IMG/VR virus record: IMGVR_UViG_3300048925_000129 | DNA: 64,000 nucleotides | Direction: 5' to 3' (one strand) | From: a virus | Shown: piece by piece, positions 1-64,000 of the stretch | Layout: every line of letters begins with the position of its first letter | How positions within the stretch are numbered: position 1 is the first letter of the stretch | The notes under the pieces: generated by a model | Told to the model about the DNA's origin: nothing | The model's database searches: none | Seen by the model: the letters and a program-made list of their open reading frames with translations, nothing else | Position numbers and translations under genes: made by a program

Positions 1-1
1 G

Positions 2-394
2 ACAGCATTTGCACTTATGTTGACTTCTGAGAAAAATAAACTAATTGCTTGTTTAAGATTTGCCAGAATGAATGGTTCAGATAATCTTGATGTTAATACA
101 CAAGATTCAACTTTCCAAGCATTCTTCCACGACTGGGTTAATGCAGATGTTAAGAATGTAGATGACTTCTTAAGAGCAACAGACATGATCACTAAAAAAC
201 CAGGTTTAGAAGAAGTAATTATCTTCAGTCATTTACTTGATTTAGTGAGTTCTAACAAGGTAGTTAAGATCGGAGGGGAATATTCTTTCAAAGAAAATCC
301 ACTAGGTGCTGACCTTAAAACAGCAGCTAAGAACTTAGCAACTAGACCAACGTTAAAAGAAATAAAAACACAAATCTATAAAGAAATTGAATAA
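2..394 (+). CDS. 3' part of a conserved virion-module protein, 5'-truncated by the window edge
   Basis: Frame open from position 2; stop overlaps the next ATG (TAATG); sits at the start of the structural operon. Confidence 0.6.
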   Translation, partial: TAFALMLTSEKNKLIACLRFARMNGSDNLDVNTQDSTFQAFFHDWVNADVKNVDDFLRATDMITKKPGLEEVIIFSHLLDLVSSNKVVKIGGEYSFKENPLGADLKTAAKNLATRPTLKEIKTQIYKEIE

Positions 395-1062
395 TGCATC
401 CTGAGCTAGTCTATCAAAGAATGTTGGAGAAAACAAACAAGAACCTGAATAATGGTTCTATTGCTTTAGATAGAGCCAGAGCAGTTTCGATTTATAGAGA
501 AGAAGAAGGTAAGTTTATTGAGTACTGTCTTCAAAAGAGAAATACTTTTGATATTCAGGATATTCAAATCTTACTAACAACTGAAAAATTAAAACTAAAG
601 GAGGATACACTAAACTATTCCTCTTTTAGTTTACCTAATAAAGATAAATTCTTTGCATTTTCCAATGTAAAAATTAAAGCCTCATCTGGAGGCTGCTCTG
701 ATTACCTACTTCCTGTAGGTATTAAATCAGAAAACATAGAGGAAGTTCTATTCGATGTGAATAATGAACCCTCTTTTCCATACAGAGAAACACCTTATAC
801 TATTAGAGATAATTCAATTGTAGTCTTTAAGAAAGATTTCAAGGTAGATAATGTAGATTTAATTTACTATAGATATCCCAAGAAATTTGATCTGGAAGGT
901 TATATTGATGAGGAAGATAGACAATCTTTTAATTCTGAACCAGAATTTGATGATAAGATCGTTAATAGAATCATATCAATGGTAGCAACATCATTTGACA
1001 TAAATAATGAAAATTTAAACAAAGTTCAAGTTGATGTTAACAGGGTAATTTCAAAACTTTAA
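394..1062 (+). CDS. putative tail ring/adaptor protein (crAss-like)
   Basis: 222 aa; YYRYP..FD-type C-terminal motif and position resemble crAss-like ring proteins; from recall, not searched. Confidence 0.5.
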   Translation: MHPELVYQRMLEKTNKNLNNGSIALDRARAVSIYREEEGKFIEYCLQKRNTFDIQDIQILLTTEKLKLKEDTLNYSSFSLPNKDKFFAFSNVKIKASSGGCSDYLLPVGIKSENIEEVLFDVNNEPSFPYRETPYTIRDNSIVVFKKDFKVDNVDLIYYRYPKKFDLEGYIDEEDRQSFNSEPEFDDKIVNRIISMVATSFDINNENLNKVQVDVNRVISKL

Positions 1063-1093
1063 ACAACAAACAATTAATAATTAATTTTTAAAA

Positions 1094-3400
1094 ATGGCAA
1101 TACACAAACCTTGGGACAGACCTTTCTTTGTATTAGGAGGTTCTGTTATGAAAAATGGTTTCTCGTTGAACCTTGCTGAAGGACAATTTGGTATTTTCGA
1201 TGTGACAAAACAGACTCAAAGAGGTTCTGTAGCTGTTGAATCTTTCAAAGGGGGTCCTATTAACCAGTTTCCTAGAGGAGAAGCTTCATACGAATTAAAA
1301 TTAGGACACAACGGACCAGGAAGTATTCCAGGTGTAAGAAGTGTTTCTGACAAAAAATACAGTTCATTCCCATTCCATATTAAGGATGTATTGGATGTAA
1401 GAGTTTCCGTACCAAAAAGAAAAGATCAATCTGTAGATGAGCTTATTATTGGATATAATGGTATAGATCCTACAACTTCAATTCAGCTTATTCCTGGAGA
1501 TGAGAAAGAGCTTTACGTTGAATTATCAGGTAAAGCTTTAGAATATATTGGTGCTCCAGAAGGAATTCTTGGATTAACAGTTCCATTATCAGCTCCAGCT
1601 TTATTACCAGATCAATGTTCTCCAGTTCAAGATCTTTGTGCTCCAGTTGATATGTTACCTATTATTTTAGGTGCTGTTGATTACATTAGAGATTATGATG
1701 TAATGGGAGTTCCATTTGAAACATTTGCAGATGTTACTCCAATTATTGAACTGTCTGGATTAACTAGAACAGGGACTACAACTTCAACGTTGTTTACATT
1801 ACAAGTTTGTGATACTGGAGATGCTGGTGCATTAGCACTAGTTCAACAACAGTACGGAGATTTACAAGTAATTAGAGTATCTAGAAAAGGACCTATTTCT
1901 ACTTATCAAGTAGCTAAAACTGGTACTACAACTACTCCAGCTACAGCTCCAGCAGCATTTACTCAAACTATTCCTTCAATTATGAAAGGATGTGAGAGTT
2001 GTCCAGCAGGATATACTGAGCTTCCAGGAGGACTTTTATATGCAGTTGCATTAGAAGATGATGGCGTAGATAAAACATCTGTTATTCAGGCTTTACCAGG
2101 AGCAGTTGCAGGTACAGCTAAAAAAGCTGATGGACAAGAATTCGGTGTAGGTTTCTATACTGTTGTAACTGACAATGCATTAACTGATGCAGAGATCACT
2201 ACTTTCATGACTGCAAACCCTACAGCAATTGTAGAATTTGTAAATGATATTCTTCCAATCTGTGAAAATGGAACTGTAACAACAGCAACATGGGCTACAG
2301 GATCAACAGTAACAGCATCTACTCAATCATATACTATTGATTTACCAGATAATGAGTGTGGTCAATCAAGACTTGCAGAACTACAAGTTGCTTTTCCTAA
2401 TTTAGTTATCACATTAGCTGATTCAACTAAATCAACCAGAACAGTTACCTTAACAGGGACAAGTGGAACAGCTAATATTGTGGTTGGTGGAGTAAACTAC
2501 TTAGCTACTTTTGCAACTAATTTAACTACTACAGCTAACAACTTTGTATCTACACATGGTGCAGCAATTAATACAGCCACAGGAGCTACAGTAACAGCAT
2601 CTAACGGTGTAATTACATTTACTGATACTACAGTAGGTTTTCCAACTTTAAGTGTTGCTAACGTAACTACAAACTTAGCAGGAACTGTAGGAACTATTAC
2701 TGCTATTCCAGTTACAGGAGGATGTCAAAGAAGATATAGAACAGTTGTTCCAACTAATTTCTTGGGAACTGAATGTTCAGAAATTTTTGTGGACTTATAC
2801 AGAAGTGAAGCTCCAGCTTCATTTGATGGTCATAAATGGAAAGAGGATTTCACTCAAGTTAGTGGAGTTGGAGGGTTCTACGGAATCAGACTAAAAGGTA
2901 AGAAGTTCAAGCTTGCTTCTGGAGAATGTCTTAGAGATATGATTGGATACACTGAAGATTCAGTTAAGATCCAAGCTTCAGGAGGTTACATTAGAGATTT
3001 TAATCTAGGTGTTAACTTTGCAAGAAATATTAAGGATACTCCTTTCAATGTAGAATATCTAACTCAATGGAAACCAAGAACTCACGTTCTAGGTAACATG
3101 TTAGACGAAGAAAAAGTATCAAGAGCATTCTTCTCAGGTATGCATATTGACTACAACTACATGGGTAGAATTCTTACTGGGAATGAATCTAACATACTTG
3201 ACTTAGATGCACAGTTTGTAGATTATGCAATCACCATTAGAAGAAGAAACTTCAGTCAAGGACTTTCATCTGTTAAGGATGAATACATCGACTACCATAT
3301 TAACGTAGAGTTAGGTAGACACCAAGATGTAGAAGACCTTGTTAATGCTTTAGCTGCTGGTGCAGGACTTCCAGGTGTACAAGCTTTTGGAAATGCATAA
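1094..3400 (+). CDS. abundant virion structural protein (auxiliary capsid/tail-associated)
   Basis: 768 aa, Thr/Gly/Val-rich and beta-prone, paired Cys, followed by an intrinsic terminator. Confidence 0.55.
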   Translation: MAIHKPWDRPFFVLGGSVMKNGFSLNLAEGQFGIFDVTKQTQRGSVAVESFKGGPINQFPRGEASYELKLGHNGPGSIPGVRSVSDKKYSSFPFHIKDVLDVRVSVPKRKDQSVDELIIGYNGIDPTTSIQLIPGDEKELYVELSGKALEYIGAPEGILGLTVPLSAPALLPDQCSPVQDLCAPVDMLPIILGAVDYIRDYDVMGVPFETFADVTPIIELSGLTRTGTTTSTLFTLQVCDTGDAGALALVQQQYGDLQVIRVSRKGPISTYQVAKTGTTTTPATAPAAFTQTIPSIMKGCESCPAGYTELPGGLLYAVALEDDGVDKTSVIQALPGAVAGTAKKADGQEFGVGFYTVVTDNALTDAEITTFMTANPTAIVEFVNDILPICENGTVTTATWATGSTVTASTQSYTIDLPDNECGQSRLAELQVAFPNLVITLADSTKSTRTVTLTGTSGTANIVVGGVNYLATFATNLTTTANNFVSTHGAAINTATGATVTASNGVITFTDTTVGFPTLSVANVTTNLAGTVGTITAIPVTGGCQRRYRTVVPTNFLGTECSEIFVDLYRSEAPASFDGHKWKEDFTQVSGVGGFYGIRLKGKKFKLASGECLRDMIGYTEDSVKIQASGGYIRDFNLGVNFARNIKDTPFNVEYLTQWKPRTHVLGNMLDEEKVSRAFFSGMHIDYNYMGRILTGNESNILDLDAQFVDYAITIRRRNFSQGLSSVKDEYIDYHINVELGRHQDVEDLVNALAAGAGLPGVQAFGNA

Positions 3401-3430
3401 TAAAATAAGTTTAAAAACACTTTAAATATA

Positions 3431-3464
3431 AAGGGGAGGGTTAATTCAAACCTTCCCTTTTTTT
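3431..3464 (+). terminator. intrinsic terminator
   Basis: aaggggagg...ccttccctt stem followed by a T run. Confidence 0.8.
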
Positions 3465-3477
3465 AATCCCATAGTAT

Positions 3478-4017
3478 ATGTCACAAATAAATATAGATTT
3501 TCAGGTACTTACCAATTACAATCCAAAATATTTAGTTGTTGTTGACACATCTGATTGGCAAAATATAAAAGGAAAACCCTCTATTATAGAGATTACTCTT
3601 CCAGGATTTAGTGATCCTATTGTACACTACTTCTCTCAGGGGCAAGTTAATGTATTTAACTCAGTTAACTTAGGATTAAACTGTAAAGAGTGTGGTATAA
3701 AGGAACAGGATTTTAATGATCTTCCTGATGGTATATACCAAATAACTGTTAAAGGATCTCCTTCAAACTTTCAGAACACAAGATACTTCTTAAAGAATGA
3801 TAGTCTTAGATTAAAGCTAGATATGGCTTTCATGAAATTCAATTTAGGTTGTAATGAATTCGATAAAACATTACTGGAAAAACTTCAAAAGATTGACTTC
3901 CTAATAAAGGCAGCAGAATCTAATGTAAGATTAGGACATCAATGTGAAGCTCAAGAACTAATGTTTAGAGCAGAAAAAGAAATCAACAAATTAAAAAATT
4001 GTAAATCATGTGTTTAG
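3478..4017 (+). CDS. putative tail hub/fibre-attachment protein
   Basis: 179 aa; beta-rich N-half with LPDGIY motif, helical C-half, CxxC pairs. Confidence 0.45.
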   Translation: MSQINIDFQVLTNYNPKYLVVVDTSDWQNIKGKPSIIEITLPGFSDPIVHYFSQGQVNVFNSVNLGLNCKECGIKEQDFNDLPDGIYQITVKGSPSNFQNTRYFLKNDSLRLKLDMAFMKFNLGCNEFDKTLLEKLQKIDFLIKAAESNVRLGHQCEAQELMFRAEKEINKLKNCKSCV

Positions 4018-4271
4018 CCTGTCAGAAATCAACAGCATCTACACCTATGAGAAAGAAATCCGAATGTGGATATCTTTTTACCGAATTAACTAATTTGGAT
4101 CTACAGGTTTTAGATTTGTATAAAATTAATAAAGATGCAAATCTATTAGGAGTTAATAAAACTTTAAGATCTTGGATCACGGCCTTAAATAGGGAGTGTC
4201 CTCCAAGTGATGAATTAAACGTAGTTAGAGAATTTATAAGAAATGAGTACCCAAAGTATTTTCCAGAATGA
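4008..4271 (+). CDS. small Cys-containing virion-module protein
   Basis: 87 aa, overlaps both neighbours, N-terminal CxxC. Confidence 0.55.
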   Translation: MCLACQKSTASTPMRKKSECGYLFTELTNLDLQVLDLYKINKDANLLGVNKTLRSWITALNRECPPSDELNVVREFIRNEYPKYFPE

Positions 4272-4494
4272 TTTAGAAGACGTTAAGTCTAGATTAGATG
4301 AGCACTTTGCTTGTCTATCCAACAAGATGTTGCTGGAATCTAAGTTTGGATTCAAATTCTCTATGACTTCTACAGATACATTTTTATTTAATTATTTATA
4401 TGAGCTTATCAATAAGGACACCAATTGCTACTTGATTTTAAACGATGAGTGCACCTTAGAGAAAGTAAACAAATTACTACTAAAATATAAATAA
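4243..4494 (+). CDS. small hypothetical virion-module protein
   Basis: 83 aa, TAATG-coupled to the next gene. Confidence 0.55.
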   Translation: MSTQSIFQNDLEDVKSRLDEHFACLSNKMLLESKFGFKFSMTSTDTFLFNYLYELINKDTNCYLILNDECTLEKVNKLLLKYK

Positions 4495-4943
4495 TGAATT
4501 GTAATAAAAAAATTAAATACACATGTGGGAACAAAGTTCCTTCAACTTGTGTTTTTTATAGCTTAGAAGAGACTATTCCAGAGTTTTCTAACTTGAATGG
4601 AGAGTCTTGTATAGTGATTGAAGAAACAACACATGACCTTTATGAACTCATTAAGTCGATTAAACTTTCAATTGATTTAGATGATTTTGATAAAGGGTGT
4701 TTAAACATAGATAAAGTAAAAGATCCTTATGATAAAAAAGATAAATATCTTATAAAGGATATTCTTACTGCATTAAAAGATAAAGCATGTGCTGACTCTT
4801 CAAATGGTTCTGATCAGCAGAACATAGAATGGATTTTAAATAATCTAGATTATAAGTGTTTAGTATTACCTTGTAACGCTAAACCTAAAAATCTTTTCCA
4901 ATTCTTTCAACTTTTAATTGATAAAATTTGTTCAAATGGCTAA
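4494..4943 (+). CDS. Cys-rich fibre-associated protein
   Basis: 149 aa; C..CVFY motif and repeated LDxxCL...L..LxDKxC units. Confidence 0.55.
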   Translation: MNCNKKIKYTCGNKVPSTCVFYSLEETIPEFSNLNGESCIVIEETTHDLYELIKSIKLSIDLDDFDKGCLNIDKVKDPYDKKDKYLIKDILTALKDKACADSSNGSDQQNIEWILNNLDYKCLVLPCNAKPKNLFQFFQLLIDKICSNG

Positions 4944-5211
4944 GAGAATATGTGGACAGGTAAACATACCTGAAGTAGATGAGACTTTAAGTAATTGTGA
5001 TATTTTTCTTAATACTGAATGTATTATGGTCACTTACAAATCAAGTTTTGTTAAAAATAAAGTTGGAGGCAGCTTAAATGATTACTTAAAGCTATTGGAT
5101 GATAGATTAAACAAAATGAACAACCAAATATTTCAACTAACAAAGACCGTTGAAATTTTACAACAAGGTATGACTCTTCCAGATGGAATTGGAGTTTTTC
5201 CAACAACTTAA
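4936..5211 (+). CDS. Cys-containing coiled-coil fibre-associated protein
   Basis: Start moved to ATG 4936 (MAKRICG), overlapping the upstream stop; C-terminal heptads. Confidence 0.55.
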   Translation: MAKRICGQVNIPEVDETLSNCDIFLNTECIMVTYKSSFVKNKVGGSLNDYLKLLDDRLNKMNNQIFQLTKTVEILQQGMTLPDGIGVFPTT

Positions 5212-5220
5212 AGAATAAGA

Positions 5221-6645
5221 ATGAATAATTATAAAAAACCTTGTGGATGCAAGGATAAAAAAGTTCCATGTGGTTGTGAGGAACCACTGATTTGTGGGTG
5301 TTCAAATAAATATGATTTACTTTGTTCTTTCTATAGTGGTAATCCATTAAATCCAATTGGTATTGAGCCAGGGATGGATGGAAACACTGTTGTTAGAATG
5401 ATAGTTGAGTATATTGATTCTGAGATATCTCAAATACAAATGGACCCAACAGTAATAGAAAGTATTGGAGGTAAAATTCCTATATATAAGGGTTTATCCG
5501 ATGGATTTATTCATCAAATTAAATCTATTCAAGGACAACCCAATGGAGGAGTTATTGTTGAGAATGCACAAGCCACTCCAAATGATTGTAATGAAAAGGG
5601 GGATTATATTAATGTTAAAATAGATGAAACTTGGTTAACTAATTTCCTTAATCAGTGGATATTAACTATTGACTTGTGTCCTTTAGTAGCTAATTGTGGA
5701 CAAGAAATACAAAACCCAACAGTTACAAATATTCCTATATCATTAGCTAACAGAGGTACAAAGACCTTTACATTATCAGACTTTACATCACATTATGTTG
5801 ACCCTCAGGGAGACCCATTAACATCAATTAGATTAATTGGTAATATAACAGGATATAAATTAAACGGAGTAGCTTATGTATCCAATACTGAAGTTACAGC
5901 AGCTAATTTAGCATCAGGGGCACTAACATATACTGGAGAAAATATAGACTCATTATATACTTATGATACTCCATACCAAGCTAAAGATTCTCAAAATAAT
6001 TGGTCAAACATAGCTGATATTATAATAACAGTAGCTGCTAAACAATTTTTATCCTTTAGTACTCCTACTCTGTCTCTTATAAGAGAAGTATCTAATACAA
6101 AAACATCTAGTATAGCATTTAGTAATGGTAATGGTCAGATTATGCCAAATGGATATATATTCGTATCTCAAGGTACTTCGGGACAGCCAGGATATTTAAG
6201 AATAACTTCAACTTCGCAAGTAACTTTAAATGGTACAGGTAATATTCCTATTCAAGTAGTATCAATACCAACCTCTACACAATCAAATCAAACTGTTAAT
6301 TACGTTTTTGATGGTTCTAATGGAAGCATTAATTTAATATATAACTCAAATCCTGTAACGCAAGATATTGTAATTAATATACCTAATAGAGGAGAACATG
6401 TATTTACTTCACAAGAATTCCTTAATGCTTACTTTGATTACGATGGGGATTCCCTTACTGAATTCAGAGCAATGGTTCCTGTAGCAGGAATGAAATTAAA
6501 TGGACTTGATTATATTGCAGGTACTTGGATTCCTATTAATAATGCTACTCAATTATCATTTACTGGGGCTAATCAAAATGCAGCATACCAACAAATAACT
6601 CCTTGGCAAGCCAAAGATTCTCAAGGTAATATTTCATCACTTTAA
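5221..6645 (+). CDS. fibre protein: Cys-rich N-terminus plus tandem Ig/cadherin-like domains
   Basis: CGC repeats; internal repeat NRG..FT..F...YxDx(Q/D)GDxL...[YW]QAKDSQ occurs twice. Confidence 0.7.
   Translation: MNNYKKPCGCKDKKVPCGCEEPLICGCSNKYDLLCSFYSGNPLNPIGIEPGMDGNTVVRMIVEYIDSEISQIQMDPTVIESIGGKIPIYKGLSDGFIHQIKSIQGQPNGGVIVENAQATPNDCNEKGDYINVKIDETWLTNFLNQWILTIDLCPLVANCGQEIQNPTVTNIPISLANRGTKTFTLSDFTSHYVDPQGDPLTSIRLIGNITGYKLNGVAYVSNTEVTAANLASGALTYTGENIDSLYTYDTPYQAKDSQNNWSNIADIIITVAAKQFLSFSTPTLSLIREVSNTKTSSIAFSNGNGQIMPNGYIFVSQGTSGQPGYLRITSTSQVTLNGTGNIPIQVVSIPTSTQSNQTVNYVFDGSNGSINLIYNSNPVTQDIVINIPNRGEHVFTSQEFLNAYFDYDGDSLTEFRAMVPVAGMKLNGLDYIAGTWIPINNATQLSFTGANQNAAYQQITPWQAKDSQGNISSL
6610..6639 (+). 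repeat. 30-bp direct repeat, copy 1 (gccaaagattctcaaggtaatatttcatca)
   Basis: Identical to 14831-14860. Confidence 0.95.
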
Positions 6646-6656
6646 TATATTAAATA

Positions 6657-7088
6657 ATGATAGAATATAAGAATTTTAAATGGGCTGAAATTATCGAAGA
6701 TGAATCTCAGATAACTAAAACTAGTGCCTTATATATGATCCCTGTCGATAATACTACATTTAGAATAGTAGTAGCAGACGAGGATGGAAATAGAAGAACA
6801 ATATTTAGTACTGGACAACCAGGAGAAAATGCAACAATAGAAATTGGAAGTGTAGAAAAATTACCACCAGATGGGTTTCCTACAGTAAATAATATAGGAA
6901 CAGATACTCATGCTATTTTAGAGTTTGGAATACCCCAAGGAGGAAAGGGTGACCCAGGAGAGGCAGGAGATATATCTGCAATAAATTTTGAAGTAAACGA
7001 TGATATGCATTTAATAATGCAATTAGAAACAAATACAAATTTAGATTTCATTTTAGATAGTGACGGACATTTAATATTGACAAATTAA
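6657..7088 (+). CDS. fibre adapter with short collagen-like stretch and C-terminal module B
   Basis: FGIPQGGKGDPGEAG; C-terminus INFEVNDDMHLIM...DGHLILTN is shared with 8976..9281. Confidence 0.7.
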   Translation: MIEYKNFKWAEIIEDESQITKTSALYMIPVDNTTFRIVVADEDGNRRTIFSTGQPGENATIEIGSVEKLPPDGFPTVNNIGTDTHAILEFGIPQGGKGDPGEAGDISAINFEVNDDMHLIMQLETNTNLDFILDSDGHLILTN

Positions 7089-7106
7089 TATGGCAATAGA
7101 CTTAGG
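7065..7106 (+). repeat. 42-bp gene-junction repeat, copy 1
   Basis: 38/42 identical to 9258-9299; spans stop-T-ATG. Confidence 0.9.
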
Positions 7107-8937
7107 TAAAATAGCTATGACATTAGAAGGATCTTATGATAGTTCTATAACATATAATAAATTAGACACTGTTACATTTAATGGTAGCTCATATACATCT
7201 AGTGTAGATAACAATAATGCACCTATAACAGATACAACAAGTTGGCAATTAATTGCTAAGAAAGGTCAAGATGGTAATGATGGTATCCCTGGTCCTATTG
7301 GTGAGAAAGGAGATAAGGGGGAAGACGGAATAGATGGTATCAATGGTACTAATGCTCAATCTTTTAACTATAAAGGAGAAGTAGTAAATTATGCAGGGTT
7401 ACCTGCAACAGGTAACATTATTAATGATGCTTATTTTAATAGAGCAGATAATTTGTGGTACATATATAATGGTACTAGTTTTCCTTCTAATGGACAAGGA
7501 TTACCTGTAGGTGTATTGAGTTTAACTACTACATTTGATAAAACAAATACAACTAAAGCAGAAAGTGGTAAAAATATTTATGATGCCTCAGAAGATTTAG
7601 TTAAAAAAGCACTAGAAAGTCCAGGAAGTGTTTATGCAAAATATGGATGGGATACAAATTATGTAGGAATAGCTGGTACTACTACAATGGTTTGTAATAT
7701 GGCTTATTTAACAGGGTCTGCTACTATAGGTAGAGTAACTATTAATGCACCAGTATCTGGTAATTTTGAAATATATAAAGTTAATGGTGGTGTAACTCCT
7801 ACTATAGGTAATGCTTTAACTAAAACTTATATAACTACAGTAGCTTTGACAGTAGGTATTAATGTAATAGATACTTCAATTCCTGGAGTAGCAGGAGATA
7901 TGATTGCAATTAAAAACCTATCAGGATCTATTGGTTATACAGATGGAGGAACTCATCAATATTTTGATGCTTCACCAGCTACTATATTAAATATAAATTC
8001 AGGTTATATTGCTTATTATTTTGAAACATCTGTTCAAGGATCAGTACAATATCCTTTAGATAATTTAAAAAAAGTAGTCACAATAAGTACTACTGATTTT
8101 GATAAGATATTAGAGGGTTCAGATACAAGTTCATCAATACATTCAAGAATTACAATAGAAGGACAATCTAATGCTTTAGGTGTTGGTTTTGCTTCTGGGT
8201 TAACAGTACCTCCTTATAATACATCTTTATTTGATTGGACACTTGAGTTCTCAAGAGTTTTTATTTGGAATCCTAAAACAGATAAGTATGAAAATATACA
8301 AATAGGAGTTAATAATATGGCCTCTTGGGATTCATATTATACTATAGGTGCTCCTACACCTCAATCAACATTTGGTCCAGAAATAGGAGTTGCTTTAATT
8401 TGGTTACAAACACATAAATCAGGAAATCTATATATTGATAAGAATGTTGGCGATGGAAGACCTATCTCTTACTTTCAAAAAGGTACAGCTTATTATACTG
8501 AAAAAATAAATAGGAAAACAAAAGCTGATCTATGGTTAAAGGACAGAGGATTTTCTGTATCAGAAGTAGGATTTATATGGGTTCAAGGAGAAGCAGATAT
8601 GTCTCAAACAGATACATATTATAAATCTCAGTTAGATATGTTAATTAATGATAGATTAACTGATGGTTTTATTGATTCTAAGACTAAATTAATTATTACT
8701 CAAATTCCAGTTGGATCAGGGAATTATGGAGCAGGTGTATTTAATGCAAAAAGTCAATTTGTAGCATCTAATAAAAATTCAATATTAGTACCATATACAA
8801 ATAATTTTAATGGGGATAATATACATTTGAATACTACAGGTCAAATTAATTTAGGGATGTTATCAGCTATTAAAATATTACCTTCTGATAATTTAAACTA
8901 TACAGATTTAGAAACCAAAATATATTGGAACAAATAA
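7090..8937 (+). CDS. receptor-binding protein with C-terminal SASA/CE6-type acetylesterase
   Basis: N-terminal module A, GXY collagen run, GQSN, FGPE, WVQGEAD and DNIH motifs. Confidence 0.8.
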   Translation: MAIDLGKIAMTLEGSYDSSITYNKLDTVTFNGSSYTSSVDNNNAPITDTTSWQLIAKKGQDGNDGIPGPIGEKGDKGEDGIDGINGTNAQSFNYKGEVVNYAGLPATGNIINDAYFNRADNLWYIYNGTSFPSNGQGLPVGVLSLTTTFDKTNTTKAESGKNIYDASEDLVKKALESPGSVYAKYGWDTNYVGIAGTTTMVCNMAYLTGSATIGRVTINAPVSGNFEIYKVNGGVTPTIGNALTKTYITTVALTVGINVIDTSIPGVAGDMIAIKNLSGSIGYTDGGTHQYFDASPATILNINSGYIAYYFETSVQGSVQYPLDNLKKVVTISTTDFDKILEGSDTSSSIHSRITIEGQSNALGVGFASGLTVPPYNTSLFDWTLEFSRVFIWNPKTDKYENIQIGVNNMASWDSYYTIGAPTPQSTFGPEIGVALIWLQTHKSGNLYIDKNVGDGRPISYFQKGTAYYTEKINRKTKADLWLKDRGFSVSEVGFIWVQGEADMSQTDTYYKSQLDMLINDRLTDGFIDSKTKLIITQIPVGSGNYGAGVFNAKSQFVASNKNSILVPYTNNFNGDNIHLNTTGQINLGMLSAIKILPSDNLNYTDLETKIYWNK

Positions 8938-8975
8938 TAACATACAATAAAACTAATATTAATTAATTAATTAAA

Positions 8976-9281
8976 ATGTCAACAGATTTAGGGAAGATAT
9001 CTATAACTTTAGAAGGGGAATATAATGCCTCTATAGTTTATTCTAAGTTAGATATGGTTACGTTTAATGGTAGTTCTTACACTTCTAAAAAAGATAATAA
9101 TACAGCACCAATAACAGATGTAACAAGCTGGCAATTGAGTGCTCAAAAAGGCGATACAGGGAATGTATCTACTATATCATTTAACATAAATAATGATATG
9201 GATTTAATAATGGAATTAAGTACAAACAGTAATTTAAATTTTGTTATTGATAGTACAGGACATTTAATATTAATAAATTAA
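8976..9281 (+). CDS. small adapter (module A + module B)
   Basis: N-half paralogous to the N-termini of 7090 and 9283; C-half paralogous to the C-terminus of 6657. Confidence 0.8.
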   Translation: MSTDLGKISITLEGEYNASIVYSKLDMVTFNGSSYTSKKDNNTAPITDVTSWQLSAQKGDTGNVSTISFNINNDMDLIMELSTNSNLNFVIDSTGHLILIN

Positions 9282-9299
9282 TATGGCAATAAATTTAGG
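9258..9299 (+). repeat. 42-bp gene-junction repeat, copy 2
   Basis: 38/42 identical to 7065-7106. Confidence 0.9.
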
Positions 9300-10983
9300 A
9301 AAGGTCTCAGTAACTCCAAAAGGAGTATACGTAAGTAGTCAAGCATATGAAAGACTTGATATTGTGGTGTCAAATGGTTCATCATATATATCTTTGAAAG
9401 ATAATAATTTAAGCCCTTTGACAGACACTTTATCCTGGCAAATAAATGCAGCAAAAGGAGACCCAGGTGCTCCAGGTATAAAAGGGGATACAGGATATAA
9501 AACAATAGATCCTTATCCACTTTTACCAACTGATCCAACACCAACGGTTGTAGGATGGTATAAGCCTCAACAATCATCTGTAACACCTGGTACTAATTAT
9601 CCTAATGCAGGGAATTTAAAATCTATTGAAGGATATGATACACTATTTTATTATAGTGGTACAACGTGGGTAAAATCAGAAAGCAAATTACCTCAAGTCT
9701 CTCAAAATATAATTAAGTTTCAAAATTTAACATTTCCTGCTGCATCAGGCACACAGGCAACTTATAATGATGCTGTATGGGAAGTTAATCAAGGTATGTC
9801 TGCCAGTTCTTCAGATATACCTAGTTTGACAAGTACGATTTGGAAATTAATAAGTAAAGATGAATATTTAAGGACAGTAGTAACAGCTAACTCAGTTCCA
9901 GAAAATGCTTATACTGAATTTTATAACTCAGGAACAGCATTAAATGGTTTCTATAATGCTTCAGGGGTTTTCACATCTAATACAGATTATAAATGTACTC
10001 CAAAAATTCCTGTTACAGCAGGAGAAATTTGGAGATACAGAGGTAAACCTTATGCAGGATTAAGTGTTAGAGGGGTATATGGATATAAGGCAGATAATTC
10101 TATAGTTATATTAGTTAATGTAGTTGATGCTAATGCAGCATATGTAGAGTTCACAATCCCTACTGATATAATTCAAATAGCAGCTAATTATAATGTTCCA
10201 ACTACACAATATTATAGTATACAAAAAAAGACTGTAAATTATGTTTTTGTATCGGTAGCCAAAGATTTACTTGGAAATGTTACAGATATAAATAATAATA
10301 ATGTTTCTAGAGTAAAAACAGGATTATCAATTGCATCAGTAGGTGATAGTATTACAGCTAATGGAGCAGCAGGATCACCATTAAAAGGATATCAGTGGTA
10401 TTTAAAAGATTTTTATGATTTTACAACATATACCTCATATGGGTATAGTGGTAGAGCATTATCTACATTTATAACTCCAGATACTAATAGTATTATTGAA
10501 CAATTTATAAATAATGCGGTTTCTCATGATGTTTTTACACTATTAGCAGGTACAAATGACTTTAGGAATAATATGAGAAACGGGGAAATAGGTACTTTAA
10601 ATGATTATAAAAATTTAACATCTTATGGTGCTGTAGGTAGTGTAACATCACTTAATTTTTATCAAGCACTAAAAGCTTTTGTTTTAAGATGTTATGAATT
10701 AAATCCCAAAGCAAAAATTATATTCATTACCCCATTACAAAGAGATAATGCAGGTTATACATCATGGTCAGTAAATCCAGTAGGAAGAACATTATCTGAT
10801 TTTGTAAATGCCATTAGAGAAGTAGCTGAATATGAAAGCATACCTTTAGTTGATTCATTTAAGAATGGAGTAATAAATATGAGAAATATAACTCAATATA
10901 CATCAGATGGATTACATCCAAATAATGAGGGGTATAAGATTTTGGCAAGAAGCATGCAACCAGCAATTAATAAATTTATTTAA
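9283..10983 (+). CDS. receptor-binding protein with C-terminal SGNH/GDSL esterase
   Basis: Module A, short collagen stretch, GDSIT, GYSG, GTND and DGLHPN blocks. Confidence 0.85.
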   Translation: MAINLGKVSVTPKGVYVSSQAYERLDIVVSNGSSYISLKDNNLSPLTDTLSWQINAAKGDPGAPGIKGDTGYKTIDPYPLLPTDPTPTVVGWYKPQQSSVTPGTNYPNAGNLKSIEGYDTLFYYSGTTWVKSESKLPQVSQNIIKFQNLTFPAASGTQATYNDAVWEVNQGMSASSSDIPSLTSTIWKLISKDEYLRTVVTANSVPENAYTEFYNSGTALNGFYNASGVFTSNTDYKCTPKIPVTAGEIWRYRGKPYAGLSVRGVYGYKADNSIVILVNVVDANAAYVEFTIPTDIIQIAANYNVPTTQYYSIQKKTVNYVFVSVAKDLLGNVTDINNNNVSRVKTGLSIASVGDSITANGAAGSPLKGYQWYLKDFYDFTTYTSYGYSGRALSTFITPDTNSIIEQFINNAVSHDVFTLLAGTNDFRNNMRNGEIGTLNDYKNLTSYGAVGSVTSLNFYQALKAFVLRCYELNPKAKIIFITPLQRDNAGYTSWSVNPVGRTLSDFVNAIREVAEYESIPLVDSFKNGVINMRNITQYTSDGLHPNNEGYKILARSMQPAINKFI

Positions 10984-10984
10984 A

Positions 10985-11218
10985 ATGGCAGCAGATTTAG
11001 GAAAAATAACTACAACATTGGAGGGAGACTTTAATCCCTCTAATGTGTATGAGAGATTAGATATAGTAACATTTGATGGGAGTTCTTACATTTCAAAAAT
11101 AGATAATAATAACTTTCCTTTAACAGACACAACTGCTTGGCAATTAAGTGCTAAAAAGGGAGATACAGGAGCTGATGGAACTTTTATTTTAGAGTATAAT
11201 GATATTTTTGATATTTAA
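10985..11218 (+). CDS. small adapter (module A + short tail)
   Basis: Start moved to ATG 10985 (MAADLGKI), which matches the other module-A N-termini. Confidence 0.75.
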   Translation: MAADLGKITTTLEGDFNPSNVYERLDIVTFDGSSYISKIDNNNFPLTDTTAWQLSAKKGDTGADGTFILEYNDIFDI

Positions 11219-11221
11219 TAT

Positions 11222-13474
11222 ATGAGTATAGCTAACGATATAAAAAAAACTATTGATGTAGCATCAGGAGCTGATGTTAACTATAGAGTTACTGGTACAT
11301 GGTATGATGGTACTCTATTAAATGATACTAGGTTAGACCAAGATAAGTTTAGAAAATTAAATAATATATACTATAAGAAAACTATTGCTTCTGACTTAAT
11401 GCCAAAGGTAGATACAATAGCTGATTTAAGACTATATAATGGTTATTTTGAAGGTCAGGTAGTTGATCTATTAGGATACTATGTTGCAGGGGATAAAGAT
11501 ACAGTAAGATATAAATTTACAGTAGCTAATTACTCAACTTTGGTTGATGATGGAGGAGGAGTTATTAAAACAGATAGAGGATCATGGATAGCTCAATTTG
11601 GTAACGTAATTGATGTTAGAGATTATGGATGTTCTGAATCATTACCTGATAACTCTACAATACTTAATACCATTATTCAAAAACAGTCTGGGAAAGAAAT
11701 TTCCATAGGAACACTAAATTTGAAATTTACAAAATCTATTATTATAAATAATAAGATTAAAATTAGAGGAGTTGTCAGAAGTAGTATATTTGATTTTACA
11801 GGATTAACACCAGCAGATTATGCAATTAGAACAAACACTACAGCCGCAATTAATGGGTTAGAAATAGAGGGTCTAAGAGTAATTGGAGCCCCTACAGTAA
11901 ATTTTATTAGAATCAATCAAAACAATAATATTAACTTCTCTTTAACTGATTCTATTTTTACTAACCTTAGAATAGAAGGATTTAATACAGGATTACAATC
12001 TAATTATATGTGGTGTAATACTTTCTTGAATGTAAGATTCAATGGATGTATTGAACCATTAGTATTAAACTCTCAATCTAATCAACTTGACTTTATAAGA
12101 TGCTCTTTTGTATCATACAAGAAAGCAATTAAACATACAAATTGTGAGGGTATTACATACACAACTTGTAATATAGCCAACTTTAATTTAGCAGGAGATG
12201 TAGATGCCACGCAGAGCTTTATGTCTTTATTTCAGAGTAATGTTACAATAATTAATCCTTATTTTGAACTTGTATCAAGTGCTGTTCTTGCAGTGGGTGG
12301 TAGTTCAGAAGTAAATAAATCATCTTTAAATATCCTAGGAGGAAAAACTACTGATGATAATGTTAGAGTAAAAATTAATGGAAATGATACAAAAATATCT
12401 CTTAAAGGTCTTAACAATAAAAACGGTAAGGATATATATGTATTAGAGAATGCTGCTAATGATATTGCACCAACAAACTATGTAAGAGAAATATATTTAG
12501 ATAATGGGCAGACATCTGTTAATAATACGTTATTTAAATTTGATGGTAATCAAGAATGGAATTTCACAAACTTTGGTGGAGGAGCAATTAGTATTAGAAC
12601 TGTAAACAAAGGTTTTAAAACTATTCAGATGAATGGTCCCGCTAACACTGGAGTAAGGTTAACTAACTCATTAGTATCAGGAAACTATTATACTTTAGTC
12701 TACATGATTAATAAAAGAGCTGTTACAGGAACTCTAAGAATACATCATGGTGCTGATTACCAAGTTCTTCCAATACAAGAACTTACGGATAATTTTGAAA
12801 TGAGATATATACCATTCAAAGCAATGGGAACCAATCTTGATTTAGCATGTACTGTTACAGGAGATTCTTTTGATTTCAGATACTTAACTATTGTAGAAGG
12901 AAACTATATTCCAAATAGCTTTGAAAAAACGTATATCCCACATTTCCCTTCAATACCAACATCTGTGGGTAACTTTGCAAATGGTGATATTGTTAAGGAT
13001 TCATTACTTGGAGATACTTACTACACATTAGTTTCAGGGGTATGGCAGACTGTTAAATTAATGAAGCAATCAGCAGCCGTTACAGATGTCACAGCCACAA
13101 ATAGTTCTCAGGTTTCTATAGCAGATTTAACATCTATATCAATAGCAGACTTGGTAACAATGTCTACTGCTGATCCTACGACTATATCAACTACAGATGC
13201 AGGGTCTACTTATACTACTGCTGAACAAGCATTAATTAATGAACTGAAAGCAAAAGTAAATGTTTTAACTAGTTTTGTGATTGAATTAAAAGCTAAAGCT
13301 AATTTAAATGTTACATTAACTAATGATGAAAAAGCTAAGATAAATCTAGGAGTAACAATGTCAAACGATATTAAATCTAAGTATAATACAACTTCTACTT
13401 TAGCTAACAGTAATAAGACTCAATTAAATGCACACATGGCGGCTGAAAGAACATCGGGGCAACAAGCACCTTAA
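11222..13474 (+). CDS. tailspike/depolymerase with pectate-lyase-like beta-helix and C-terminal coiled trimerisation domain
   Basis: TIADLR, DDGG and DVRDYG motifs; Asn/Ile ladders; C-terminal ELKAK repeats. Confidence 0.75.
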   Translation: MSIANDIKKTIDVASGADVNYRVTGTWYDGTLLNDTRLDQDKFRKLNNIYYKKTIASDLMPKVDTIADLRLYNGYFEGQVVDLLGYYVAGDKDTVRYKFTVANYSTLVDDGGGVIKTDRGSWIAQFGNVIDVRDYGCSESLPDNSTILNTIIQKQSGKEISIGTLNLKFTKSIIINNKIKIRGVVRSSIFDFTGLTPADYAIRTNTTAAINGLEIEGLRVIGAPTVNFIRINQNNNINFSLTDSIFTNLRIEGFNTGLQSNYMWCNTFLNVRFNGCIEPLVLNSQSNQLDFIRCSFVSYKKAIKHTNCEGITYTTCNIANFNLAGDVDATQSFMSLFQSNVTIINPYFELVSSAVLAVGGSSEVNKSSLNILGGKTTDDNVRVKINGNDTKISLKGLNNKNGKDIYVLENAANDIAPTNYVREIYLDNGQTSVNNTLFKFDGNQEWNFTNFGGGAISIRTVNKGFKTIQMNGPANTGVRLTNSLVSGNYYTLVYMINKRAVTGTLRIHHGADYQVLPIQELTDNFEMRYIPFKAMGTNLDLACTVTGDSFDFRYLTIVEGNYIPNSFEKTYIPHFPSIPTSVGNFANGDIVKDSLLGDTYYTLVSGVWQTVKLMKQSAAVTDVTATNSSQVSIADLTSISIADLVTMSTADPTTISTTDAGSTYTTAEQALINELKAKVNVLTSFVIELKAKANLNVTLTNDEKAKINLGVTMSNDIKSKYNTTSTLANSNKTQLNAHMAAERTSGQQAP

Positions 13475-13489
13475 TACTTTTAAAATAAA

Positions 13490-13864
13490 ATGGGAGGAAA
13501 AATAATTTTTAATGTGTCTGAGTTACAGTGTATTCCACCAAATATAACAAATACTTCCTGGACTGGTATAAGATATGTTTTTGATGTGGATTGGACCTCT
13601 AATGGAAATGAATATCATAGTATTGATCCGACAACTAATTTGGAACTAAGTATGACTATAGTTGAAGTTGCAACTAGTACCACTGTATTTTCTGGTGTTA
13701 TTGATTCATCAGTACCATTTATAACTACAGGATACCAGTTTGATGCTTATGATTATTATCCTACTTTTTCAGATAAATATCAGATAACATTAACACTTAG
13801 TTTAACTTCAGTTATAGCATGTAATGAATCAACTTCGTTCATTATTCCTATAGACTATACATAA
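13490..13864 (+). CDS. small Ig-like fibre subunit
   Basis: Paralog of 13870 (QC.P, WTS, C...FIIP); N-terminal IIFNV strand. Confidence 0.6.
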   Translation: MGGKIIFNVSELQCIPPNITNTSWTGIRYVFDVDWTSNGNEYHSIDPTTNLELSMTIVEVATSTTVFSGVIDSSVPFITTGYQFDAYDYYPTFSDKYQITLTLSLTSVIACNESTSFIIPIDYT

Positions 13865-13869
13865 ATACT

Positions 13870-14211
13870 ATGGCAAATATAATATATAATATAGCAGAAT
13901 TTCAATGTGTATCACCTGTAATGGGTGATACATTTAGACAAGGAGGAGAGTGGAGATTTAATTGGACGTCTCAGTGGGATTTATATACATCTTTAGGTTT
14001 AAATACAAATATTAAATTATTTTATTCAGGAGATGGTCAACCAGAAGTAGAATATACTAATCAAACTATACCAGCAAATGCAAATAGTTTTTTAATAGAT
14101 GATATAATTAATTTTGATACAGTAAATTTTAGAGTTTTATTTACAATTGATAATGGAACTACTTGCTCTAAACAATTTATTATACCAAATTCATCCATAA
14201 TAATAACATAA
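13870..14211 (+). CDS. small Ig-like fibre subunit
   Basis: Paralog of 13490; N-terminal IIYNI strand. Confidence 0.6.
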   Translation: MANIIYNIAEFQCVSPVMGDTFRQGGEWRFNWTSQWDLYTSLGLNTNIKLFYSGDGQPEVEYTNQTIPANANSFLIDDIINFDTVNFRVLFTIDNGTTCSKQFIIPNSSIIIT

Positions 14212-14212
14212 T

Positions 14213-14863
14213 ATGTCTAATATAATTTTTAATGTAGCAGTTAAGCAATTTATTAACTTCTCTCCAGTAACTGTAACCTTAATAAGAGAACAAACTAATT
14301 CAGTTCCTACTACTCTAAACTATAGTAATGGAACAGGGCAAACTATGACTGCTGGACAAGTTTTATACTCAGTAGGTACATCAGGAACTCTAGGATTTAT
14401 TGAAGTTGTTGTTCAAAGTTCAGTTACGTTAAATGGTTCTGGTACTATTAACATAGTAGTGAACTCTTATCCAACAGCAACTCAAACAAATCAAACTATA
14501 ACACCTGTTTTTGATCAATCAAATATTACTATAAATCTAGTTTATAATTCAAAACCAGTAACTTCTAATGTTAACATTTCATTAGAGAACAGAGGAACTC
14601 ATAGTTTTACAACTACAGAATTCGTAAATAGTTATACTGATTATGATTCTGATGCTTTGTCAGCAATAATGGCTACAGGAGATGTAACTGGGTATCAATA
14701 TGATATTAATGGTACAAATAACTGGGTAGCATACACAGCAGGTACATGGATTCCTGTGAGTAATATAACAAGATTAAGATATGTAGCATTAGATCAGAAT
14801 GATGCTTATACTAAATCTAATCCATGGTTCGCCAAAGATTCTCAAGGTAATATTTCATCATAA
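14213..14863 (+). CDS. two-domain Ig/cadherin-like fibre subunit
   Basis: Colinear paralog of the C-terminal ~205 aa of 5221..6645. Confidence 0.8.
   Translation: MSNIIFNVAVKQFINFSPVTVTLIREQTNSVPTTLNYSNGTGQTMTAGQVLYSVGTSGTLGFIEVVVQSSVTLNGSGTINIVVNSYPTATQTNQTITPVFDQSNITINLVYNSKPVTSNVNISLENRGTHSFTTTEFVNSYTDYDSDALSAIMATGDVTGYQYDINGTNNWVAYTAGTWIPVSNITRLRYVALDQNDAYTKSNPWFAKDSQGNISS
14831..14860 (+). repeat. 30-bp direct repeat, copy 2
   Basis: Identical to 6610-6639. Confidence 0.95.
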
Positions 14864-14887
14864 TGTTTAATAATAATATAATTTAAA

Positions 14888-15397
14888 ATGGGAGGTTTAA
14901 TAAATATAAGTGTTCAAGAGGAACCTATAAGTCCAATGAGTTATGATGGCTATAGTGTGGGACAAGCTACAATATGTAATAGTGCTGCATCACAAAGAAA
15001 TGTTAAATTTAATGATATTTTAGGTGACTTTGTAGTAGGGAAAAACTATAGCCATGCTCAAGGATTACCTGCACAGACCTTAAGAATTATTAATTTTACA
15101 GATGATAATTTTTTTATTGAAAATTCATCAGGTAATCAATCTCCAGCTCCAGGGTTTGTTCCAAGAAGATTAAAAAATTTGACAACAAATACAGTTATTA
15201 CTACATTTCCTTATGAAATATCTATAGCTAATTTAAGTCAATTAGGAGTGGAGAATATTGGGACAGAATTAATATGTCCTTCTGATACTGTAAATTACAC
15301 AGGTAGAAGGGTAAGGCAATTATCTTATAGAATATTAGATTCTAATGGTGCAGTAGGACCTCTTAAAATTGCTGACTACATGAATACTCCTCAGTAA
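14888..15397 (+). CDS. divergent cadherin-like fibre subunit
   Basis: YSHAQGLPAQTLRII, EISIANL and YRILDSNG align with the repeat in 5221. Confidence 0.55.
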   Translation: MGGLINISVQEEPISPMSYDGYSVGQATICNSAASQRNVKFNDILGDFVVGKNYSHAQGLPAQTLRIINFTDDNFFIENSSGNQSPAPGFVPRRLKNLTTNTVITTFPYEISIANLSQLGVENIGTELICPSDTVNYTGRRVRQLSYRILDSNGAVGPLKIADYMNTPQ

Positions 15398-15441
15398 ATT
15401 AGCTATTGAATAATACTTAACAATTTAAATAGTAAATTAAA

Positions 15442-16125
15442 ATGACAATATATACTTTAAATAATAGAGTATTGATGATGGAGAAAAAACTTCATGATTT
15501 ATACTGCTATGTCAAGAATAATTCTGGGAGTACTGTGGAAACTGATCCAATATTTTCTGATTCCCCTGCTTTTTCTATCACTCAAACAAATATAGATACA
15601 TGGAACACAACCCCTACAGTTCCTAACTTACAACAAGTAACAGAACAGGGATTTACAACGGATAGAATAATTCAATCTGATTCAAGCATCATAGCTTCTG
15701 AGTTTATTACTAGTGGTACAACAGCCCAAGGAACAATAAAAGCAGATAATTTAACTAACAATAGAACATATGAACTACCAAATATATCAGGGACTTTTGC
15801 TTTAGTAAGTGATATACCTGTTGATACAGGACCTCAAATAATAAGAACAAATGTATCAAGTTATAATTTAGTCCCAACAAAAAAAACTATTCTAGTTACT
15901 TTTACAGGAACCACAACAACTTTTAATTTACCTTTGGTTGCACCTAATGTAGGAACAATTATATTATTATATAATGGAGGTACAGGAGGTGTTACTATTA
16001 CAGGAAATGTAGCTGATGGAAATGTAATAATAGATGGAGGGGTAGCATCCCCAACTAGTGTTTTAACAGTAGGATCTCCTATAACCATATTTAATGATGG
16101 ATTTAATTGGATAAAAAAACCTTAA
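15442..16125 (+). CDS. tail fibre-like protein
   Basis: ETDP and LQQVTEQG fibre motifs; C-terminal beta domain ending DGFNW. Confidence 0.6.
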   Translation: MTIYTLNNRVLMMEKKLHDLYCYVKNNSGSTVETDPIFSDSPAFSITQTNIDTWNTTPTVPNLQQVTEQGFTTDRIIQSDSSIIASEFITSGTTAQGTIKADNLTNNRTYELPNISGTFALVSDIPVDTGPQIIRTNVSSYNLVPTKKTILVTFTGTTTTFNLPLVAPNVGTIILLYNGGTGGVTITGNVADGNVIIDGGVASPTSVLTVGSPITIFNDGFNWIKKP

Positions 16126-16175
16126 CAATTATGTTAAGAGCCCTATAGTAGATATAGTAATAACAGAAAAATAAT

Positions 16176-16718
16176 ATGCAAAAATATATTGATATTGCTG
16201 AAGCAAATCCAGAAGAATTTAAGTTCTTCTTAGAAAAAGTATTTCCTATTACTATGAAATGGGAAGGAGGAGGAAAGCTGCATAATGTTGCAGGAGATTC
16301 AGGAGGATGGACCATTTATGGAATTGCCTGGAATTTTAACAAAGAATATTTTAAAGACTTTGATGACTTTAAGAATATCTCTCAAGAGCATGCTGCCATG
16401 TTTGCCTTTGCCAACTACTATCTGAAACTATCCCCAAGTTATCTTAAATCAAATGTTAAACTATTAGCTTTTGATATTGCTTATAACATGGGTGTAGCTA
16501 AAGCAATTCAGTATATCCAAGAGTGTGCTGGAGTTGTAGCAGATGGCAAAATAGGACCAAACACTAGAGCTAAAATGGGAACTGTTACCCCAGACTGTTT
16601 ACAACAGAAAAGAGTGGCTTATTATAATGCCCTTAACAAACAATCTAAATTTCAGAAATTCTATAAAGGATGGATGAATAGAGCAAATGATATTTTTAAA
16701 ATAACAAAAACAAATTAA
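16176..16718 (+). CDS. endolysin, glycoside hydrolase family 108
   Basis: EGG...DSGGWTIYGI catalytic region, DGKIGP, C-terminal F.KGW.NR peptidoglycan-binding motif. Confidence 0.9.
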   Translation: MQKYIDIAEANPEEFKFFLEKVFPITMKWEGGGKLHNVAGDSGGWTIYGIAWNFNKEYFKDFDDFKNISQEHAAMFAFANYYLKLSPSYLKSNVKLLAFDIAYNMGVAKAIQYIQECAGVVADGKIGPNTRAKMGTVTPDCLQQKRVAYYNALNKQSKFQKFYKGWMNRANDIFKITKTN

Positions 16719-16729
16719 TACACAATTAC

Positions 16730-16960
16730 ATGACACTTACCTTTCTTATTATTTTTTTCGGATTAATCCTGGTAGCACTAATCGGATTATTAACACACAG
16801 AATCCATCAAGTCACTAGAAAATTCGATAAACTATATAACTACTTCATTAGATCAGAAAAAGATATTGATGAAAAAGTTAGTTTTATTTCATTCATGAAA
16901 GGATTGCCTCCAACTAACAGTGAGTGTCCTACAAAGGAGGAACTAGATAAACTAGACTAA
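16730..16960 (+). CDS. single-TM membrane protein (holin/antiholin candidate)
   Basis: N-terminal hydrophobic helix; directly follows the endolysin. Confidence 0.5.
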   Translation: MTLTFLIIFFGLILVALIGLLTHRIHQVTRKFDKLYNYFIRSEKDIDEKVSFISFMKGLPPTNSECPTKEELDKLD

Positions 16961-17379
16961 TGGAATCTTGGAAAAGGTTATTTAATAATAAATATGTTCT
17001 AACTTTCATTAAGTACTACAACTTAATTTTTTTAATAGTTTACACGATTGGATGTTATATATTTTTATTCAAATTTGAGTTTTACAAAACCATATTTCAG
17101 GTTTTAGTGGCTCTGTTTGGATTTAATTTATCCAGTCAAGTTTTCGTAGGATACGTAATGTCCAGGTTGAACTTTTGTGGGTGGCAGAATTTGGCTTTTC
17201 TATTTAATCTGATTATAAATATTCTAGCCCTTATATTAAAAGTACTTGGATTCTTTTTCGTCATCAAATTTGATTTGATAGCTATGACTGTCCTGTGTAG
17301 TATTTTTGTCACTTACTTTATTTTTTATTTCATCTCAAAACACCTAAAAACAAAAACTCATACAACAAATTCAAAATGA
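16960..17379 (+). CDS. multi-TM membrane protein (holin candidate)
   Basis: About four hydrophobic helices and a basic C-terminus. Confidence 0.55.
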   Translation: MESWKRLFNNKYVLTFIKYYNLIFLIVYTIGCYIFLFKFEFYKTIFQVLVALFGFNLSSQVFVGYVMSRLNFCGWQNLAFLFNLIINILALILKVLGFFFVIKFDLIAMTVLCSIFVTYFIFYFISKHLKTKTHTTNSK

Positions 17380-17777
17380 AGCTAAATTTTATTGATAAAG
17401 TAATAAAGTTTTTCAATTGGTTCGTTGATTTCTTGGCAAAACCCTTAGGTATAGCCACCTGGTCAATTGTACTGATTCTTTCAGGAGTTTATTATGGTAA
17501 TGAACAAAGAGCACTAGGAACTGCTGCAAACAAAGAAAAAATGAATGCAGACGAAAATAGAATAATTTTACTAGAGAAAAAGATTGATACTCTATCAAAC
17601 AGGCTTATGAATAAGGACTGTACCGATGAAGTTCAAAAATATGTAAACCTAATACAAACCTTACAGATTCAAACAAGCCAAAACAAAGAGGAAGTCAAAA
17701 AGAGACTTGAATTGGAAAAGAAGAAAACCGAAGAATTAGAATCTTTAAATAAATCATTATATGATAAATCACATTAA
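17376..17777 (+). CDS. TM plus coiled-coil protein (i-spanin-like candidate)
   Basis: One N-proximal TM followed by heptads; lysis context. Confidence 0.45.
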   Translation: MKLNFIDKVIKFFNWFVDFLAKPLGIATWSIVLILSGVYYGNEQRALGTAANKEKMNADENRIILLEKKIDTLSNRLMNKDCTDEVQKYVNLIQTLQIQTSQNKEEVKKRLELEKKKTEELESLNKSLYDKSH

Positions 17778-18249
17778 AATAGTATGTTTATTAATTGTAT
17801 CAAGTTTGATACTAGCTCAGCCTACTCCTACACCTACAGATAGTAGTAAAGCTGTAAGTACAGAAATCCCTCCAACAGTTAAACCTGTGGTTGAAGAAAT
17901 AGTAATCAATTCTAAAGAGTCTCAAGAGGCTACTGAACAGATTAGTAAAGAGATGAAAAAACAAATTTCTCTCATGAAACAGATTAAGACTAAAATTAAT
18001 GAACTTAAGAAGTCTTCTCCTGATAAGAAAGCTTCAAAAGTTCCTGTTAATATTGAGAAGGTAGTACCATCAGATACATTTGGGTTGAAGGCTAAAGATA
18101 CTATAATTCAGGTACAAGGTCAAATAATTCAATTCGAACCTAAGAATAGATCTTGGGTGGGAAGACTACTACATAAGAGTGATATCATTTATTACCCGTT
18201 CATTTATGATCTTGATGGTAATAAAATTTACTTAAAAATAACTGATTAA
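17761..18249 (+). CDS. signal-peptide-bearing lysis accessory candidate
   Basis: Hydrophobic N-terminus, Pro/Thr linker, coiled coil; no clear lipobox. Confidence 0.4.
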   Translation: MINHIKIVCLLIVSSLILAQPTPTPTDSSKAVSTEIPPTVKPVVEEIVINSKESQEATEQISKEMKKQISLMKQIKTKINELKKSSPDKKASKVPVNIEKVVPSDTFGLKAKDTIIQVQGQIIQFEPKNRSWVGRLLHKSDIIYYPFIYDLDGNKIYLKITD

Positions 18250-18295
18250 CAATAATACTTTTAAATTTACCTTTTTGTGGTTTTAGGTAAATTAT

Positions 18296-18324
18296 GCCCC
18301 TTAGTGTAAATTAAGGGGCTTTTT
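18296..18324 (+). terminator. intrinsic terminator
   Basis: gcccctta...taaggggc followed by a T run. Confidence 0.8.
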
Positions 18325-18325
18325 A

Positions 18326-18359
18326 TTTGCATATGTCAAAAATAATTCCTATATTTGCA
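18326..18359 (+). promoter_or_regulatory. Bacteroidota housekeeping-sigma promoter
   Basis: TTTG-N20-TATATTTG. Confidence 0.8.
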
Positions 18360-18376
18360 ACGTTTAAATAAATTAT

Positions 18377-19972
18377 ATGGTTGGCTATAAAGTAACAGAT
18401 TCAGATATTGAATTGATAAAAGAACTGATGCAAAAGCATCATGACAATATTACCAGGGCTACAAAAGAGTTCTGTGAGAAACTAGAAATTGTATTTACAG
18501 ACTCTAGTAGAAAAAGAGTTTCCAGTCTTCTTCATTCAGCGGGATATTTTCCTGAAACTGACGAAGAGGTAAAAGATATTTCAGTATTAGACAAAGACTA
18601 CTTAATTGCTAAAGAAAGGGTACTTCCAGAGTCTAAATATTACATCATAACATGGGAGCAAAATGAGACTCCTTTACATTCCAAGCTTTGGAGAAACATC
18701 TTAGCCTATAAAGACTTCTTAGGAGCGGAGCTGAGTGTTATTCTTGGTAGGTATCAAAACCCAACATCTGTGTTTAGAGATGTACAACATGAAAGTTGGA
18801 ATCCTGCTACTAAGCCATACTGGGATACCAATAGGCACGACATCCATAAATACCTTACAATTTTGGGAGATGTTAAGATTCAGCCAACGGCTGCTAATCC
18901 ATTGACAGGTTTAGAGTCTATCTCAGGAGAGACTACAACCATCATAGGACACCCAAAAATGCATTTAAAACCTGTTCCAGTATTGGAGGGTCACCCAAAA
19001 AAGATATTGCTTACAACAGGAGCTATTACACTCCCAAACTACACAGACTCTAAATCAGGTAAAAGAGGTGAATTCCATCATAAACTTGGATTCACTATTG
19101 TTGAGATAAAGGATGAGGAAATATTCTTTATCAGGCAAGTAGAAGCAGATGAATCTGGAAACTTTATTGATCTTTATCATGAGGTTAAAAATGGAAAGGT
19201 AAAACAGGTTCCAAAAGCTGAAGGAATTGTCTGGGGAGATACACACGTAAACTCCTTAAACCCAGAGATTCTTGAACCTACAGAAAATCTTATAAGAGAC
19301 CTTGGAATTAAAGTAGAAATTCATCACGATCTAAGTGATGGTATTTCGGTAAACAATCACATTACCAATAATCCAGTTGAGCAGCATAAAAGGTTTATGA
19401 AAGGTTTAGATAGTGTTGAGGTTGAACTCCACAGAACAGCTAACTTCTTGAGAAGAAGACCTGACACTTTCAAAATCATAGTTCAATCTAATCACAATGA
19501 TAGATACGATAGATGGATAATCAACCAAGACTGGAGAAAGGATATTCCAAATGCTATTCCATTTATGAAGTATGGATTAGCTACTCTACAAGGTAAAGCT
19601 GATAAAGGGATTCTTGCATTCTTCCTGGAGGAACAATTCTCTGACAAAGAAATATTGTGCTTAGACTATGACGACTCATATATCTTAGGAGGGTTTGAGA
19701 TAGCACATCATGGGCACATTGGTTCAAATGGTTCTAAAGGATCAATTGAGCAGTTTAGAAAGATGTCGATGAAGATGATCATTGGACATTACCACAAACC
19801 TATGAGATTAGATAAAGTTCTGGCAGTTGGGACTTCTACCCATTTGAGAGAGGGGTACAACAAAGGAGCATCAGATTGGATGAACTCACATGTCATCATC
19901 CACAGTAACGGGACAGCCCAACACATTATATTCATAAAAGGAGAATTTACAACCTTCAAGAGAGAGCTTTAG
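18377..19972 (+). CDS. T5 A1-like metallophosphoesterase-fold nuclease
   Basis: TTGAITLPNY..K.G....FHH, GDTH, SNHND, HGH.G.NG..GS, GHYH and GYN.G.S.W motifs recalled from the T5 A1 family. Confidence 0.75.
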   Translation: MVGYKVTDSDIELIKELMQKHHDNITRATKEFCEKLEIVFTDSSRKRVSSLLHSAGYFPETDEEVKDISVLDKDYLIAKERVLPESKYYIITWEQNETPLHSKLWRNILAYKDFLGAELSVILGRYQNPTSVFRDVQHESWNPATKPYWDTNRHDIHKYLTILGDVKIQPTAANPLTGLESISGETTTIIGHPKMHLKPVPVLEGHPKKILLTTGAITLPNYTDSKSGKRGEFHHKLGFTIVEIKDEEIFFIRQVEADESGNFIDLYHEVKNGKVKQVPKAEGIVWGDTHVNSLNPEILEPTENLIRDLGIKVEIHHDLSDGISVNNHITNNPVEQHKRFMKGLDSVEVELHRTANFLRRRPDTFKIIVQSNHNDRYDRWIINQDWRKDIPNAIPFMKYGLATLQGKADKGILAFFLEEQFSDKEILCLDYDDSYILGGFEIAHHGHIGSNGSKGSIEQFRKMSMKMIIGHYHKPMRLDKVLAVGTSTHLREGYNKGASDWMNSHVIIHSNGTAQHIIFIKGEFTTFKREL

Positions 19973-19984
19973 GCTCTCTTTTTT
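19960..19984 (+). terminator. intrinsic terminator
   Basis: agagagc...gctctct followed by a T run, overlapping the stop. Confidence 0.8.
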
Positions 19985-20006
19985 GTTTTGATTAAATTTT
20001 ATGTTT

Positions 20007-20039
20007 TTTGTAATTTGATAAAATTTTCTTATATTTGCA
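20007..20039 (+). promoter_or_regulatory. Bacteroidota housekeeping-sigma promoter
   Basis: TTTG-N19-TATATTTG. Confidence 0.75.
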
Positions 20040-20061
20040 TTTCATAAAAAAATATTTTACT

Positions 20062-20760
20062 GTGACAAATGCAAAATTTGTTTCTAGGGTAGTTAACGGC
20101 TTGAAGGCTCTGAATGTAGATGCCCACATTAGTAAAAGACACATCTTAGAAATAGGAAGAAATAAATCAAAATTCTATATCTCACAAAAACTACTTGATA
20201 AATCTCTTTTCAAGGAGGATAACTTATTTAGATCTCTGAACTGTTTTAGGTTATTTGATGAAGACAGGATTAAATGTGGAATCTACGAGTTTGCAAGATG
20301 TGAATCTCTAATGAAATCAGCAAAGAAGATTCCTGGACTTGTTTATAGTAGATATGGGGCTTCTATAATTTCCATTACTTCGATTGATGGACTAACTAAA
20401 TTTGTCCCTACAACCCTGTCTAATTATGGGTTATTTCAAGACAGATCTAATGCTAATAAATTCAAAGATAGAACTAAGTTTTTTTATATCAAGGATGGAT
20501 ACCTTTATTTACCTAACTCAGAGATTGAGATGGTAAACATAGTTTACATTCCATACGATGAATCTGAATTAGATAAAGTTTCTGAATGTAGTGAAGCTAA
20601 TCCATGTGAGTCAATGTGGGACAGGGAATTTATTGTTCCTGATAAACTTGGAGAACAGGTAATATCTGAAACTGTGAATGAAGTATTTACTGGAAACAGA
20701 AATACCAAAGACGAGAATCCTAATGGAGATAATAACATAGTAAGTTCAACTACAAGATAA
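20062..20760 (+). CDS. putative tail ring protein (crAss-like)
   Basis: Start moved to GTG 20062 because the listed TTG lies inside the promoter; YI.DGYLY motif; position before the tail tube and muzzle genes. Confidence 0.55.
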   Translation: MTNAKFVSRVVNGLKALNVDAHISKRHILEIGRNKSKFYISQKLLDKSLFKEDNLFRSLNCFRLFDEDRIKCGIYEFARCESLMKSAKKIPGLVYSRYGASIISITSIDGLTKFVPTTLSNYGLFQDRSNANKFKDRTKFFYIKDGYLYLPNSEIEMVNIVYIPYDESELDKVSECSEANPCESMWDREFIVPDKLGEQVISETVNEVFTGNRNTKDENPNGDNNIVSSTTR

Positions 20761-21239
20761 TGAAGTTTTTAACCGAAGACAACAGGGAGGTAAATTATTA
20801 TGACAGAAGTAAATCTTGGTTGAAGTATAAGGAAAAGACTAAGAACAGACCAAAGTACCATAAAGTAAGAGAGGAAGCAACATACAGAAAAATTATTGAT
20901 ACAGTTTTAAGAGTACTTAGAGAAAGGTGGGTAACAACTACTGGAGGAATTTATATGAGAAATATGGGTTATTTTGCAGTGTATAGAACCCCCCATAAGA
21001 CAGTCTCTCACAAGAATAGATTTTCTTATGTTGACAGACTTATAACAGATGGTTATATGTACATTCCTAGTCATTTCACTACACTTAGAAAATCAGATGA
21101 TTTCTTTGGCTTTAATTTCAATGAGACCTTCCCTCACAGAATGACCCAGGATCTTTACAAGAACCTTAAGGAGGGTAGAAGATATACACTTAATTACTTC
21201 TTACTGAAGGAGTATCTAAAAAATAGAACAAACCTATAA
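20760..21239 (+). CDS. basic HU/IHF-like protein
   Basis: Helix followed by GIYMRNMGYFAV strand motif; same slot as IHF-like genes in crAss-like tail operons. Confidence 0.45.
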   Translation: MKFLTEDNREVNYYDRSKSWLKYKEKTKNRPKYHKVREEATYRKIIDTVLRVLRERWVTTTGGIYMRNMGYFAVYRTPHKTVSHKNRFSYVDRLITDGYMYIPSHFTTLRKSDDFFGFNFNETFPHRMTQDLYKNLKEGRRYTLNYFLLKEYLKNRTNL

Positions 21240-22099
21240 TGACATTTACCGAGTTCCTATCTGATTTAAAGGTAGAATTTAGACAATATTACGATGCCAA
21301 TCTAATTGATGACCTGCTTGTTTATAAGTGGGTCAATCAGGCTTTAAAGAAGTTTGGTGCAACTATAATGGTTGAACAAGACTATATGGTTTCTGTGGAG
21401 AATAACCAAGGTAAATTACCTGAGGGATTTTTCCAGTTGAAGTCAGCCATTCTCTGTGAACCTGATTTTATCCAATGTAGAAAAGAAGATGAAAAAGTTC
21501 TTTTAAACTCTTTCTTTTGGACTGATGTAGTTAGGAAACAGAAATCCTGGGACATCTGTACTGATGACTGTTGTGAGAATGCAGTAGAAGAATTTACCAT
21601 CAGAGAAAAGACTTATATGAATGAGTGTGCAATTACAAAGGTTTATAAGAGCCCAATGCCGCTAAGATTAGGAAAATCATTCAAATCAAGCTATTGTGCA
21701 CCAGATTGCCTAAACAAATATACTTCAAGAGCTGCAAATGAGATTAACATTGTGGGAACAACTCTTCAAACCAACTTTAAAGATGGAGAAGTTTATTTGA
21801 AGTATAAAGGACTAGAGCTGGATGATGAAGGGCTTGCAATTATTCCTGAAACTCCAAAGGGGGAAGTATCTACTTATGTGATGGTTTTTGTTAAGAGAAA
21901 CATCTTAGAGTATATTCTAGCTAATGGAGAAGACACAAACATAATTACAATATTCCAATACTATAACCAACAAGTACAATCACAATTAGGGTTAGCTTTA
22001 ACGGATGCCAAGTTCAGCAGCTTAACTCCTAGATCAATGTACAAATTAAAATTAAGACCTTACTTAGAAAGGCAAGTATTCGAAAATAGAATTCACTAA
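21239..22099 (+). CDS. tail tubular/ring protein (crAss-like)
   Basis: LQTNFKDGEVYLKY.G...D.EG...IPE motif; directly precedes the muzzle gene. Confidence 0.6.
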   Translation: MTFTEFLSDLKVEFRQYYDANLIDDLLVYKWVNQALKKFGATIMVEQDYMVSVENNQGKLPEGFFQLKSAILCEPDFIQCRKEDEKVLLNSFFWTDVVRKQKSWDICTDDCCENAVEEFTIREKTYMNECAITKVYKSPMPLRLGKSFKSSYCAPDCLNKYTSRAANEINIVGTTLQTNFKDGEVYLKYKGLELDDEGLAIIPETPKGEVSTYVMVFVKRNILEYILANGEDTNIITIFQYYNQQVQSQLGLALTDAKFSSLTPRSMYKLKLRPYLERQVFENRIH

Positions 22100-22101
22100 A
22101 C

Positions 22102-25100
22102 ATGCAAAATAACCAAAATAGTATCTACATTCCAACAATGGGAATGGATAGAGATTCTCACCCTATAAGACTAAAGGACGGATCTTATACTTTTGCAAAA
22201 AACATTTCAATAGAAGATTCATCAGGTAACGGTATTCCAATCGTTCAAAATGAGCCTTCTAATATTTTATGTCAAGAAATCAAGGGTGGAAGAAACGTAA
22301 TAGGGTTTAAGTATGAACCTTCTTTAAGAAAGACGTTCTTATTTATTACTAACACCATTACCAATGTTTCAGAAGTAGGTTATATTAGTCATGATAACTA
22401 TACATACAACCAGGAAGGAGAAATCCAAGATTGTAATTGTGAGCCAAGTATAGAGCTTGGAACACCTTTAGAAGATCTGATAGAATATACAGAGAATTGT
22501 GAGTATACCATGCTTATCTCTGATGGATGTACTCAGGCAAACAAATGCTTAAACTTCTCAATAAATCACCCAGTAAAACCAAATAACATAGTTTTTAAAA
22601 ATGAACAGTGTGGTAAAAGATTATATTGGACTGATGGTTACAATCCACCTAGATATATTCACTTAGAAGAATTAGAAGAAGGGTTTGCAGGAGACAAATG
22701 GAAGACTAACAGGTATTATCATAATGGAGCTTTAGTTTGTAAACAAGAAATTGATTTAGTTCAGACTTGTTTAAACTGTGAGGCTTTAAAGATTTTTCCT
22801 GATTTTTCTATTCCATGTATTGATATCAAGACAGTAGTAGCAGGAGGTAATCTTTTTGAAGGAACTTATGAGTTTTACATTGCATTTTGTGATGAAGAAG
22901 GAAACGAGATCTCTAACTATTACTCACATACATTCCCTACTCCTATTTTTAACTTCGAAAATGTTGTGGTTGATTCATGGGATATGTCAAGACAGACAAC
23001 CTATGGGATTAACATAGAAATGTCTTATTTAGATACAAGTTTCTCATACTACAAAATAGTGTGTGTTTTCAAAAGTGCCCAAGGCCAAACTGAAAGGTAT
23101 TATGATTTAGGAGTTTTTCCTATTTCACAAACTGTTGTTGCCATTTCTACAATGGGTAACTCTAAAGATATCACTTTATCTAAAATCATCACTAAGAAGC
23201 AGGAAGTAGCTGTAGTTGACAAAATGTCAGAAGCTAATGGATTCCTATTCATGGGAGGATTAACAGCTAAAACTCCACTAAATTTACAACCTATTGTAGC
23301 TTTAATGGGACCATTTGCTAGATGGAACACTTTAATAGCAAATGAGAAGTTGTATAAGAATGCAGCCTTCTCACAGAAGTTTAGAAGTTATATGAGAGAT
23401 GAATCTTACACTTTCTCATTGACTTTCGGTTATTCAGATGGTACTGAATCAAGTGATTTCATTTTGATTAACAGAGGACCTTATACGGCTGCTGATTACC
23501 AAGCTCTAGGACAAACTATGCCTGGAGACTTAACAGTGGTAGTAAATAACTCTGGAGATGTTCCAGTACCAATTGGTAATGACAAAAACGTAGCAGCTAT
23601 GCTTAATAGTAATTTAGCTTGCTTTGATACAAATAGAATTTACAGATGGCAGTACTATAACACTGCTTTAAATAAAGGTATGTCCCTAGCAAGTTTAGTG
23701 GACACAGATATTGATTTATCTAATACCACAGGATTAATTAAAAGGGTAATTCATTCTACCTGTTCATCAGTTGACTTGAATGGATTGAACATAATTCCAG
23801 ATACGAACATCAGAATAGATGGAGACTACCAGTTCTTTAATGGAACACCAGCAGAGTATCTGAATTCTCACTATGCAGACTTTACAAATCCTGGATATCC
23901 ATTCTATTCATCTTATCTTCATGAATTTTTGAAGTTAACTAGATATAATGGTTTAGGATGTTTCTACACATTAAGTGGAACTAGTAGTAATTGTAATAAT
24001 TTCATTTTGGAATCAGAGAATGTTAACTTCTCTCAAGCTGATTTTGTTACTCTTACACCAACTATGTTGCCTTTCTCTAACTACACTTATATGCAGTTAG
24101 ATTATGTAGAGACTCAGTTTACTAATGGTAACAGGGTAGTAGATACTACCATGAGTACAGCTCTTGGGTTGAAAGGGTATCCACAGATTCAATTAAGAAT
24201 TGACACTCAATTAGGGTATACATGTGCTACATCTATTGCTGCATATTCACTAAATAACATCACCCCAGTAGATACTGATGGTTTTATTTTTAAAAATTTA
24301 GGTACTACTATTGATAATTACACTCCAGACTTAGTTTTCTCAGAATATATCACAGGATCTATGCCAGATACCTATGAATATTCATTGAGACCTTTGTATG
24401 TAAGTGGTAGTGGAATTAAAATGAATGATGCTCCATTAGGTTCTAAGTTTAAATCATCGAATGAAGTATGGAAATTCTTAAAAGTTAAGCAACAATTTAG
24501 TACCAATGTAGCAAAAAATGCCCAATGGTTTAAACTAAATAGCTTAGATACATATCCATACCTGCAAATTAACTTTAAATCTTTAAGTTCAGTTCCTATT
24601 AGTGATTCAGATTTGAATGTTTACTATGTAGTAACAGGAGAAACTGATGTTACAATGAATAGATTGGGTAAAGTTAGAATGTCAATCTTTGATGGGTGTG
24701 CTACTTCAGGTAATAAAACTGCTATTCATTCACAATTTTTCAACTTGACAGACAATCCATTAATTGATGTTAAAACCATTATTAATAATTTAGGATTAAT
24801 AACTAATAAATCGTATATAATTTCTTTTGATTGTCCTATACAAAGAGTAGAAAAACAGATTATAAACTTCACTAGAAGATACCATTCTGATACTCCTATG
24901 CAAGAAAACCAGATTCCACAAGGTGCATACTTACACATGGAAAAAATGGGTATGGGTCAAAATACATACTATAGAGCTAGAAACTTTAACCAAAATGATC
25001 AACCAGCAACTACATGTATTGATCCTTTAATTCAAATGAACCCAATAGCATGGTCAAGCTCTGGTAACTATACCGAACTTGGAGTCTGTACTGGACCAAT

Positions 25101-28100
25101 TGAATCATTATTTGTACCACCTCCAGCCCCAGTAGCCGATGGCTTTATTTGGACGACTACTTCTCTAGAGAATTCCTTTATGGTAACTCAGAGAGGTGAG
25201 GAGGTTGATTACTATGATTTGACATTATCTAATGCTTTAATAGCTAAAACTCAAGAGTTTCAAAAAGATTGTTACTATAAGGATATTACAGGACAGGTTT
25301 GTGATTATGAAAACTATGAAAATGGTATTTTTGCCTACACAGAATCTACAGAAACTTATCCAGATAATCCTTACCTGTTTGATGCAAGTAAATTACCTAC
25401 AAAGATTACTGAGCAATTAGTAAACTCATCAATTTCAGAAACACTAGGAAGTGGAATAAATGACTTTGATATTTTTGAAGGAGTTAAATTTAAGGACCTA
25501 TTTAGATTGAACTTTGGGTCCAATTCTAAGTTTGTAGAGGATGCCAAAATAGACTTCACTTGTAAGCCTATTAGACACTTTAAATTTCCAGATAATACCA
25601 TAAGTCCATTCATTTATACTAATGAAGTGTTTGACTTTAATGAGACCTTTATTCACCCTCTAGGTGTGAGTATTGATTCAAATGTTGTAAACGTATTCTT
25701 AAACCTGGCTGTAAAAACAGGTCAGATTACACAAGAGCAAAGAGACTCTATTGTGTATTTCAAAGTTAACAGAGGTACTAGAGGAATTAACAGAACAGTT
25801 CTATCTAAAGGTTTCTTGTCAGATATGATTAAGTATTCTGATACAGACGGCCCTGAGAATTATTATTCAAATTTTCCATATAACTCACTAAATAACAAAG
25901 AGTTAATATATGCAAATGGAACGAGTCCAATCTCTCATCAAAATGGTAAGAAAGGAAATAGTAGATTCTCTTTCATTTCTCCAGAAGTTATGAGTGGAGT
26001 TTCAGTAACTCCTACTGAATTTAAACTAGATGGATATGTTTATGGTGGAGGAGTGAGACAGGCTGACGAAGTTAAAGAACATGCTTTAATGACTGTATTA
26101 ACTCAGAATGCTAAAGACCTAGCTATAAAGTTAGGTAAAGCTGAAGCATCTTTTGAGCTTGCCATGAATATTGCTAATGGATTACTCAATAGTGTTGAGG
26201 CATTTGATATGTTCTATGGATGGACTGGGGTTGGTATCAATATTGGTGGTATGATTAATTTTACTTTAGGTATGGGAACTTTGATTGCTTTTGAATCGTC
26301 AGAGTTCAACAGAAAACTTTACAGTTATGCCTATAAGTGGATGGAAGCTTTTAAAGAAGCAGGTAAAGGAGCAAACTTTGCTTATTATCTTGCCAGTTCA
26401 GGCTACTATAATAATTTCTCTCCTTTGGATAGAATGTCTCAGGAGCAGCTTAGAAGTCTTAGAATATCTAAGGTACTAGAAGATGGAAATTATCAAATTA
26501 ATCATGACTTTGGTACAGTTGTTGATATTAACAATATTGATAGGGAAAAATCTATGTATCTTTACATGGGACCAAATTATCAAACAAATGGATTCACCTA
26601 TCCTGACGATTACATTGGGAAAGACAATTCAAATAAGGAACCAACTGAAGATGTAATTAAGAAGAATGAATCATTAAATATAGCCAATCTCTACGGAGGT
26701 CTTAAAATATATAATCCAGCTCAATATGGAAGAATACACAATATTACTTGGGTTCCAGTTCCTGGATGTTTCTATTTAAAGAATGATGATATCAACATTT
26801 TTTTTGGAGGTGACACATATATTTCTAGGTTTTCTTATAAGAAGAAATATAACTTCTATTTAGTTACAGAACTTTGGCAGAAGAATTATACTCCTATAAA
26901 GTATTCCAGATATGATAATGTAGGTAAGAATAAGTATTTTATTGATTATGATTCTGAGGTTACTGATATTGGAAGTTATGGATTACCATTTGCTGATTCA
27001 GCTTATAGACTTCAGTTTAAACAAGAACATGGTAAGTATGTAGATGGGGGTAGATTCTACCATTATGAATATGGATTCCATGATCAATTAGTAGAATCAG
27101 AGATTAACTGTTGGACAAGAGTAGCACTCCCACAAGCTAAGGATAATTTCTTCCCGAACTTCCCAGACTTTATGAAGTTCACTCAAGAGACTTATTTAAG
27201 CATTAGAGAAAGAGAATCCTTCTTGTATAACAATGTTTATAGTAATGAGGGAGTTAGATATGTAGGTAGATTTCTACCAGACAGTTACGAGCCAAAATTC
27301 TATAATTGTATTAATAACTCACCAAGTGGAATCATAAGATCTCAAGTAGATAGATCAGAAAAAAGAAAAGTTGATCCTTGGTTAATTTACAAAGCATTAG
27401 ATTTTGATAACTTTAAAGCTGCTTATGGTAAGTTCATCTCATTAAAATCAATTGAATCAGAACAATTACTAGCTCTATTTGAGCACAAGTTAGTTCTTTT
27501 AAATAAGATTGATGTTATCAGAGAGAGAACTACTCCAGAGAATGTAGATCTTGGACAGGGTATATTTAATACCAGACCAATTGAGTTTCATAGTACAGAT
27601 AATGGTTATGGAGGATCTCAACACTCTGACATTTTAAGTAATGAATTTGGTCACTTCTATGTAGATGCAAGAAGGGGCCAGGTGTTTCAAGTTGATCCAA
27701 ATGGGGAAAACATGACTGAAATTACTACAGGAGTTAGAAACTGGTTTAAAGAACATCTACCATTTAAAATATTAAGAGCTAATATTGATGGATTAACTGA
27801 TCTAGATCTAGATAACAACTTTAAAGGAATAGGTATTACTCTAGGATGGGATTCTAGATATAAAAGAGTATTTTTAACTAAATTAGATTACGTAGTTAAA
27901 CCTGAATACAAAGGTAAATTAGAATATAGAGAGATAACAGATGGTAATTCTCTGATTGTAACAAAGGTAATTGTAGATAAAGTAACAGGGCAGGAAGTAA
28001 AATTCTCTAACAGAAATGTTTTTACACCTGCTCACTTTACTATTGCATACAACCCATTGTTTAAAACTTGGATATCGTACTATGCATTCTCTCCAAATTA

Positions 28101-28767
28101 TTACATTTCATATGATAACTACTTTAGAACAGGATTAAACGAGTCAAATAATGTAGTAGGTAAAAGTAATGATGGTATGGTTAAAACAGGTATATGGTCT
28201 CACCTATTGACTAATAAGTCTTATGGTGTATTCTATGGTAAGAAACATTTATGGGGTGTAGAGATTGTTTCAAAAGAACAATTTAATCAGAAGATCATGT
28301 CCGATGTCAACTACTGGCTAGATTCCCTAGTGTACCACAATGATTATGACTATGCTCAGAATACAAACTTAGGTTTAGATTCAGCTATTATCTATAATAA
28401 TACTAACAATTCAGGTAAACTGAATTTAATTAGAAGACAGGAAAATAATAGATTCCAGTACACTAAGTATCCTATCTATAATACAGATGGAAGCTCAGAT
28501 ATTCTGGCATCTTATGATGAAGGAAGTTGGAGATTTAATGACTTCTTCAACAGAACCATAAATGAAAATAATAATGTTCCAATTTGGAATTACGATATCA
28601 ATGCTATCGACAAAGTAATCAATCCAAGAGCTATCTCATTCAAGAGAACCTGGTTGGATAGATTAAGAGGAGATTACTTTATGGTAAGATTTGAAGGAGG
28701 TAGTGATACAAGATATAAGCAAATTTTCAAGTGGAATTATAACAACGAACAAATAGTAGTATCATAA
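22102..28767 (+). CDS. tail muzzle/stabilisation protein
   Basis: 2221 aa; GM.RD N-terminus, LYWTDGYNPPRYI, EFGHFYVDARRG and WISYY.F.P beta-propeller-like motifs typical of crAss-like muzzle proteins. Confidence 0.75.
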   Translation: MQNNQNSIYIPTMGMDRDSHPIRLKDGSYTFAKNISIEDSSGNGIPIVQNEPSNILCQEIKGGRNVIGFKYEPSLRKTFLFITNTITNVSEVGYISHDNYTYNQEGEIQDCNCEPSIELGTPLEDLIEYTENCEYTMLISDGCTQANKCLNFSINHPVKPNNIVFKNEQCGKRLYWTDGYNPPRYIHLEELEEGFAGDKWKTNRYYHNGALVCKQEIDLVQTCLNCEALKIFPDFSIPCIDIKTVVAGGNLFEGTYEFYIAFCDEEGNEISNYYSHTFPTPIFNFENVVVDSWDMSRQTTYGINIEMSYLDTSFSYYKIVCVFKSAQGQTERYYDLGVFPISQTVVAISTMGNSKDITLSKIITKKQEVAVVDKMSEANGFLFMGGLTAKTPLNLQPIVALMGPFARWNTLIANEKLYKNAAFSQKFRSYMRDESYTFSLTFGYSDGTESSDFILINRGPYTAADYQALGQTMPGDLTVVVNNSGDVPVPIGNDKNVAAMLNSNLACFDTNRIYRWQYYNTALNKGMSLASLVDTDIDLSNTTGLIKRVIHSTCSSVDLNGLNIIPDTNIRIDGDYQFFNGTPAEYLNSHYADFTNPGYPFYSSYLHEFLKLTRYNGLGCFYTLSGTSSNCNNFILESENVNFSQADFVTLTPTMLPFSNYTYMQLDYVETQFTNGNRVVDTTMSTALGLKGYPQIQLRIDTQLGYTCATSIAAYSLNNITPVDTDGFIFKNLGTTIDNYTPDLVFSEYITGSMPDTYEYSLRPLYVSGSGIKMNDAPLGSKFKSSNEVWKFLKVKQQFSTNVAKNAQWFKLNSLDTYPYLQINFKSLSSVPISDSDLNVYYVVTGETDVTMNRLGKVRMSIFDGCATSGNKTAIHSQFFNLTDNPLIDVKTIINNLGLITNKSYIISFDCPIQRVEKQIINFTRRYHSDTPMQENQIPQGAYLHMEKMGMGQNTYYRARNFNQNDQPATTCIDPLIQMNPIAWSSSGNYTELGVCTGPIESLFVPPPAPVADGFIWTTTSLENSFMVTQRGEEVDYYDLTLSNALIAKTQEFQKDCYYKDITGQVCDYENYENGIFAYTESTETYPDNPYLFDASKLPTKITEQLVNSSISETLGSGINDFDIFEGVKFKDLFRLNFGSNSKFVEDAKIDFTCKPIRHFKFPDNTISPFIYTNEVFDFNETFIHPLGVSIDSNVVNVFLNLAVKTGQITQEQRDSIVYFKVNRGTRGINRTVLSKGFLSDMIKYSDTDGPENYYSNFPYNSLNNKELIYANGTSPISHQNGKKGNSRFSFISPEVMSGVSVTPTEFKLDGYVYGGGVRQADEVKEHALMTVLTQNAKDLAIKLGKAEASFELAMNIANGLLNSVEAFDMFYGWTGVGINIGGMINFTLGMGTLIAFESSEFNRKLYSYAYKWMEAFKEAGKGANFAYYLASSGYYNNFSPLDRMSQEQLRSLRISKVLEDGNYQINHDFGTVVDINNIDREKSMYLYMGPNYQTNGFTYPDDYIGKDNSNKEPTEDVIKKNESLNIANLYGGLKIYNPAQYGRIHNITWVPVPGCFYLKNDDINIFFGGDTYISRFSYKKKYNFYLVTELWQKNYTPIKYSRYDNVGKNKYFIDYDSEVTDIGSYGLPFADSAYRLQFKQEHGKYVDGGRFYHYEYGFHDQLVESEINCWTRVALPQAKDNFFPNFPDFMKFTQETYLSIRERESFLYNNVYSNEGVRYVGRFLPDSYEPKFYNCINNSPSGIIRSQVDRSEKRKVDPWLIYKALDFDNFKAAYGKFISLKSIESEQLLALFEHKLVLLNKIDVIRERTTPENVDLGQGIFNTRPIEFHSTDNGYGGSQHSDILSNEFGHFYVDARRGQVFQVDPNGENMTEITTGVRNWFKEHLPFKILRANIDGLTDLDLDNNFKGIGITLGWDSRYKRVFLTKLDYVVKPEYKGKLEYREITDGNSLIVTKVIVDKVTGQEVKFSNRNVFTPAHFTIAYNPLFKTWISYYAFSPNYYISYDNYFRTGLNESNNVVGKSNDGMVKTGIWSHLLTNKSYGVFYGKKHLWGVEIVSKEQFNQKIMSDVNYWLDSLVYHNDYDYAQNTNLGLDSAIIYNNTNNSGKLNLIRRQENNRFQYTKYPIYNTDGSSDILASYDEGSWRFNDFFNRTINENNNVPIWNYDINAIDKVINPRAISFKRTWLDRLRGDYFMVRFEGGSDTRYKQIFKWNYNNEQIVVS

Positions 28768-30161
28768 TGCCAAGATTAAAAGATAAAGACGGAACACCAG
28801 CCTGGAAGTGGAATAAAAAAGCTTCCAGTGTGAATGTTGCCAATTTGAACCCAAATATTATTCAGTACTTTGATACACTCCCTCAGGAGATTCAAAGTAG
28901 GATTCTGGCAACATCTGGCAATGATTCTGGACATGCAAAAACCAGTAGACACTATGCTGACAATGCAATTGACTTAAGATATGATGATGTTATCTGGCAA
29001 TATGTGGCAAAAGACCCAAACAGATTAAAATACGGATTGACTTTGTTAGACCCTGATCATGGGTCTGCAAAGCATATCCATTTGAGTCATGGAGATGGTA
29101 GTGAAAACAAGAAAGATGTTTGGATGAACCCTTATTCTCCAGAGGCAAGGGATATAATTGGGATGCAGCCAACTGAGGTTAAAAATCCTAATCCAACTTT
29201 AGTTGGAACAACCAATACTCAGATCATTATGAATGACACTAGTAAAAGGGATGAGTTTTTAAAAGGCTTACAAGATCAGATAAGATTTGACTCTCAAGTT
29301 GATGCTCAACAGAAGCAGCTTATAGCTCAAGAACAAGAAAGACAACAGATAGCAGCCCAAAGATTTCAAGAAAGAAATGCCATACTGGATGCCATAGGTA
29401 ATAACAACTTGGAGTTTGAAGGTAGAAATTATAAGCCCAATCAACAATTTGCTGATGGGGGAATAGTTGAGGGATTAGATGAGGACATAAACTTTATGAT
29501 TCAAAATCTTAAACAGGATGTTCCTAACTTTGAAAGTCCAGAGTATTTGGCTTTAGTTCAGGAGAATCAAGCTACACAAAATAGACTTTCTAAAAATATG
29601 GAGCTATACGATAAAGCTTATTCTCAATATCAAATGAGTCAGCCTACTATCATCAACAATGAAACATATGGTGCACTTCCTGTTGCAGCCCCTCAACCAC
29701 AAGTAGAAGCAAACCCTGAAAAGGTTTCCAGTCTTTCTTCAACAAAAGGAATGCTCTATTCTGAATTAAAAAATTTAGGATTAAATAACTTTCAAGTTGC
29801 AGGTGTGATAGGATCTCTAGGAGGGGAATCCCATGAGAAGATATCCCATACAGCTAGAAATAGTTCTTCAGGAGCTTTTGGTATTGCACAGTGGTTAGGA
29901 CCAAGATATAGAAATTTAGTTAAGTTCTCTAATGAACAGGGACTTGATTTTAACTCTCCCGAAGCTCAAGTGAAGTTTCTTATCAGTGAGTTGAAAGGAA
30001 GTGAGAAAGGAACACTAAACAGTATTCTTAAGACTAAGAATCTTTCAGAAGCAACTGAGACATGGACTAGAAAATATGAGAGACCAAGTGAACAAGAAAT
30101 TAGAGGTTCCTTAGGTAGAAGAATAAATTTTGCACAAAATTTCTTAAACAGTATAAGTTAA
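28767..30161 (+). CDS. virion-associated dual peptidoglycan hydrolase (M15-like peptidase + phage tail lysozyme)
   Basis: SRHY..NAID...HIH at the N-terminus; AG..G....ES, GAFGIAQW, YERP at the C-terminus. Confidence 0.8.
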   Translation: MPRLKDKDGTPAWKWNKKASSVNVANLNPNIIQYFDTLPQEIQSRILATSGNDSGHAKTSRHYADNAIDLRYDDVIWQYVAKDPNRLKYGLTLLDPDHGSAKHIHLSHGDGSENKKDVWMNPYSPEARDIIGMQPTEVKNPNPTLVGTTNTQIIMNDTSKRDEFLKGLQDQIRFDSQVDAQQKQLIAQEQERQQIAAQRFQERNAILDAIGNNNLEFEGRNYKPNQQFADGGIVEGLDEDINFMIQNLKQDVPNFESPEYLALVQENQATQNRLSKNMELYDKAYSQYQMSQPTIINNETYGALPVAAPQPQVEANPEKVSSLSSTKGMLYSELKNLGLNNFQVAGVIGSLGGESHEKISHTARNSSSGAFGIAQWLGPRYRNLVKFSNEQGLDFNSPEAQVKFLISELKGSEKGTLNSILKTKNLSEATETWTRKYERPSEQEIRGSLGRRINFAQNFLNSIS

Positions 30162-30222
30162 TAGTTTTCTTTATACTTTTTATATTTTGTTATTTTTTTT
30201 GTAAATTTGTAAAAATTTTATT

Positions 30223-33200
30223 GTGATTGATATATCAAAACTATACAAAAAACTTCAAGAATCCAACCTAGACTTTTTCGAGGATGGAGGACCATATGAC
30301 CCTTATACAGATACTCCTGATGGAGTTCTAGAGAGTCAGTACTTAGGGAATGATACTTTATCAATCCCTTTTCCTGTTCCTAGTCAAAGGGACATAGACT
30401 ATGCTTTAAACTACACAGGAGATCCAGATTTACAACCTATTGATCAAAGTGATGCTCCAGGTGTAATGATTCCTAATATTGATTTATCACAAGGTAATAC
30501 CAGTTCTGTTTTTCAAAGGGTAGGTACGACTCCACATGAGATAGGTACACTAGCTGATGAGCTTAAGGCTTCTTTAGGTATAAGTGTTCCTACCAATAAT
30601 TCTATGGTTCCAACTCCTGGTCAAAGACCTGCACCAGTAGCTCCTACCAACCATGATGTTAGAAACTATGATAGTGGATCTTTTGCTGATGCTTGGAAAC
30701 AGGCTAGAAGTTCAGTAGGACCAAATGGAACATTCACATACAAAGGTAAAAGATATAATACTTTAGCTGCTACAGATTCTGGAGCAAAAGTTTCTGTTGG
30801 ATCTGGAGCAAGAATTCCTTCAAGATCTTCAAGTGGTTTATCAGGAGAACAGGTTGATTATAACAATTTGGTCAACTTAGTTGAAGGAACCCCTAATATA
30901 GCTGCTCTTAAAAATTATAGCCCACAAGCACTTAGACAAATTCTTTCAGATAATGTCGGTTCTGGTGAGGCTCAGCAACTAGTTAGACAGGCTCTTAATG
31001 GGACCTCAACTCCAAGCTCAGCTTCTGTTATTAATCAGTCTGACATCAATAAGTTATCTGATATTGGTTTACCTAAGAAAAGAGATGTTGCTCAAAAACC
31101 AGCTTCAACCAATCCTGGAAAACCAGCAGACGGATACAACCCAAAAAACGATACATTTACTATTAATGGTACATCATATACCAGAGCAAGATTAAATGCT
31201 GTAAATGCCCAGTTAGCTAAGTCTATAGAGGGTGGAGAATCTAAACATGGGTTCCCTAAAATTTATAGAACCCAACAAATCATTAACAGAAATAAAGAGT
31301 TAATGGAAGATGCTCAAAATTATAAAAATGAGCAGAAGATAAATGACATGAGATTTGATTCAGCTTCTCAGTCAATTATCTACAACGGTAAAAGATACAA
31401 TGTGAATAACAAATCAGAACAAGATAAATTAACTGGACTACTAGGAGAACTACCATTATTCGGTAGAGGTAACTATGGTAGTGGTTATGATAAATACAAC
31501 AAAATTAAGAATGCTCTTCCAAAGAAAGCCTTAGGGGGAGAAATTCCTAGTATGGCTATAGGAGGACCCCTTCCTTTACCATTAAATAGAACTTCTACTT
31601 TCCCAGGACTTCAGGATGCCATGTCATCTTTAGTTGATCCTACAACAGGGCAAGTGGTGAGTTCTAATACTAATCAACCTAATCAAGGACAGTTACAACT
31701 AACTCCAGAGATGGATGCTAGATTACAGGCATCTGGACAGAATCAGTTTCAAAGTTTTATTGGAGATAACGGACAGATGAGAATTCAAACCGATGCCGAC
31801 AGGAACTTAAATATTGGAACTGCTCAAAGTGATATTGAAAGATATTATGTTGACCCAAAAACAGGGCAGCCAAGACCAATAACCATTAAGCAAGGTCAAA
31901 ATTATGATCTGGGATTAGATGCTTTGTATAACTCACAAGGAGTACAAAACACTGTTAATGCTAATAGTGATAAAGCATATAACCAGCAAATGGCAATGTT
32001 AGGAATGCTTCAGAATCAGCAGTCTTATGATGTTCCAGAAGACTTAAGAATGTTAGGTCAATCTTTAGCTTTTAATGCTAACAAAAATTCTAAATACACG
32101 AATGATGTTGACAGAGGTATTGCAACAGGATTAAACGTTACCAGAGGTGTAGCTGCTGGATTAGATGCACTAGTTGGAGGAGCCAGAGAACTTTACTCAG
32201 GATATGCCTACCAACAAAGACAACAAAATACTGAAGATGCTTTCTATAGAGGTCAAAGAAGAAGATTGGAAAATCAGCAACTAAGATATGCTGATGGTGG
32301 TGAAGTTGTGAATCAACTTTTAGCAATGTTTGCTGAGGGAGGACAAAACCCTAAAGATCTAGCTGCTGCTTTCGGAAAACAGGATGATAGACCAGACCTA
32401 TCTGAATCTGCTTTATTAACAGGAGAATACATTCAACAAGCTCCTCCTCAAGCAGTGGTGGAACCTAATGCTGAACTAGAAAGAAATGAGTTTGTGCAAC
32501 ATACTGATGGAGAAGTTCAACAGGTAGTTGGTAGAACTCACGGACAAGGAGGTGAAAGACTTGCTTTAGAACCAGGAACAATGGTTGTTTCAGATAAAGT
32601 TAAGCTTGGAGCAAAGAATGCTAAACTAATTAATAAAGAGTATGACCTTGGAATTAAAGCTGGAGACACTTATGCAAAAGTGGTTGAAAAGTATACTAAG
32701 AAAATAGGATTATCTAAATTAAATGATGATCAAGAAGGATACTTTGACAAGCTTAAGAAAGTTTCTGATCAAGCTGAAGCTGGAGCTGGAAACGAAAAAG
32801 AGTCTCAAACTGCTGAAATTAACAACTCATTCTTATCAGACAAGATAAACGATTTGGAGCAGCAAAAAGCACTTGCAGAACAATATAGAAGTGAGTTCAC
32901 TCAGTTTATTTACCAACTGCAAGAGGGCTCAAAACCTACAAGAGATCAAGGTGCTATTATGGAAGATGGTGGTCTTTCAAATCATGCACTAGGAGATCAA
33001 GTACCTGGACCAGATGGACCTATGACTCTAGAGGAATTAATTGCTTTAAACAATGCTGTAGGTACAAATTCAAAAGATCCATCAATTGGTGGTAATCTTT
33101 GGGATGCTTTATACTACCAGCCAATGAATAAGTGGCAGCAATATTTAGGACAAACTCCTACTAATAGACAAACTCACTTAGATTATCAAAAAGATGTAGT

Positions 33201-34332
33201 AAACCTACTTAATCCTCAGTTAAACAAACTAATTGAGAATGGAGAAATGGGACTTACAAATAAACATAGAGCTTTATTGAAAGAGGCAGGTGTAAAAGAT
33301 GCTGGAAATAAAACTTCCTTCAAACAATTGTCTGATGCTGATAAAAAGAAATTGTCAAATGTTCAAGACTTTATCACTCAAGGTTATGAGGATGGTTTAG
33401 CAGGACACAGAGGTGTAACAGTGCTTCCTGGGGATTTAAATGAAGAGGACTACAACAATCTGACAGGACAATATGATAAACTGACAGATGCTGATGGTAG
33501 AAAGATTTATGCTCAGTACAATGATGATGGAACTATTCAAAAAACTAAAGATGGTAAAATTGTTTTCTACTATCCTCAGACAGGTAATAAAGTACCAGAA
33601 GAAAAAGCTCCAGCACCTAATAACGTAACTCCTTATCAAGCTCCAGCTAAGAAAACTTATGTTCCACCTTATTTACCTTCTCAAAGACCTGTAGCTCCGA
33701 CTCCAGCCTCACCAATTCCTCTATATCAAACAAGATTAGATAGATTGGACCCAGTGAGATTAGGATATGACCAACAGTTGGCTGAGATCAATAGACAGGC
33801 TAGTACTGCTAGTACTCAATTGGATGGATTAACAGATACTCAAAGAGCTGCTGCTCAAACAAATATTTCAGCAAACACTCAAAAAAGTATTGCTGATGTA
33901 ATTAATAATGTTTCAGTTCAAAATGCTATGAATCAATTCCAGACTCAACAGGCTAACCTTGGACAATCGAATGCAGAAGAACAAGCAAGACTAAATAATG
34001 CAAGGTATTCTGATGAACTTTGGATGAAGACAGAAGCTAACCAGGAGGCTGATATGAGAGATTATCAAGAAGCTCTTCAAAGAAACCAATTAGGTAGATT
34101 TAGATATCTTCAAAAAGATAGACAAATTAATGACATGATTGAGAATTTCAAAGTGGGAGCTGATGGTAGTATTCAGTTCGATGCATCCACTGCCACACCT
34201 ATTGGACTAACGGCTACAGGAGATACAATCATGCAGGATGTTAATGGTAGAACTAAAGTAGTGAAAACTACTAAAACAGACAAAAATGGAAATGTAGTTT
34301 CAGGTTCAACAACTGTCACTAAGAAACCATAA
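30223..34332 (+). CDS. internal virion cargo protein with repeated xxxGG motifs
   Basis: 1369 aa, Gln/Pro-rich, no Cys; SFADAW..AR...FTYKGKRYNT and ELE.NE...G.TH.QGG motifs. Confidence 0.65.
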   Translation: MIDISKLYKKLQESNLDFFEDGGPYDPYTDTPDGVLESQYLGNDTLSIPFPVPSQRDIDYALNYTGDPDLQPIDQSDAPGVMIPNIDLSQGNTSSVFQRVGTTPHEIGTLADELKASLGISVPTNNSMVPTPGQRPAPVAPTNHDVRNYDSGSFADAWKQARSSVGPNGTFTYKGKRYNTLAATDSGAKVSVGSGARIPSRSSSGLSGEQVDYNNLVNLVEGTPNIAALKNYSPQALRQILSDNVGSGEAQQLVRQALNGTSTPSSASVINQSDINKLSDIGLPKKRDVAQKPASTNPGKPADGYNPKNDTFTINGTSYTRARLNAVNAQLAKSIEGGESKHGFPKIYRTQQIINRNKELMEDAQNYKNEQKINDMRFDSASQSIIYNGKRYNVNNKSEQDKLTGLLGELPLFGRGNYGSGYDKYNKIKNALPKKALGGEIPSMAIGGPLPLPLNRTSTFPGLQDAMSSLVDPTTGQVVSSNTNQPNQGQLQLTPEMDARLQASGQNQFQSFIGDNGQMRIQTDADRNLNIGTAQSDIERYYVDPKTGQPRPITIKQGQNYDLGLDALYNSQGVQNTVNANSDKAYNQQMAMLGMLQNQQSYDVPEDLRMLGQSLAFNANKNSKYTNDVDRGIATGLNVTRGVAAGLDALVGGARELYSGYAYQQRQQNTEDAFYRGQRRRLENQQLRYADGGEVVNQLLAMFAEGGQNPKDLAAAFGKQDDRPDLSESALLTGEYIQQAPPQAVVEPNAELERNEFVQHTDGEVQQVVGRTHGQGGERLALEPGTMVVSDKVKLGAKNAKLINKEYDLGIKAGDTYAKVVEKYTKKIGLSKLNDDQEGYFDKLKKVSDQAEAGAGNEKESQTAEINNSFLSDKINDLEQQKALAEQYRSEFTQFIYQLQEGSKPTRDQGAIMEDGGLSNHALGDQVPGPDGPMTLEELIALNNAVGTNSKDPSIGGNLWDALYYQPMNKWQQYLGQTPTNRQTHLDYQKDVVNLLNPQLNKLIENGEMGLTNKHRALLKEAGVKDAGNKTSFKQLSDADKKKLSNVQDFITQGYEDGLAGHRGVTVLPGDLNEEDYNNLTGQYDKLTDADGRKIYAQYNDDGTIQKTKDGKIVFYYPQTGNKVPEEKAPAPNNVTPYQAPAKKTYVPPYLPSQRPVAPTPASPIPLYQTRLDRLDPVRLGYDQQLAEINRQASTASTQLDGLTDTQRAAAQTNISANTQKSIADVINNVSVQNAMNQFQTQQANLGQSNAEEQARLNNARYSDELWMKTEANQEADMRDYQEALQRNQLGRFRYLQKDRQINDMIENFKVGADGSIQFDASTATPIGLTATGDTIMQDVNGRTKVVKTTKTDKNGNVVSGSTTVTKKP

Positions 34333-34348
34333 TAATTTTTATCATAGA

Positions 34349-34382
34349 TTTTGATAAGTCAAAATTTTTTCTTATATTTGCA
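34349..34382 (+). promoter_or_regulatory. Bacteroidota promoter, near-identical to 45354-45387
   Basis: TTTG-N19-TATATTTG; 33/34 identity with the second copy. Confidence 0.85.
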
Positions 34383-34406
34383 GTCTTATTCAAGGCTGCA
34401 TTTTTT
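34379..34406 (+). terminator. intrinsic terminator overlapping the promoter
   Basis: tgcagtctt...aaggctgca followed by a T run. Confidence 0.7.
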
Positions 34407-34441
34407 ATTGTAGTTAATAATTATTTTTAGAATATTTTTAA

Positions 34442-36988
34442 ATGGCTAATGCATTTTCAGTTTTTAGAGCAAGACAAGGGTGGATAGACCCTACAGATCA
34501 AGACTTTACATTGAAGGCTCTTATGTTCAAACAACAGAAGTATGATGCCAATCAAGCTAAGGTTCAATCAATTATAGATAAATATCAATCACTACAACTT
34601 GCAAGAGGAGTTGACAGGGATTATTTAAATGGAAAATTGAGAAACCTGGTTGATACGGCTAATGCTTTGGGACCTCAGGATTTATCACAAAATTCTGTAG
34701 TAACCTCCATCACTAACCACATTGGTCAAGTCTTGGATAATAACGTTATGACAGCAGTTCAAGAGACTGCTAAAATTAGAGCTTATCAAGATGAAGTCTC
34801 ACAACTAAAGGAGAAACACCCTGAACTATACAATCCACTAAACGAGGCTTATGGCATGTCCCCAGCACAGCAGTATATGCAAAGTACTGAACTTGGGGCA
34901 AGAATGCAGGGGAGCTTAACATATAGTCCCTATCAAGATGTTGAAGGGGACGTAAATAAATTTTTATCTGATATTCAAAAGAATTCCAGAGATGGAGTTA
35001 CTATGATCCCAGACCCAAATAATCCAGGACAAATGATTCAAGTCACACTTAATGGTAAAAGTGCCAACGAGTTAAGACAGATTGCTATGGGATACTTAGG
35101 AAATAAATTTGACAACCAGTTAAAGATTAACTCATGGGGAAGCACAAATGGATTCAGAGATATTCAAAATTCCCTAGAGCCAACAATTACTGGATACTCT
35201 AATGTGATCAACCAAAGATCAAAGGAATTGGCTAATGTAAAGTCACAACTTACTGGTAATATTACAGCAGCCGAAAGGACTAAACTTCAAGATCAGGTTA
35301 AAGCTTTAGAGAATGATGTTCTGTCTGCCTCTACAATGAGAGATAATATACAAAGAGATCCAGTTGGAGCTTTAGTTTATCTTGAAAAACAAAAGATTGC
35401 AAACAGATCAGGTATGGCACTTGGTATGTTACAAACACAATCTGTAGAATATAAAAAAGACGATTACTACTTCTCTGTTCTTAATGAAGCAAGAGAAAGT
35501 AGAAAGGAAGCTTTCGAGAATCAAAAGTATCAAAATGATCTTTCTATTAAGTCAAGGGAACTGGAGCTTAAAGAAATGGAGATAGGGCTTAAAGCTGCCA
35601 AGGCTGACGGAAGTTCTGATTCCAAAGAAAAGGGAACAGGAGATTTAAATAGTGTAGTGTTTGAGGATGTTAACCCTTCAGAAGCATTACCAGAGCAATT
35701 AGAATCGGCTCATAACTCTTGGAAAGCTGACTTAAGTAACAAGTATCAAGCACAGAATAACTTTGCAAGACAGGTTATGATTGCTGTAGATGATATTGCT
35801 TCAGGTAGAAATAGAAATGTTGATGCTGATCAAAAGCAAGCTGCTGTGGCTGCCATATCACAATTTAAACAAAATGGTGGTAGACTAGATACAGTTAGTG
35901 CTCAACAAGCACAAAACTTTATGAAACTATTATCAAGAGCTGATGCCTTTTCTGCACTTGATTTTTTACCAGTTGATAATGGTAGATTGGTCCAAGTTAA
36001 ACAAACTTATACAGATTTGTTTAATGATTGGAGCCAAGCATCTGCTGGGTATAGAGGAGCTAAGGCTAGGGCTCAACAGGCTGAGGCTAGAGGAATGAAA
36101 AGAGGATTTGCTGAAAATGAGCAATTCATTGAAGAAGCTAAGAAACTTGCTCCAGGAATCTATTCTGATAGACTAGCTAATATAGTAGTGACTAATAAAA
36201 ATAAAGGAAATCTTCAGACTCTTATTTCAATGTCTGATGAAGCTAAAGGATCTGAGGAAGTTCCTATCCTTGAATCTGACTCTGCTTTCAAAATTAAGGA
36301 TCTGAAGAATGGTAAGTATCAAATTACATATTTCTCAAAGTCCAAAGATGCAGATAAGAATAATATTATCACTCCAAATACAGTTACTGTTACACAACAA
36401 AATTTATACAGTGTGATTCCTTCATTAGGATCAGTGAGAAATTCCCCTGACAAAATGACATTGGCTAACATTGGAACAAAACCATTATACTCTCCAACTG
36501 TTAAGTTTATTGATCCAGGATCTAGAAACTATGATGCTTATGTAGATACAGTAAAAAGAATGGCAACTAATCCATTTGATACATCTTATTTAGATGGAGA
36601 GACTGCCAAAAAAACTATAAAACAGCAGTTAGGAATAATTGGTATGAAAAATGCAGAAGAAAGAGACACTATGAATTCTTTAGTAGATACTTTACTATCT
36701 GAAGAAGTTATGGGTAATTTCAAAACATCTGTATATTTTAACCATTCTGCTGCTTCCAGAGATGGAAAGGGATACGTAAGTATCGTTAACAAAAAAGGAG
36801 AAAAAGTTGCCACCCTAAATTTAGGAGAAAGAAGAAGTCTGGATAAAGAAGCCAGTCTTAATGAGTGGGTTCCACAAGTTTCTTATTCTAAAGTTATAGG
36901 AAATGAATTAAGAAAGATTTTAACAAATTATCAGACTACAGGAAAATTGGAACTTACTCCAGAAATACAAAAATTATTAAATGGCTAA
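34442..36988 (+). CDS. internal virion/ejection protein
   Basis: 848 aa, helical, no Cys; KQQKYD.N motif as in crAss-like cargo proteins. Confidence 0.6.
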   Translation: MANAFSVFRARQGWIDPTDQDFTLKALMFKQQKYDANQAKVQSIIDKYQSLQLARGVDRDYLNGKLRNLVDTANALGPQDLSQNSVVTSITNHIGQVLDNNVMTAVQETAKIRAYQDEVSQLKEKHPELYNPLNEAYGMSPAQQYMQSTELGARMQGSLTYSPYQDVEGDVNKFLSDIQKNSRDGVTMIPDPNNPGQMIQVTLNGKSANELRQIAMGYLGNKFDNQLKINSWGSTNGFRDIQNSLEPTITGYSNVINQRSKELANVKSQLTGNITAAERTKLQDQVKALENDVLSASTMRDNIQRDPVGALVYLEKQKIANRSGMALGMLQTQSVEYKKDDYYFSVLNEARESRKEAFENQKYQNDLSIKSRELELKEMEIGLKAAKADGSSDSKEKGTGDLNSVVFEDVNPSEALPEQLESAHNSWKADLSNKYQAQNNFARQVMIAVDDIASGRNRNVDADQKQAAVAAISQFKQNGGRLDTVSAQQAQNFMKLLSRADAFSALDFLPVDNGRLVQVKQTYTDLFNDWSQASAGYRGAKARAQQAEARGMKRGFAENEQFIEEAKKLAPGIYSDRLANIVVTNKNKGNLQTLISMSDEAKGSEEVPILESDSAFKIKDLKNGKYQITYFSKSKDADKNNIITPNTVTVTQQNLYSVIPSLGSVRNSPDKMTLANIGTKPLYSPTVKFIDPGSRNYDAYVDTVKRMATNPFDTSYLDGETAKKTIKQQLGIIGMKNAEERDTMNSLVDTLLSEEVMGNFKTSVYFNHSAASRDGKGYVSIVNKKGEKVATLNLGERRSLDKEASLNEWVPQVSYSKVIGNELRKILTNYQTTGKLELTPEIQKLLNG

Positions 36989-39900
36989 TACACCACAAGA
37001 CCTATATAATGCTTCACCATCAGGATTTGACCCAGTAATGGGAATAACTTCTAATGGAGTGAGTGAGAGTGTTAATTTAGCAAACCAAGTGCTAAGTAAC
37101 CCTGTCTCTTATGACTTTGGGAATGAGTCTTTATCAGCCTCTCTAAAAAGAGTTTCAGAGCTGAAGACTCCCGATTTTAATTCTATATACAAACCTACTT
37201 TAAATGCTGCAAGTTTTTCACTTAATGGTGGAGGAGTTCCTGGGGGTGGGAAGGTTGATCCGTTTGGCTCATACCAAGATAACTCTGAGTCCTGGATTGG
37301 TGACAGAATTAACGTAGATGAGTACTATACTCAGATGGGTGAGGGCTGGGCTAATTTAGATAAAAGTAATGCAGGAGCTATTGGTATTGGTGGAGGTATT
37401 CTTGCAGGTGCAGCTACAGGTGCAGCTGTTGGGTCTCTTGGTGGTCCAATTGGTGCAGCTATTGGAGGTGTAGTTGGAGGAATTTTAGGTGGAATAGAAG
37501 GAAACCAGGTTTCAAAAAACATAGGTTATGGATATGTAAGAAACAAATTTGGTTCTGATCAGGACATGAAGTATGCTCAACAAGGTTTTGGTGGTAGAGC
37601 TGGTGCTGGTTTGATGAATTTAGTTCACTCAGCAGATAGTTTAACTCTAGGAACACTGGGAACGATTGCATATTTACCTCAAGCTATTTCTGAGAGAAGT
37701 TTAAATGTTCTTTTCAACAATGAATTCACTAAATTATTGGATGATTATGATAAGAGTTCACAAAGTTCTAATAGAATTTACCACTCTTCAGAATATGATA
37801 ATTCATCTTTAATAGGAAAACTAGCTCATAGTGAGCTTTGGTTCGAACAAGTTGCTCCTGCTGTAGGTTTTATGGTTGGAGCTATTGGTATTGGTAGAGC
37901 TACAGGACTTGGGTTAGGTGCTGTAGGTTTAGGAGGGGCTACTACAGGAGCTGCTTCCAGAGCATTTTTAGCTGAGACTATAGGTGCTGCTGCTAAAGGA
38001 GAAACCCAAGCATTAGGTAGACAAGCTTTACTAAATGGGTTTAAGAATGCTGCTAGAGCAGAACTTAAAGCACAAACATTTAAATCTATGGCTGGAAACA
38101 TGGTAACCCTATTAACGAGTGCTTCCCCAGAATCAGGATTAGAAGCTAGAGGAGCCATGAATGAAGCCCAGGAAAATTATATCAAAGCTTATAATAATGC
38201 TTTTGGTAGACTACCATCTTCAGAAGAAATTGCTAACTTTGATAAAGCAAACAGAGACTCTGGTAACGGAGTGTTTGCTGCTAACCTTGCTGTTGTAGGA
38301 TTATCTAACTGGTTACAGTTTGGGGATGCAATGGGATTAAATAGGGTTGTTAAAAAAGGACTTTTAGAAGATTCTATCAACAGAGTTTTTGGAATGGGAG
38401 TTAAACAAACTATTGGTGAAGTTTCTGAGAAAGGAATTCAATCAGCCGTTTGGGAAGCTGTACAAAGAACTAAAATACAGAAGTTAGGATATAGAGCTCT
38501 TAAAGCTTTGGAAGCACCAGCTACTGAAGGTCTTTGGGAAGAAGGTATCCAGCACGTAATTTCTGATACACATAAAAGTTATCTAGAATCTAGATTTAAC
38601 CCTCAAGCTACAGAAATCAACAAATCTCTTTTAAATGCTTTTGGAGAATCATTTGTAAATACCTATACAACTGAGGCAGGGTGGAATGACATCATGATTG
38701 GTATGATCGTTGGTGCAGGAGGAACTGTAAGAGCAAGAGGGGGATTTGATGTTTTAAATCAAAGAGCAGTTTCCAGAGAAGTTTCTAACATCAACAGAAA
38801 TGTTCAGAACTTAAATGAAACTCAAAGACAATTTGTTGAAGCTCAGGAAGACTATTTAAACAAGCAAGCCATTTATAACAACCTTGCAAATGTTTCTACA
38901 GCTAGAATGGGAGACAGAATAGGTGCTTTAAACCAGCAAGTTATAAACTCTGATTTAAGTAAGAAGTATGTAGCAAGTGGAAATCTGGAGCAGGCTCAGT
39001 TAGCTTATCAGAATGCAATCTTTGCAAAACTTTCAGCAGAAAGAAGAGCAGGATTATCTGAATCTAATAAGTTCGATATGGATACCATGATTGAGAATAT
39101 TCCAGAGGATGCATTAACCAACTTATACAACTTTAGAAGTCAGGATCAAATCAATGATTTCAAAACACAGACTCAGGATAATCTGAATAACATGGTTGAG
39201 GCTTTTGATGCAGCCTATGACATGGCAGAATCTCTTAATCTTGGATCAAACCAGAGTTATTTCTCCCCTACTCAGATTACTGAGATGGCTGCTTTAAACT
39301 TTTTCCAAGGTATGCACTCAGCCGACAATGCTAACAACCTGGCTCAATCAATTGAGCAGACAGTTGGAATTAATGGTATTGCTGACTCGATGAACTATTA
39401 TGCCAATTTGTCAGGTGTTCAACAGAGAAGAATGTCAGAGCTTGAAGATCTTCAAAAACAATTAGAAGAACTGGAAAGTAGACACAATGAACTATTAAAT
39501 GACTTTTCTACTGAAGTGGTTAAACCACAAAGACAGGGAGAAAATGAAGCAGTTGTTTCAGAACTGGATAGAACCAATAATAAGCTAGCTGCTGTTCAGA
39601 GTGAAATGGATTCTGTTAACAACAGAATTACAACTCTAACCAACATCTTAAATTCAAAGGAATCAATCCCTTCATTACCATTTGGTAATCCAGCAAGTAA
39701 GTTCTTTGATGCAGTTAACCTAAACATAGCTGATAGTGAATCTTCAGATGTTTTGGCTAATCTAAAGAGTTTAGACAGATACATTGAACATCTATTAGAT
39801 ACTACTGAAAAAACAGAAGAAGAGGTTGCAACTGACAGAAATAAAGCTGATATGATTCAGAGTTTAGTTGGAGCTTATAAGACACAGATGGGGCTAATGA

Positions 39901-42900
39901 GAAGTTTTGCTAAGGCTGCTCAAATGGTTGCTGATCCAGCTTACATCAATAACATAGGTAAAGGATTATTCAATAGAAATAAATATGATGCAATCTTTGA
40001 CAACATGGATTGGATCAACAATAATGAATCAGGATTCGATGAACTTTCTAAGGAGGGTCTAAAACAATTAAAGGAAAATCTTGATTCTGGAGTTATTTCA
40101 AAGTATGATTTACACACGTATACTACTAATTTTGAAATACTTAGAATGGGTAAATCTATTCAGGATGATAATACTTTGAATGAAGTTGAGCCCGATGTTA
40201 TTTCTAAAGAAGACCTTCAAGATATTGTAAATCAGGATGAGGAGGGAAATATGACTTTAGATACTTCTTCTCCAACATATCAAAGAATATTCGAAGATAT
40301 TGCTCAAGACCTGGCTGGTGGGAATACCCTTTCACCTAACCAACAATTAGTTTATGATGCTATTCAAACAAACGAGGAAGAACGACAAAAACTCAATGAT
40401 AGAATAGAAGAGATAAGAGCTGAAATTGAAATAACTCCTTCTACCATTGGAGATCCATTAAGAAATTCACAACTTGCTCAAGAACAAAGAATAAACAAAA
40501 TTGCTGAGGATAGAAAGGCTGAGATCAACGAGAGATATGACACTCTTATTAATCAGACAAACTCAGTTGCCGAAGATATTGATGCCCTGGATGATTCCAT
40601 TACTTTAGAGGAAGGATTAGCCCAAATGGAGAGTAAGGTAGGAGAGCTTGAAGCACAAAGACAGGCAGAACTTGATGAGGTTGATAGAATCCTAGAAGAG
40701 ACCAAAAAGCCTACTGAATCAAGAACTATCCAAATTAATACAGAACTTGATAGATTAAACAATTTCATTGAGAGTGTTATTGATGAGTTGAAAAATGCTT
40801 CGAGAGAATTAAATGTCGAAACGGTTGATAACTTTGATTTAAATCCGAAAAAGGTTTCCAAGCTATTTAATGATTATCAAGAACTATTCAGCAAGGAAGA
40901 CAAAACAAATGAAGATGAGGCTAAACTAGCTCAAATGAAAAGCCTTATTAATAAGTATGGATTAGTTGAAGGAAGAGTTTTAGATTATAATGGAACACCT
41001 GTCAGATTATCAGATGTCTTAGAACAGAGAAACTTCCTAGAAAATGAGCACTTCAATACTGAAACTGAATTGAGTCCTCTTACTGATAGTGAGACAACAA
41101 TTGTAACAACAGAAGCACCTACTGATGAGTTTAGCAGAGGAACAAGGGGAGGAGATCCAACTGTACTTAACAATTATGATTTTGCAACCTTCACAGGAGC
41201 AAATCAAAATAATGAAGTATCAATTTCAAACATAACCCCAGCTTTACTAATTGAACAAGTACTAAGAGATAAAGATGCAGCAACTATAGATGTTGATAAC
41301 AACGAAGTAGATTTATCTCAAGCTAATGATCTTATTAATGAAGGACAGGTTGTAAGAGTCACTTTCAACAGTCCTGAAGGAGAAGTAAGAAGAATTTCTT
41401 TTCAACTAGATAAATCCAGAAGAATAATTCTTCCTCAAGGAGATCTTCAAACTATTGAGGAAAATTCTTTATTAAGATTTAACCCAGATAACATCATCGG
41501 GAGTTCAGGATATTATACCTTAACTATGGATGTAAATGGAACTCAGGTCCCAGTGAGATCAGATTATGATCTAGCTCAACTTATTGATAGTAATGCTGCT
41601 CAAAGATTATCTCCAGGAGATGCATTATCTTTTGAAGTCGAATTAAACTCTGAATATAATCAGAGACTTTTAGAGAGAATGAGACCATTCTTATCTTCAG
41701 TTTCAGAAGAAGACAGAGCTAAGTATGAACCTCTTCTAGTAATGGCTACAGAAGCTGTAGATAATACAACTAGGATTAATGTTTTAAAAGCAAACATTCA
41801 ATCTTCACAAACTCTTCTTGATGCACTAAATAAACAAATTGAAGAGGCAAATGATGCAGTAGTACAAGATAGAGCAGCTTATAATAGGGATGTGGTTTAC
41901 CCACTTACTGATAGAGCAACTGTAGAGGATAGAAATATCCAGGAATTTGAGAATGAGATATCTACCTTACAGGCAAGAAATAAGGAAATAAGAATCACCT
42001 TAAATGTAGATTTTAATAAAACTCCTTATGACAAGATTGTAAGAAATCTTGAAAAGAAACTTGGTAAATCAAAACTTTCTGATGCACAACAGAAAGAATA
42101 TGATGCACTAAGAAAAGAGTTCAAGGACAACATGGTTATTGTATCAAAAGATAAAAGTGGCAATATTATTGGAGTTGTAAAAGCTTTCAGTAATTCAAAT
42201 GGAACAAATGCTGTGAATATGGATTACTTAAGAAGTAACATGTTTGATAGGTTTGAACAAAGTGGATACACAAGTGCTAGATCTCCATTCACTATACCTG
42301 TCCAAATTGTTTATATGGGTGTTCCTAATATTTCATCAACAGATACAGGTAAGGTATTATATGAATTCTCTAGGGATTCTTCTGATAATAGTATTAACCC
42401 TAGTAAGATAATGGATATAGGGTATGTTAGTTTCAACGAGTTAACCTTTAATTCAGGGGCTAGATACAATACTCCATACAATTATGCACAGAGTATAATG
42501 AGAGATAAGGGGTATACAGGTAGAAAAGTACCAGTAGTTATCTTTAAACACAATGGAAAAGAGATAATTTACCCTATTTCATTGAAGGAATCTTTAGACA
42601 GTGGAGTTATAGTATCTCAATTTGATGATCTAGCTAACAATAAGAGTAAAGATTTCAGTCAATACATTAATGATATCAATGAATTCTTATCTGATAACAA
42701 GGTCTCACCTAAATATAGACTTACTTCATTGAATTATTCAGATGATTATGTAAGCCAAATTAGAGATATCATAGCTGATTCAGAGTATTATCCATCTGTG
42801 GAAGAGTTTTTAAACTCTAGAAACATGGCACAAACTTTAATTGACAATGCATTGATTGATATTGACCTTAATAACGAACCATTTATTGGTCCAAAAATAA

Positions 42901-43034
42901 AGTATGCACTAAATCAAGTGCCTGAATTTACTTCAGAATTAAGTAATGATAAAGTAATCAGTGATAATTCCCCTATTAAAAATAGTGTGGAGGAAAATAC
43001 TGAAGAAAATGAATGTAATATTGAATTAGACTAA
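36981..43034 (+). CDS. giant ejection protein with glycine-zipper membrane segments
   Basis: 2017 aa; GxxxG-rich hydrophobic stretches, TEG.WEEG.Q motif, coiled coils; single Cys at residue 2012. Confidence 0.7.
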   Translation: MANTPQDLYNASPSGFDPVMGITSNGVSESVNLANQVLSNPVSYDFGNESLSASLKRVSELKTPDFNSIYKPTLNAASFSLNGGGVPGGGKVDPFGSYQDNSESWIGDRINVDEYYTQMGEGWANLDKSNAGAIGIGGGILAGAATGAAVGSLGGPIGAAIGGVVGGILGGIEGNQVSKNIGYGYVRNKFGSDQDMKYAQQGFGGRAGAGLMNLVHSADSLTLGTLGTIAYLPQAISERSLNVLFNNEFTKLLDDYDKSSQSSNRIYHSSEYDNSSLIGKLAHSELWFEQVAPAVGFMVGAIGIGRATGLGLGAVGLGGATTGAASRAFLAETIGAAAKGETQALGRQALLNGFKNAARAELKAQTFKSMAGNMVTLLTSASPESGLEARGAMNEAQENYIKAYNNAFGRLPSSEEIANFDKANRDSGNGVFAANLAVVGLSNWLQFGDAMGLNRVVKKGLLEDSINRVFGMGVKQTIGEVSEKGIQSAVWEAVQRTKIQKLGYRALKALEAPATEGLWEEGIQHVISDTHKSYLESRFNPQATEINKSLLNAFGESFVNTYTTEAGWNDIMIGMIVGAGGTVRARGGFDVLNQRAVSREVSNINRNVQNLNETQRQFVEAQEDYLNKQAIYNNLANVSTARMGDRIGALNQQVINSDLSKKYVASGNLEQAQLAYQNAIFAKLSAERRAGLSESNKFDMDTMIENIPEDALTNLYNFRSQDQINDFKTQTQDNLNNMVEAFDAAYDMAESLNLGSNQSYFSPTQITEMAALNFFQGMHSADNANNLAQSIEQTVGINGIADSMNYYANLSGVQQRRMSELEDLQKQLEELESRHNELLNDFSTEVVKPQRQGENEAVVSELDRTNNKLAAVQSEMDSVNNRITTLTNILNSKESIPSLPFGNPASKFFDAVNLNIADSESSDVLANLKSLDRYIEHLLDTTEKTEEEVATDRNKADMIQSLVGAYKTQMGLMRSFAKAAQMVADPAYINNIGKGLFNRNKYDAIFDNMDWINNNESGFDELSKEGLKQLKENLDSGVISKYDLHTYTTNFEILRMGKSIQDDNTLNEVEPDVISKEDLQDIVNQDEEGNMTLDTSSPTYQRIFEDIAQDLAGGNTLSPNQQLVYDAIQTNEEERQKLNDRIEEIRAEIEITPSTIGDPLRNSQLAQEQRINKIAEDRKAEINERYDTLINQTNSVAEDIDALDDSITLEEGLAQMESKVGELEAQRQAELDEVDRILEETKKPTESRTIQINTELDRLNNFIESVIDELKNASRELNVETVDNFDLNPKKVSKLFNDYQELFSKEDKTNEDEAKLAQMKSLINKYGLVEGRVLDYNGTPVRLSDVLEQRNFLENEHFNTETELSPLTDSETTIVTTEAPTDEFSRGTRGGDPTVLNNYDFATFTGANQNNEVSISNITPALLIEQVLRDKDAATIDVDNNEVDLSQANDLINEGQVVRVTFNSPEGEVRRISFQLDKSRRIILPQGDLQTIEENSLLRFNPDNIIGSSGYYTLTMDVNGTQVPVRSDYDLAQLIDSNAAQRLSPGDALSFEVELNSEYNQRLLERMRPFLSSVSEEDRAKYEPLLVMATEAVDNTTRINVLKANIQSSQTLLDALNKQIEEANDAVVQDRAAYNRDVVYPLTDRATVEDRNIQEFENEISTLQARNKEIRITLNVDFNKTPYDKIVRNLEKKLGKSKLSDAQQKEYDALRKEFKDNMVIVSKDKSGNIIGVVKAFSNSNGTNAVNMDYLRSNMFDRFEQSGYTSARSPFTIPVQIVYMGVPNISSTDTGKVLYEFSRDSSDNSINPSKIMDIGYVSFNELTFNSGARYNTPYNYAQSIMRDKGYTGRKVPVVIFKHNGKEIIYPISLKESLDSGVIVSQFDDLANNKSKDFSQYINDINEFLSDNKVSPKYRLTSLNYSDDYVSQIRDIIADSEYYPSVEEFLNSRNMAQTLIDNALIDIDLNNEPFIGPKIKYALNQVPEFTSELSNDKVISDNSPIKNSVEENTEENECNIELD

Positions 43035-45331
43035 TGAACAAGTGTAGAATTTTTAGAGACTTCGATACAGATAATGTAATCAGAGTATTAAATAACCTGG
43101 GTAATGAGTCCTCTCTGTATAGAGAGGCTTATGCCCACACTAATGATCAGGAGGAGGCTCTTGATATATGGGCTGTTGCCAATACATATAAGTTCCAGGA
43201 GTATACTAAGGATTTAAACCTTGGAGAAAAAGAACCTGCTTTATCAGATGTGTTAAAGTACATCAACAATTTGAATACTACTGAGACATTATCAAGCCAA
43301 GACATAACTGACTTATCAAACAATCTTCAGACTCTAAACATACAGAATGCAGATACTCTATTAGGAAAGCTACAAAGAACATTCTTTACTGGACAAGGTT
43401 TATTCCAAGTTTCGAGAAGTAAGTTAAGAGAATCAGGATTGTACACAGACCCTGAGATCAATAATCTAATGACTTTTCCATCTTTCAGAGCTAATATAAA
43501 AGAGTTTATTAATAGGTTGAGAAATTCTTTGAGAAAAGGTAACTCTCTTCCAAATTTGTTCACAGATAATTCTTCGTATAAAGATTTTGTAGTTCAAGAT
43601 TCAACTCAGACTACAGGAATAGGAAAGTTCAAGAATTATCTTCCAGAAGATGTCAGAGACTATATTCTATCTAATGTCAGAAATTACACTACAGATGCTG
43701 ACTTCAAGACAAGGATTCAAGCTATGGATAACATAGATATCAAGGATTATATATTAGACAATCCACAAGCCTACAACTATGCTAAAGACATAGTGAGGAA
43801 CTCTAAGATTGTACCTGTATTCTCAGAGATGGATGGAATGATTGTTCCTAAACTAAATAATGACTTGGCTCCAGCTCTACTAAATACTTTGAGAGTAGGA
43901 GAGTCTAAGGAGAGTTTTACCAATTCAGTAGATGTTCTTAGAAATATTCCTTTGGATGATTGGTATGGGAATGAAGCTGTAGAGTCCATTCTTAAAAATC
44001 TGGAGCTACAGGCAGCCTTTAATCACATTGATTTATATGGATTAGCCAACTCTTACAACTCAAAGAGTAGAGAAGAGATTTTAGGTATTCTGGATGTTGT
44101 TGATGACTTTTTATTTAAGGCAGAAATGAATGATGTATCCAACACTGATATCTATGACATCAGCAGTGATATAGCCGATTTCTTTGGACAAGATATAACT
44201 CCATCAGAAATGACCATTCCTATCTCTGGAACTGATAAAGGGAGAAACCTTTCTATGATAGATACAGGACTAGGAGAAATAGAAATGTTCCAATCAGGAG
44301 GTTATGTTAAATTTAGAGATAATCTTTATCAGAAGGCAGCAATCTATAATTCATTTGCTGATATGTTAGATGATACCTATACCAGCCTTCAACAGGATAT
44401 CACAATCCTACCAGATCCAATTTTGGAAGAGATGAGACTTAAGACAGATTCAGGGTATAACTTTACCAGACTATTTAATTTGAATAATGAGAATGGAATA
44501 AAAGGAAGTTTAAGCCAAATAGTTTCAAGACAAATGGACCCCAATTTCTCTATAAATAGCAATGCAGATTTTGATTCAGCTAAGCAGTTAACTCTATACA
44601 AAATTCTGTTAAAGATGCCAGAGAACACCATTAGAAACCAAGATATAATGGATTTTATGTCAAGGAAAGCAATTCTGGATATTGATATCGAAAGCCTGGA
44701 CTATTTAACTTCAGACTTCATATCAGATTTCTATACTAAACAATTGCAAGAGAAGATCATGGAATCTCCTTTATTTGATGCAGCTTATAAGTATTTCGAT
44801 ATTACAAACAGGGGATTGACGTTTACCACAACAAACCCACTGATTAAGAATCAAGTACTTACCTTGCTTTCTGAAGAAGGAATCTTCCCTACACTTCAAG
44901 CTTATAGTGCTGTGAGTAAAGATGACTCATTAGCATTCCTGATGCCAGAGCAATTGGATGAAGCTTTGATTGATATTCAGGATAGGAGAGACTATGTGGT
45001 AAATAGCCCAGAAACCCTTCAAAAGTTCACTAAACCATATACTAAGGTAGATACTACTACAGCAATTGTAAAAAATGCCGTAGAAGAGTTTATAAAGCTT
45101 AATGATGGGATTTACGAACTTACTGATGCCAGAGATGGAGTGGGGATTTATTCTCTCTTAAATAGTGTCTCAGATCCAAGTTACTATGTGATGAATACAT
45201 CTAAACCGATGGTGAACACAGAAATAAAAATTGAGACTTATGAGTCAAGCAATACCGATTCAAGTCTTACAAACAAGTCAAAGATAAGTGAAGCAACGAC
45301 TAATAAAATGCTAGAAAACAGAGTATGTTAG
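43034..45331 (+). CDS. internal virion/ejection protein of unknown function
   Basis: 765 aa; only Cys4 and Cys765; N-terminal ~70 aa paralogous to the N-terminus of 45402. Confidence 0.65.
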   Translation: MNKCRIFRDFDTDNVIRVLNNLGNESSLYREAYAHTNDQEEALDIWAVANTYKFQEYTKDLNLGEKEPALSDVLKYINNLNTTETLSSQDITDLSNNLQTLNIQNADTLLGKLQRTFFTGQGLFQVSRSKLRESGLYTDPEINNLMTFPSFRANIKEFINRLRNSLRKGNSLPNLFTDNSSYKDFVVQDSTQTTGIGKFKNYLPEDVRDYILSNVRNYTTDADFKTRIQAMDNIDIKDYILDNPQAYNYAKDIVRNSKIVPVFSEMDGMIVPKLNNDLAPALLNTLRVGESKESFTNSVDVLRNIPLDDWYGNEAVESILKNLELQAAFNHIDLYGLANSYNSKSREEILGILDVVDDFLFKAEMNDVSNTDIYDISSDIADFFGQDITPSEMTIPISGTDKGRNLSMIDTGLGEIEMFQSGGYVKFRDNLYQKAAIYNSFADMLDDTYTSLQQDITILPDPILEEMRLKTDSGYNFTRLFNLNNENGIKGSLSQIVSRQMDPNFSINSNADFDSAKQLTLYKILLKMPENTIRNQDIMDFMSRKAILDIDIESLDYLTSDFISDFYTKQLQEKIMESPLFDAAYKYFDITNRGLTFTTTNPLIKNQVLTLLSEEGIFPTLQAYSAVSKDDSLAFLMPEQLDEALIDIQDRRDYVVNSPETLQKFTKPYTKVDTTTAIVKNAVEEFIKLNDGIYELTDARDGVGIYSLLNSVSDPSYYVMNTSKPMVNTEIKIETYESSNTDSSLTNKSKISEATTNKMLENRVC

Positions 45332-45353
45332 CAGTAACATTTTTTGTTATCTG

Positions 45354-45387
45354 TTTTGATATGTCAAAATTTTTTCTTATATTTGCA
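45354..45387 (+). promoter_or_regulatory. Bacteroidota promoter
   Basis: TTTG-N19-TATATTTG; near-identical to 34349-34382. Confidence 0.85.
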
Positions 45388-45401
45388 TAAAATTATTTTT
45401 A

Positions 45402-48400
45402 ATGAGCTGTACAATAACTATAACTCCTACAGGAATCTTACAAAAAGTTTTAGATTTCAACGGAGTTGAGTCAGAATTATTTAAACAAATTGCCTCTCTT
45501 CCGTATGTAAATAACGTTAGGGAGGCTTTAGATATTTACCTAAAAACTCAAGCAGAAGATTTTCAAACATCAGTAGCTGCTGCTGCTGATAGATACTCTT
45601 CTACAGAACCTGTTCTTAAATTTCAACTTGGTAACGGAGACATTGTAGGAAATTACTATGATGCCTTATCTCAAGGTGCTGGAGAAATTATAACAGCAGG
45701 ATTTGAAGTAAATGGGGACTTGGTTCCATTACATTCTTTTAGTTCTGAACTTTCTCCTGATACACTTGCTGGTAAAGTAAACAACCTTATTTTAAGTGGT
45801 GTTCTTTCTCCATCAAGATCTAAGATAGAAAATGAGTATAGACTACAAGGGAAGGGAGATAACATCACAACTATTAGTTTCAACAATGTGGAGGCTCTTC
45901 AGCAACTAAACCAAGCTGAGGACAGATTCTCTATTGAGAAAAATACATTAAGAGATAAACTTACTGATAATGTTCTAACTGATTATATTCAGGAGGACTA
46001 CACAGTTGTGGACTCAAACGAGTACCCAGTACACAATGAGCAATACGAAACTGTAATTCTGGATAACAATAACCAATTCCAAGTCATCAATAACCTGGAA
46101 CTAGACCAACATATAGACTCTCAAACAGGACCTAACCTATTACTTGATAGAGCCCTTAACAACCTTATTGATAATGAATACGATTCTACCTCTACAGTGG
46201 ATGTCGATAAGATACTTAGTAATACTGATAAGGAGGGTATACAAAAGAGTTTATTAAAAATCCTTAATAACTTAGGGGTAAAAGTAACTTCTTTATCTAA
46301 CTATTTAGCCAATTATAAGCAGAAGAATGGTGTAGATCCATCAGTAGAGGCATTATCTGACCTTACACAAAGAGTAGTAGCCCTAGCAGAAACAGGTAAT
46401 ACCTTAGAAAATCTTTCTGAGGAGGTATCTCACTTCCTAGTGGAGGCATATAATAACCAGGATGAGATCAATTCTGTACTACCATTAGTAGAAAACTCTC
46501 CAGAGTGGGTAGATGAATCTAATTTTTACTTTAATTTATACCAAAATGAAGGTTTAAATGGTGCTGAACTTACAAATAAAGTAAGAAGAGAGGTATTAGG
46601 AAAGATTATTTCCAATTCTATCTTGAATAATCAACAGTCATCTATGTATGACAGAGCTTTGAGATTAGTAAATAACTTCATTAACACCATAAAAAACTAT
46701 TTTTCTCAAGGAACCAAGACAACTTTAAACAATCTAGTCAATAGAATTACTGAAAGTGCTCTTGAAGAAGAGAAATTTGCAAACAATTTTGATGCAGGTA
46801 ATCTAAATAGTAGTAATTTCGACATATTTTATAGTGCAAAACCATCTACTTTAAGTAATAATCTGAATGCTGCTGTTACTTTAATGCAGAAACAACTTGC
46901 TGTATTACAAAAAGAGGGTACAGGTAGAGGTCTTCAGATGAGAATGGATACTCTTAGGAGTCAAATTGAAGCATCTGATACCTTAAAATCAGTATCCACA
47001 TACTTAGACATGGTAGATACTATATACTCAGATGTAAATAGAAAGGTTAAGAAGGCTATGGAACTAGAGAGAAAGGGGCAGAAAGTAAGTCCTATCCTTA
47101 TGGGACCACAGGCAGTATCTGCTGATATCCTTACTACAGAGAACCTTGCTCATCTATCTACATTAAGAGACAACCTGTTAAACTATAATTTCCTGGATGC
47201 AGCCGATAAAAAGACAGCAACCAGTTTGATTGACAAGATCAATTCATACTCTTCCGATATTCAGGCTTTAAGTGGAGAACTGAAAAACTTAACCACACAA
47301 AGAGGAGAAGAAATGGTTGAGCAGCTTATGACAGAATTCAGATTGCCAGAAAAGGTAAGAGATGATTTTCAGATGCAGCTAAATTCAAAGATCCATGATG
47401 TAAACATGCTAATGGCTAACTTTGGAAACATGCAGAATGCCAGCAACCCAATCTTACTTCTTTTAAGTAAGATGATGAATAGAATGTACACAACAGTGAG
47501 AAATAAAGACTTGAAAGTTTTCAATGCTTTATCTCAAAAACTGAAAGACATTGGAATGTATGATAAGTTAGATAGACTGATGCAGAGAGACTCTAATGGA
47601 AAGTTGACTAACTATTTCAGATCAGTTGTAGACTATGCCAAATTTGATGCAGCTTTCGAGCAAGAGAAAGTAAGGTTGTATAATGAGGCTTTAGCTAATG
47701 ATCCAGCAACATCTTCTCTAACACCTGTTACAAGTACTGATCAAATTGGTTCAGATGGGTATCCAAAAGAAATTGACCTTTCTGATGAAGTGAGAAGAAA
47801 TTACAACGAGCAATTCAAACAATGGCTAGAAGATAATACTGAAACTCCTTACAATGGTTCATTCACCAAGTTAAGAGATGATATGTTCAAAGCTATTGAG
47901 AACGGAGTAACTCTTCCAGACGGAACAAAGATTGCAATGGTTATTCCAGATGTTGTTAAACAACAAATGGCTGAGTGGGCTAGAAGAAGAAGAGAGATCA
48001 AGGAGCCATATAATGTGAACGGAATTGTGGATTATTCTCAAATGTCTGAGACTGAGAGACAACAGTTAAACACAATCAAGAAGGAAAGAAAAGAAGCTTC
48101 ATCTTTAATTGATCCACTTACTCAGGAAGAGAAGACAGGAACTGAGCTTGAAATTGCAAGATCATATCAAGCAATGAATGCTTATTATATGAACCAAAGT
48201 AAGGATCAAAACAAGAGAAGTATTTCAGGTAGTTTCTTTGAAGCTTTGAGTAACATGACTGAGGGAAAGCAAGGACCACAGTTGGCTGAGGCTAACAGAA
48301 TGGCTTTTGAATTCTTTAACAAGAACTCAGGACTTGCATTCAATGAGAAATTCTGGGATGCTATTAAAACAAATAACTTGAAAGCTTCTCAAAAAGTTGA

Positions 48401-51400
48401 GAACTATATAGCTTCAAATGATATAGTTGGAGAAGAGGCTGACATTATGATGGCTCAGGCTGCCAGGCTAGAAAAACTTCTTTCCAATAGATCTGCTTTC
48501 TTAAAGCAGTTTAGTAATCCAGCCAACCCTTCAGAGATTGATGTTGAGTCTATGTCTACAGCAATGCTTACGTCATTTAAAGATTTGGAGCAGGATATAG
48601 AATCACTTTATTCTGAGCTAAATAGTAAGATGGAATCTGAGGATGGTCTAACACCAGTTTTAGAAACAGAATCTACAGCTAACGAAGCTTACATTAAAGC
48701 TTTGGCAGAAGCAGTTAAGCTGCAACCTTCTCTTACTGAGATGGAATTTATGATGGGACATATGACAGCTTTGAACAAAAACAAAGTAACATTGTTCAAT
48801 CAGCAGTTTAGAGATTTCAAGAGAACTGGAATCATCCCTATTACTGGAAACTTTAAATATGTAACTACCAGACTATTAGGACTTGATCCTAAGGCAACAA
48901 ACTCTGAGATTCAGAGAGCTATTACTGAGTATGAAGCTAGAGGAGGTGAAGCACTTGATTCAAGATTTGCTAAATCAAAACTTTTAGGTTATTTCAAAAG
49001 GTTTGCACCAAAGGGATTCTCTGAATTCTATGATATGCTTAAAACAGGAGAGATCGTAGATAGTAATGGAAACATTGTTACTTTATCTGCTGTTCTTGAA
49101 GATATAGAGAAAGGAAGAAATGGAGGAACACCTCAATTTACTTTTACCAATAAGGATGGAGTAAATATTAACCTATCTCAATACTTAAGTGTTAATGCAG
49201 AGGTTGAATGGATGGAGGACCAGAATCCATTTACAGATAATCCAAACTATGTGAAAAATTCCCCAGGGAGTCAGTATATGGGAGGATCTAGACAGCCTAA
49301 GTTATCTACTTACAGCAATCAGGATTTCATTAACGAATTTAATGTTGATATGGATGCTTATAAAAGAACAGGTAAAATTTCATCTGCTGGAACTACTACA
49401 GAGAAAGCAAATGAACTTGAGGCTCTTAATTTAATTGTTGAAAGTAAGTTTGAAGCTTTAAAAAATCAAGGATTACAAAATACTGAAAATTCCTTTAAGA
49501 GATTCCAAGTAAGAAAGACTACACTAGAAAAAGCAGCTAAAGTAGCTAAAGGAAACGTAATCACTACAGCCAAGAATGCATTGAGAGATGGTTGGAGTAA
49601 CACAGTAGATAAAATGATGTATGGGGAAACAGTTGATGGAGATATCAACTCAAATGGTAGAGAGCTATCTAATCTTACCGTTCCTGTTTTAAATGTAAGA
49701 AACATTGAGAATCTGGAAGACGTTACTGAAGATGTAATGTATGGGTTAATGACCCACACTCATAATGCTCACCTCTATACCGAGAGACAGAAAGTTCTTG
49801 CTAAATCAAATCAGTTGGAGCAGCTTATGTTAAATAAGCAGAAATTCATAGGAAAAGAGGCTAAGAATTCCAGAGCTTATAAATGGTTCCAGGATTATAG
49901 AAAGGTCAACCTACTGGGTGTAGCTGAACTTAATAAGGTAGAGGTTCCTCTATTTGGGAAGTCAGTGAATTTGACAAACTTTTTAAGATCATTTGACTCT
50001 TACCAAGGTTTGATCAACGTAGGTTTAAACCCTGCCGTATCTATCACATCAGGTACTTCAGCATTTACATTCAGTTTAACTGAAGGAATTCTTGGAGATT
50101 ATATACCTTCAGACTCTTATAAGTGGGGATCTAAAAGATATATGGCAAACCAGCCAGCCTTTATGACTGAAACTGGTAAAGTTGAAAAAACAAGTGAGAT
50201 CTACTTACTTGGAGAAAAGTTTGGTTTATTCAGATTGACTGAGAGATTAAATGGTTCACAATATAATCAGGCTCTAAGAACTTTGTTTAAAGATGGTCTT
50301 CATGGGGCAGCTCACACATTGACAGAACTTATGACCCACCCTTATGCACCTAGTGCTATGTATGGTGTACTTCATGATTTCAGATATGTGACTAATAAAG
50401 ATGGTTCTCACCAGTTGATGAACTTCAGTGATTTCAAAAGATTAAATTCAAAAGAATTCGACACACCGAAAGAGCTGGATGCTGCTTGGAAATCTTTTGA
50501 AGATAACTCAGTTGCTAAAAACGTGAGTACAGAAAATGGAGTGATTTCATATTCTGACAAATTCAAGGGGTTATGGAATGAAATGTATGGAGATGATCAA
50601 AGCAAGATTGACAATGAATTAGAGTACATGGAAAATGAGATCACTTCAGGAACTGAAAACCTGGTTGCTAAGATAGATGCTAAGATGCCAATGTATGACA
50701 AGTCTACAGCTTCTAGAAATGCATTGCTTAGATTTGCTTTAAGACACAGAGAGTGGTTTACTATCAACATGCAAAACAGATGGAAGAGTCAGCATTACAA
50801 CCTAAATACTCACAAGTATGAGGAAGGATCTTATATTTCACTTTCAACGTATCTTAAAGATACATTCAAAGCTTTTGAGTTTAAGAAAGGAGTAAGTAAC
50901 TATAAGGAATTTAAGAATATATATGATCAGCTTGATTCACATCAGCAAAAGAATATACAAAGAGTTCTTGTAGATGCAGCTATTTCAGCTCTTCTAATCA
51001 TGGTTGGTGCTATGGCAATTGCTCCTATTGTGGATGATGAAGAGAATAAAGATAACTGGGCTATTCAGTATGCTGGGTACATGTATTTCAGACTAGCTTC
51101 TGAACAAATGTCAGTAGGTATAACTGGTATCCCACAATCGAAAGATGTTATTGAAGCTCCGTTTGTTGCAGTAAACTCAATGAAGGAGTTAATGAAACCA
51201 TCTAACTACTCTTTTGATGAAGTAGAGAGAGGATCTTATGAAGGTCATAGTAAACTATTTAAACTGATAGCTAAACAAACCTTTGCAAGACACTATTTCG
51301 ACACAATACATGGAGTGACTCAGAAATCAGACTTCTTCAGACTTAATAACGAATGGACCTTGATGGGAATGAGTAAGCAGTCTAAGAAAGAAAAAGATGA

Positions 51401-51470
51401 GCAAGCTAAATACGAAGAAGAGTTAGCCAAAACATTTGGTGGAAGCCCTGATAGAGCAGGGATGAGATAA
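45402..51470 (+). CDS. giant ejection protein with degenerate zincin-like domain
   Basis: 2022 aa, helical; EEVSH...REVLGK; C-terminal YEEGSY and a hydrophobic helix; single Cys at residue 3. Confidence 0.7.
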   Translation: MSCTITITPTGILQKVLDFNGVESELFKQIASLPYVNNVREALDIYLKTQAEDFQTSVAAAADRYSSTEPVLKFQLGNGDIVGNYYDALSQGAGEIITAGFEVNGDLVPLHSFSSELSPDTLAGKVNNLILSGVLSPSRSKIENEYRLQGKGDNITTISFNNVEALQQLNQAEDRFSIEKNTLRDKLTDNVLTDYIQEDYTVVDSNEYPVHNEQYETVILDNNNQFQVINNLELDQHIDSQTGPNLLLDRALNNLIDNEYDSTSTVDVDKILSNTDKEGIQKSLLKILNNLGVKVTSLSNYLANYKQKNGVDPSVEALSDLTQRVVALAETGNTLENLSEEVSHFLVEAYNNQDEINSVLPLVENSPEWVDESNFYFNLYQNEGLNGAELTNKVRREVLGKIISNSILNNQQSSMYDRALRLVNNFINTIKNYFSQGTKTTLNNLVNRITESALEEEKFANNFDAGNLNSSNFDIFYSAKPSTLSNNLNAAVTLMQKQLAVLQKEGTGRGLQMRMDTLRSQIEASDTLKSVSTYLDMVDTIYSDVNRKVKKAMELERKGQKVSPILMGPQAVSADILTTENLAHLSTLRDNLLNYNFLDAADKKTATSLIDKINSYSSDIQALSGELKNLTTQRGEEMVEQLMTEFRLPEKVRDDFQMQLNSKIHDVNMLMANFGNMQNASNPILLLLSKMMNRMYTTVRNKDLKVFNALSQKLKDIGMYDKLDRLMQRDSNGKLTNYFRSVVDYAKFDAAFEQEKVRLYNEALANDPATSSLTPVTSTDQIGSDGYPKEIDLSDEVRRNYNEQFKQWLEDNTETPYNGSFTKLRDDMFKAIENGVTLPDGTKIAMVIPDVVKQQMAEWARRRREIKEPYNVNGIVDYSQMSETERQQLNTIKKERKEASSLIDPLTQEEKTGTELEIARSYQAMNAYYMNQSKDQNKRSISGSFFEALSNMTEGKQGPQLAEANRMAFEFFNKNSGLAFNEKFWDAIKTNNLKASQKVENYIASNDIVGEEADIMMAQAARLEKLLSNRSAFLKQFSNPANPSEIDVESMSTAMLTSFKDLEQDIESLYSELNSKMESEDGLTPVLETESTANEAYIKALAEAVKLQPSLTEMEFMMGHMTALNKNKVTLFNQQFRDFKRTGIIPITGNFKYVTTRLLGLDPKATNSEIQRAITEYEARGGEALDSRFAKSKLLGYFKRFAPKGFSEFYDMLKTGEIVDSNGNIVTLSAVLEDIEKGRNGGTPQFTFTNKDGVNINLSQYLSVNAEVEWMEDQNPFTDNPNYVKNSPGSQYMGGSRQPKLSTYSNQDFINEFNVDMDAYKRTGKISSAGTTTEKANELEALNLIVESKFEALKNQGLQNTENSFKRFQVRKTTLEKAAKVAKGNVITTAKNALRDGWSNTVDKMMYGETVDGDINSNGRELSNLTVPVLNVRNIENLEDVTEDVMYGLMTHTHNAHLYTERQKVLAKSNQLEQLMLNKQKFIGKEAKNSRAYKWFQDYRKVNLLGVAELNKVEVPLFGKSVNLTNFLRSFDSYQGLINVGLNPAVSITSGTSAFTFSLTEGILGDYIPSDSYKWGSKRYMANQPAFMTETGKVEKTSEIYLLGEKFGLFRLTERLNGSQYNQALRTLFKDGLHGAAHTLTELMTHPYAPSAMYGVLHDFRYVTNKDGSHQLMNFSDFKRLNSKEFDTPKELDAAWKSFEDNSVAKNVSTENGVISYSDKFKGLWNEMYGDDQSKIDNELEYMENEITSGTENLVAKIDAKMPMYDKSTASRNALLRFALRHREWFTINMQNRWKSQHYNLNTHKYEEGSYISLSTYLKDTFKAFEFKKGVSNYKEFKNIYDQLDSHQQKNIQRVLVDAAISALLIMVGAMAIAPIVDDEENKDNWAIQYAGYMYFRLASEQMSVGITGIPQSKDVIEAPFVAVNSMKELMKPSNYSFDEVERGSYEGHSKLFKLIAKQTFARHYFDTIHGVTQKSDFFRLNNEWTLMGMSKQSKKEKDEQAKYEEELAKTFGGSPDRAGMR

Positions 51471-51474
51471 AATT

Positions 51475-51507
51475 AAAGCCTACTAGTATAAACTGGTAGG
51501 CTTTTTT
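51475..51507. terminator. bidirectional terminator between convergent modules
   Basis: aaagcctactag...ctggtaggcttt flanked by A and T runs. Confidence 0.85.
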
Positions 51508-52883
51508 AATATGTGATGTATTGTAACTTTCGTTACTGTATCTAAAGGTAAGTTGGACGTTAGGAGCCATTCTAAGTAGTATTTAGGCACTTCTGATAAA
51601 GGATTACCCTTGTGTTTACCTATGGTCAAGATATGGTCTACATTAGGCTCTATTGCAGCTTCAATCCTCATCTTTCTTTCCACTAACTCATCAAGATGTC
51701 TCTTAGTTACCTCTTCAGCTTTTAATGGAGTTCCAGAAACCATTCTATCTTTGTAGAAGACTTCGTATCCTATTCCTCTATAGTTCTCAATTGTGATATT
51801 ATGCATATCACCAAATTTAGCTAGGTTTCCTCCGAAGTCAATAAAAAGACCAAGTTTTCCCTCAAAAGGTCTTACAAGTCTCCCGTAGATCTGGTAAAAG
51901 ACTGCCAGGGAGTTTGTAGGTCTTCCCATTATCACGGTATCTAATCCAGGAAAGTCAAATCCTACTACTAAAGTTGAGTGACAAACAACCACTTTTATGA
52001 TCCCAGATTTAAACTCTTCAATGATTCTTTCCCTGTCTTTAGTCTTAGTCTTTCCATGAATTACTTCACAAGTGCTTCCAAGAGCATTCCTCATGATTTC
52101 ACAGTTTTCAACAGAATCCATGAAAACCAGAATAGATTTTCTGTCAGGTAAAAGTTGCTTGATTCTCTTGTAGATCTTGTTGTTAATGTTCTGATCTTTA
52201 TTTCTACTGGCTATTGAGTTTTCATCGTAATCGTTTCCTGTTGAATTTAAGAAAAGACCTGTAGTATCAAATTCATGCTGCTCCAATTGGATATCAGCCC
52301 AGAATTTATTTTTTATAAGTTCCTCAATCTGAGTGACATGAGCAAACTCATTAAAAATTTTAGGAAATGTTGAAGGCAGCATCTTAAGAAGATACTCCGA
52401 GAACCCGTTAGGTCCTGTCTGTGAGTCGAGTCTAAATGGAGTAGCAGTATATCCTAGAATGTATTTAGGGTTCATCTTACTGATAAACTTCTTTAGCATT
52501 CCTCCACTAGCATCTGTATTTAAATGACATTCATCTATAATCAGTAGCTTAGTTTTATTTGCATTGAATAGATCCCCTAAATCTTTGATACTTTTCAGTG
52601 AGGCATATGTTACCTTACCTATTTCTTTTGAGTTCAATTTTGCTGCATAAATGGAAGCCTCACCACCATAGTCAATAAACTTCTGATAGTTCTGTTTCAA
52701 GATCTCCATTGTCGGACTAATAATAAGAGCCCTATCTCCATAATCATGAACTACCTTTGCCTGAAGTAAGGACTTACCCCCACCTGTAGGAACAACATTA
52801 ATCTTTGATCCTTTTCTAGAGCCAGTTACGAAATTCATACTAGCCTCATGACTTTTGTTTTGATAATCTCTAAATGTAAACAT
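51483..52883 (-). CDS. superfamily 2 (RadD/UvsW-like) helicase
   Basis: PTGGGKS, DECH, TATP, GFD.P and QIYGR motifs; C-terminal GKHKG...VP..YL.W domain. Confidence 0.9.
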   Translation of the reverse strand: MFTFRDYQNKSHEASMNFVTGSRKGSKINVVPTGGGKSLLQAKVVHDYGDRALIISPTMEILKQNYQKFIDYGGEASIYAAKLNSKEIGKVTYASLKSIKDLGDLFNANKTKLLIIDECHLNTDASGGMLKKFISKMNPKYILGYTATPFRLDSQTGPNGFSEYLLKMLPSTFPKIFNEFAHVTQIEELIKNKFWADIQLEQHEFDTTGLFLNSTGNDYDENSIASRNKDQNINNKIYKRIKQLLPDRKSILVFMDSVENCEIMRNALGSTCEVIHGKTKTKDRERIIEEFKSGIIKVVVCHSTLVVGFDFPGLDTVIMGRPTNSLAVFYQIYGRLVRPFEGKLGLFIDFGGNLAKFGDMHNITIENYRGIGYEVFYKDRMVSGTPLKAEEVTKRHLDELVERKMRIEAAIEPNVDHILTIGKHKGNPLSEVPKYYLEWLLTSNLPLDTVTKVTIHHILKKPTSLY

Positions 52884-52896
52884 AGACTTTTAAATT

Positions 52897-52920
52897 AAAA
52901 GCCCACCTTAATGATGGGCT
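52897..52920 (-). terminator. possible intrinsic terminator
   Basis: agccca...tgggct stem with an A run on the + strand. Confidence 0.5.
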
Positions 52921-52925
52921 AGTTT

Positions 52926-53270
52926 TTAGTTTACTTCTTCTACAAGAACTTTGATAATGCCTTGCTTCAAAGAAGCTATTTGTGAAAAAGCTGCCTTGCT
53001 AAGGTCAACGATCTTTGGAAGCCTAAAAGGTCCAGTGTCGGTAACTTTTACAATTACACTCTTTCCATTCTCCGAGTTTGTGATTCTCAGTTGAGAACCA
53101 AGTTTGTACACATTTGATGCACACGTCAAGGCAGATTGATAGAACGTACTTCCATCGGCTGCCTTTCTACCATTGTACTTATCATGGTAGAAGGTTGCTT
53201 TCCCTGTCTGCTGGGAAAAGGCAAAGGAGAATAACATCATCGTTAGTGCTGTTAAAAATTTCTTTAACAT
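52926..53270 (-). CDS. RlpA-like (double-psi beta-barrel) lytic transglycosylase with signal peptide
   Basis: GKATFY, NGKSVIVKVTDTGPF and IVDLS..AF motifs; start moved to ATG 53270 (MLKKFL..., AFS cleavage site). Confidence 0.85.
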   Translation of the reverse strand: MLKKFLTALTMMLFSFAFSQQTGKATFYHDKYNGRKAADGSTFYQSALTCASNVYKLGSQLRITNSENGKSVIVKVTDTGPFRLPKIVDLSKAAFSQIASLKQGIIKVLVEEVN

Positions 53271-53374
53271 ATTTTCCGATTTAGTTATATGTGTAGACAC
53301 CAACACTATCCTCTTTTTAAAGCCGTCACTGGACGACAGGTGCTTGTTTTGTTGTCTTTTTCAAAAATTGAAGC

Positions 53375-53408
53375 TGCAAAGATACAAATAGTATCTGATA
53401 CTCACAAC
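53375..53408 (-). promoter_or_regulatory. Bacteroidota promoter
   Basis: Minus strand TTG...TATCTTTGCA. Confidence 0.7.
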
Positions 53409-53424
53409 TTTATAAGAAAAAGTA

Positions 53425-54129
53425 TTATGGGTTTGTGATCTTTTCCTTAAGAATTTTCTTTATTTTATCTTGGAATTCTTGATCTCCCTTGGCACTCCCA
53501 GTGAAATAAAACTCGGAGTTTGCCTTCTTTGGAATCTTCAACTGTGATAAATCCCATAACCATTGGTCTTCAGAACTTCGGGTTGGGCTTATGAAGAAGT
53601 GAGTAGGTAAGTTGTAAGTCTTGGTAAAAAGCTCAAACAATCTACTTTCCTTTAAATGGAAGTGAATAGAGAAAGCCAAGGACTGACCTTTCCATATCAA
53701 ATTATCCAATCTCATAGTATAATCACCAGAGCTGGATATGTAGTTCTCAATAACCGACTTTATAGCTTGAGGACCAAAACCTGTCTCCTGGATAAACCAG
53801 ATAAGTCTCTTTTGAACTTCTAGAGCATTTCCTGTTTCCTTGTTATCATACTCATAAAGAGCCATAAGTTCCTTAGTAAGATTTCCTACATCTTCAGTAA
53901 GATCTTTTGTTCCAAGAGCATCTAGGAAAGCTTTACCGTTCTTTGTTAATCTCACAGATAAGTGAGGCTCCTTGGGAGCTTTTAGGAAAGTTACTAATCC
54001 CAGCTCGACATACTTACTGAAATCAACCCCTTCTAACAACACAGACTCTTTCTGGTTCACCTTAATCAGAGTATCTAAATCTCCTAGAGTAAGGTTCTTT
54101 TTAAATAATAGTTCATAGTTTATATACAT
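53425..54129 (-). CDS. hypothetical protein, possibly replication initiator/helicase loader
   Basis: 234 aa directly downstream of the DnaB-like gene; winged-helix-like VRLTKNG. Confidence 0.4.
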   Translation of the reverse strand: MYINYELLFKKNLTLGDLDTLIKVNQKESVLLEGVDFSKYVELGLVTFLKAPKEPHLSVRLTKNGKAFLDALGTKDLTEDVGNLTKELMALYEYDNKETGNALEVQKRLIWFIQETGFGPQAIKSVIENYISSSGDYTMRLDNLIWKGQSLAFSIHFHLKESRLFELFTKTYNLPTHFFISPTRSSEDQWLWDLSQLKIPKKANSEFYFTGSAKGDQEFQDKIKKILKEKITNP

Positions 54130-54141
54130 ATCTTTTGATTT

Positions 54142-55269
54142 TTAATGAAATGGATCATTAGTTTCTGAGTCATCATATCTACCAAATATCTCTGGTGCAG
54201 CATCTAACTGAGGTAAAACGTCATGGTCAACATATGTGGTTGCCATAGTTGGAGTTAAACCCTTATGCAGTTCATCTATCCATAAGTCTAGAACAGTACC
54301 ATCATCATCTTCCCTTAGTTTAATAAAATGGTAGAAGATCAAACCTCTTGTTCTAAATGGAGATGTTCTCTTTTCAGGAGTTAGTTTATAATGATTGAAC
54401 ATAGGATACATGTCTTGATGGACAACCATATGCTCCTGAACTCCCAATTTAAATGGATTGTGAACGACTAATATAACGTCAGATAATTGATAAAGGAAAT
54501 CTGATTGATAAAGGTCTCCTTTCTTTGGGGCACTGTTCTTAGCATTTTCTCTTTCTTCAATGTTTCTGTTTAACTGAGAAAGAATTATGAAAGAAACGTT
54601 ATCATATTTATTCTTTAGAACGTTGATATACTCAATCAAGTTGTCAATTGCATCCTTTTTACCTGCCATAGTTTGTTTAACAAGGGCAATGTGGTCAATA
54701 GTGATTACAATGTGTTCTATATGCTGGTGAGCTATAATAAAAGCTTCAGTTATTTCAAACCAAATATGAGGATCAGTCGGATTCTCAAAGTATTTTATCC
54801 TAGGATCAGATTCTCTTTCCTCAATTACAGAGAACATTGCTTCCTCTTCCTCAGTAAATGGGTTTGTCCCAAGAATTTCTGAGATCTTTTTCCCTAAGTG
54901 ATTCTTTAAAGCTCTTAAGAATAGCTTGAAAACTGACATCTCGTAGTTGTTTCTTAATACAAGATAGTTCTTAGCATTCGGATTTAATTCTTCATTCAAA
55001 ATGTCATCTTCCAATTCCTGCATCAAAGTGGTCTTACCGTGACCTGATGATCCTGCTATCCCAAAAACTGTTCCAGGAAAAAGTCCTCCTAACAATGCTT
55101 GGTTAACAAATTCTTTTCTAAACTTAATTGGCTTTAACTTTCCACTTTTAAACTCTCTAAGTCTCTGAGCTGCTTTCTGGACCAGCTCTTTGGAGTCTTT
55201 TATATACACAGGTGTCGGTGGTTTTGCTGGCTCCAGTAAGTCTGCCAGTACATCTTCAGCTATAGCCAT
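54142..55269 (-). CDS. dnaB: DnaB-like replicative helicase
   Basis: GSSGHGKT Walker A, YEM, IDH, LSQLNR and KLR motifs. Confidence 0.85.
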   Translation of the reverse strand: MAIAEDVLADLLEPAKPPTPVYIKDSKELVQKAAQRLREFKSGKLKPIKFRKEFVNQALLGGLFPGTVFGIAGSSGHGKTTLMQELEDDILNEELNPNAKNYLVLRNNYEMSVFKLFLRALKNHLGKKISEILGTNPFTEEEEAMFSVIEERESDPRIKYFENPTDPHIWFEITEAFIIAHQHIEHIVITIDHIALVKQTMAGKKDAIDNLIEYINVLKNKYDNVSFIILSQLNRNIEERENAKNSAPKKGDLYQSDFLYQLSDVILVVHNPFKLGVQEHMVVHQDMYPMFNHYKLTPEKRTSPFRTRGLIFYHFIKLREDDDGTVLDLWIDELHKGLTPTMATTYVDHDVLPQLDAAPEIFGRYDDSETNDPFH

Positions 55270-55511
55270 TAGTCAATTTTTATGTTTTGATTATTGTATG
55301 AAGTTAGAACGATGTGAAACTTTTTATCATAGTATTCAGTGACTCTCCCTAACAAATTCTGTTTTATTTGAGCTGGTTGTAACCAAGCAGTAAAGCTGTT
55401 TGAGAAGTGATAAAGACTCCCAGTATAACCAGATAGGTCTTTAGCAGCCTCATAAAGTATTTCAATCCCTATTCCTCTTCGTCTTAGTGATAAGTATGTT
55501 TCTCTATTCAT
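55269..55511 (-). CDS. hypothetical protein
   Basis: 80 aa; first gene after a promoter, coupled to dnaB. Confidence 0.6.
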   Translation of the reverse strand: MNRETYLSLRRRGIGIEILYEAAKDLSGYTGSLYHFSNSFTAWLQPAQIKQNLLGRVTEYYDKKFHIVLTSYNNQNIKID

Positions 55512-55513
55512 TT

Positions 55514-55548
55514 TGCAAATATATAAAAAATAATTGAGATTACCAAAA
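55514..55548 (-). promoter_or_regulatory. Bacteroidota promoter (probably leaderless)
   Basis: Minus strand TTTG...TATATTTGCAAA directly followed by ATG. Confidence 0.75.
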
Positions 55549-55565
55549 TTTTAACATTATTTAAT

Positions 55566-55599
55566 AAAAAAACAAAGGGTGCAGTAAAAACCACACCCT
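55566..55599 (-). terminator. intrinsic terminator after groEL
   Basis: agggtg...caccct with an A run on the + strand. Confidence 0.65.
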
Positions 55600-55620
55600 C
55601 CATCAACAAACAATTAATAA

Positions 55621-57252
55621 TTAAGGCAAGTTAATATCAACTGGTTTAGAGTTGTCTGCCTCATAGTTTATAGTACATCCTGTAGTAAGAAGAGTTCCTG
55701 CAATGGAAACAGCATTTATTAAAGCCGTTTTGGTTACAAGAACAGGATCTATGACACCATATTTCAAGCCATCTTTAAAGCTTTCTGACATTACATCATA
55801 CACAATGTTTTTAGACTTCTTAAGGAGTTCTTTTTCTACTTCTTGAACATCCAGACCAGCATTACCCACAATCTGTCTGAAAGGTTCTTTAATAGCTTGT
55901 AATAGTACAAGTCTTCCTTTGTTTACATCTCCTGAAGTTTTAGAGAGGTCCGTTTCTTTGAATCCTTTATCTCCAATTCTTAAAAGTGGAGCTCCACCTC
56001 CAGGAATAATTCCATCAATAAGAGAAGATTTAACTGCATTTACAGCATCTTCAACCCTATCTTTAAGTTCAATTTTTTCTACGTCTGAGTAACCTCCTAC
56101 TTTAACGACAACTACACCCCCTTTTAGTCTGGCATATCTTTTTTCTTGGTAGTTTTTAATCTCATCGTCTTCGGCATTCTCCAACCTTTGTTTTACATGG
56201 TCAATTCTGTCAGCAATATATTCGTCAGAACCATAACCACCGATGATAGAAGTGTCATCAGAACCAACAATAATTCTGGCAGCTCTTCCAAGATGTTCCT
56301 CTCTGATGTCTTGTAATTTGATTCCTGTTAAGTTGCTGGCAAAGATACCTCCTGTAACAATTGCAATATCTTCCAAGTAATCAAGTCTTCTGTCACCGAA
56401 TTCTGGAGCCTTAACTACAGCTACTTGAAGAGCACCGTTCATTTTGTTTAGGATTAGCTTCTCTTCTGCTCTGATATCAATATCTTCACAGATAATAAGA
56501 AGAGGTTTGTTCTGAGCTTTAGCAGCAACCAATTTAAGAACTTCCTGGATCTCATTCATGTCATGGATAACATAATCACAGATTAGAACGTAAGCATCTG
56601 TAAAGTCGGCAGTTCCTTTTGGGTTGTTCATGTAATAAGGGTTGTTGTAACCATTCTTAAAACTGATTCCTTCTACTTTCTCAAAGTATGACTCAATGGA
56701 ATCTTTTGAAACCTCAATAGCAACATTACCATCTTTTCCAACTTCTTTGTAAACATCAGTTACGATCCTTGCAATCTTCTCATCTCCATTGGCTGAGATA
56801 TAAGCTACTTTGTAAGTCTGTTCAATGTCATCTATGGAAACTGAATAATTGTCCAGAGATTTTAAAACCTCTTGCAACTGAGTATCCAGACCTCTTTTTA
56901 ACATAATTGGATGAACCCCATCCTTAAGAATTGCATTTTTACCATACTGAATAATAGCATTAGCTAAACTGGTAGCTGTAGTAGTACCATCACCCACTTG
57001 ATCATTTGTCTCCAGAGCTACGTTTTTAATCATGGTAGCTGCAATATTTTCTACTACGTCTTTTAAGACAATAGATTTTGCTACAGTAACCCCATCTTTT
57101 GTTACATGAGGTAAAGATGACCCGAAACCATCTTCTATAAGAACATTCTGTCCCTTAGCCCCCATTGTAATCGTTACTGCATCATTGAATTGTTGTGCCC
57201 CTCTAGCTAATTTTTCCAGAGCATCTCCTTTAAATAAAATTTGTTTTCCCAT
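55621..57252 (-). CDS. groEL: chaperonin GroEL
   Basis: TKDGVTVAK, GDGTTT, KAPEFGDRR, EDAVNA, PGGG and GVIDP motifs; no GGM tail. Confidence 0.95.
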   Translation of the reverse strand: MGKQILFKGDALEKLARGAQQFNDAVTITMGAKGQNVLIEDGFGSSLPHVTKDGVTVAKSIVLKDVVENIAATMIKNVALETNDQVGDGTTTATSLANAIIQYGKNAILKDGVHPIMLKRGLDTQLQEVLKSLDNYSVSIDDIEQTYKVAYISANGDEKIARIVTDVYKEVGKDGNVAIEVSKDSIESYFEKVEGISFKNGYNNPYYMNNPKGTADFTDAYVLICDYVIHDMNEIQEVLKLVAAKAQNKPLLIICEDIDIRAEEKLILNKMNGALQVAVVKAPEFGDRRLDYLEDIAIVTGGIFASNLTGIKLQDIREEHLGRAARIIVGSDDTSIIGGYGSDEYIADRIDHVKQRLENAEDDEIKNYQEKRYARLKGGVVVVKVGGYSDVEKIELKDRVEDAVNAVKSSLIDGIIPGGGAPLLRIGDKGFKETDLSKTSGDVNKGRLVLLQAIKEPFRQIVGNAGLDVQEVEKELLKKSKNIVYDVMSESFKDGLKYGVIDPVLVTKTALINAVSIAGTLLTTGCTINYEADNSKPVDINLP

Positions 57253-57264
57253 CTTTAAATATAA

Positions 57265-58377
57265 TTATTTTTTAATTCCTGTTGAAAGTTCTCCCTTAAT
57301 TGCTGGGTGGGATTTGTACCCGTTTAATTTGAAGCCTTTGTAATCTAAGGTGTTTATCAATAGATCTAGTGATACATCAGTTAATTTTGACCACCCTTCT
57401 CCTTTTGCTATGATTTCCAAGGCTGGAAGAGGTATAGGTTCCCTAGTAAGCTGCTCATCAATTTGTTCTTTGTGGTTGTCATAGATATGAACATCTCCGA
57501 AAGTGTGGATAAATTCTCCTGGAATCATATCACAGATCTCACACAAGATATGAGTAAGTAATGCATAAGAAGAGATGTTATATGGAACTCCTAAGAAGAG
57601 GTCAGCACTTCTTTGATACATCTGACAATCTAATTTGAACTTTGGAACTCCTGATTTATTTAACCTATCTTCATCCACAGGACCTACCCGTCTTACTTCA
57701 TTTTTCTCAAATATGAAAACTCTTTCTTTATAAGATAAAGGTCTACAGTTAAACTGGACTAAGGCATGACAAGCATTTAGAGCCATATCATTTAATGTTG
57801 CTGGATTCCAAGCAGTGATAATGTGTCTTCTACCTAATGGGTTGTTTTTCAAACCATCAATAAGGTCTTTAATCTGGTCAATATATCCACAATTTTTTTC
57901 TCCTAATGGGTAAGAGTTACCAAGACCATCATCTGTAATTGCTTCCCAGTTTCTCCATAACCATCCATACTGTTTTCCACAATCTCCAAGTATATAACCT
58001 GGTGGTAATGCTACAAGTCTAGTAGCTTGATTCTTTAATGCTGCTTCAAACTCTGCAAATGACCATAAATCATCAGTAGGTAGACCAGCTCTATAACATA
58101 ATTTAACGTAGTAGCTGTAAGCATCTTCATTCCAGATGTCACAACCTTGTTTTACCAAAGTTCTTACGTTTGTGTCTCCTCTTAAGAACCATAGTAATTC
58201 GTTTACAACGTTCTTAAAGGAAATCTTTTTTGTAGTCAGAATTGGGAATCCCTCAGATAGGTCATGTCTAAACTGATATCCAAATAGACTTGTTGTTCCA
58301 GGCATTCCTTCCCTGGCTGGAGCCTTATAGGTTCCTCTTGTTTTCACTGCTTCTGCAAGCTCTAAATACTGTTTCAT
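57265..58377 (-). CDS. thyA: thymidylate synthase
   Basis: FPILTTKK, ELLWFL.G, ALNACH and YQRSADLFLGVPYN motifs. Confidence 0.95.
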   Translation of the reverse strand: MKQYLELAEAVKTRGTYKAPAREGMPGTTSLFGYQFRHDLSEGFPILTTKKISFKNVVNELLWFLRGDTNVRTLVKQGCDIWNEDAYSYYVKLCYRAGLPTDDLWSFAEFEAALKNQATRLVALPPGYILGDCGKQYGWLWRNWEAITDDGLGNSYPLGEKNCGYIDQIKDLIDGLKNNPLGRRHIITAWNPATLNDMALNACHALVQFNCRPLSYKERVFIFEKNEVRRVGPVDEDRLNKSGVPKFKLDCQMYQRSADLFLGVPYNISSYALLTHILCEICDMIPGEFIHTFGDVHIYDNHKEQIDEQLTREPIPLPALEIIAKGEGWSKLTDVSLDLLINTLDYKGFKLNGYKSHPAIKGELSTGIKK

Positions 58378-58709
58378 TCAAATATTATTTCGTCTTCTAT
58401 TCTAGGTAATAGTTTTCTAAGTTCTTTGTCAGACAGGAGAACAACATCTCCTTTGACTATCTTAGATCCTTTAATTGCTTCAGCTTTATACTGAACTAAA
58501 TCACACTCATCTTCTTTGGGACACCAAGAAGTTTCTGGGTGAATCCATCTAGAGTAGTGAATATCTATGTGAGCCTTGATGAAATGTTGTATTCCATCTA
58601 CCTCGAATTCCATCTCCACGACTTTACTATCGTAGTAATCATGTCTTCCCCTCTTAGGAGACTGATCAAAATCCAGTAGCTCATTAAACTTTATCGTTAT
58701 CATGGTCAA
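58374..58709 (-). CDS. hypothetical protein
   Basis: 111 aa, overlaps both neighbours. Confidence 0.6.
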   Translation of the reverse strand: MTMITIKFNELLDFDQSPKRGRHDYYDSKVVEMEFEVDGIQHFIKAHIDIHYSRWIHPETSWCPKEDECDLVQYKAEAIKGSKIVKGDVVLLSDKELRKLLPRIEDEIIFE

Positions 58710-58884
58710 CTCTTAAAATTACTTTTCCATCAGAGTCAGTTAAGAACTCTGTCTTGTTTCCATTATACTCTATTTTTACTGTAGAGTTATAAACATTTTC
58801 CAATGTGACATCTGCATCCCCAACTGAGTAGACATGCTTATTTTTTCCAAACAATTCTCTAAAGAACCTTCTAATCTTTTTCAT
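58684..58884 (-). CDS. small hypothetical protein
   Basis: Start moved to ATG 58884 because the listed 5' extension runs through the promoter. Confidence 0.55.
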   Translation of the reverse strand: MKKIRRFFRELFGKNKHVYSVGDADVTLENVYNSTVKIEYNGNKTEFLTDSDGKVILRVDHDNDKV

Positions 58885-58886
58885 AC

Positions 58887-58920
58887 TGCAAATATAAGAA
58901 AAAAAAATGACACTTGCAAG
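58887..58920 (-). promoter_or_regulatory. Bacteroidota promoter overlapping a terminator-like hairpin (probably leaderless)
   Basis: Minus strand CTTG...TATATTTGCAGT-ATG; cacttg/caagtg stem next to an A run. Confidence 0.7.
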
Positions 58921-58940
58921 TTTTACAAGTGCCAATATAG

Positions 58941-59885
58941 TTAATCTTTTGTTAAAATTCCTTCTTTTTCAAGGATTATTATTAGTTTTTGTTCTAACTC
59001 ATCAAGAGTTCCGTCATTGATGATCGTGTAATCCCAATTCTGATAATTATCAAGGGCATACTCTGAAATTGGTTCATTTTGTCTCATGTCTTTCTTATAA
59101 GCAGCTTCTGCCTCTTCTTTAGAGTATCTACCAGCATTGAATCTATAAACCTTACCAGTTCTATCCTCTTTATCAGAAAATTCATGCTTACCATCTTCTG
59201 TATCTTCCAGGAATCTATAGAACCAAGGTCTTTCAATTCTGATCAGAATTCCTTCTCTTTCCTTAATAGCTTTAGCTTCGTTAGGGAATCTACAATCAGT
59301 TACAATCCAGTTAGGATATTTGTCAGGAGCATTTTCTACACATTCTTTACACATCCATTGTCTCTTATATCCAGAGAAAGGTTTACCACATTCAGAACAA
59401 GCAGCATGTCTATAAACCTCTGACCAATTTTTAAGATCGTGAGCTTTAGGTTTTTCAAATGGTTTGTAATCTGACATCAAACTATTGACCCAAATTTCAG
59501 GATGGATCATATCTCTCATACAATCAGTCCCAATAACTTGAAGGAGTTTTCTTGGAGTCATTCTAACTAACTTAGGAGTGTAGTATCCTCCATGACTTTC
59601 CTCAGCTTCTTTATAAGTTGTATAATATGTGGTATCAAATTGAGAAGTTATTTCCCATTTATCCCATACTGGAGGAAGAATTCTATTTTTAAAATCTTCA
59701 TCTTCCAGTAAGCTCCTATCTACTCCAAGTAAAAGAGCTACTATTTGCTTTAGTTTCTCAGCAAATTTTTTATTTTCCCAAGTATTAAAGTAAGTAACTT
59801 CACTACTGTGAGCAGTTAACCTTTGGATGATTTTACAAACTTCATCTTTACCCGACTGTTTCTTAGCCGACAAACCTATTATCAT
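58941..59885 (-). CDS. deoxynucleoside monophosphate kinase
   Basis: IIGLS.KKQSGKD, FAEKLK, TPR.LLQ.IGTD and TDCRFPNE motifs (T4 gp1-like). Confidence 0.85.
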   Translation of the reverse strand: MIIGLSAKKQSGKDEVCKIIQRLTAHSSEVTYFNTWENKKFAEKLKQIVALLLGVDRSLLEDEDFKNRILPPVWDKWEITSQFDTTYYTTYKEAEESHGGYYTPKLVRMTPRKLLQVIGTDCMRDMIHPEIWVNSLMSDYKPFEKPKAHDLKNWSEVYRHAACSECGKPFSGYKRQWMCKECVENAPDKYPNWIVTDCRFPNEAKAIKEREGILIRIERPWFYRFLEDTEDGKHEFSDKEDRTGKVYRFNAGRYSKEEAEAAYKKDMRQNEPISEYALDNYQNWDYTIINDGTLDELEQKLIIILEKEGILTKD

Positions 59886-60430
59886 TTTATTTTTTTATTT
59901 TTATACGTTAAACCTTTATTCCACGGAGTTTCCCCCTTTTTAAATTCTCCATTAGGATTTGCTCTTATACCCTTTTTAGAGTTAGCATAACATACCTTGG
60001 AGCAATACTTCTTTATTCCTATTCTACTAGGACTAATTTTGAAGTTTTTCCCACATTGTTGACAGTCAATAAATGTGTTTGTATCCTGAGGAACCTTTCG
60101 TCCTTTCTTAAATGATGTTTGATTTGCAAAAGTGGCTCCATCACCCCCCCAAGTATAATTAAGGAGATCAAATCCCCAGGTTTTAAATTGGGAGATCCAA
60201 TAAACTTCCCAAAACTGCCAATCGTCAATTGGAACCACATCTACCACTTCTACAATAGGTTTTAACCCTTTTTGTTTCAGAGAGTTTATCCAAGCTAATT
60301 TATGAGGAGTGTGCCTCTTAGCTCTATTCATATGGTTACTGAACCTATCAAGTACATTATTGGCTTTACCAACATATCTAACCTGATCTGTAATAGGATC
60401 TATCAGAACATAAATGTTTGTAGTTTCCAT
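59882..60430 (-). mobile_element. free-standing GIY-YIG homing endonuclease gene
   Basis: IYVL...YVGK, R...H, conserved E and N; C-terminal CxxC/CxxxC zinc finger and FKKG..PWNKG module. Confidence 0.8.
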
Positions 60431-60933
60431 TACTTATCATAAATTACCACAGTTACATCACATTCGGATAACTCTTCCTGAATAATTTTTTTGATCTTGT
60501 TCCAATCACCACCAGCTAAACCAGCTCCAATTTGAGGCAGTCCAATATGTCTACCTTTAAACCTGTGATTGATCTTTCTCATACATAAGGTGAATGCCTC
60601 ATAATCAAATGGCATATGTTCTCCGTCAGTATGATTTCTTCCATACTTATACTGAGTATAAGCATTGACCACATATAAGTAGTCTTCATCAGGGATTTCT
60701 CCTGTAGATGAGTATTCACCAAGTATGTAAGCATAATCAATGTTACCTAACTTTTCAATATTTCCAGGATGTTCCAGTTCTCTAGGAAACTTATCACATC
60801 CAAAAGCTTTAGCCATTTGAGGAGCAATACCTGCCCCCATTTTTGAGAAGCAGTTCACTCCATGTACTATTACGTTAAAGTTTCCCTCTTGTGCTAATTT
60901 TATTAAATCCCCCTTTACTTCTTTGTAGTTCAT
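60430..60933 (-). CDS. macrodomain ADP-ribose-processing protein
   Basis: GDL, HGVNC, MGAGIA and PQIGAGLAGGDW motifs. Confidence 0.9.
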   Translation of the reverse strand: MNYKEVKGDLIKLAQEGNFNVIVHGVNCFSKMGAGIAPQMAKAFGCDKFPRELEHPGNIEKLGNIDYAYILGEYSSTGEIPDEDYLYVVNAYTQYKYGRNHTDGEHMPFDYEAFTLCMRKINHRFKGRHIGLPQIGAGLAGGDWNKIKKIIQEELSECDVTVVIYDK

Positions 60934-61450
60934 AAATTTGTTTAATTTTGTTTAAAAATTCTTTATTAGAATAATCCATCTTCATAATGTTACACTGAGT
61001 ACAACAAGGAACTAAATTAGATAGTGTATAACCTCTGGTTGAATCAATTCTGTCAATTCCAATGGTTTTAATTTCATCTCCACAGTAGAAACAATCTTTT
61101 TGCCAAAAGGATGCAAACTCCTCATCTGTTAGTAACCAATCAAACCCTCTCTTAGTAGCACTAACTTTATATGACAAAAGTCTTCCGTTAAATGTCTGTC
61201 TCCACTTTGAGTTATTGGCTAAGATTACTTCCTTATTTTGTTTGTAATAATCCCTTTTCTTAGATCTTGACTCTTCCTTGTGAGTTAGTCTGTAATTTCT
61301 TCTTGTTTCATTATATGAGGATTCTCTTTTTTTATTGTCCTGTTTTTGACATTCGATACACCAGGATCTTAACCCATCAGTTTTTCTTTTGTCTTTATAG
61401 AATTCAGTAGCAGGTTTTTCTACCTTACATTTAGTACAAATCTTATTCAT
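60875..61450 (-). mobile_element. free-standing HNH-type homing endonuclease gene
   Basis: N-terminal CxxC...CxxC finger; CFYCG...GIDRID...GY...N.VPCC..CN..K; start moved to ATG 61450. Confidence 0.8.
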
Positions 61451-61463
61451 TTTTATTATTTTA

Positions 61464-61497
61464 TGCAAAGATAAAACATAAATTGCCTTTACACAAG
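61464..61497 (-). promoter_or_regulatory. Bacteroidota promoter
   Basis: Minus strand CTTG...TATCTTTGCA. Confidence 0.7.
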
Positions 61498-61530
61498 TTT
61501 CTAAAAATTTCTAAAAGTTGCAGCCATGTG

Positions 61531-61830
61531 TTATTCTTTTATTTTAAAGTATTCGAACCATGTAGGCTCATTGTTAGAAGATATCCCTAACCCAGAGACA
61601 GCCTCTGTACTAAAAAGGACATAACCCTCATCAGATTTTGAAATATTAACTGCATCAGTCACTCTATCTGCATTGAATAGTTTTATAGTAATCCATTTTT
61701 CGTAAGTATACCCAGTTTTAAAAGTAACATTACTTCTTATAACCACCCCATAGGAGTACACATCACGGAGATCTTCTAGGTATGCTTCATAGATACCATC
61801 AGGAAGACTAAATAGTTCATCTAATGTCAT
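61531..61830 (-). CDS. hypothetical protein
   Basis: Start moved to ATG 61830 (ATGA overlap with the upstream stop). Confidence 0.55.
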   Translation of the reverse strand: MTLDELFSLPDGIYEAYLEDLRDVYSYGVVIRSNVTFKTGYTYEKWITIKLFNADRVTDAVNISKSDEGYVLFSTEAVSGLGISSNNEPTWFEYFKIKE

Positions 61831-62195
61831 GAGATCATAAGTATTAACCAAATTAATGTAATGTAGTGAGCAACTTGATCGGCTCCTACAATGACGAACC
61901 CATTATGAAAATCCTGAGCTTCAAATAGAGGTTTACTCAGTCGGCTGGTAATCCAGTCAGTTACATAGTGAGTAATGAAAATAAAGCCTGTTCCAAGGAC
62001 CGTAGCCCAAAAACCATAGTGACACATCAACCAAACAAACCAGACCAAAGAATAGGTCAATACGTGCTTGAATAAGTCTCTATTAATAAATGCCCAACCC
62101 TTACCTTTCCCAGTTGCCTGTTCGTGGGTTTGTAATCCGAAATCTGCCAAGAAATGTATTAGCAGAATTTCAATAAATAATTGCCAACTTTCCAT
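61827..62195 (-). CDS. DUF3307-like membrane protein
   Basis: HFLADF.LQT, KH, HYVTD and DQVAH motifs in hydrophobic helices. Confidence 0.75.
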   Translation of the reverse strand: MESWQLFIEILLIHFLADFGLQTHEQATGKGKGWAFINRDLFKHVLTYSLVWFVWLMCHYGFWATVLGTGFIFITHYVTDWITSRLSKPLFEAQDFHNGFVIVGADQVAHYITLIWLILMIS

Positions 62196-62198
62196 AAT

Positions 62199-62396
62199 TT
62201 AAAATCCTTTTTCAATTCCTGCCCAGGCTGCTCCAATAAACATAAGAATCATTAAGGTTCCAACGGCAATTGGAAAAATTCTTGGGTGCTCAGTTAGGTA
62301 TTCTGAAATAGCATCCATTTTATTAAATACCAAAGCCAGACCCATTGCAAGTAAAAGTAGGAAAGAAATTCCCACTAAAATCTGTAGTAAAATCAT
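62199..62396 (-). CDS. two-TM small membrane protein
   Basis: Two hydrophobic helices; first gene after a promoter. Confidence 0.6.
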   Translation of the reverse strand: MILLQILVGISFLLLLAMGLALVFNKMDAISEYLTEHPRIFPIAVGTLMILMFIGAAWAGIEKGF

Positions 62397-62414
62397 AATT
62401 TTATTTTTTAGTTA

Positions 62415-62454
62415 TGCAAATGTAGAAAAAATCCCTCACATATGCAAGGGATTT
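62415..62454 (-). promoter_or_regulatory. Bacteroidota promoter overlapping a terminator hairpin
   Basis: Minus strand CTTG...TACATTTGCA; aaatccct...agggattt stem. Confidence 0.7.
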
Positions 62455-62469
62455 AATGTTAAATATATG

Positions 62470-63393
62470 TTAAAACAATTCAATAACTGTTAGATCTTTA
62501 GGTTCAAGTTCAAAACTATCTCTTCCGAAGTAAGTATCAAACTTACTATTAGTTGTATAAACCTTATCAAAATAGTCGGTTACTGGGTCCTGACCAAGTT
62601 CTTCCACAGTTAAGTGACTTACAGCTAAGTAGATTTTACCACAGTTTTTTTCTTTCAATAATTTAGCAAGTCCTTTAAAAGTCCCACCATAGATACATAA
62701 ATCATCTACAATAAGAACGTCTTTACCTCCAAAATCCTCTCTATCAACTATTTGAGTCAAATGAGTGTGCCCTTCTTCAAACTTTCTTGCTTTAGAAGCA
62801 GAGTAAGTTTCTCCATCCCATTGTAGCTTGTCAGCTAATTTCATTAGAGGTTTGAAACCTCCAGCATCAGAAGACATTAAGATCAGGTTTTGTTCCAGGT
62901 TTTCATCAGTTTCTTTCAGCTCTTCTAGCACTTTAGAGATGAAGAAGTAGTTGTCCAGAATGTTTACATTATCAATTAAGGCTTCTACAACTTCGGCATT
63001 ATGAGGGTGGAAAATCTGAATTTGACTAAACCCTTGCATAGAATTCAAGAATTGACAAACCACTTTTAATCCAGCAGGCTGATTTGGAGCAAATCTCCTA
63101 TCTGCCTGAGCATCAATAAGGTTTGGAATGCAAAGAGAGATTTTTCTTTTCTGTCTTACCAAAACATCATTTATCTGAGCCAATGTCCAAAGATCATTAT
63201 AATCATTAACTCTGAAAGTTAATTGTGTTCCAGTGTGAACAATTACATATTGGCTACCATCTGGATAGTGTTTGATCTCATATTTAAGATCAGGAGAAGT
63301 TAGGTAGGTTGATCCGAATTCTAAAGATCCACCTGTTAAGGCTAGAACTTGATTGTCTTTTACTTTTATTTCTGTATCCCAAGGAAATCTCAT
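62470..63393 (-). CDS. ribose-phosphate pyrophosphokinase-like enzyme (Prs / phage Adps-like)
   Basis: YPDG, AQADRRF, SDAGG, IVDDLCIYGGTF, YLAVSH and YTTNS motifs. Confidence 0.85.
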   Translation of the reverse strand: MRFPWDTEIKVKDNQVLALTGGSLEFGSTYLTSPDLKYEIKHYPDGSQYVIVHTGTQLTFRVNDYNDLWTLAQINDVLVRQKRKISLCIPNLIDAQADRRFAPNQPAGLKVVCQFLNSMQGFSQIQIFHPHNAEVVEALIDNVNILDNYFFISKVLEELKETDENLEQNLILMSSDAGGFKPLMKLADKLQWDGETYSASKARKFEEGHTHLTQIVDREDFGGKDVLIVDDLCIYGGTFKGLAKLLKEKNCGKIYLAVSHLTVEELGQDPVTDYFDKVYTTNSKFDTYFGRDSFELEPKDLTVIELF

Positions 63394-63394
63394 A

Positions 63395-64000
63395 TTATTT
63401 ATATTTTTCGTTAAACTTTTTTAAAATGTCTAAAAGGAATGGGTCCAGTTTAGACTCTACATATCTTTTGTCTTCTTCTGTAATGTCGTTGTAGTAGTTT
63501 GCACAAAGTTCAGCAGCTATACTGGCATTTGTATCAGTATCACCACCAGCTTTTACAGCTAGTTCAATTGCTTCATGAGTACTATTAGTTTTTCTTACAA
63601 CTTTACCAACAAAATTAATGCTGGTCTCAGCTGAGGAGTCAAACTTCTCAAACTTAGGTACAGCTAAATCATCATACCTTCCCCCTTTTTGCCTTCTTTT
63701 TATAATGCCCATTTGGGTTCCTAAGAACATATACCCTTTTACAGCCTCATATACTTCTGGAGAAAAATGGGAGGAAAAGGCAGATTCTAGAGCAATAAAT
63801 TGGGCAAAACCAGAGTCTTTAAATCCATATAAAATAGGACCTAATCTCATAAGTGCACCATTCCCCCATGAATTCCCTGTAGTACCTTCTGGAGATTGAA
63901 GCCATTCTTTAAATTTTGATCCATAGTAATCCCCTTGATAAAGGAAACCAAACCTCTTATATATGTCTTCAAAGTCATCCTTATCTGGATGATCATACTC
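63395..64000 (-). CDS. ADP-ribosylglycohydrolase (DraG/ARH family), 5'-truncated
   Basis: Frame open to the window edge; reads ...YGSKFKEW...NSWGNGALMR..P...GGDTDTNASIA. Confidence 0.9.
   Translation of the reverse strand, partial: EYDHPDKDDFEDIYKRFGFLYQGDYYGSKFKEWLQSPEGTTGNSWGNGALMRLGPILYGFKDSGFAQFIALESAFSSHFSPEVYEAVKGYMFLGTQMGIIKRRQKGGRYDDLAVPKFEKFDSSAETSINFVGKVVRKTNSTHEAIELAVKAGGDTDTNASIAAELCANYYNDITEEDKRYVESKLDPFLLDILKKFNEKYK

What the first reader, a model, noticed from the sequence alone, without database searches (positions are those of the whole stretch)
5221..15397. Possible donor-strand-complemented Ig/cadherin fibre in a phage
Seen: the first cadherin-like repeat of 5221 ends YQAKDSQNNWSN-IADIIITVAAKQF. 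Its last repeat stops at WQAKDSQGNISSL*, lacking that final strand. 14213 also stops at WFAKDSQGNISS* but begins MSNIIFNVAVKQF, the missing strand. 13490 (MGGKIIFNV), 13870 (MANIIYNI) and 14888 (MGGLINISV) begin with a similar strand. Established: chaperone-usher pilins polymerise when an N-terminal donor strand completes the neighbour's Ig fold. Inference: 5221 is the anchor, 14213 (donor plus acceptor) can self-polymerise to extend the fibre, and 13490/13870/14888 are interchangeable tips. I do not know of this being described for phage fibres.
Basis: partly seen in the sequence, partly recalled or inferred. Interest (0 to 1): 0.8.

Follow-up and report, generated by a model that had tools for sequence, protein, structure and literature searches.

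The report
Phage fibre joined by split cadherin-like domains
In a 159-kb crAss-type phage, two fibre proteins end in an immunoglobulin-like domain that lacks its last strand, and four neighbouring proteins begin with exactly that strand, so the pieces most likely snap together into a modular fibre with exchangeable tips, much as bacterial pili do; this is inferred from sequence and single-chain models, not shown.

Summary
P0001 (5221) and P0004 (14213) both stop 1-2 residues after "KDSQGNIS". P0004, P0002, P0003 and P0005 begin with an amphipathic strand.

What I found:
- P0004 is an end-to-end paralog of P0001 residues 264-474.
- The domain is a divergent bacterial cadherin-like repeat, and the missing piece is its canonical G strand.
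- In AlphaFold models the strand forms only where a cadherin-like domain precedes it in cis. Both terminal domains lose their A' ladder and half of F.
- 108 of 116 module copies end at the same loop.
- Every proposed joint exists as a natural fusion in relatives, and the fused or split state changed at least 4 times.

Most likely (about 0.7) this is a fibre assembled by trans strand completion: anchor, optional extender, then one of three caps.

Open-ended self-polymerisation of P0004 is unproven. The complex predictor was unavailable, so trans docking was not tested.

It is not a chaperone-usher system: the genome has no chaperone, usher or signal peptides. One solved phage precedent exists, the Tuc2009 BppU-BppA joint.

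This scan has flagged analogous split-Ig joints in other phage genomes, and this same system in a related genome.

The parts
5221..5715 (+). P0001 residues 1-165: Cys-rich N-terminal region, presumed virion-docking part of the anchor
   Evidence: Invariant Cys at 8, 17, 27, 35, 153 and 159 (10, 19 and 123 nearly invariant) in 20 homologs. The same N-terminus is joined to an unrelated 755-aa body in P0088. AF2 confidence is low here. The docking role is inferred.
5716..6009 (+). P0001 residues 166-263: complete cadherin-like domain 1 (strands A to F)
   Evidence: The adhesin-repeat HMM hits it at E 2.1e-9. It is 40% identical to the terminal domain. DSSP shows an A strand at 171-175 and an 11-residue F strand at 246-256.
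6010..6048 (+). P0001 residues 264-276 (IADIIITVAAKQF): G strand of domain 1, supplied in cis
   Evidence: Residues 265-271 are a strand at pLDDT above 90. Single-domain PDB matches to domain 1 span about 162-275, and the middle domain starts at 275.
6049..6348 (+). P0001 residues 277-376: middle Ig-like sandwich
   Evidence: Model range 275-375 matches the 1eut_A Ig-like domain at Z 8.3, rmsd 2.3, 90 aligned.
6349..6645 (+). P0001 residues 377-474 plus stop: terminal cadherin-like domain lacking the G strand (acceptor 1)
   Evidence: It ends 'KDSQGNISSL' then TAA, with further in-frame stops. The A-equivalent is coil and F has only 5 residues. The HMM alignment stops short of the G columns.
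13490..13864 (+). P0002, 124-aa tip or cap; donor strand about residues 3-10 (GKIIFNVS), then conserved Cys14
   Evidence: Residues 3-120 align to residues 217-333 of the fused protein P0106, starting at the strand that follows its module.
13870..14211 (+). P0003, 113-aa tip or cap, paralog of P0002; donor strand ANIIYNIA
   Evidence: 33% identity to P0002, same Cys pair.
14213..14251 (+). P0004 residues 1-13 (MSNIIFNVAVKQF): free N-terminal donor strand
   Evidence: Homologous to P0001 264-276. It is coil by DSSP in the pLDDT-95 monomer model. PDB matches to the middle domain start at residues 9-12.
14252..14551 (+). P0004 residues 14-113: middle Ig-like sandwich
14552..14863 (+). P0004 residues 114-216 plus stop: terminal cadherin-like domain lacking the G strand (acceptor 2)
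   Evidence: Adhesin-repeat HMM E 1.1e-7. It ends 'KDSQGNISS' then TAA, with a second in-frame TAA before the next ATG. The CSPG4 repeat 7ml7_B aligns 92 residues here against 113 for the complete domain 1.
14888..15397 (+). P0005, 169-aa tip or cap of another family; donor strand GLINISV
   Evidence: Residues 5-169 are 65% identical to residues 98-262 of P0119, where they directly follow '...KDSNGNIS'. It is fused behind a module in L012 and in P0096.

Best explanation
The five genes encode the parts of one modular virion fibre that is held together by completing a split domain.

P0001 is the anchor. It has a Cys-rich N-terminal part, presumably docked on the crAss-type tail, followed by a complete cadherin-like domain, a middle Ig-like domain, and a terminal cadherin-like domain that stops in the F-G loop and so lacks its G strand.

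P0004 is an extender. It is the same middle-plus-truncated-domain module, preceded by a free copy of the G strand. P0002, P0003 and P0005 are caps: a G strand followed by a small head domain, with no acceptor.

The N-terminal strand of one subunit inserts between the A' and F strands of the truncated domain of the previous subunit. This rebuilds the same fold that relatives make as one polypeptide. The products would be anchor-cap or anchor-extender(n)-cap, with alternative tips on one phage.

Shown: the truncation, the identity of the strand, the conserved cut, and the natural fusions. Inferred: trans insertion, the order of subunits, and the tail location. Uncertain (about 1 in 3): n greater than 1, that is, true self-polymerisation of P0004.
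For: 1. The domain is a bacterial cadherin-like repeat. P0004 hits long adhesins (P0124, E 3.7e-16, 29 stretches) whose repeats are Pfam Cadherin_4, Cadherin_5 and Big_9. An HMM of 27 P0124 repeat units hits P0001 domain 1, P0001 domain 2 and P0004 at 2e-9 to 1e-7.

2. In those repeats the F motif 'W-N-G-x-D-G-T-x-Y-A' is always followed by a G strand such as 'TANVNITVAAVND'. In fused relatives the profile aligns through the junction: P0106 111-224 covers HMM 2-107 of 111, with 'RDSITSISN|MANINIQVS' opposite 'SDGTVYATT|AKKVNISIA'; P0094 116-219 covers HMM 2-104.

3. AF2 models: P0001 265-271 is a confident strand directly after domain 1, while the homologous P0004 2-8 is coil. The complete domain has an A strand and an 11-residue F strand. 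Both truncated domains have a coil A and a 5-residue F. PDB matches put the domain 1 boundary at about 274-275.

4. Of 116 full module copies, 108 end within 6 residues of the motif. The 8 that continue all run straight into a G-like strand.

5. Every proposed joint occurs as a natural fusion: module-module-tip (P0094), module with a P0005-like tip (P0096, P0119, and the 394-aa protein of L012), module with a P0002/3-like tip (P0106, P0114, P0118), and domain 1 with a module (P0001 itself), against short anchors that stop after domain 1 (P0087, P0089).

6. Starred branches of a quick tree force at least 4 independent fused/split changes.

7. The same layout, 1-2 donor-plus-acceptor proteins followed by 2-3 donor-only proteins, recurs in distant loci L001-L007, with genome-specific strand flavours.

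8. The similarity of the N-termini is at protein level, not DNA level.
Against: No direct test of trans docking could be run. The first ten residues of the P0004 monomer model have a mean pLDDT of about 81, which is high for a free tail. No chaperone is evident that would keep open-groove subunits soluble in the cytoplasm. The Pfam cadherin models do not reach threshold on the phage proteins directly (Cadherin_5 11.8 bits against a cut-off of 26.5). Virion location and tail attachment are inferred from synteny only. No cultured relative carries the system.
Confidence: 0.7

Rival explanations
1. The cut is an ordinary domain boundary and there is no trans pairing. The shared N-terminal strand is either the first strand of each protein's own fold or a common docking peptide for some other virion socket. 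The terminal cadherin-like domains tolerate the missing strand.
For: Ig-like sandwiches sometimes survive loss of an edge strand. The first ten residues of the P0004 monomer have a mean pLDDT of about 81. Shared N-termini that dock several fibres on one adaptor are common in phages, and a second such set lies next door (7090, 8976, 9283).
Against: The strand is homologous to the G strand of the preceding domain type, not to the following domain. In the models it is a strand only when that domain precedes it. The middle-domain matches start after it. In cadherin topology G is an inner strand between A' and F (established knowledge), and both of those lose their ladders in the truncated domains. 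In every fused form the strand directly follows the truncated domain.
Confidence: 0.15
2. The system is a strand-completed fibre, but of fixed composition: anchor, one extender, one cap, or anchor plus cap. The order is set by groove-strand specificity, and P0004 does not polymerise with itself.
For: The two acceptor domains differ in the A' region (DIVINI against NVNISL). Loci L005-L007 carry two different donor-plus-acceptor proteins with two donor flavours (HKIVFNV and LLKIKV), which suggests an ordered assembly as in P pili. An earlier follow-up on another phage reached the same view (e1-5466342, unchecked).
Against: P0094 has two sister modules in tandem, so a module-to-module joint is structurally allowed. 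P0004's donor strand is the closest match to the anchor's cis strand, which pairs with the same domain type.
Confidence: 0.4
3. The conserved ends are mainly DNA-level recombination sites that let tip cassettes be swapped or deleted. The protein-level resemblance is a by-product.
For: There is a 27-nt identity between 6610-6636 and 14831-14857. Tip order and content differ among the close relatives L012, L013 and the window.
Against: The 5' ends of the donor genes are not unusually similar as DNA. The motif is conserved as protein down to 35% identity, where no DNA identity can persist. Recombination does not explain why the cut always lies inside a domain. This reading is compatible with the main explanation rather than an alternative to it.
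Confidence: 0.05

Closest known systems
Donor-strand complementation and exchange in chaperone-usher pili (Fim, Pap, Caf1; established knowledge)
   Same: The subunit is an Ig-like fold lacking its C-terminal G strand. The missing strand is given by an N-terminal extension of the next subunit. Subunits with both donor and acceptor sit between an end subunit and a terminator that lacks one of the two.
   Different: There is no PapD-like chaperone, usher or signal peptide (the donors start at residues 2-4). Assembly would be cytoplasmic. The domains are cadherin-like repeats, not pilins. The growing end is capped by donor-only heads. No sequence relationship was found.
Lactococcus phage Tuc2009 baseplate tripod, BppU-BppA joint (PMC4742702)
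   Same: A phage adhesion device in which an Ig-like sandwich of one protein is completed in trans by strands of another. [quoted passage not shown]
   Different: There, a two-strand C-terminal hairpin is donated, at a single joint, with no chain of donor-plus-acceptor modules and no alternative caps. Here the donor is a single N-terminal G strand. Homology was not tested.
Bacterial cadherin-like adhesin repeats (Pfam Cadherin_4 PF17803, Cadherin_5 PF17892, Big_9 PF17963)
   Same: The phage domain is homologous to these repeats, including the F motif and the G strand.
   Different: In adhesins all repeats are covalently linked and complete. In the phage the chain is cut in the F-G loop and the parts are encoded by separate genes.
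Type V pili of Bacteroidota (FimA, Mfa1), TasA fibres (PMC9674648) and archaeal Tafi pili (established knowledge and library abstracts)
   Same: Fibres built by strand donation between Ig-like or jellyroll subunits without an usher. Type V pili occur in the presumed host phylum.
   Different: Type V pilins are lipoprotein precursors that need proteolytic removal of a strand and donate a C-terminal strand. TasA and Tafi are secreted. None of this applies here, and the proteins have no Pfam matches.

Membership tests
Bacterial cadherin-like domain (Cadherin_4 / Cadherin_5 / Big_9) | Significant sequence similarity to family members | tested here: met
   P0004 against adhesin P0124, E 3.7e-16. 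P0124 repeats are Cadherin_4 (3.9e-33) and Cadherin_5 (4.1e-24). An HMM of P0124 units hits P0001 domain 1 at 2.1e-9, domain 2 at 8.7e-8 and P0004 at 1.1e-7.
Bacterial cadherin-like domain (Cadherin_4 / Cadherin_5 / Big_9) | Match to the curated Pfam model above its gathering score | tested here: not met
   No Pfam hit at E up to 0.1. Cadherin_5 gives 11.8 bits against a cut-off of 26.5 on P0001 residues about 375-413. The phage domain is a divergent relative.
Bacterial cadherin-like domain (Cadherin_4 / Cadherin_5 / Big_9) | Complete sandwich ending in the G strand | tested here: not met
   Met for P0001 domain 1 (strand 265-271). Not met for the terminal domains of P0001 and P0004, which stop in the F-G loop. 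This is the finding itself.
Chaperone-usher pilus | Subunit fold lacking the C-terminal G strand, with an N-terminal donor extension | tested here: met
   This rests on sequence, homology and DSSP; the open groove itself was not seen in coordinates.
Chaperone-usher pilus | PapD-like periplasmic chaperone | tested here: not met
   PF00345 has no match in the complete 159-kb genome; the control genomes ring.
Chaperone-usher pilus | Outer-membrane usher | tested here: not met
   PF00577 has no match.
Chaperone-usher pilus | Sec signal peptide on the subunits | tested here: not met
   The donor strand begins at residues 2-4, and an in-frame stop lies just upstream of each start, so no leader is possible.
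Type V pilus (FimA/Mfa1) | Lipoprotein precursor, protease-released N-terminal strand, C-terminal donor strand | tested here: not met
   There is no lipobox or leader. The donor is N-terminal and the acceptor C-terminal. No FimA or Mfa Pfam family was hit.
Tuc2009 BppU-BppA type joint | C-terminal beta-hairpin of one baseplate protein completing an Ig-like sheet of another | tested here: not met
   Here a single N-terminal strand is donated. The principle is shared, but the polarity and number of strands differ.
Strand-completed phage fibre (functional class) | Physical insertion of the donor strand into the neighbouring subunit | not testable with these tools

The most novel reading that the evidence does not exclude
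P0004 is a true self-polymerising, pilus-like shaft subunit. It would assemble in the cytoplasm without chaperone or usher, growing from the P0001 anchor until one of three competing donor-only heads caps it. Each virion would then carry fibres of variable length with a random mix of three receptor-binding tips, a built-in bet-hedging device for host range.
Probability: 0.3. Interest if true: 0.85.

Novelty: new variant of a known kind. Interest (0 to 1): 0.66.

Why it matters
If the joints work as inferred, phages have a plug-and-socket way to build receptor-binding fibres from separately encoded parts, using the principle known from bacterial pili but with no assembly machinery.

That would explain how tips can be exchanged by moving one small gene. 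It would also explain why gene callers see strings of small hypothetical proteins in fibre loci, and why distal crAss-type tail fibres are hard to assign.

The cut lies in one loop, and fused and split forms coexist in nature. The system is therefore also a ready-made natural model for split-domain protein ligation and for engineering phage host range in laboratory strains.

Tried and rejected
- **Covariation.** Mutual information between the donor strand and the rest of 70 free modules was dominated by a clade-specific indel at 167-172. This is a phylogenetic artefact and is uninformative.
- **Readthrough or recoding fusion.** Rejected. Both acceptor genes end in TAA with further in-frame stops, and ORFs of about 2,000 aa are open under code 11.
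- **Cultured relatives.** megablast and tblastn of the region, P0001 and P0004 against 50,697 phage records found no match. Only the ring protein links the genome to Cellulophaga phi4:1 and phi17:2 and to a crAss-like gut phage.
- **Shared docking domain with phi4:1.** P0001's N-terminus shows no significant similarity to the phi4:1 pectate-lyase spikes.
- **IMG/VR scan.** It returned only two close relatives.
- **Tip function.** There is no Pfam or PHROG hit and no PDB sequence match. The Atlas model has pLDDT 0.30.
- **FimH pilin-domain match.** The match to the P0004 terminal domain (1ze3_H, Z 5.5) lies within the tool's stated noise range and is not used as evidence.
- **Literature.** Six searches found no phage fibre described as donor-strand assembled. 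The crassvirus atlas leaves the distal fibres unresolved.
Full report
**Observation.** P0001 (5221-6645, 474 aa) has '...YQAKDSQNNWSN' followed by 'IADIIITVAAKQF' at residues 264-276, and it ends '...WQAKDSQGNISSL*'. P0004 (14213-14863, 216 aa) starts 'MSNIIFNVAVKQF' and ends '...WFAKDSQGNISS*'. P0002, P0003 and P0005 start MGGKIIFNV, MANIIYNI and MGGLINISV. P0004 aligns from its first to its last residue with P0001 264-474 (49% identity, E 1e-66). The two cadherin-like domains of P0001 are 40% identical. In the complete 159,132-bp virus genome there are only three copies of the domain. Only P0001 and P0004 have the acceptor-type C-terminus among 394 ORFs.

**Context.** Neighbouring genes are tail-fibre proteins with SASA and GDSL esterase domains. 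Upstream lie a ring protein and virion structural proteins, and downstream an endolysin. The ring protein is 41% identical to that of the 145-kb Cellulophaga podophages phi4:1 and phi17:2, and 39% identical to the 'ring protein' of a crAss-like gut phage. The gene order is the same: terminase, portal, capsid, ring, structural protein, variable fibre genes, lysis. The cassette therefore sits where crAss-type phages keep their receptor-binding proteins. Attachment to the tail is inferred, not shown. The crassvirus atlas reports flexible, unresolved distal fibres and disulfide-stabilised docking hubs (PMC10172136). That may relate to the invariant cysteines in the P0001 N-terminus.

**What the missing piece is.** An exhaustive phmmer search with P0004 reaches long bacterial adhesins (P0124, 5,335 aa, 29 matched stretches, E 3.7e-16). 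Their repeats are Pfam Cadherin_4, Cadherin_5 and Big_9. In 27 repeat units of P0124, the F-strand motif 'W-N-G-x-D-G-T-x-Y-A' is always followed by a strand such as 'TANVNITVAAVND' or 'AAQVSISIAPVND'. This is visibly the counterpart of the phage 'IADIIITVAAKQF' and 'SNIIFNVAVKQF'. An HMM of these units hits P0001 domain 1, P0001 domain 2 and P0004 (2.1e-9, 8.7e-8, 1.1e-7). In fused relatives it aligns straight through the junction: P0106 residues 111-224 cover HMM positions 2-107 of 111, and P0094 residues 116-219 cover 2-104. The phage terminal domains therefore stop some 12-14 columns short of a canonical repeat, and the N-terminal strands correspond to those columns. The curated Pfam models themselves stay below threshold on the phage proteins, so this is a divergent relative.

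**Structure models.** P0004 folds with mean pLDDT 95.3 into two Ig-like sandwiches, residues about 10-114 and 115-216. Residues 1-13 are in no sheet. In P0001 (pLDDT above 90 from residue 170), the homologous residues 265-271 are a strand. Domain 1 has an A strand (171-175) and an 11-residue F strand (246-256). In both truncated domains the A-equivalent is coil and F has 5 residues. Single-domain PDB matches to domain 1 run to residues 272-276: CSPG4 repeat 7ml7_B at Z 8.2 with 113 aligned, a dystroglycan cadherin-like domain at Z 7.8, and cadherin-23 EC9. The middle domain starts at 275. The same CSPG4 template aligns only 92 residues to the truncated P0004 domain. In cadherin topology G lies between A' and F (established knowledge), which fits the loss of both ladders.

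**Conservation of the cut.** All of about 45 P0004 homologs are 207-229 aa, start with the strand and end 1-3 residues after '...GN.S'. About 40 anchors of 466-482 aa end the same way. Of 116 full module copies, 64 are free-standing, 44 follow an N-terminal extension (about 40 of them anchors) and 8 are fused at the C-terminus. 108 of them end within 6 residues of the motif. Shorter anchors (P0087, P0089; 289-299 aa) stop at the equivalent loop of domain 1. In their loci the next genes start 'MAFLIINVQG', 'MSTLTINN' and 'MSTLTIIN'. Distant loci, one of them in a Chryseobacterium genome, show the same order: donor-plus-acceptor proteins, then donor-only proteins, with other strand flavours such as 'LLKIKVK'.

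**Natural fusions.**
- Module-module-tip: P0094.
- Module with a P0005-like tip: P0096, P0119 (65% identical to P0005 from the strand onward), and a 394-aa protein in the close relative L012. The window and L013 keep that tip as a separate gene.
- Module with a P0002/3-like tip: P0106, P0114 and P0118.
- P0125 and P0142 keep the final strand at their own C-terminus.

On a quick maximum-likelihood tree the fused forms are scattered, and starred branches force at least 4 changes of state. The free P0004 clade is sister to one clade of anchor modules at 96% support (this is a quick search, not the finished careful one). Repeated fission and fusion at one loop inside a domain is what is expected if the split and fused forms fold alike.

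**Rivals.** Readthrough is excluded by multiple in-frame TAA stops. Recombination cassettes are a possible add-on, given the 27-nt identity at the two acceptor ends. They do not explain a protein-level motif that is conserved at 35% identity, nor the unremarkable DNA at the donor ends. An ordinary domain boundary is contradicted by the homology of the strand to the preceding domain type and by the models. Whether P0004 polymerises with itself or the fibre has a fixed composition stays open. The tandem modules of P0094 speak for the first. The different A' sequences of the two acceptors, and the two donor flavours in L005-L007, speak for the second.

**Comparison with known systems.** It works like chaperone-usher donor-strand complementation, with the same missing strand and the same N-terminal donor. 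It is not a member: the genome has no PapD-like chaperone and no usher, and no leader is possible. It is not a type V pilus. A solved phage precedent for trans completion of an Ig-like sheet is Tuc2009 BppU-BppA, which I checked in the paper. There a C-terminal two-strand hairpin is donated at a single joint. My six literature searches found no phage fibre described as donor-strand assembled.

Those are unchecked AI notes and are not counted as evidence.

**Limits.** The decisive computation, a multimer prediction with controls, could not be run. The covariation surrogate failed. Tip function is unknown.

**Verdict.** The anatomy is solid. Trans completion is the best-supported mechanism at about 0.7. 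Open-ended polymerisation is at about 0.3.

Noticed in passing
window 6657-11218: A second fibre set. Genes 7090, 8976, 9283 and an internal start in 10907 share a roughly 60-aa N-terminus (MAxDLGKI..TLEG; four 194-nt repeat copies of 61-75% identity to the copy at 8967). 7090 carries collagen-like and SASA esterase domains, and 9283 a GDSL esterase. The small ORFs 6657 and 8976 end '...GHLILTN' and '...GHLILIN' directly before genes that start 'MAIDLGK' and 'MAINLGK'. This may be another junction split across genes.
   Followed up: partly
window 6610-6636 and 14831-14857: A 27-nt identical direct repeat encodes AKDSQGNIS at the 3' ends of the two acceptor genes. Recombination between the copies would delete the 8.2-kb fibre cassette.
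   Followed up: partly
window 5221-5715; P0002 family: P0001 has invariant or nearly invariant cysteines at 8, 10, 17, 19, 27, 35, 123, 153 and 159. The P0002/P0003 tips have an invariant Cys pair (14 and 111). These may be disulfides or metal sites, which would fit the disulfide-stabilised fibre hubs of crAss001.
   Followed up: no
L008 (P0125) and P0142: Module relatives of 330-332 aa keep the final strand at their own C-terminus ('...ISNVANWDIEVAGM*'). This is a closed, non-acceptor form that starts with a further cadherin-like domain.
   Followed up: no
L005, L006, L007: The same donor/acceptor gene set lies beside giant ORFs of 3,100-4,300 aa (ART-PolyVal, helicase, LPD38) and a beta-helix spike. 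One locus is in a Chryseobacterium sp. genome contig of 596 kb and another in an 81-kb contig with Rep3 and FtsK genes. These may be prophages or phage-plasmids, and no P0001-type anchor is nearby.
   Followed up: partly
window 22102-51470: A run of very large ORFs (2221, 464, 1369, 848, 2017, 765 and 2022 aa) is typical of crAss-type cargo or ejected proteins. 28767-30161 has weak tape-measure-like PHROG hits.
   Followed up: no
window 18377-19972: A 531-aa protein matches PHROG 1745 'DNA transfer protein' (T5 A1-like) at E 8e-143, inside the late region.
   Followed up: no

Follow-up and report, generated by a model that had tools for sequence, protein, structure and literature searches.

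The window, which is the whole 64,000-nucleotide stretch of the virus record IMGVR_UViG_3300048925_000129 that was analysed, contained six consecutive ORFs (28767-51470) regarded as a cargo block. Their features are as follows.

28767..30161, plus strand: 464-aa cargo protein carrying a phage tail lysozyme domain at its C-terminus; no Cys; upstream of the chain and not a member of it
30223..34332, plus strand: 1369-aa virion/cargo protein; no Cys; not a member of the chain
34358..34382, plus strand: promoter-like motif of 25 nt, upstream of the 848-aa gene
34442..36988, plus strand: 848-aa virion/cargo protein; no Cys; not a member of the chain
36981..43034, plus strand: first link of the putative chain, 2017 aa, with a tail Cys only (C2012); like crAss001 gp47 and phi17:2 gp039
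37374..37496, plus strand: glycine-zipper hydrophobic segments, first-link residues 132-172; candidate membrane-active region
43014..43016, plus strand: codon of the tail Cys2012 in the acidic tail ...EENECNIELD; C145 of alignment A3, invariant
43034..45331, plus strand: middle link, 765 aa, with Cys at both head and tail (C4 and C765) and nowhere else
43034..43273, plus strand: head domain of the middle link, residues 1-80, containing the Cys4 codon (43043-43045); alignment A2
45326..45328, plus strand: codon of the tail Cys765, with which the middle link ends; present in homologues
45363..45387, plus strand: promoter-like motif of 25 nt, upstream of the last-link gene and identical to 34358..34382
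45402..51470, plus strand: last link, 2022 aa, with a head Cys only (C3); like crAss001 gp49 and phi17:2 gp036
45402..45641, plus strand: head domain of the last link, residues 1-80, containing the Cys3 codon (45408-45410); matched by the HMM over residues 1-64 with i-E 3.9e-14
50976..51032, plus strand: strongly hydrophobic segment near the C-end of the last link, residues 1859-1877; Kyte-Doolittle mean 2.41 over 19 residues

The three proteins outside the chain resembled gp042, gp041, and gp040 of phi17:2, respectively. The 464-aa protein matched Pfam PF18013 (Phage_lysozyme2, E 6.4e-22), the 1369-aa protein matched phrog_36695, a virion structural protein, and the 848-aa protein matched phrog_32131; the orthologues of the last in L001-L006 were likewise devoid of Cys. 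The phi17:2 orthologues of the cargo proteins are annotated as virion structural proteins. For the 25-nt promoter-like motif, the chance expectation was 0 matches.

Subsequently, the Cys residues of the block were counted. Only four were found in 7,485 aa: one in the 2017-aa protein (C2012), two in the 765-aa protein (C4 and C765), and one in the 2022-aa protein (C3). The number and the coordinates agreed exactly with those given in the sequence-only reading, an earlier model-made annotation of the same DNA. All four were located at protein ends facing the neighbour protein, and internal Cys were absent; we refer to this arrangement as the terminal-Cys rule. By simple arithmetic, the chance that four Cys all lie within six residues of an end is (72/7485)^4, approximately 9e-9. 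Other ORFs in the window had a Cys content of about 0.4-4.7%, and the 2221-aa tail protein encoded directly upstream of the block contained 28 Cys.

The first link showed similarity to phi17:2 gp039 (BLASTP, E 3e-35) and to crAss001 gp47 (E 1.3e-6 over approximately 800 aa), and each of its 14 homologues had a single Cys, situated 1-5 residues before the C-end. Residues 132-150 and 154-172 formed hydrophobic Kyte-Doolittle windows, and the glycine zipper gave a weak Pfam match below the curated cut-off (Gly-zipper_Omp, E 1.4e-4). The last link was similar to phi17:2 gp036 (BLAST, E 4e-93) and crAss001 gp49 (E 1e-12), and tblastn matched it to the genes annotated as 'putative RNA-polymerase subunit' of cr85_1, cr128_1, and IAS virus. 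Both outer proteins are thus homologous to members of the RNA polymerase-associated cargo block of Crassvirales, in which phi14:2 gp67-gp66-gp65 (gp66 being the virion RNA polymerase, PDB 6VR4) and crAss001 gp47-gp50-gp49 are equivalents. The window block also lies in the same place, after the tail and muzzle genes, and has the same head domain and the same terminal-Cys rule. For crAss001 and phi14:2, mass spectrometry has shown the cargo proteins to be virion components, and their ejection is presumed. Judging from these likenesses, the three window proteins are probably packaged in the head and injected.

The middle link occupies the slot of the virion RNA polymerase of classical crassviruses, but it consists of 765 aa (517 aa in phi17:2), whereas the two-barrel polymerase of the Crassvirales block has approximately 2,200 aa. 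No PDB match was found for it by sequence, and a gp66 homologue was not detected in the 159-kb genome. The one catalytic-type pattern covered by the scan, D-x-D-[GAS]-D, had no match in seven ORFs; this motif test is weak by itself because the scanned pattern misses DFDID of phi14:2 itself and because the looser pattern [DN]-x-D-x-D gave two matches, which were not inspected, in the 765-aa protein. The best structural match was indeed 6VR4, although it was a weak one (Foldseek E 9.9e-3; VIA Z 7.8, rmsd 10.3, 376 aligned). Given its size, the lack of a detected gp66 homologue, and the weak fold match, the protein was not accepted as a two-barrel virion RNA polymerase with DFDxD. Its 16 homologues all had exactly two Cys at the same ends, down to 23% identity. 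The terminal-Cys rule also holds where the 765-aa protein stands in for the polymerase, which is new here.

We then examined the protein ends. The ~70-aa N-terminal domain that the sequence-only reading described as shared by the middle and last links was borne out by alignment A2, in which C4, I6, G23, S26, L28, and A42 were invariant, and the HMM of this head domain matched residues 2-86 and 1-64 of the two proteins, respectively. The head Cys occupies one of residues 3-6 and forms part of the motif C-x-[IV]-x-R-[ND]. A profile search with the domain matched 728 clusters; in all of the best 150, the match began at residue 1. Among the top matches retrieved, 146 of 149 had a Cys within the first six residues, and 84 of 98 that were at least 400 aa long had no internal Cys. 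In some middle proteins (phi17:2 gp038, crAss001 gp50, and DAC15 gp076), the domain was recognised less clearly or not at all. In the AF2 model, the middle-link head was predicted to be a β-hairpin with helices (pLDDT 83.4), and its best PDB match was residues 2-94 of 6VR4, the N-terminus of the phi14:2 virion RNA polymerase (Z 4.6). The two window tails were alike only loosely, as had been suggested from the letters. Tails were generally acidic, their motifs differed from junction to junction, and they were otherwise variable apart from the Cys and the acidity; the C-terminal region of the middle link (657-765) was predicted to be disordered (pLDDT <50). The heads were basic (+1.2) and the tails acidic (-1.8, and -5.9 in the first links), compared with -1.6 and -0.1, respectively, in the controls. 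The tail Cys was followed by 0-5 residues and the head Cys was preceded by 2-5 residues.

These features bear on how two such ends might be joined. If the tail and head meet at a non-covalent docking interface, the Cys could share a metal ion or form another thiol-dependent link other than a disulfide, and the co-occurrence of the Cys would also fit this. Such a link would also need no oxidising step in the reducing cytoplasm or the anoxic gut. However, each side offers only one Cys, the invariant head residues (C, I, G, S, L, and A) include no conserved His, Asp, or Glu to complete a site, and the tails are variable apart from Cys and acidity. Consequently, we regard this explanation as quite unlikely.

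The conservation of the terminal Cys in crAss-like cargo proteins, on which the ejection train proposed in the sequence-only reading depended, was examined at 21 loci ranging from the window's clade to phi17:2, phi14:2, crAss001, p-crAssphage, DAC15, and FpV4. A junction was scored as having the pair when a Cys was present in the last 10 residues of the upstream protein and in the first 6 residues of the downstream protein. Both Cys were present at 40/40 junctions; because the loci are related, this should be read as a single ancestral rule that has been retained, together with a small number of independent fusion/fission events, rather than as 40 independent trials. A head Cys was found in 0/21 first proteins and a tail Cys in 0/21 last proteins, and the frequency of internal Cys in the chain proteins was 0.041% over 113,776 aa. 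In unrelated ORFs of the same loci, the corresponding values were 4.3% for head Cys, 9.4% for tail Cys, and 1.35% for Cys overall. The rule persisted down to approximately 20-25% identity and was present in cultured phages of both aerobic marine and anaerobic gut hosts (phi17:2, crAss001, phi14:2, p-crAssphage, FpV4, and DAC15). Both TGT and TGC were used at the terminal positions. The common ancestry of the loci would be consistent with chance or with inherited positions lacking a function. This explanation is hardly credible, since the Cys were retained at approximately 20% identity while all other Cys were purged, both codons are used in tails that are otherwise variable, and the pairs come and go with gene fission and fusion.

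The sequence-only reading also stated that the Cys pattern follows the gene order. This was the case in the window, but the first gene of crAss001 and that of DAC15 are encoded on the strand opposite to the other two; accordingly, the rule tracks protein identity and not strict gene adjacency. In two-protein systems (FpV4, p-crAssphage, cr118_1, crAss002, and cr6_1), a single pair was present, always made up of the upstream C-end and the downstream N-end, and the extra chain members of L003, L004, and L020 had Cys at both ends. Five proteins with Cys at both the N- and C-ends (P0032, P0077, P0131, P0027, and P0145) each had a head-Cys protein downstream and a tail-Cys protein upstream. These neighbours had been predicted from one protein each, and the predictions agreed with what was found.

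Gene fission and fusion were also informative. Residues 1-193 and 204-2022 of the window 2022-aa protein correspond to two separate proteins in L004 and L020, which have at the new junction a Cys pair that is absent from the window protein. Similarly, a module that is in-line in L005_2510, which has only C3, lies at the end of a separate tail-Cys protein in L003. In FpV4, the first and middle proteins are fused into gp32 (4287 aa), whose single Cys is at position 4286 and which has none internally; Drobysheva et al. reported that all three cargo proteins are fused in some phages. The Cys pair therefore comes and goes with gene fission and fusion. On the other hand, the fused proteins of p-crAssphage (gp44) and crAss002 (gp33, as annotated) retain a lone Cys, C2220 (context nCPSYTFKR) and C2140, respectively, at a probable internal head position with no tail partner, which hints at a role of the head Cys beyond pairing. 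In addition, a different cargo protein of these phages (p-crAssphage gp47 and crAss002 gp30) has an isolated Cys at its C-end, and no head partner for it follows downstream.

The lone Cys at both kinds of position would be expected if the terminal Cys acted independently, for example in homo-oligomeric disulfides, or with the head Cys in a packaging or targeting signal and the tail Cys in a separate role. Independent action leaves unexplained why first proteins lack a head Cys and last proteins a tail Cys at all 21 loci, why a new gene boundary brings both Cys together, and why both were lost at the fused junction of FpV4 gp32; we consider it unlikely. Alternatively, the Cys might mark processing sites of an ancestral polyprotein, cut by a protease or by Cys acyl-shift autoprocessing, with removal of M-x(-x) to leave an N-terminal Cys. 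Drobysheva et al. suggested both a cleavage of the fused forms and the presence of a zincin-like protease domain in the gp65-like protein; the Cys that two fused proteins keep where their internal junction probably lies also fits. Processing, however, gives no role to the tail Cys, which is as conserved as the head Cys, and FpV4 gp32 has no internal Cys at all. Furthermore, no Hint/intein signature was found by Pfam in the window proteins, and the few residues flanking the Cys are far too short for split-intein halves. Split inteins and protein trans-splicing, which would call for an N-intein beginning with Cys right behind the upstream protein, a C-intein with a final Asn before Cys/Ser/Thr, and Hint-fold blocks, were not supported, and processing in general appears very unlikely. 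A true intein was observed in the middle protein of L019, where it is located inside the protein and not at an end.

Taken together, the comparison strongly supports that the tail Cys of protein n pairs with the head Cys of protein n+1. The head-to-tail pairing of the sequence-only reading thus held by comparison, through the 40/40 junctions, the two-protein systems, the extra links, the fusions, and the charge. The rest of its ejection-train interpretation, namely the disulfide, the docking, the exit order, the membrane insertion of the 2017-aa protein with ordered pulling of the others, and the reductive release, is inferred. On this basis, we lean towards the view that the 2017-, 765-, and 2022-aa proteins are the window version of the packaged and injected cargo block of crAss-like phages, with ends linked by inter-protein disulfides. 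Each preceding protein would close with an acidic, probably disordered tail having a Cys 0-5 residues from its end, and each following protein would open with the ~70-aa head domain having a Cys at residue 3-6. Tail n would contact head n+1, and the two thiols would form an inter-protein disulfide in the assembled particle. Separately encoded proteins would consequently become one linear thread of approximately 4,800 residues, a functional counterpart of the single polyproteins of some relatives. With the Cys at the extreme ends, the side stubs would be no longer than five residues; such ends and a Cys-free interior would suit a mostly unfolded chain that has to traverse the narrow tail and the periplasm in a fixed order with no wrong cross-links. 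The parts would afterwards come apart by reduction in the cytoplasm. In crAss001 virions, Bayfield et al. found disulfides between proteins, both in the tail and in gp57. The synthesis of the chain in the reducing cytoplasm, and the anoxic lumen inhabited by the gut phages, count against a disulfide, and hence the bond would need to form inside the particle or after release.

Known systems resemble this arrangement in part. In N4-like phages, the ejected giant proteins (N4 gp50-52 and DEV gp71-73) are already known to be nearly without Cys, which the authors attributed to the need to cross the periplasm, where disulfide formation is catalysed. The window block shares the near absence of Cys in putatively ejected proteins. 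In the N4-like phages, however, Cys are simply absent and terminal Cys pairs are unreported, and the polymerase is one chain (approximately 3,500 residues in N4 and 3,398 in DEV) instead of several linked chains. In AB toxins such as diphtheria toxin and the clostridial neurotoxins, a disulfide ties the membrane-active part to the cargo, persists outside the cell, and is reduced in the cytosol to release the cargo, and papilloma- and polyomaviruses undergo redox-triggered uncoating through disulfides between capsid subunits. These are mechanistic analogies without homology, and they involve single disulfides between two chains of one precursor or between capsid subunits, not a head-to-tail series of giant proteins that are encoded separately and threaded through a phage tail. 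Among the relatives of the window, extra chain links contained ART-PolyVal (L003 and L017) or LPD23 (L021), which are hallmark domains of the polyvalent protein family. Polyvalent proteins of phages and conjugative elements, as reportedly described by Iyer et al. 2017, are very large injected proteins with many effector modules in one peptide-bonded chain, whereas the modules here are separate gene products apparently joined via terminal Cys.

The two papers searched, on the crAss001 and phi14:2 cargo proteins, make no mention of cargo-cargo cysteines or disulfides, and neither the terminal-Cys rule nor a head-to-tail tether was found described in our literature search. These findings suggest a previously undescribed end-to-end tether of cargo proteins, probably a disulfide. 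Bayfield et al. went no further than to call the order of crassvirus cargo ejection "likely to be controlled" by how the proteins are packed and interact with one another; the rule offers a concrete and testable hypothesis for how cargo protein amounting to approximately 0.5-1 MDa is stored, ordered, and ejected through a narrow tail. If true, it would account for the total purge of internal Cys and explain why some phages encode the block as a polyprotein and others as three or four genes. More broadly, and with a likelihood that we place somewhat short of even, Crassvirales, the phi17:2-like lineage, and FpV4-like phages may deliver their injected proteins in one covalent disulfide-linked thread. 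In such a modular redox-switched delivery, the order would be set by junction-specific pairs, effector modules (ADP-ribosyltransferase, helicase, and others) could be inserted by means of a head and a tail, and the reducing cytoplasm would unhook them. The terminal-Cys rule also provides a means to recognise chain members in metagenomes, including unknown injected effectors, and the ~70-aa head domain was identified in at least 728 protein clusters.

The source virus record is 159 kb long and rated complete, and the nearest annotated relatives of the window are the Cellulophaga phages phi17:2 and phi4:1 and the epsilon-type crAss-like phage csAssE-Sib. In BLASTP, the 2017-aa protein matched phi17:2 gp039 and crAss001 gp47, the 2022-aa protein matched phi17:2 gp036 and crAss001 gp49, and the 765-aa protein matched phi17:2 gp038 only. 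These matches point to the three proteins as the form that the packaged "RNA-polymerase-associated" cargo block takes in this lineage. The equivalent block consists of gp47, gp50, and gp49 in crAss001, where it was found in virions (Bayfield et al.), and of gp67, gp66, and gp65 in phi14:2 (Drobysheva et al.). PHROGs assigned the proteins of the six cargo ORFs as virion structural proteins, except for the 464-aa protein, which gave tail-type matches and contains a tail-lysozyme domain, and the 2017-aa protein, whose best family is of unknown function. In PDB sequence searches, neither the five large proteins of the window nor crAss001 gp49 gave a useful result. Megablast of the region had 0 matches among phage records, and tblastn with the 765-aa protein gave a single weak partial match.

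Cysteines in the six cargo ORFs of the window, by translation
28767-30161: 464-aa ORF, no Cys
30223-34332: 1369-aa ORF, no Cys
34442-36988: 848-aa ORF, no Cys
36981-43034: 2017-aa ORF, first link of the chain, sole Cys C2012
43034-45331: 765-aa ORF, middle link, C4 and C765 only
45402-51470: 2022-aa ORF, last link, sole Cys C3

Together the six ORFs encode 7,485 residues, of which 4 are Cys. Directly upstream, the 2221-aa tail protein has 28 Cys, and the Cys content of the remaining window ORFs is approximately 0.4-4.7%. By our own arithmetic, the chance that all four Cys fall within six residues of a protein end is about 9e-9. Every Cys count and position in the sequence-only reading was reproduced, and the N-terminal domain that it had noticed in the 765-aa and 2022-aa proteins was common to both in the head-domain alignment A2; the terminal-Cys observation is confirmed. 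Hereafter, head denotes this domain of about 70 aa with its Cys, tail the acidic C-terminal end with its Cys, and junction the tail of one protein together with the head of the next.

The rule was scored per junction: the upstream protein had to carry a Cys among its last ten residues and the downstream protein one among its first six. Among homologues of the 765-aa protein, the most distant at 23% identity, 16/16 had exactly two Cys, at residue 3-4 and no more than two residues from the end, and homologues of the 2017-aa protein had exactly one, 1-5 residues from the end, in 14/14. When the flanking DNA of six related contigs was included, the neighbouring proteins followed the same rule.

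Cysteines of the chain proteins in cultured phages of distant kinship, where the rule also held
phi17:2: first gp039, only C1957 (last residue); middle gp038, C4 and C516; last gp036, C3
phi14:2: first gp67, only C1797 (last residue); middle gp66 (polymerase), only C3 and C2179 of 2180 residues; last gp65, C3
crAss001: first gp47, only C2339; middle gp50, C5, C1334, and C2404; last gp49, C5
DAC15: first gp078, only C2220; middle gp076, C5 ... C2265; last gp077, C4

In 21 loci, no first protein had a head Cys, no last protein had a tail Cys, and the frequency of internal Cys in chain proteins was 0.041%. In unrelated ORFs of the same loci, used as the control, Cys was found among the first six residues in 4.3% and among the last ten in 9.4%. 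Both Cys codons were seen at the terminal positions. The sequence-only reading had proposed that each tail docks into the next head and is locked there by a disulfide. This interpretation is partly supported: the pairing of tail Cys with head Cys by order held, with both present at 40/40 junctions in these loci. Given the shared ancestry of the loci, the pattern should be read as one ancient rule under strong selection and not as 40 independent events. A fully linked crAss001 chain would have a mass of about 694 kDa (262.5 + 276.9 + 154.5 kDa). The expected tryptic Cys peptides are CNS (gp47) and CITTNSTIEELAAK (gp50) at the crAss001 gp47/gp50 junction, and ICGANTLYEL (gp50) and CAIIPQVR (gp49) at the gp50/gp49 junction. 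In csAssE-Sib (L008:14731-21133), a 281-aa ORF with a head domain (C5) and the beginning of a 1885-aa structural protein overlap, and a frameshift or an annotation error has therefore probably split a single gene here. The 281-aa ORF and the 752-aa middle protein lie about 8 kb apart, with small genes between them.

The 765-aa protein occupies the place of the virion RNA polymerase of classical crassviruses, which has about 2,200 aa. No gp66 homologue was detected across the whole 159-kb genome. A D-x-D-[GAS]-D scan of the seven ORFs in 22102-51470 found none, using a pattern that does not cover phi14:2's own DFDID. The best fold match of the 765-aa protein was 6VR4, the structure of phi14:2 gp66, and this match was weak (Foldseek E 9.9e-3; VIA Z 7.8, rmsd 10.3). 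The protein may be a reduced polymerase remnant or an unrelated replacement. The terminal-Cys rule is kept although this short protein fills the polymerase slot.

The strongest evidence for Cys pairing came from changes in gene structure. Fusion of the three cargo proteins in some phages has been published (Drobysheva et al.), and a two-protein system leaves a single possible pairing. In FpV4, the first and middle proteins are fused as gp32 (4287 aa), whose sole Cys is at residue 4286, and gp33 begins with MAC. In p-crAssphage, gp45 ends in ...SCM, and gp44, a fusion of the middle and last proteins, begins with MSC. The two-protein systems of cr118_1, crAss002, and cr6_1 behaved in the same way; in crAss002 gp33 (L015:11151-11250), an in-frame MSC, as at the start of p-crAssphage gp44, lies at annotated residues 33-35, and the true start is probably 32 codons after the annotated one. 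In longer chains, the added proteins have both head and tail Cys, as in locus L003 (1935 / 737 / 1829 / next), locus L004 (2020 / 768 / 949 / 1959), and the similarly extended chain of L020. A fission was found within the window's own clade. Residues 1-193 of the 2022-aa protein match the start of the L004 949-aa protein, and residues 204-2022 match the L004 1959-aa protein from its residue 145; the gene boundary in L004 is flanked by a Cys pair, C949 and C3, that is new and has no counterpart in the 2022-aa protein. Likewise, a module held in-line by a 2510-aa protein with only C3 (L005) forms in L003 the end of a protein of its own that has a tail Cys. Furthermore, five proteins of the N+C type chosen from the profile search all had an upstream protein with a tail Cys and a downstream protein with a head Cys, as predicted.

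In relatives, some extra or enlarged links carry effector-type or mobile domains: ART-PolyVal (L003:12289-17778 and L017:10001-15520), LPD23 (L021:1828-6792), DUF3293 (L020:5654-9538), and helicase domains with an intein containing a homing endonuclease (L019:10001-21085). This intein may be the source of several internal Cys in the L019 protein.

The head-domain profile (A2) matched 728 clusters among 1.84 billion representatives. The domain was at residue 1 in all 150 best of the 728 matches, and 146 of the 149 retrieved from these carried a Cys within residues 1-6. Of the three exceptions, two had it at residue 8-9, probably through mis-called starts, and the third (P0150), whose start looks truncated, had no N-terminal Cys. 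Among the 98 of these 149 best matches with at least 400 aa, a tail Cys was present in 62 and absent in 33, and internal Cys were absent in 84. The head-Cys motif is C-x-[IV]-x-R-[ND]. A local HMM matched the N-termini of crAss001 gp49, DAC15 gp077, cr6_1 gp37, and cr118_1 and, weakly, phi14:2 gp66; a broad head HMM of limited sensitivity detected no domain within the fusions of p-crAssphage, crAss002, cr118_1, cr6_1, and FpV4. Residues 216-299 of one match (P0035, 1748 aa) are a second, internal copy, in which about 11 positions at the start of the profile, the Cys among them, are missing; the only Cys of this protein is C4.

The AlphaFold model of the head domain showed a beta-hairpin and helices (pLDDT 83). 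In an unbiased comparison with 48,161 PDB chains, the top match, a weak one, was residues 2-94 of 6VR4 (Z 4.6, rmsd 3.4, 63 aligned), which is precisely the homologous position. For the 765-aa protein, the last ~110 residues were modelled with pLDDT <50, consistent with a flexible tail. Mean charges were +1.2 for heads (first 12 residues), -1.8 for tails (last 15 residues), and -5.9 for the tails of first links; as controls, the N-ends of first links gave -1.6 and the C-ends of last links -0.1. This pattern of basic heads and acidic tails fits tail-head contact. The tail and head motifs are conserved within each junction type and differ between types, as a system of fixed order would require.

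From these sequences, head-to-tail coupling through paired thiols, most simply a disulfide made in the particle, appears reasonably probable. Because the Cys lie at the extreme ends, such coupling would give a linear thread with side stubs of at most 5 residues, not a mere complex. The Cys-free interior would prevent wrong pairings and would avoid periplasmic cross-linking, as the authors of the work on N4-like phages propose. Hydrophobic sequence is found in both end members of the chain: a Gly-zipper region in the first link and a strong segment close to the C-end of the last. The first link might lead and pull the others, and reduction in the cytoplasm might then set the parts free. Inter-protein disulfides were reported in the tail and gp57 of crAss001 virions (Bayfield et al.), so such bonds are possible in these particles. 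That the cargo proteins are made in a reducing compartment points against a disulfide. A search for an Erv1/ALR sulfhydryl oxidase gave no match in the phage genome and none in the control genomes either, which leaves this search uninformative; no glutaredoxin was found in the phage genome.

Two further observations point against the proposed coupling. First, two fused proteins keep a lone Cys at a probable internal junction, in a head-like context: C2220 of p-crAssphage gp44 (L011:13694-25906; nCPSYTFKR) and C2140 of crAss002 gp33 (L015:11151-23888; sCIATEKIIR). No tail Cys precedes it in either protein; unlike these two, FpV4 gp32 has 0 internal Cys. Second, another cargo protein upstream of the chain, p-crAssphage gp47 (L011:2551-5124) and crAss002 gp30 (L015:456-2129), contains only one Cys, 2-8 residues before the C-end, and the protein that follows lacks a head Cys; this lone Cys could join copies of the protein to each other or tie it to a different partner.

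The geometry of the protein ends led to rejection of split-intein, lipobox, and CaaX-type readings. Outside the window, a 92-aa thioredoxin-fold ORF (G000:C1:103863-104108, minus strand; PF00085, E 5.9e-10) was found, and p-crAssphage encodes thioredoxins too. Such a gene is ordinary for phages and is evidence neither way; its role is probably in nucleotide metabolism, and a tie to the cargo thiols is speculative.

The closest analogues in mechanism are AB toxins, with their disulfide-tethered light chains, and phage polyvalent proteins. Published work already covers Cys suppression in the ejected proteins of N4-like phages and, for crassviruses, the cargo block together with its packaging and the structure of gp66 (Bayfield et al.; Drobysheva et al.). 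The literature searched, with most subscription journals outside its scope, held no mention of terminal Cys or cargo-cargo disulfides.

A 25-nt intergenic motif, with 0 matches expected by chance, was also found.

Copies of the 25-nt motif
34358-34382: ending in TTATATTTGCA, upstream of the 848-aa gene
45363-45387: identical, upstream of the last-link (2022-aa) gene
58887-58911, minus strand: third copy, 3 mismatches

To us, the motif looks like a Bacteroidota-type promoter; if so, the cargo block would comprise at least two transcription units.
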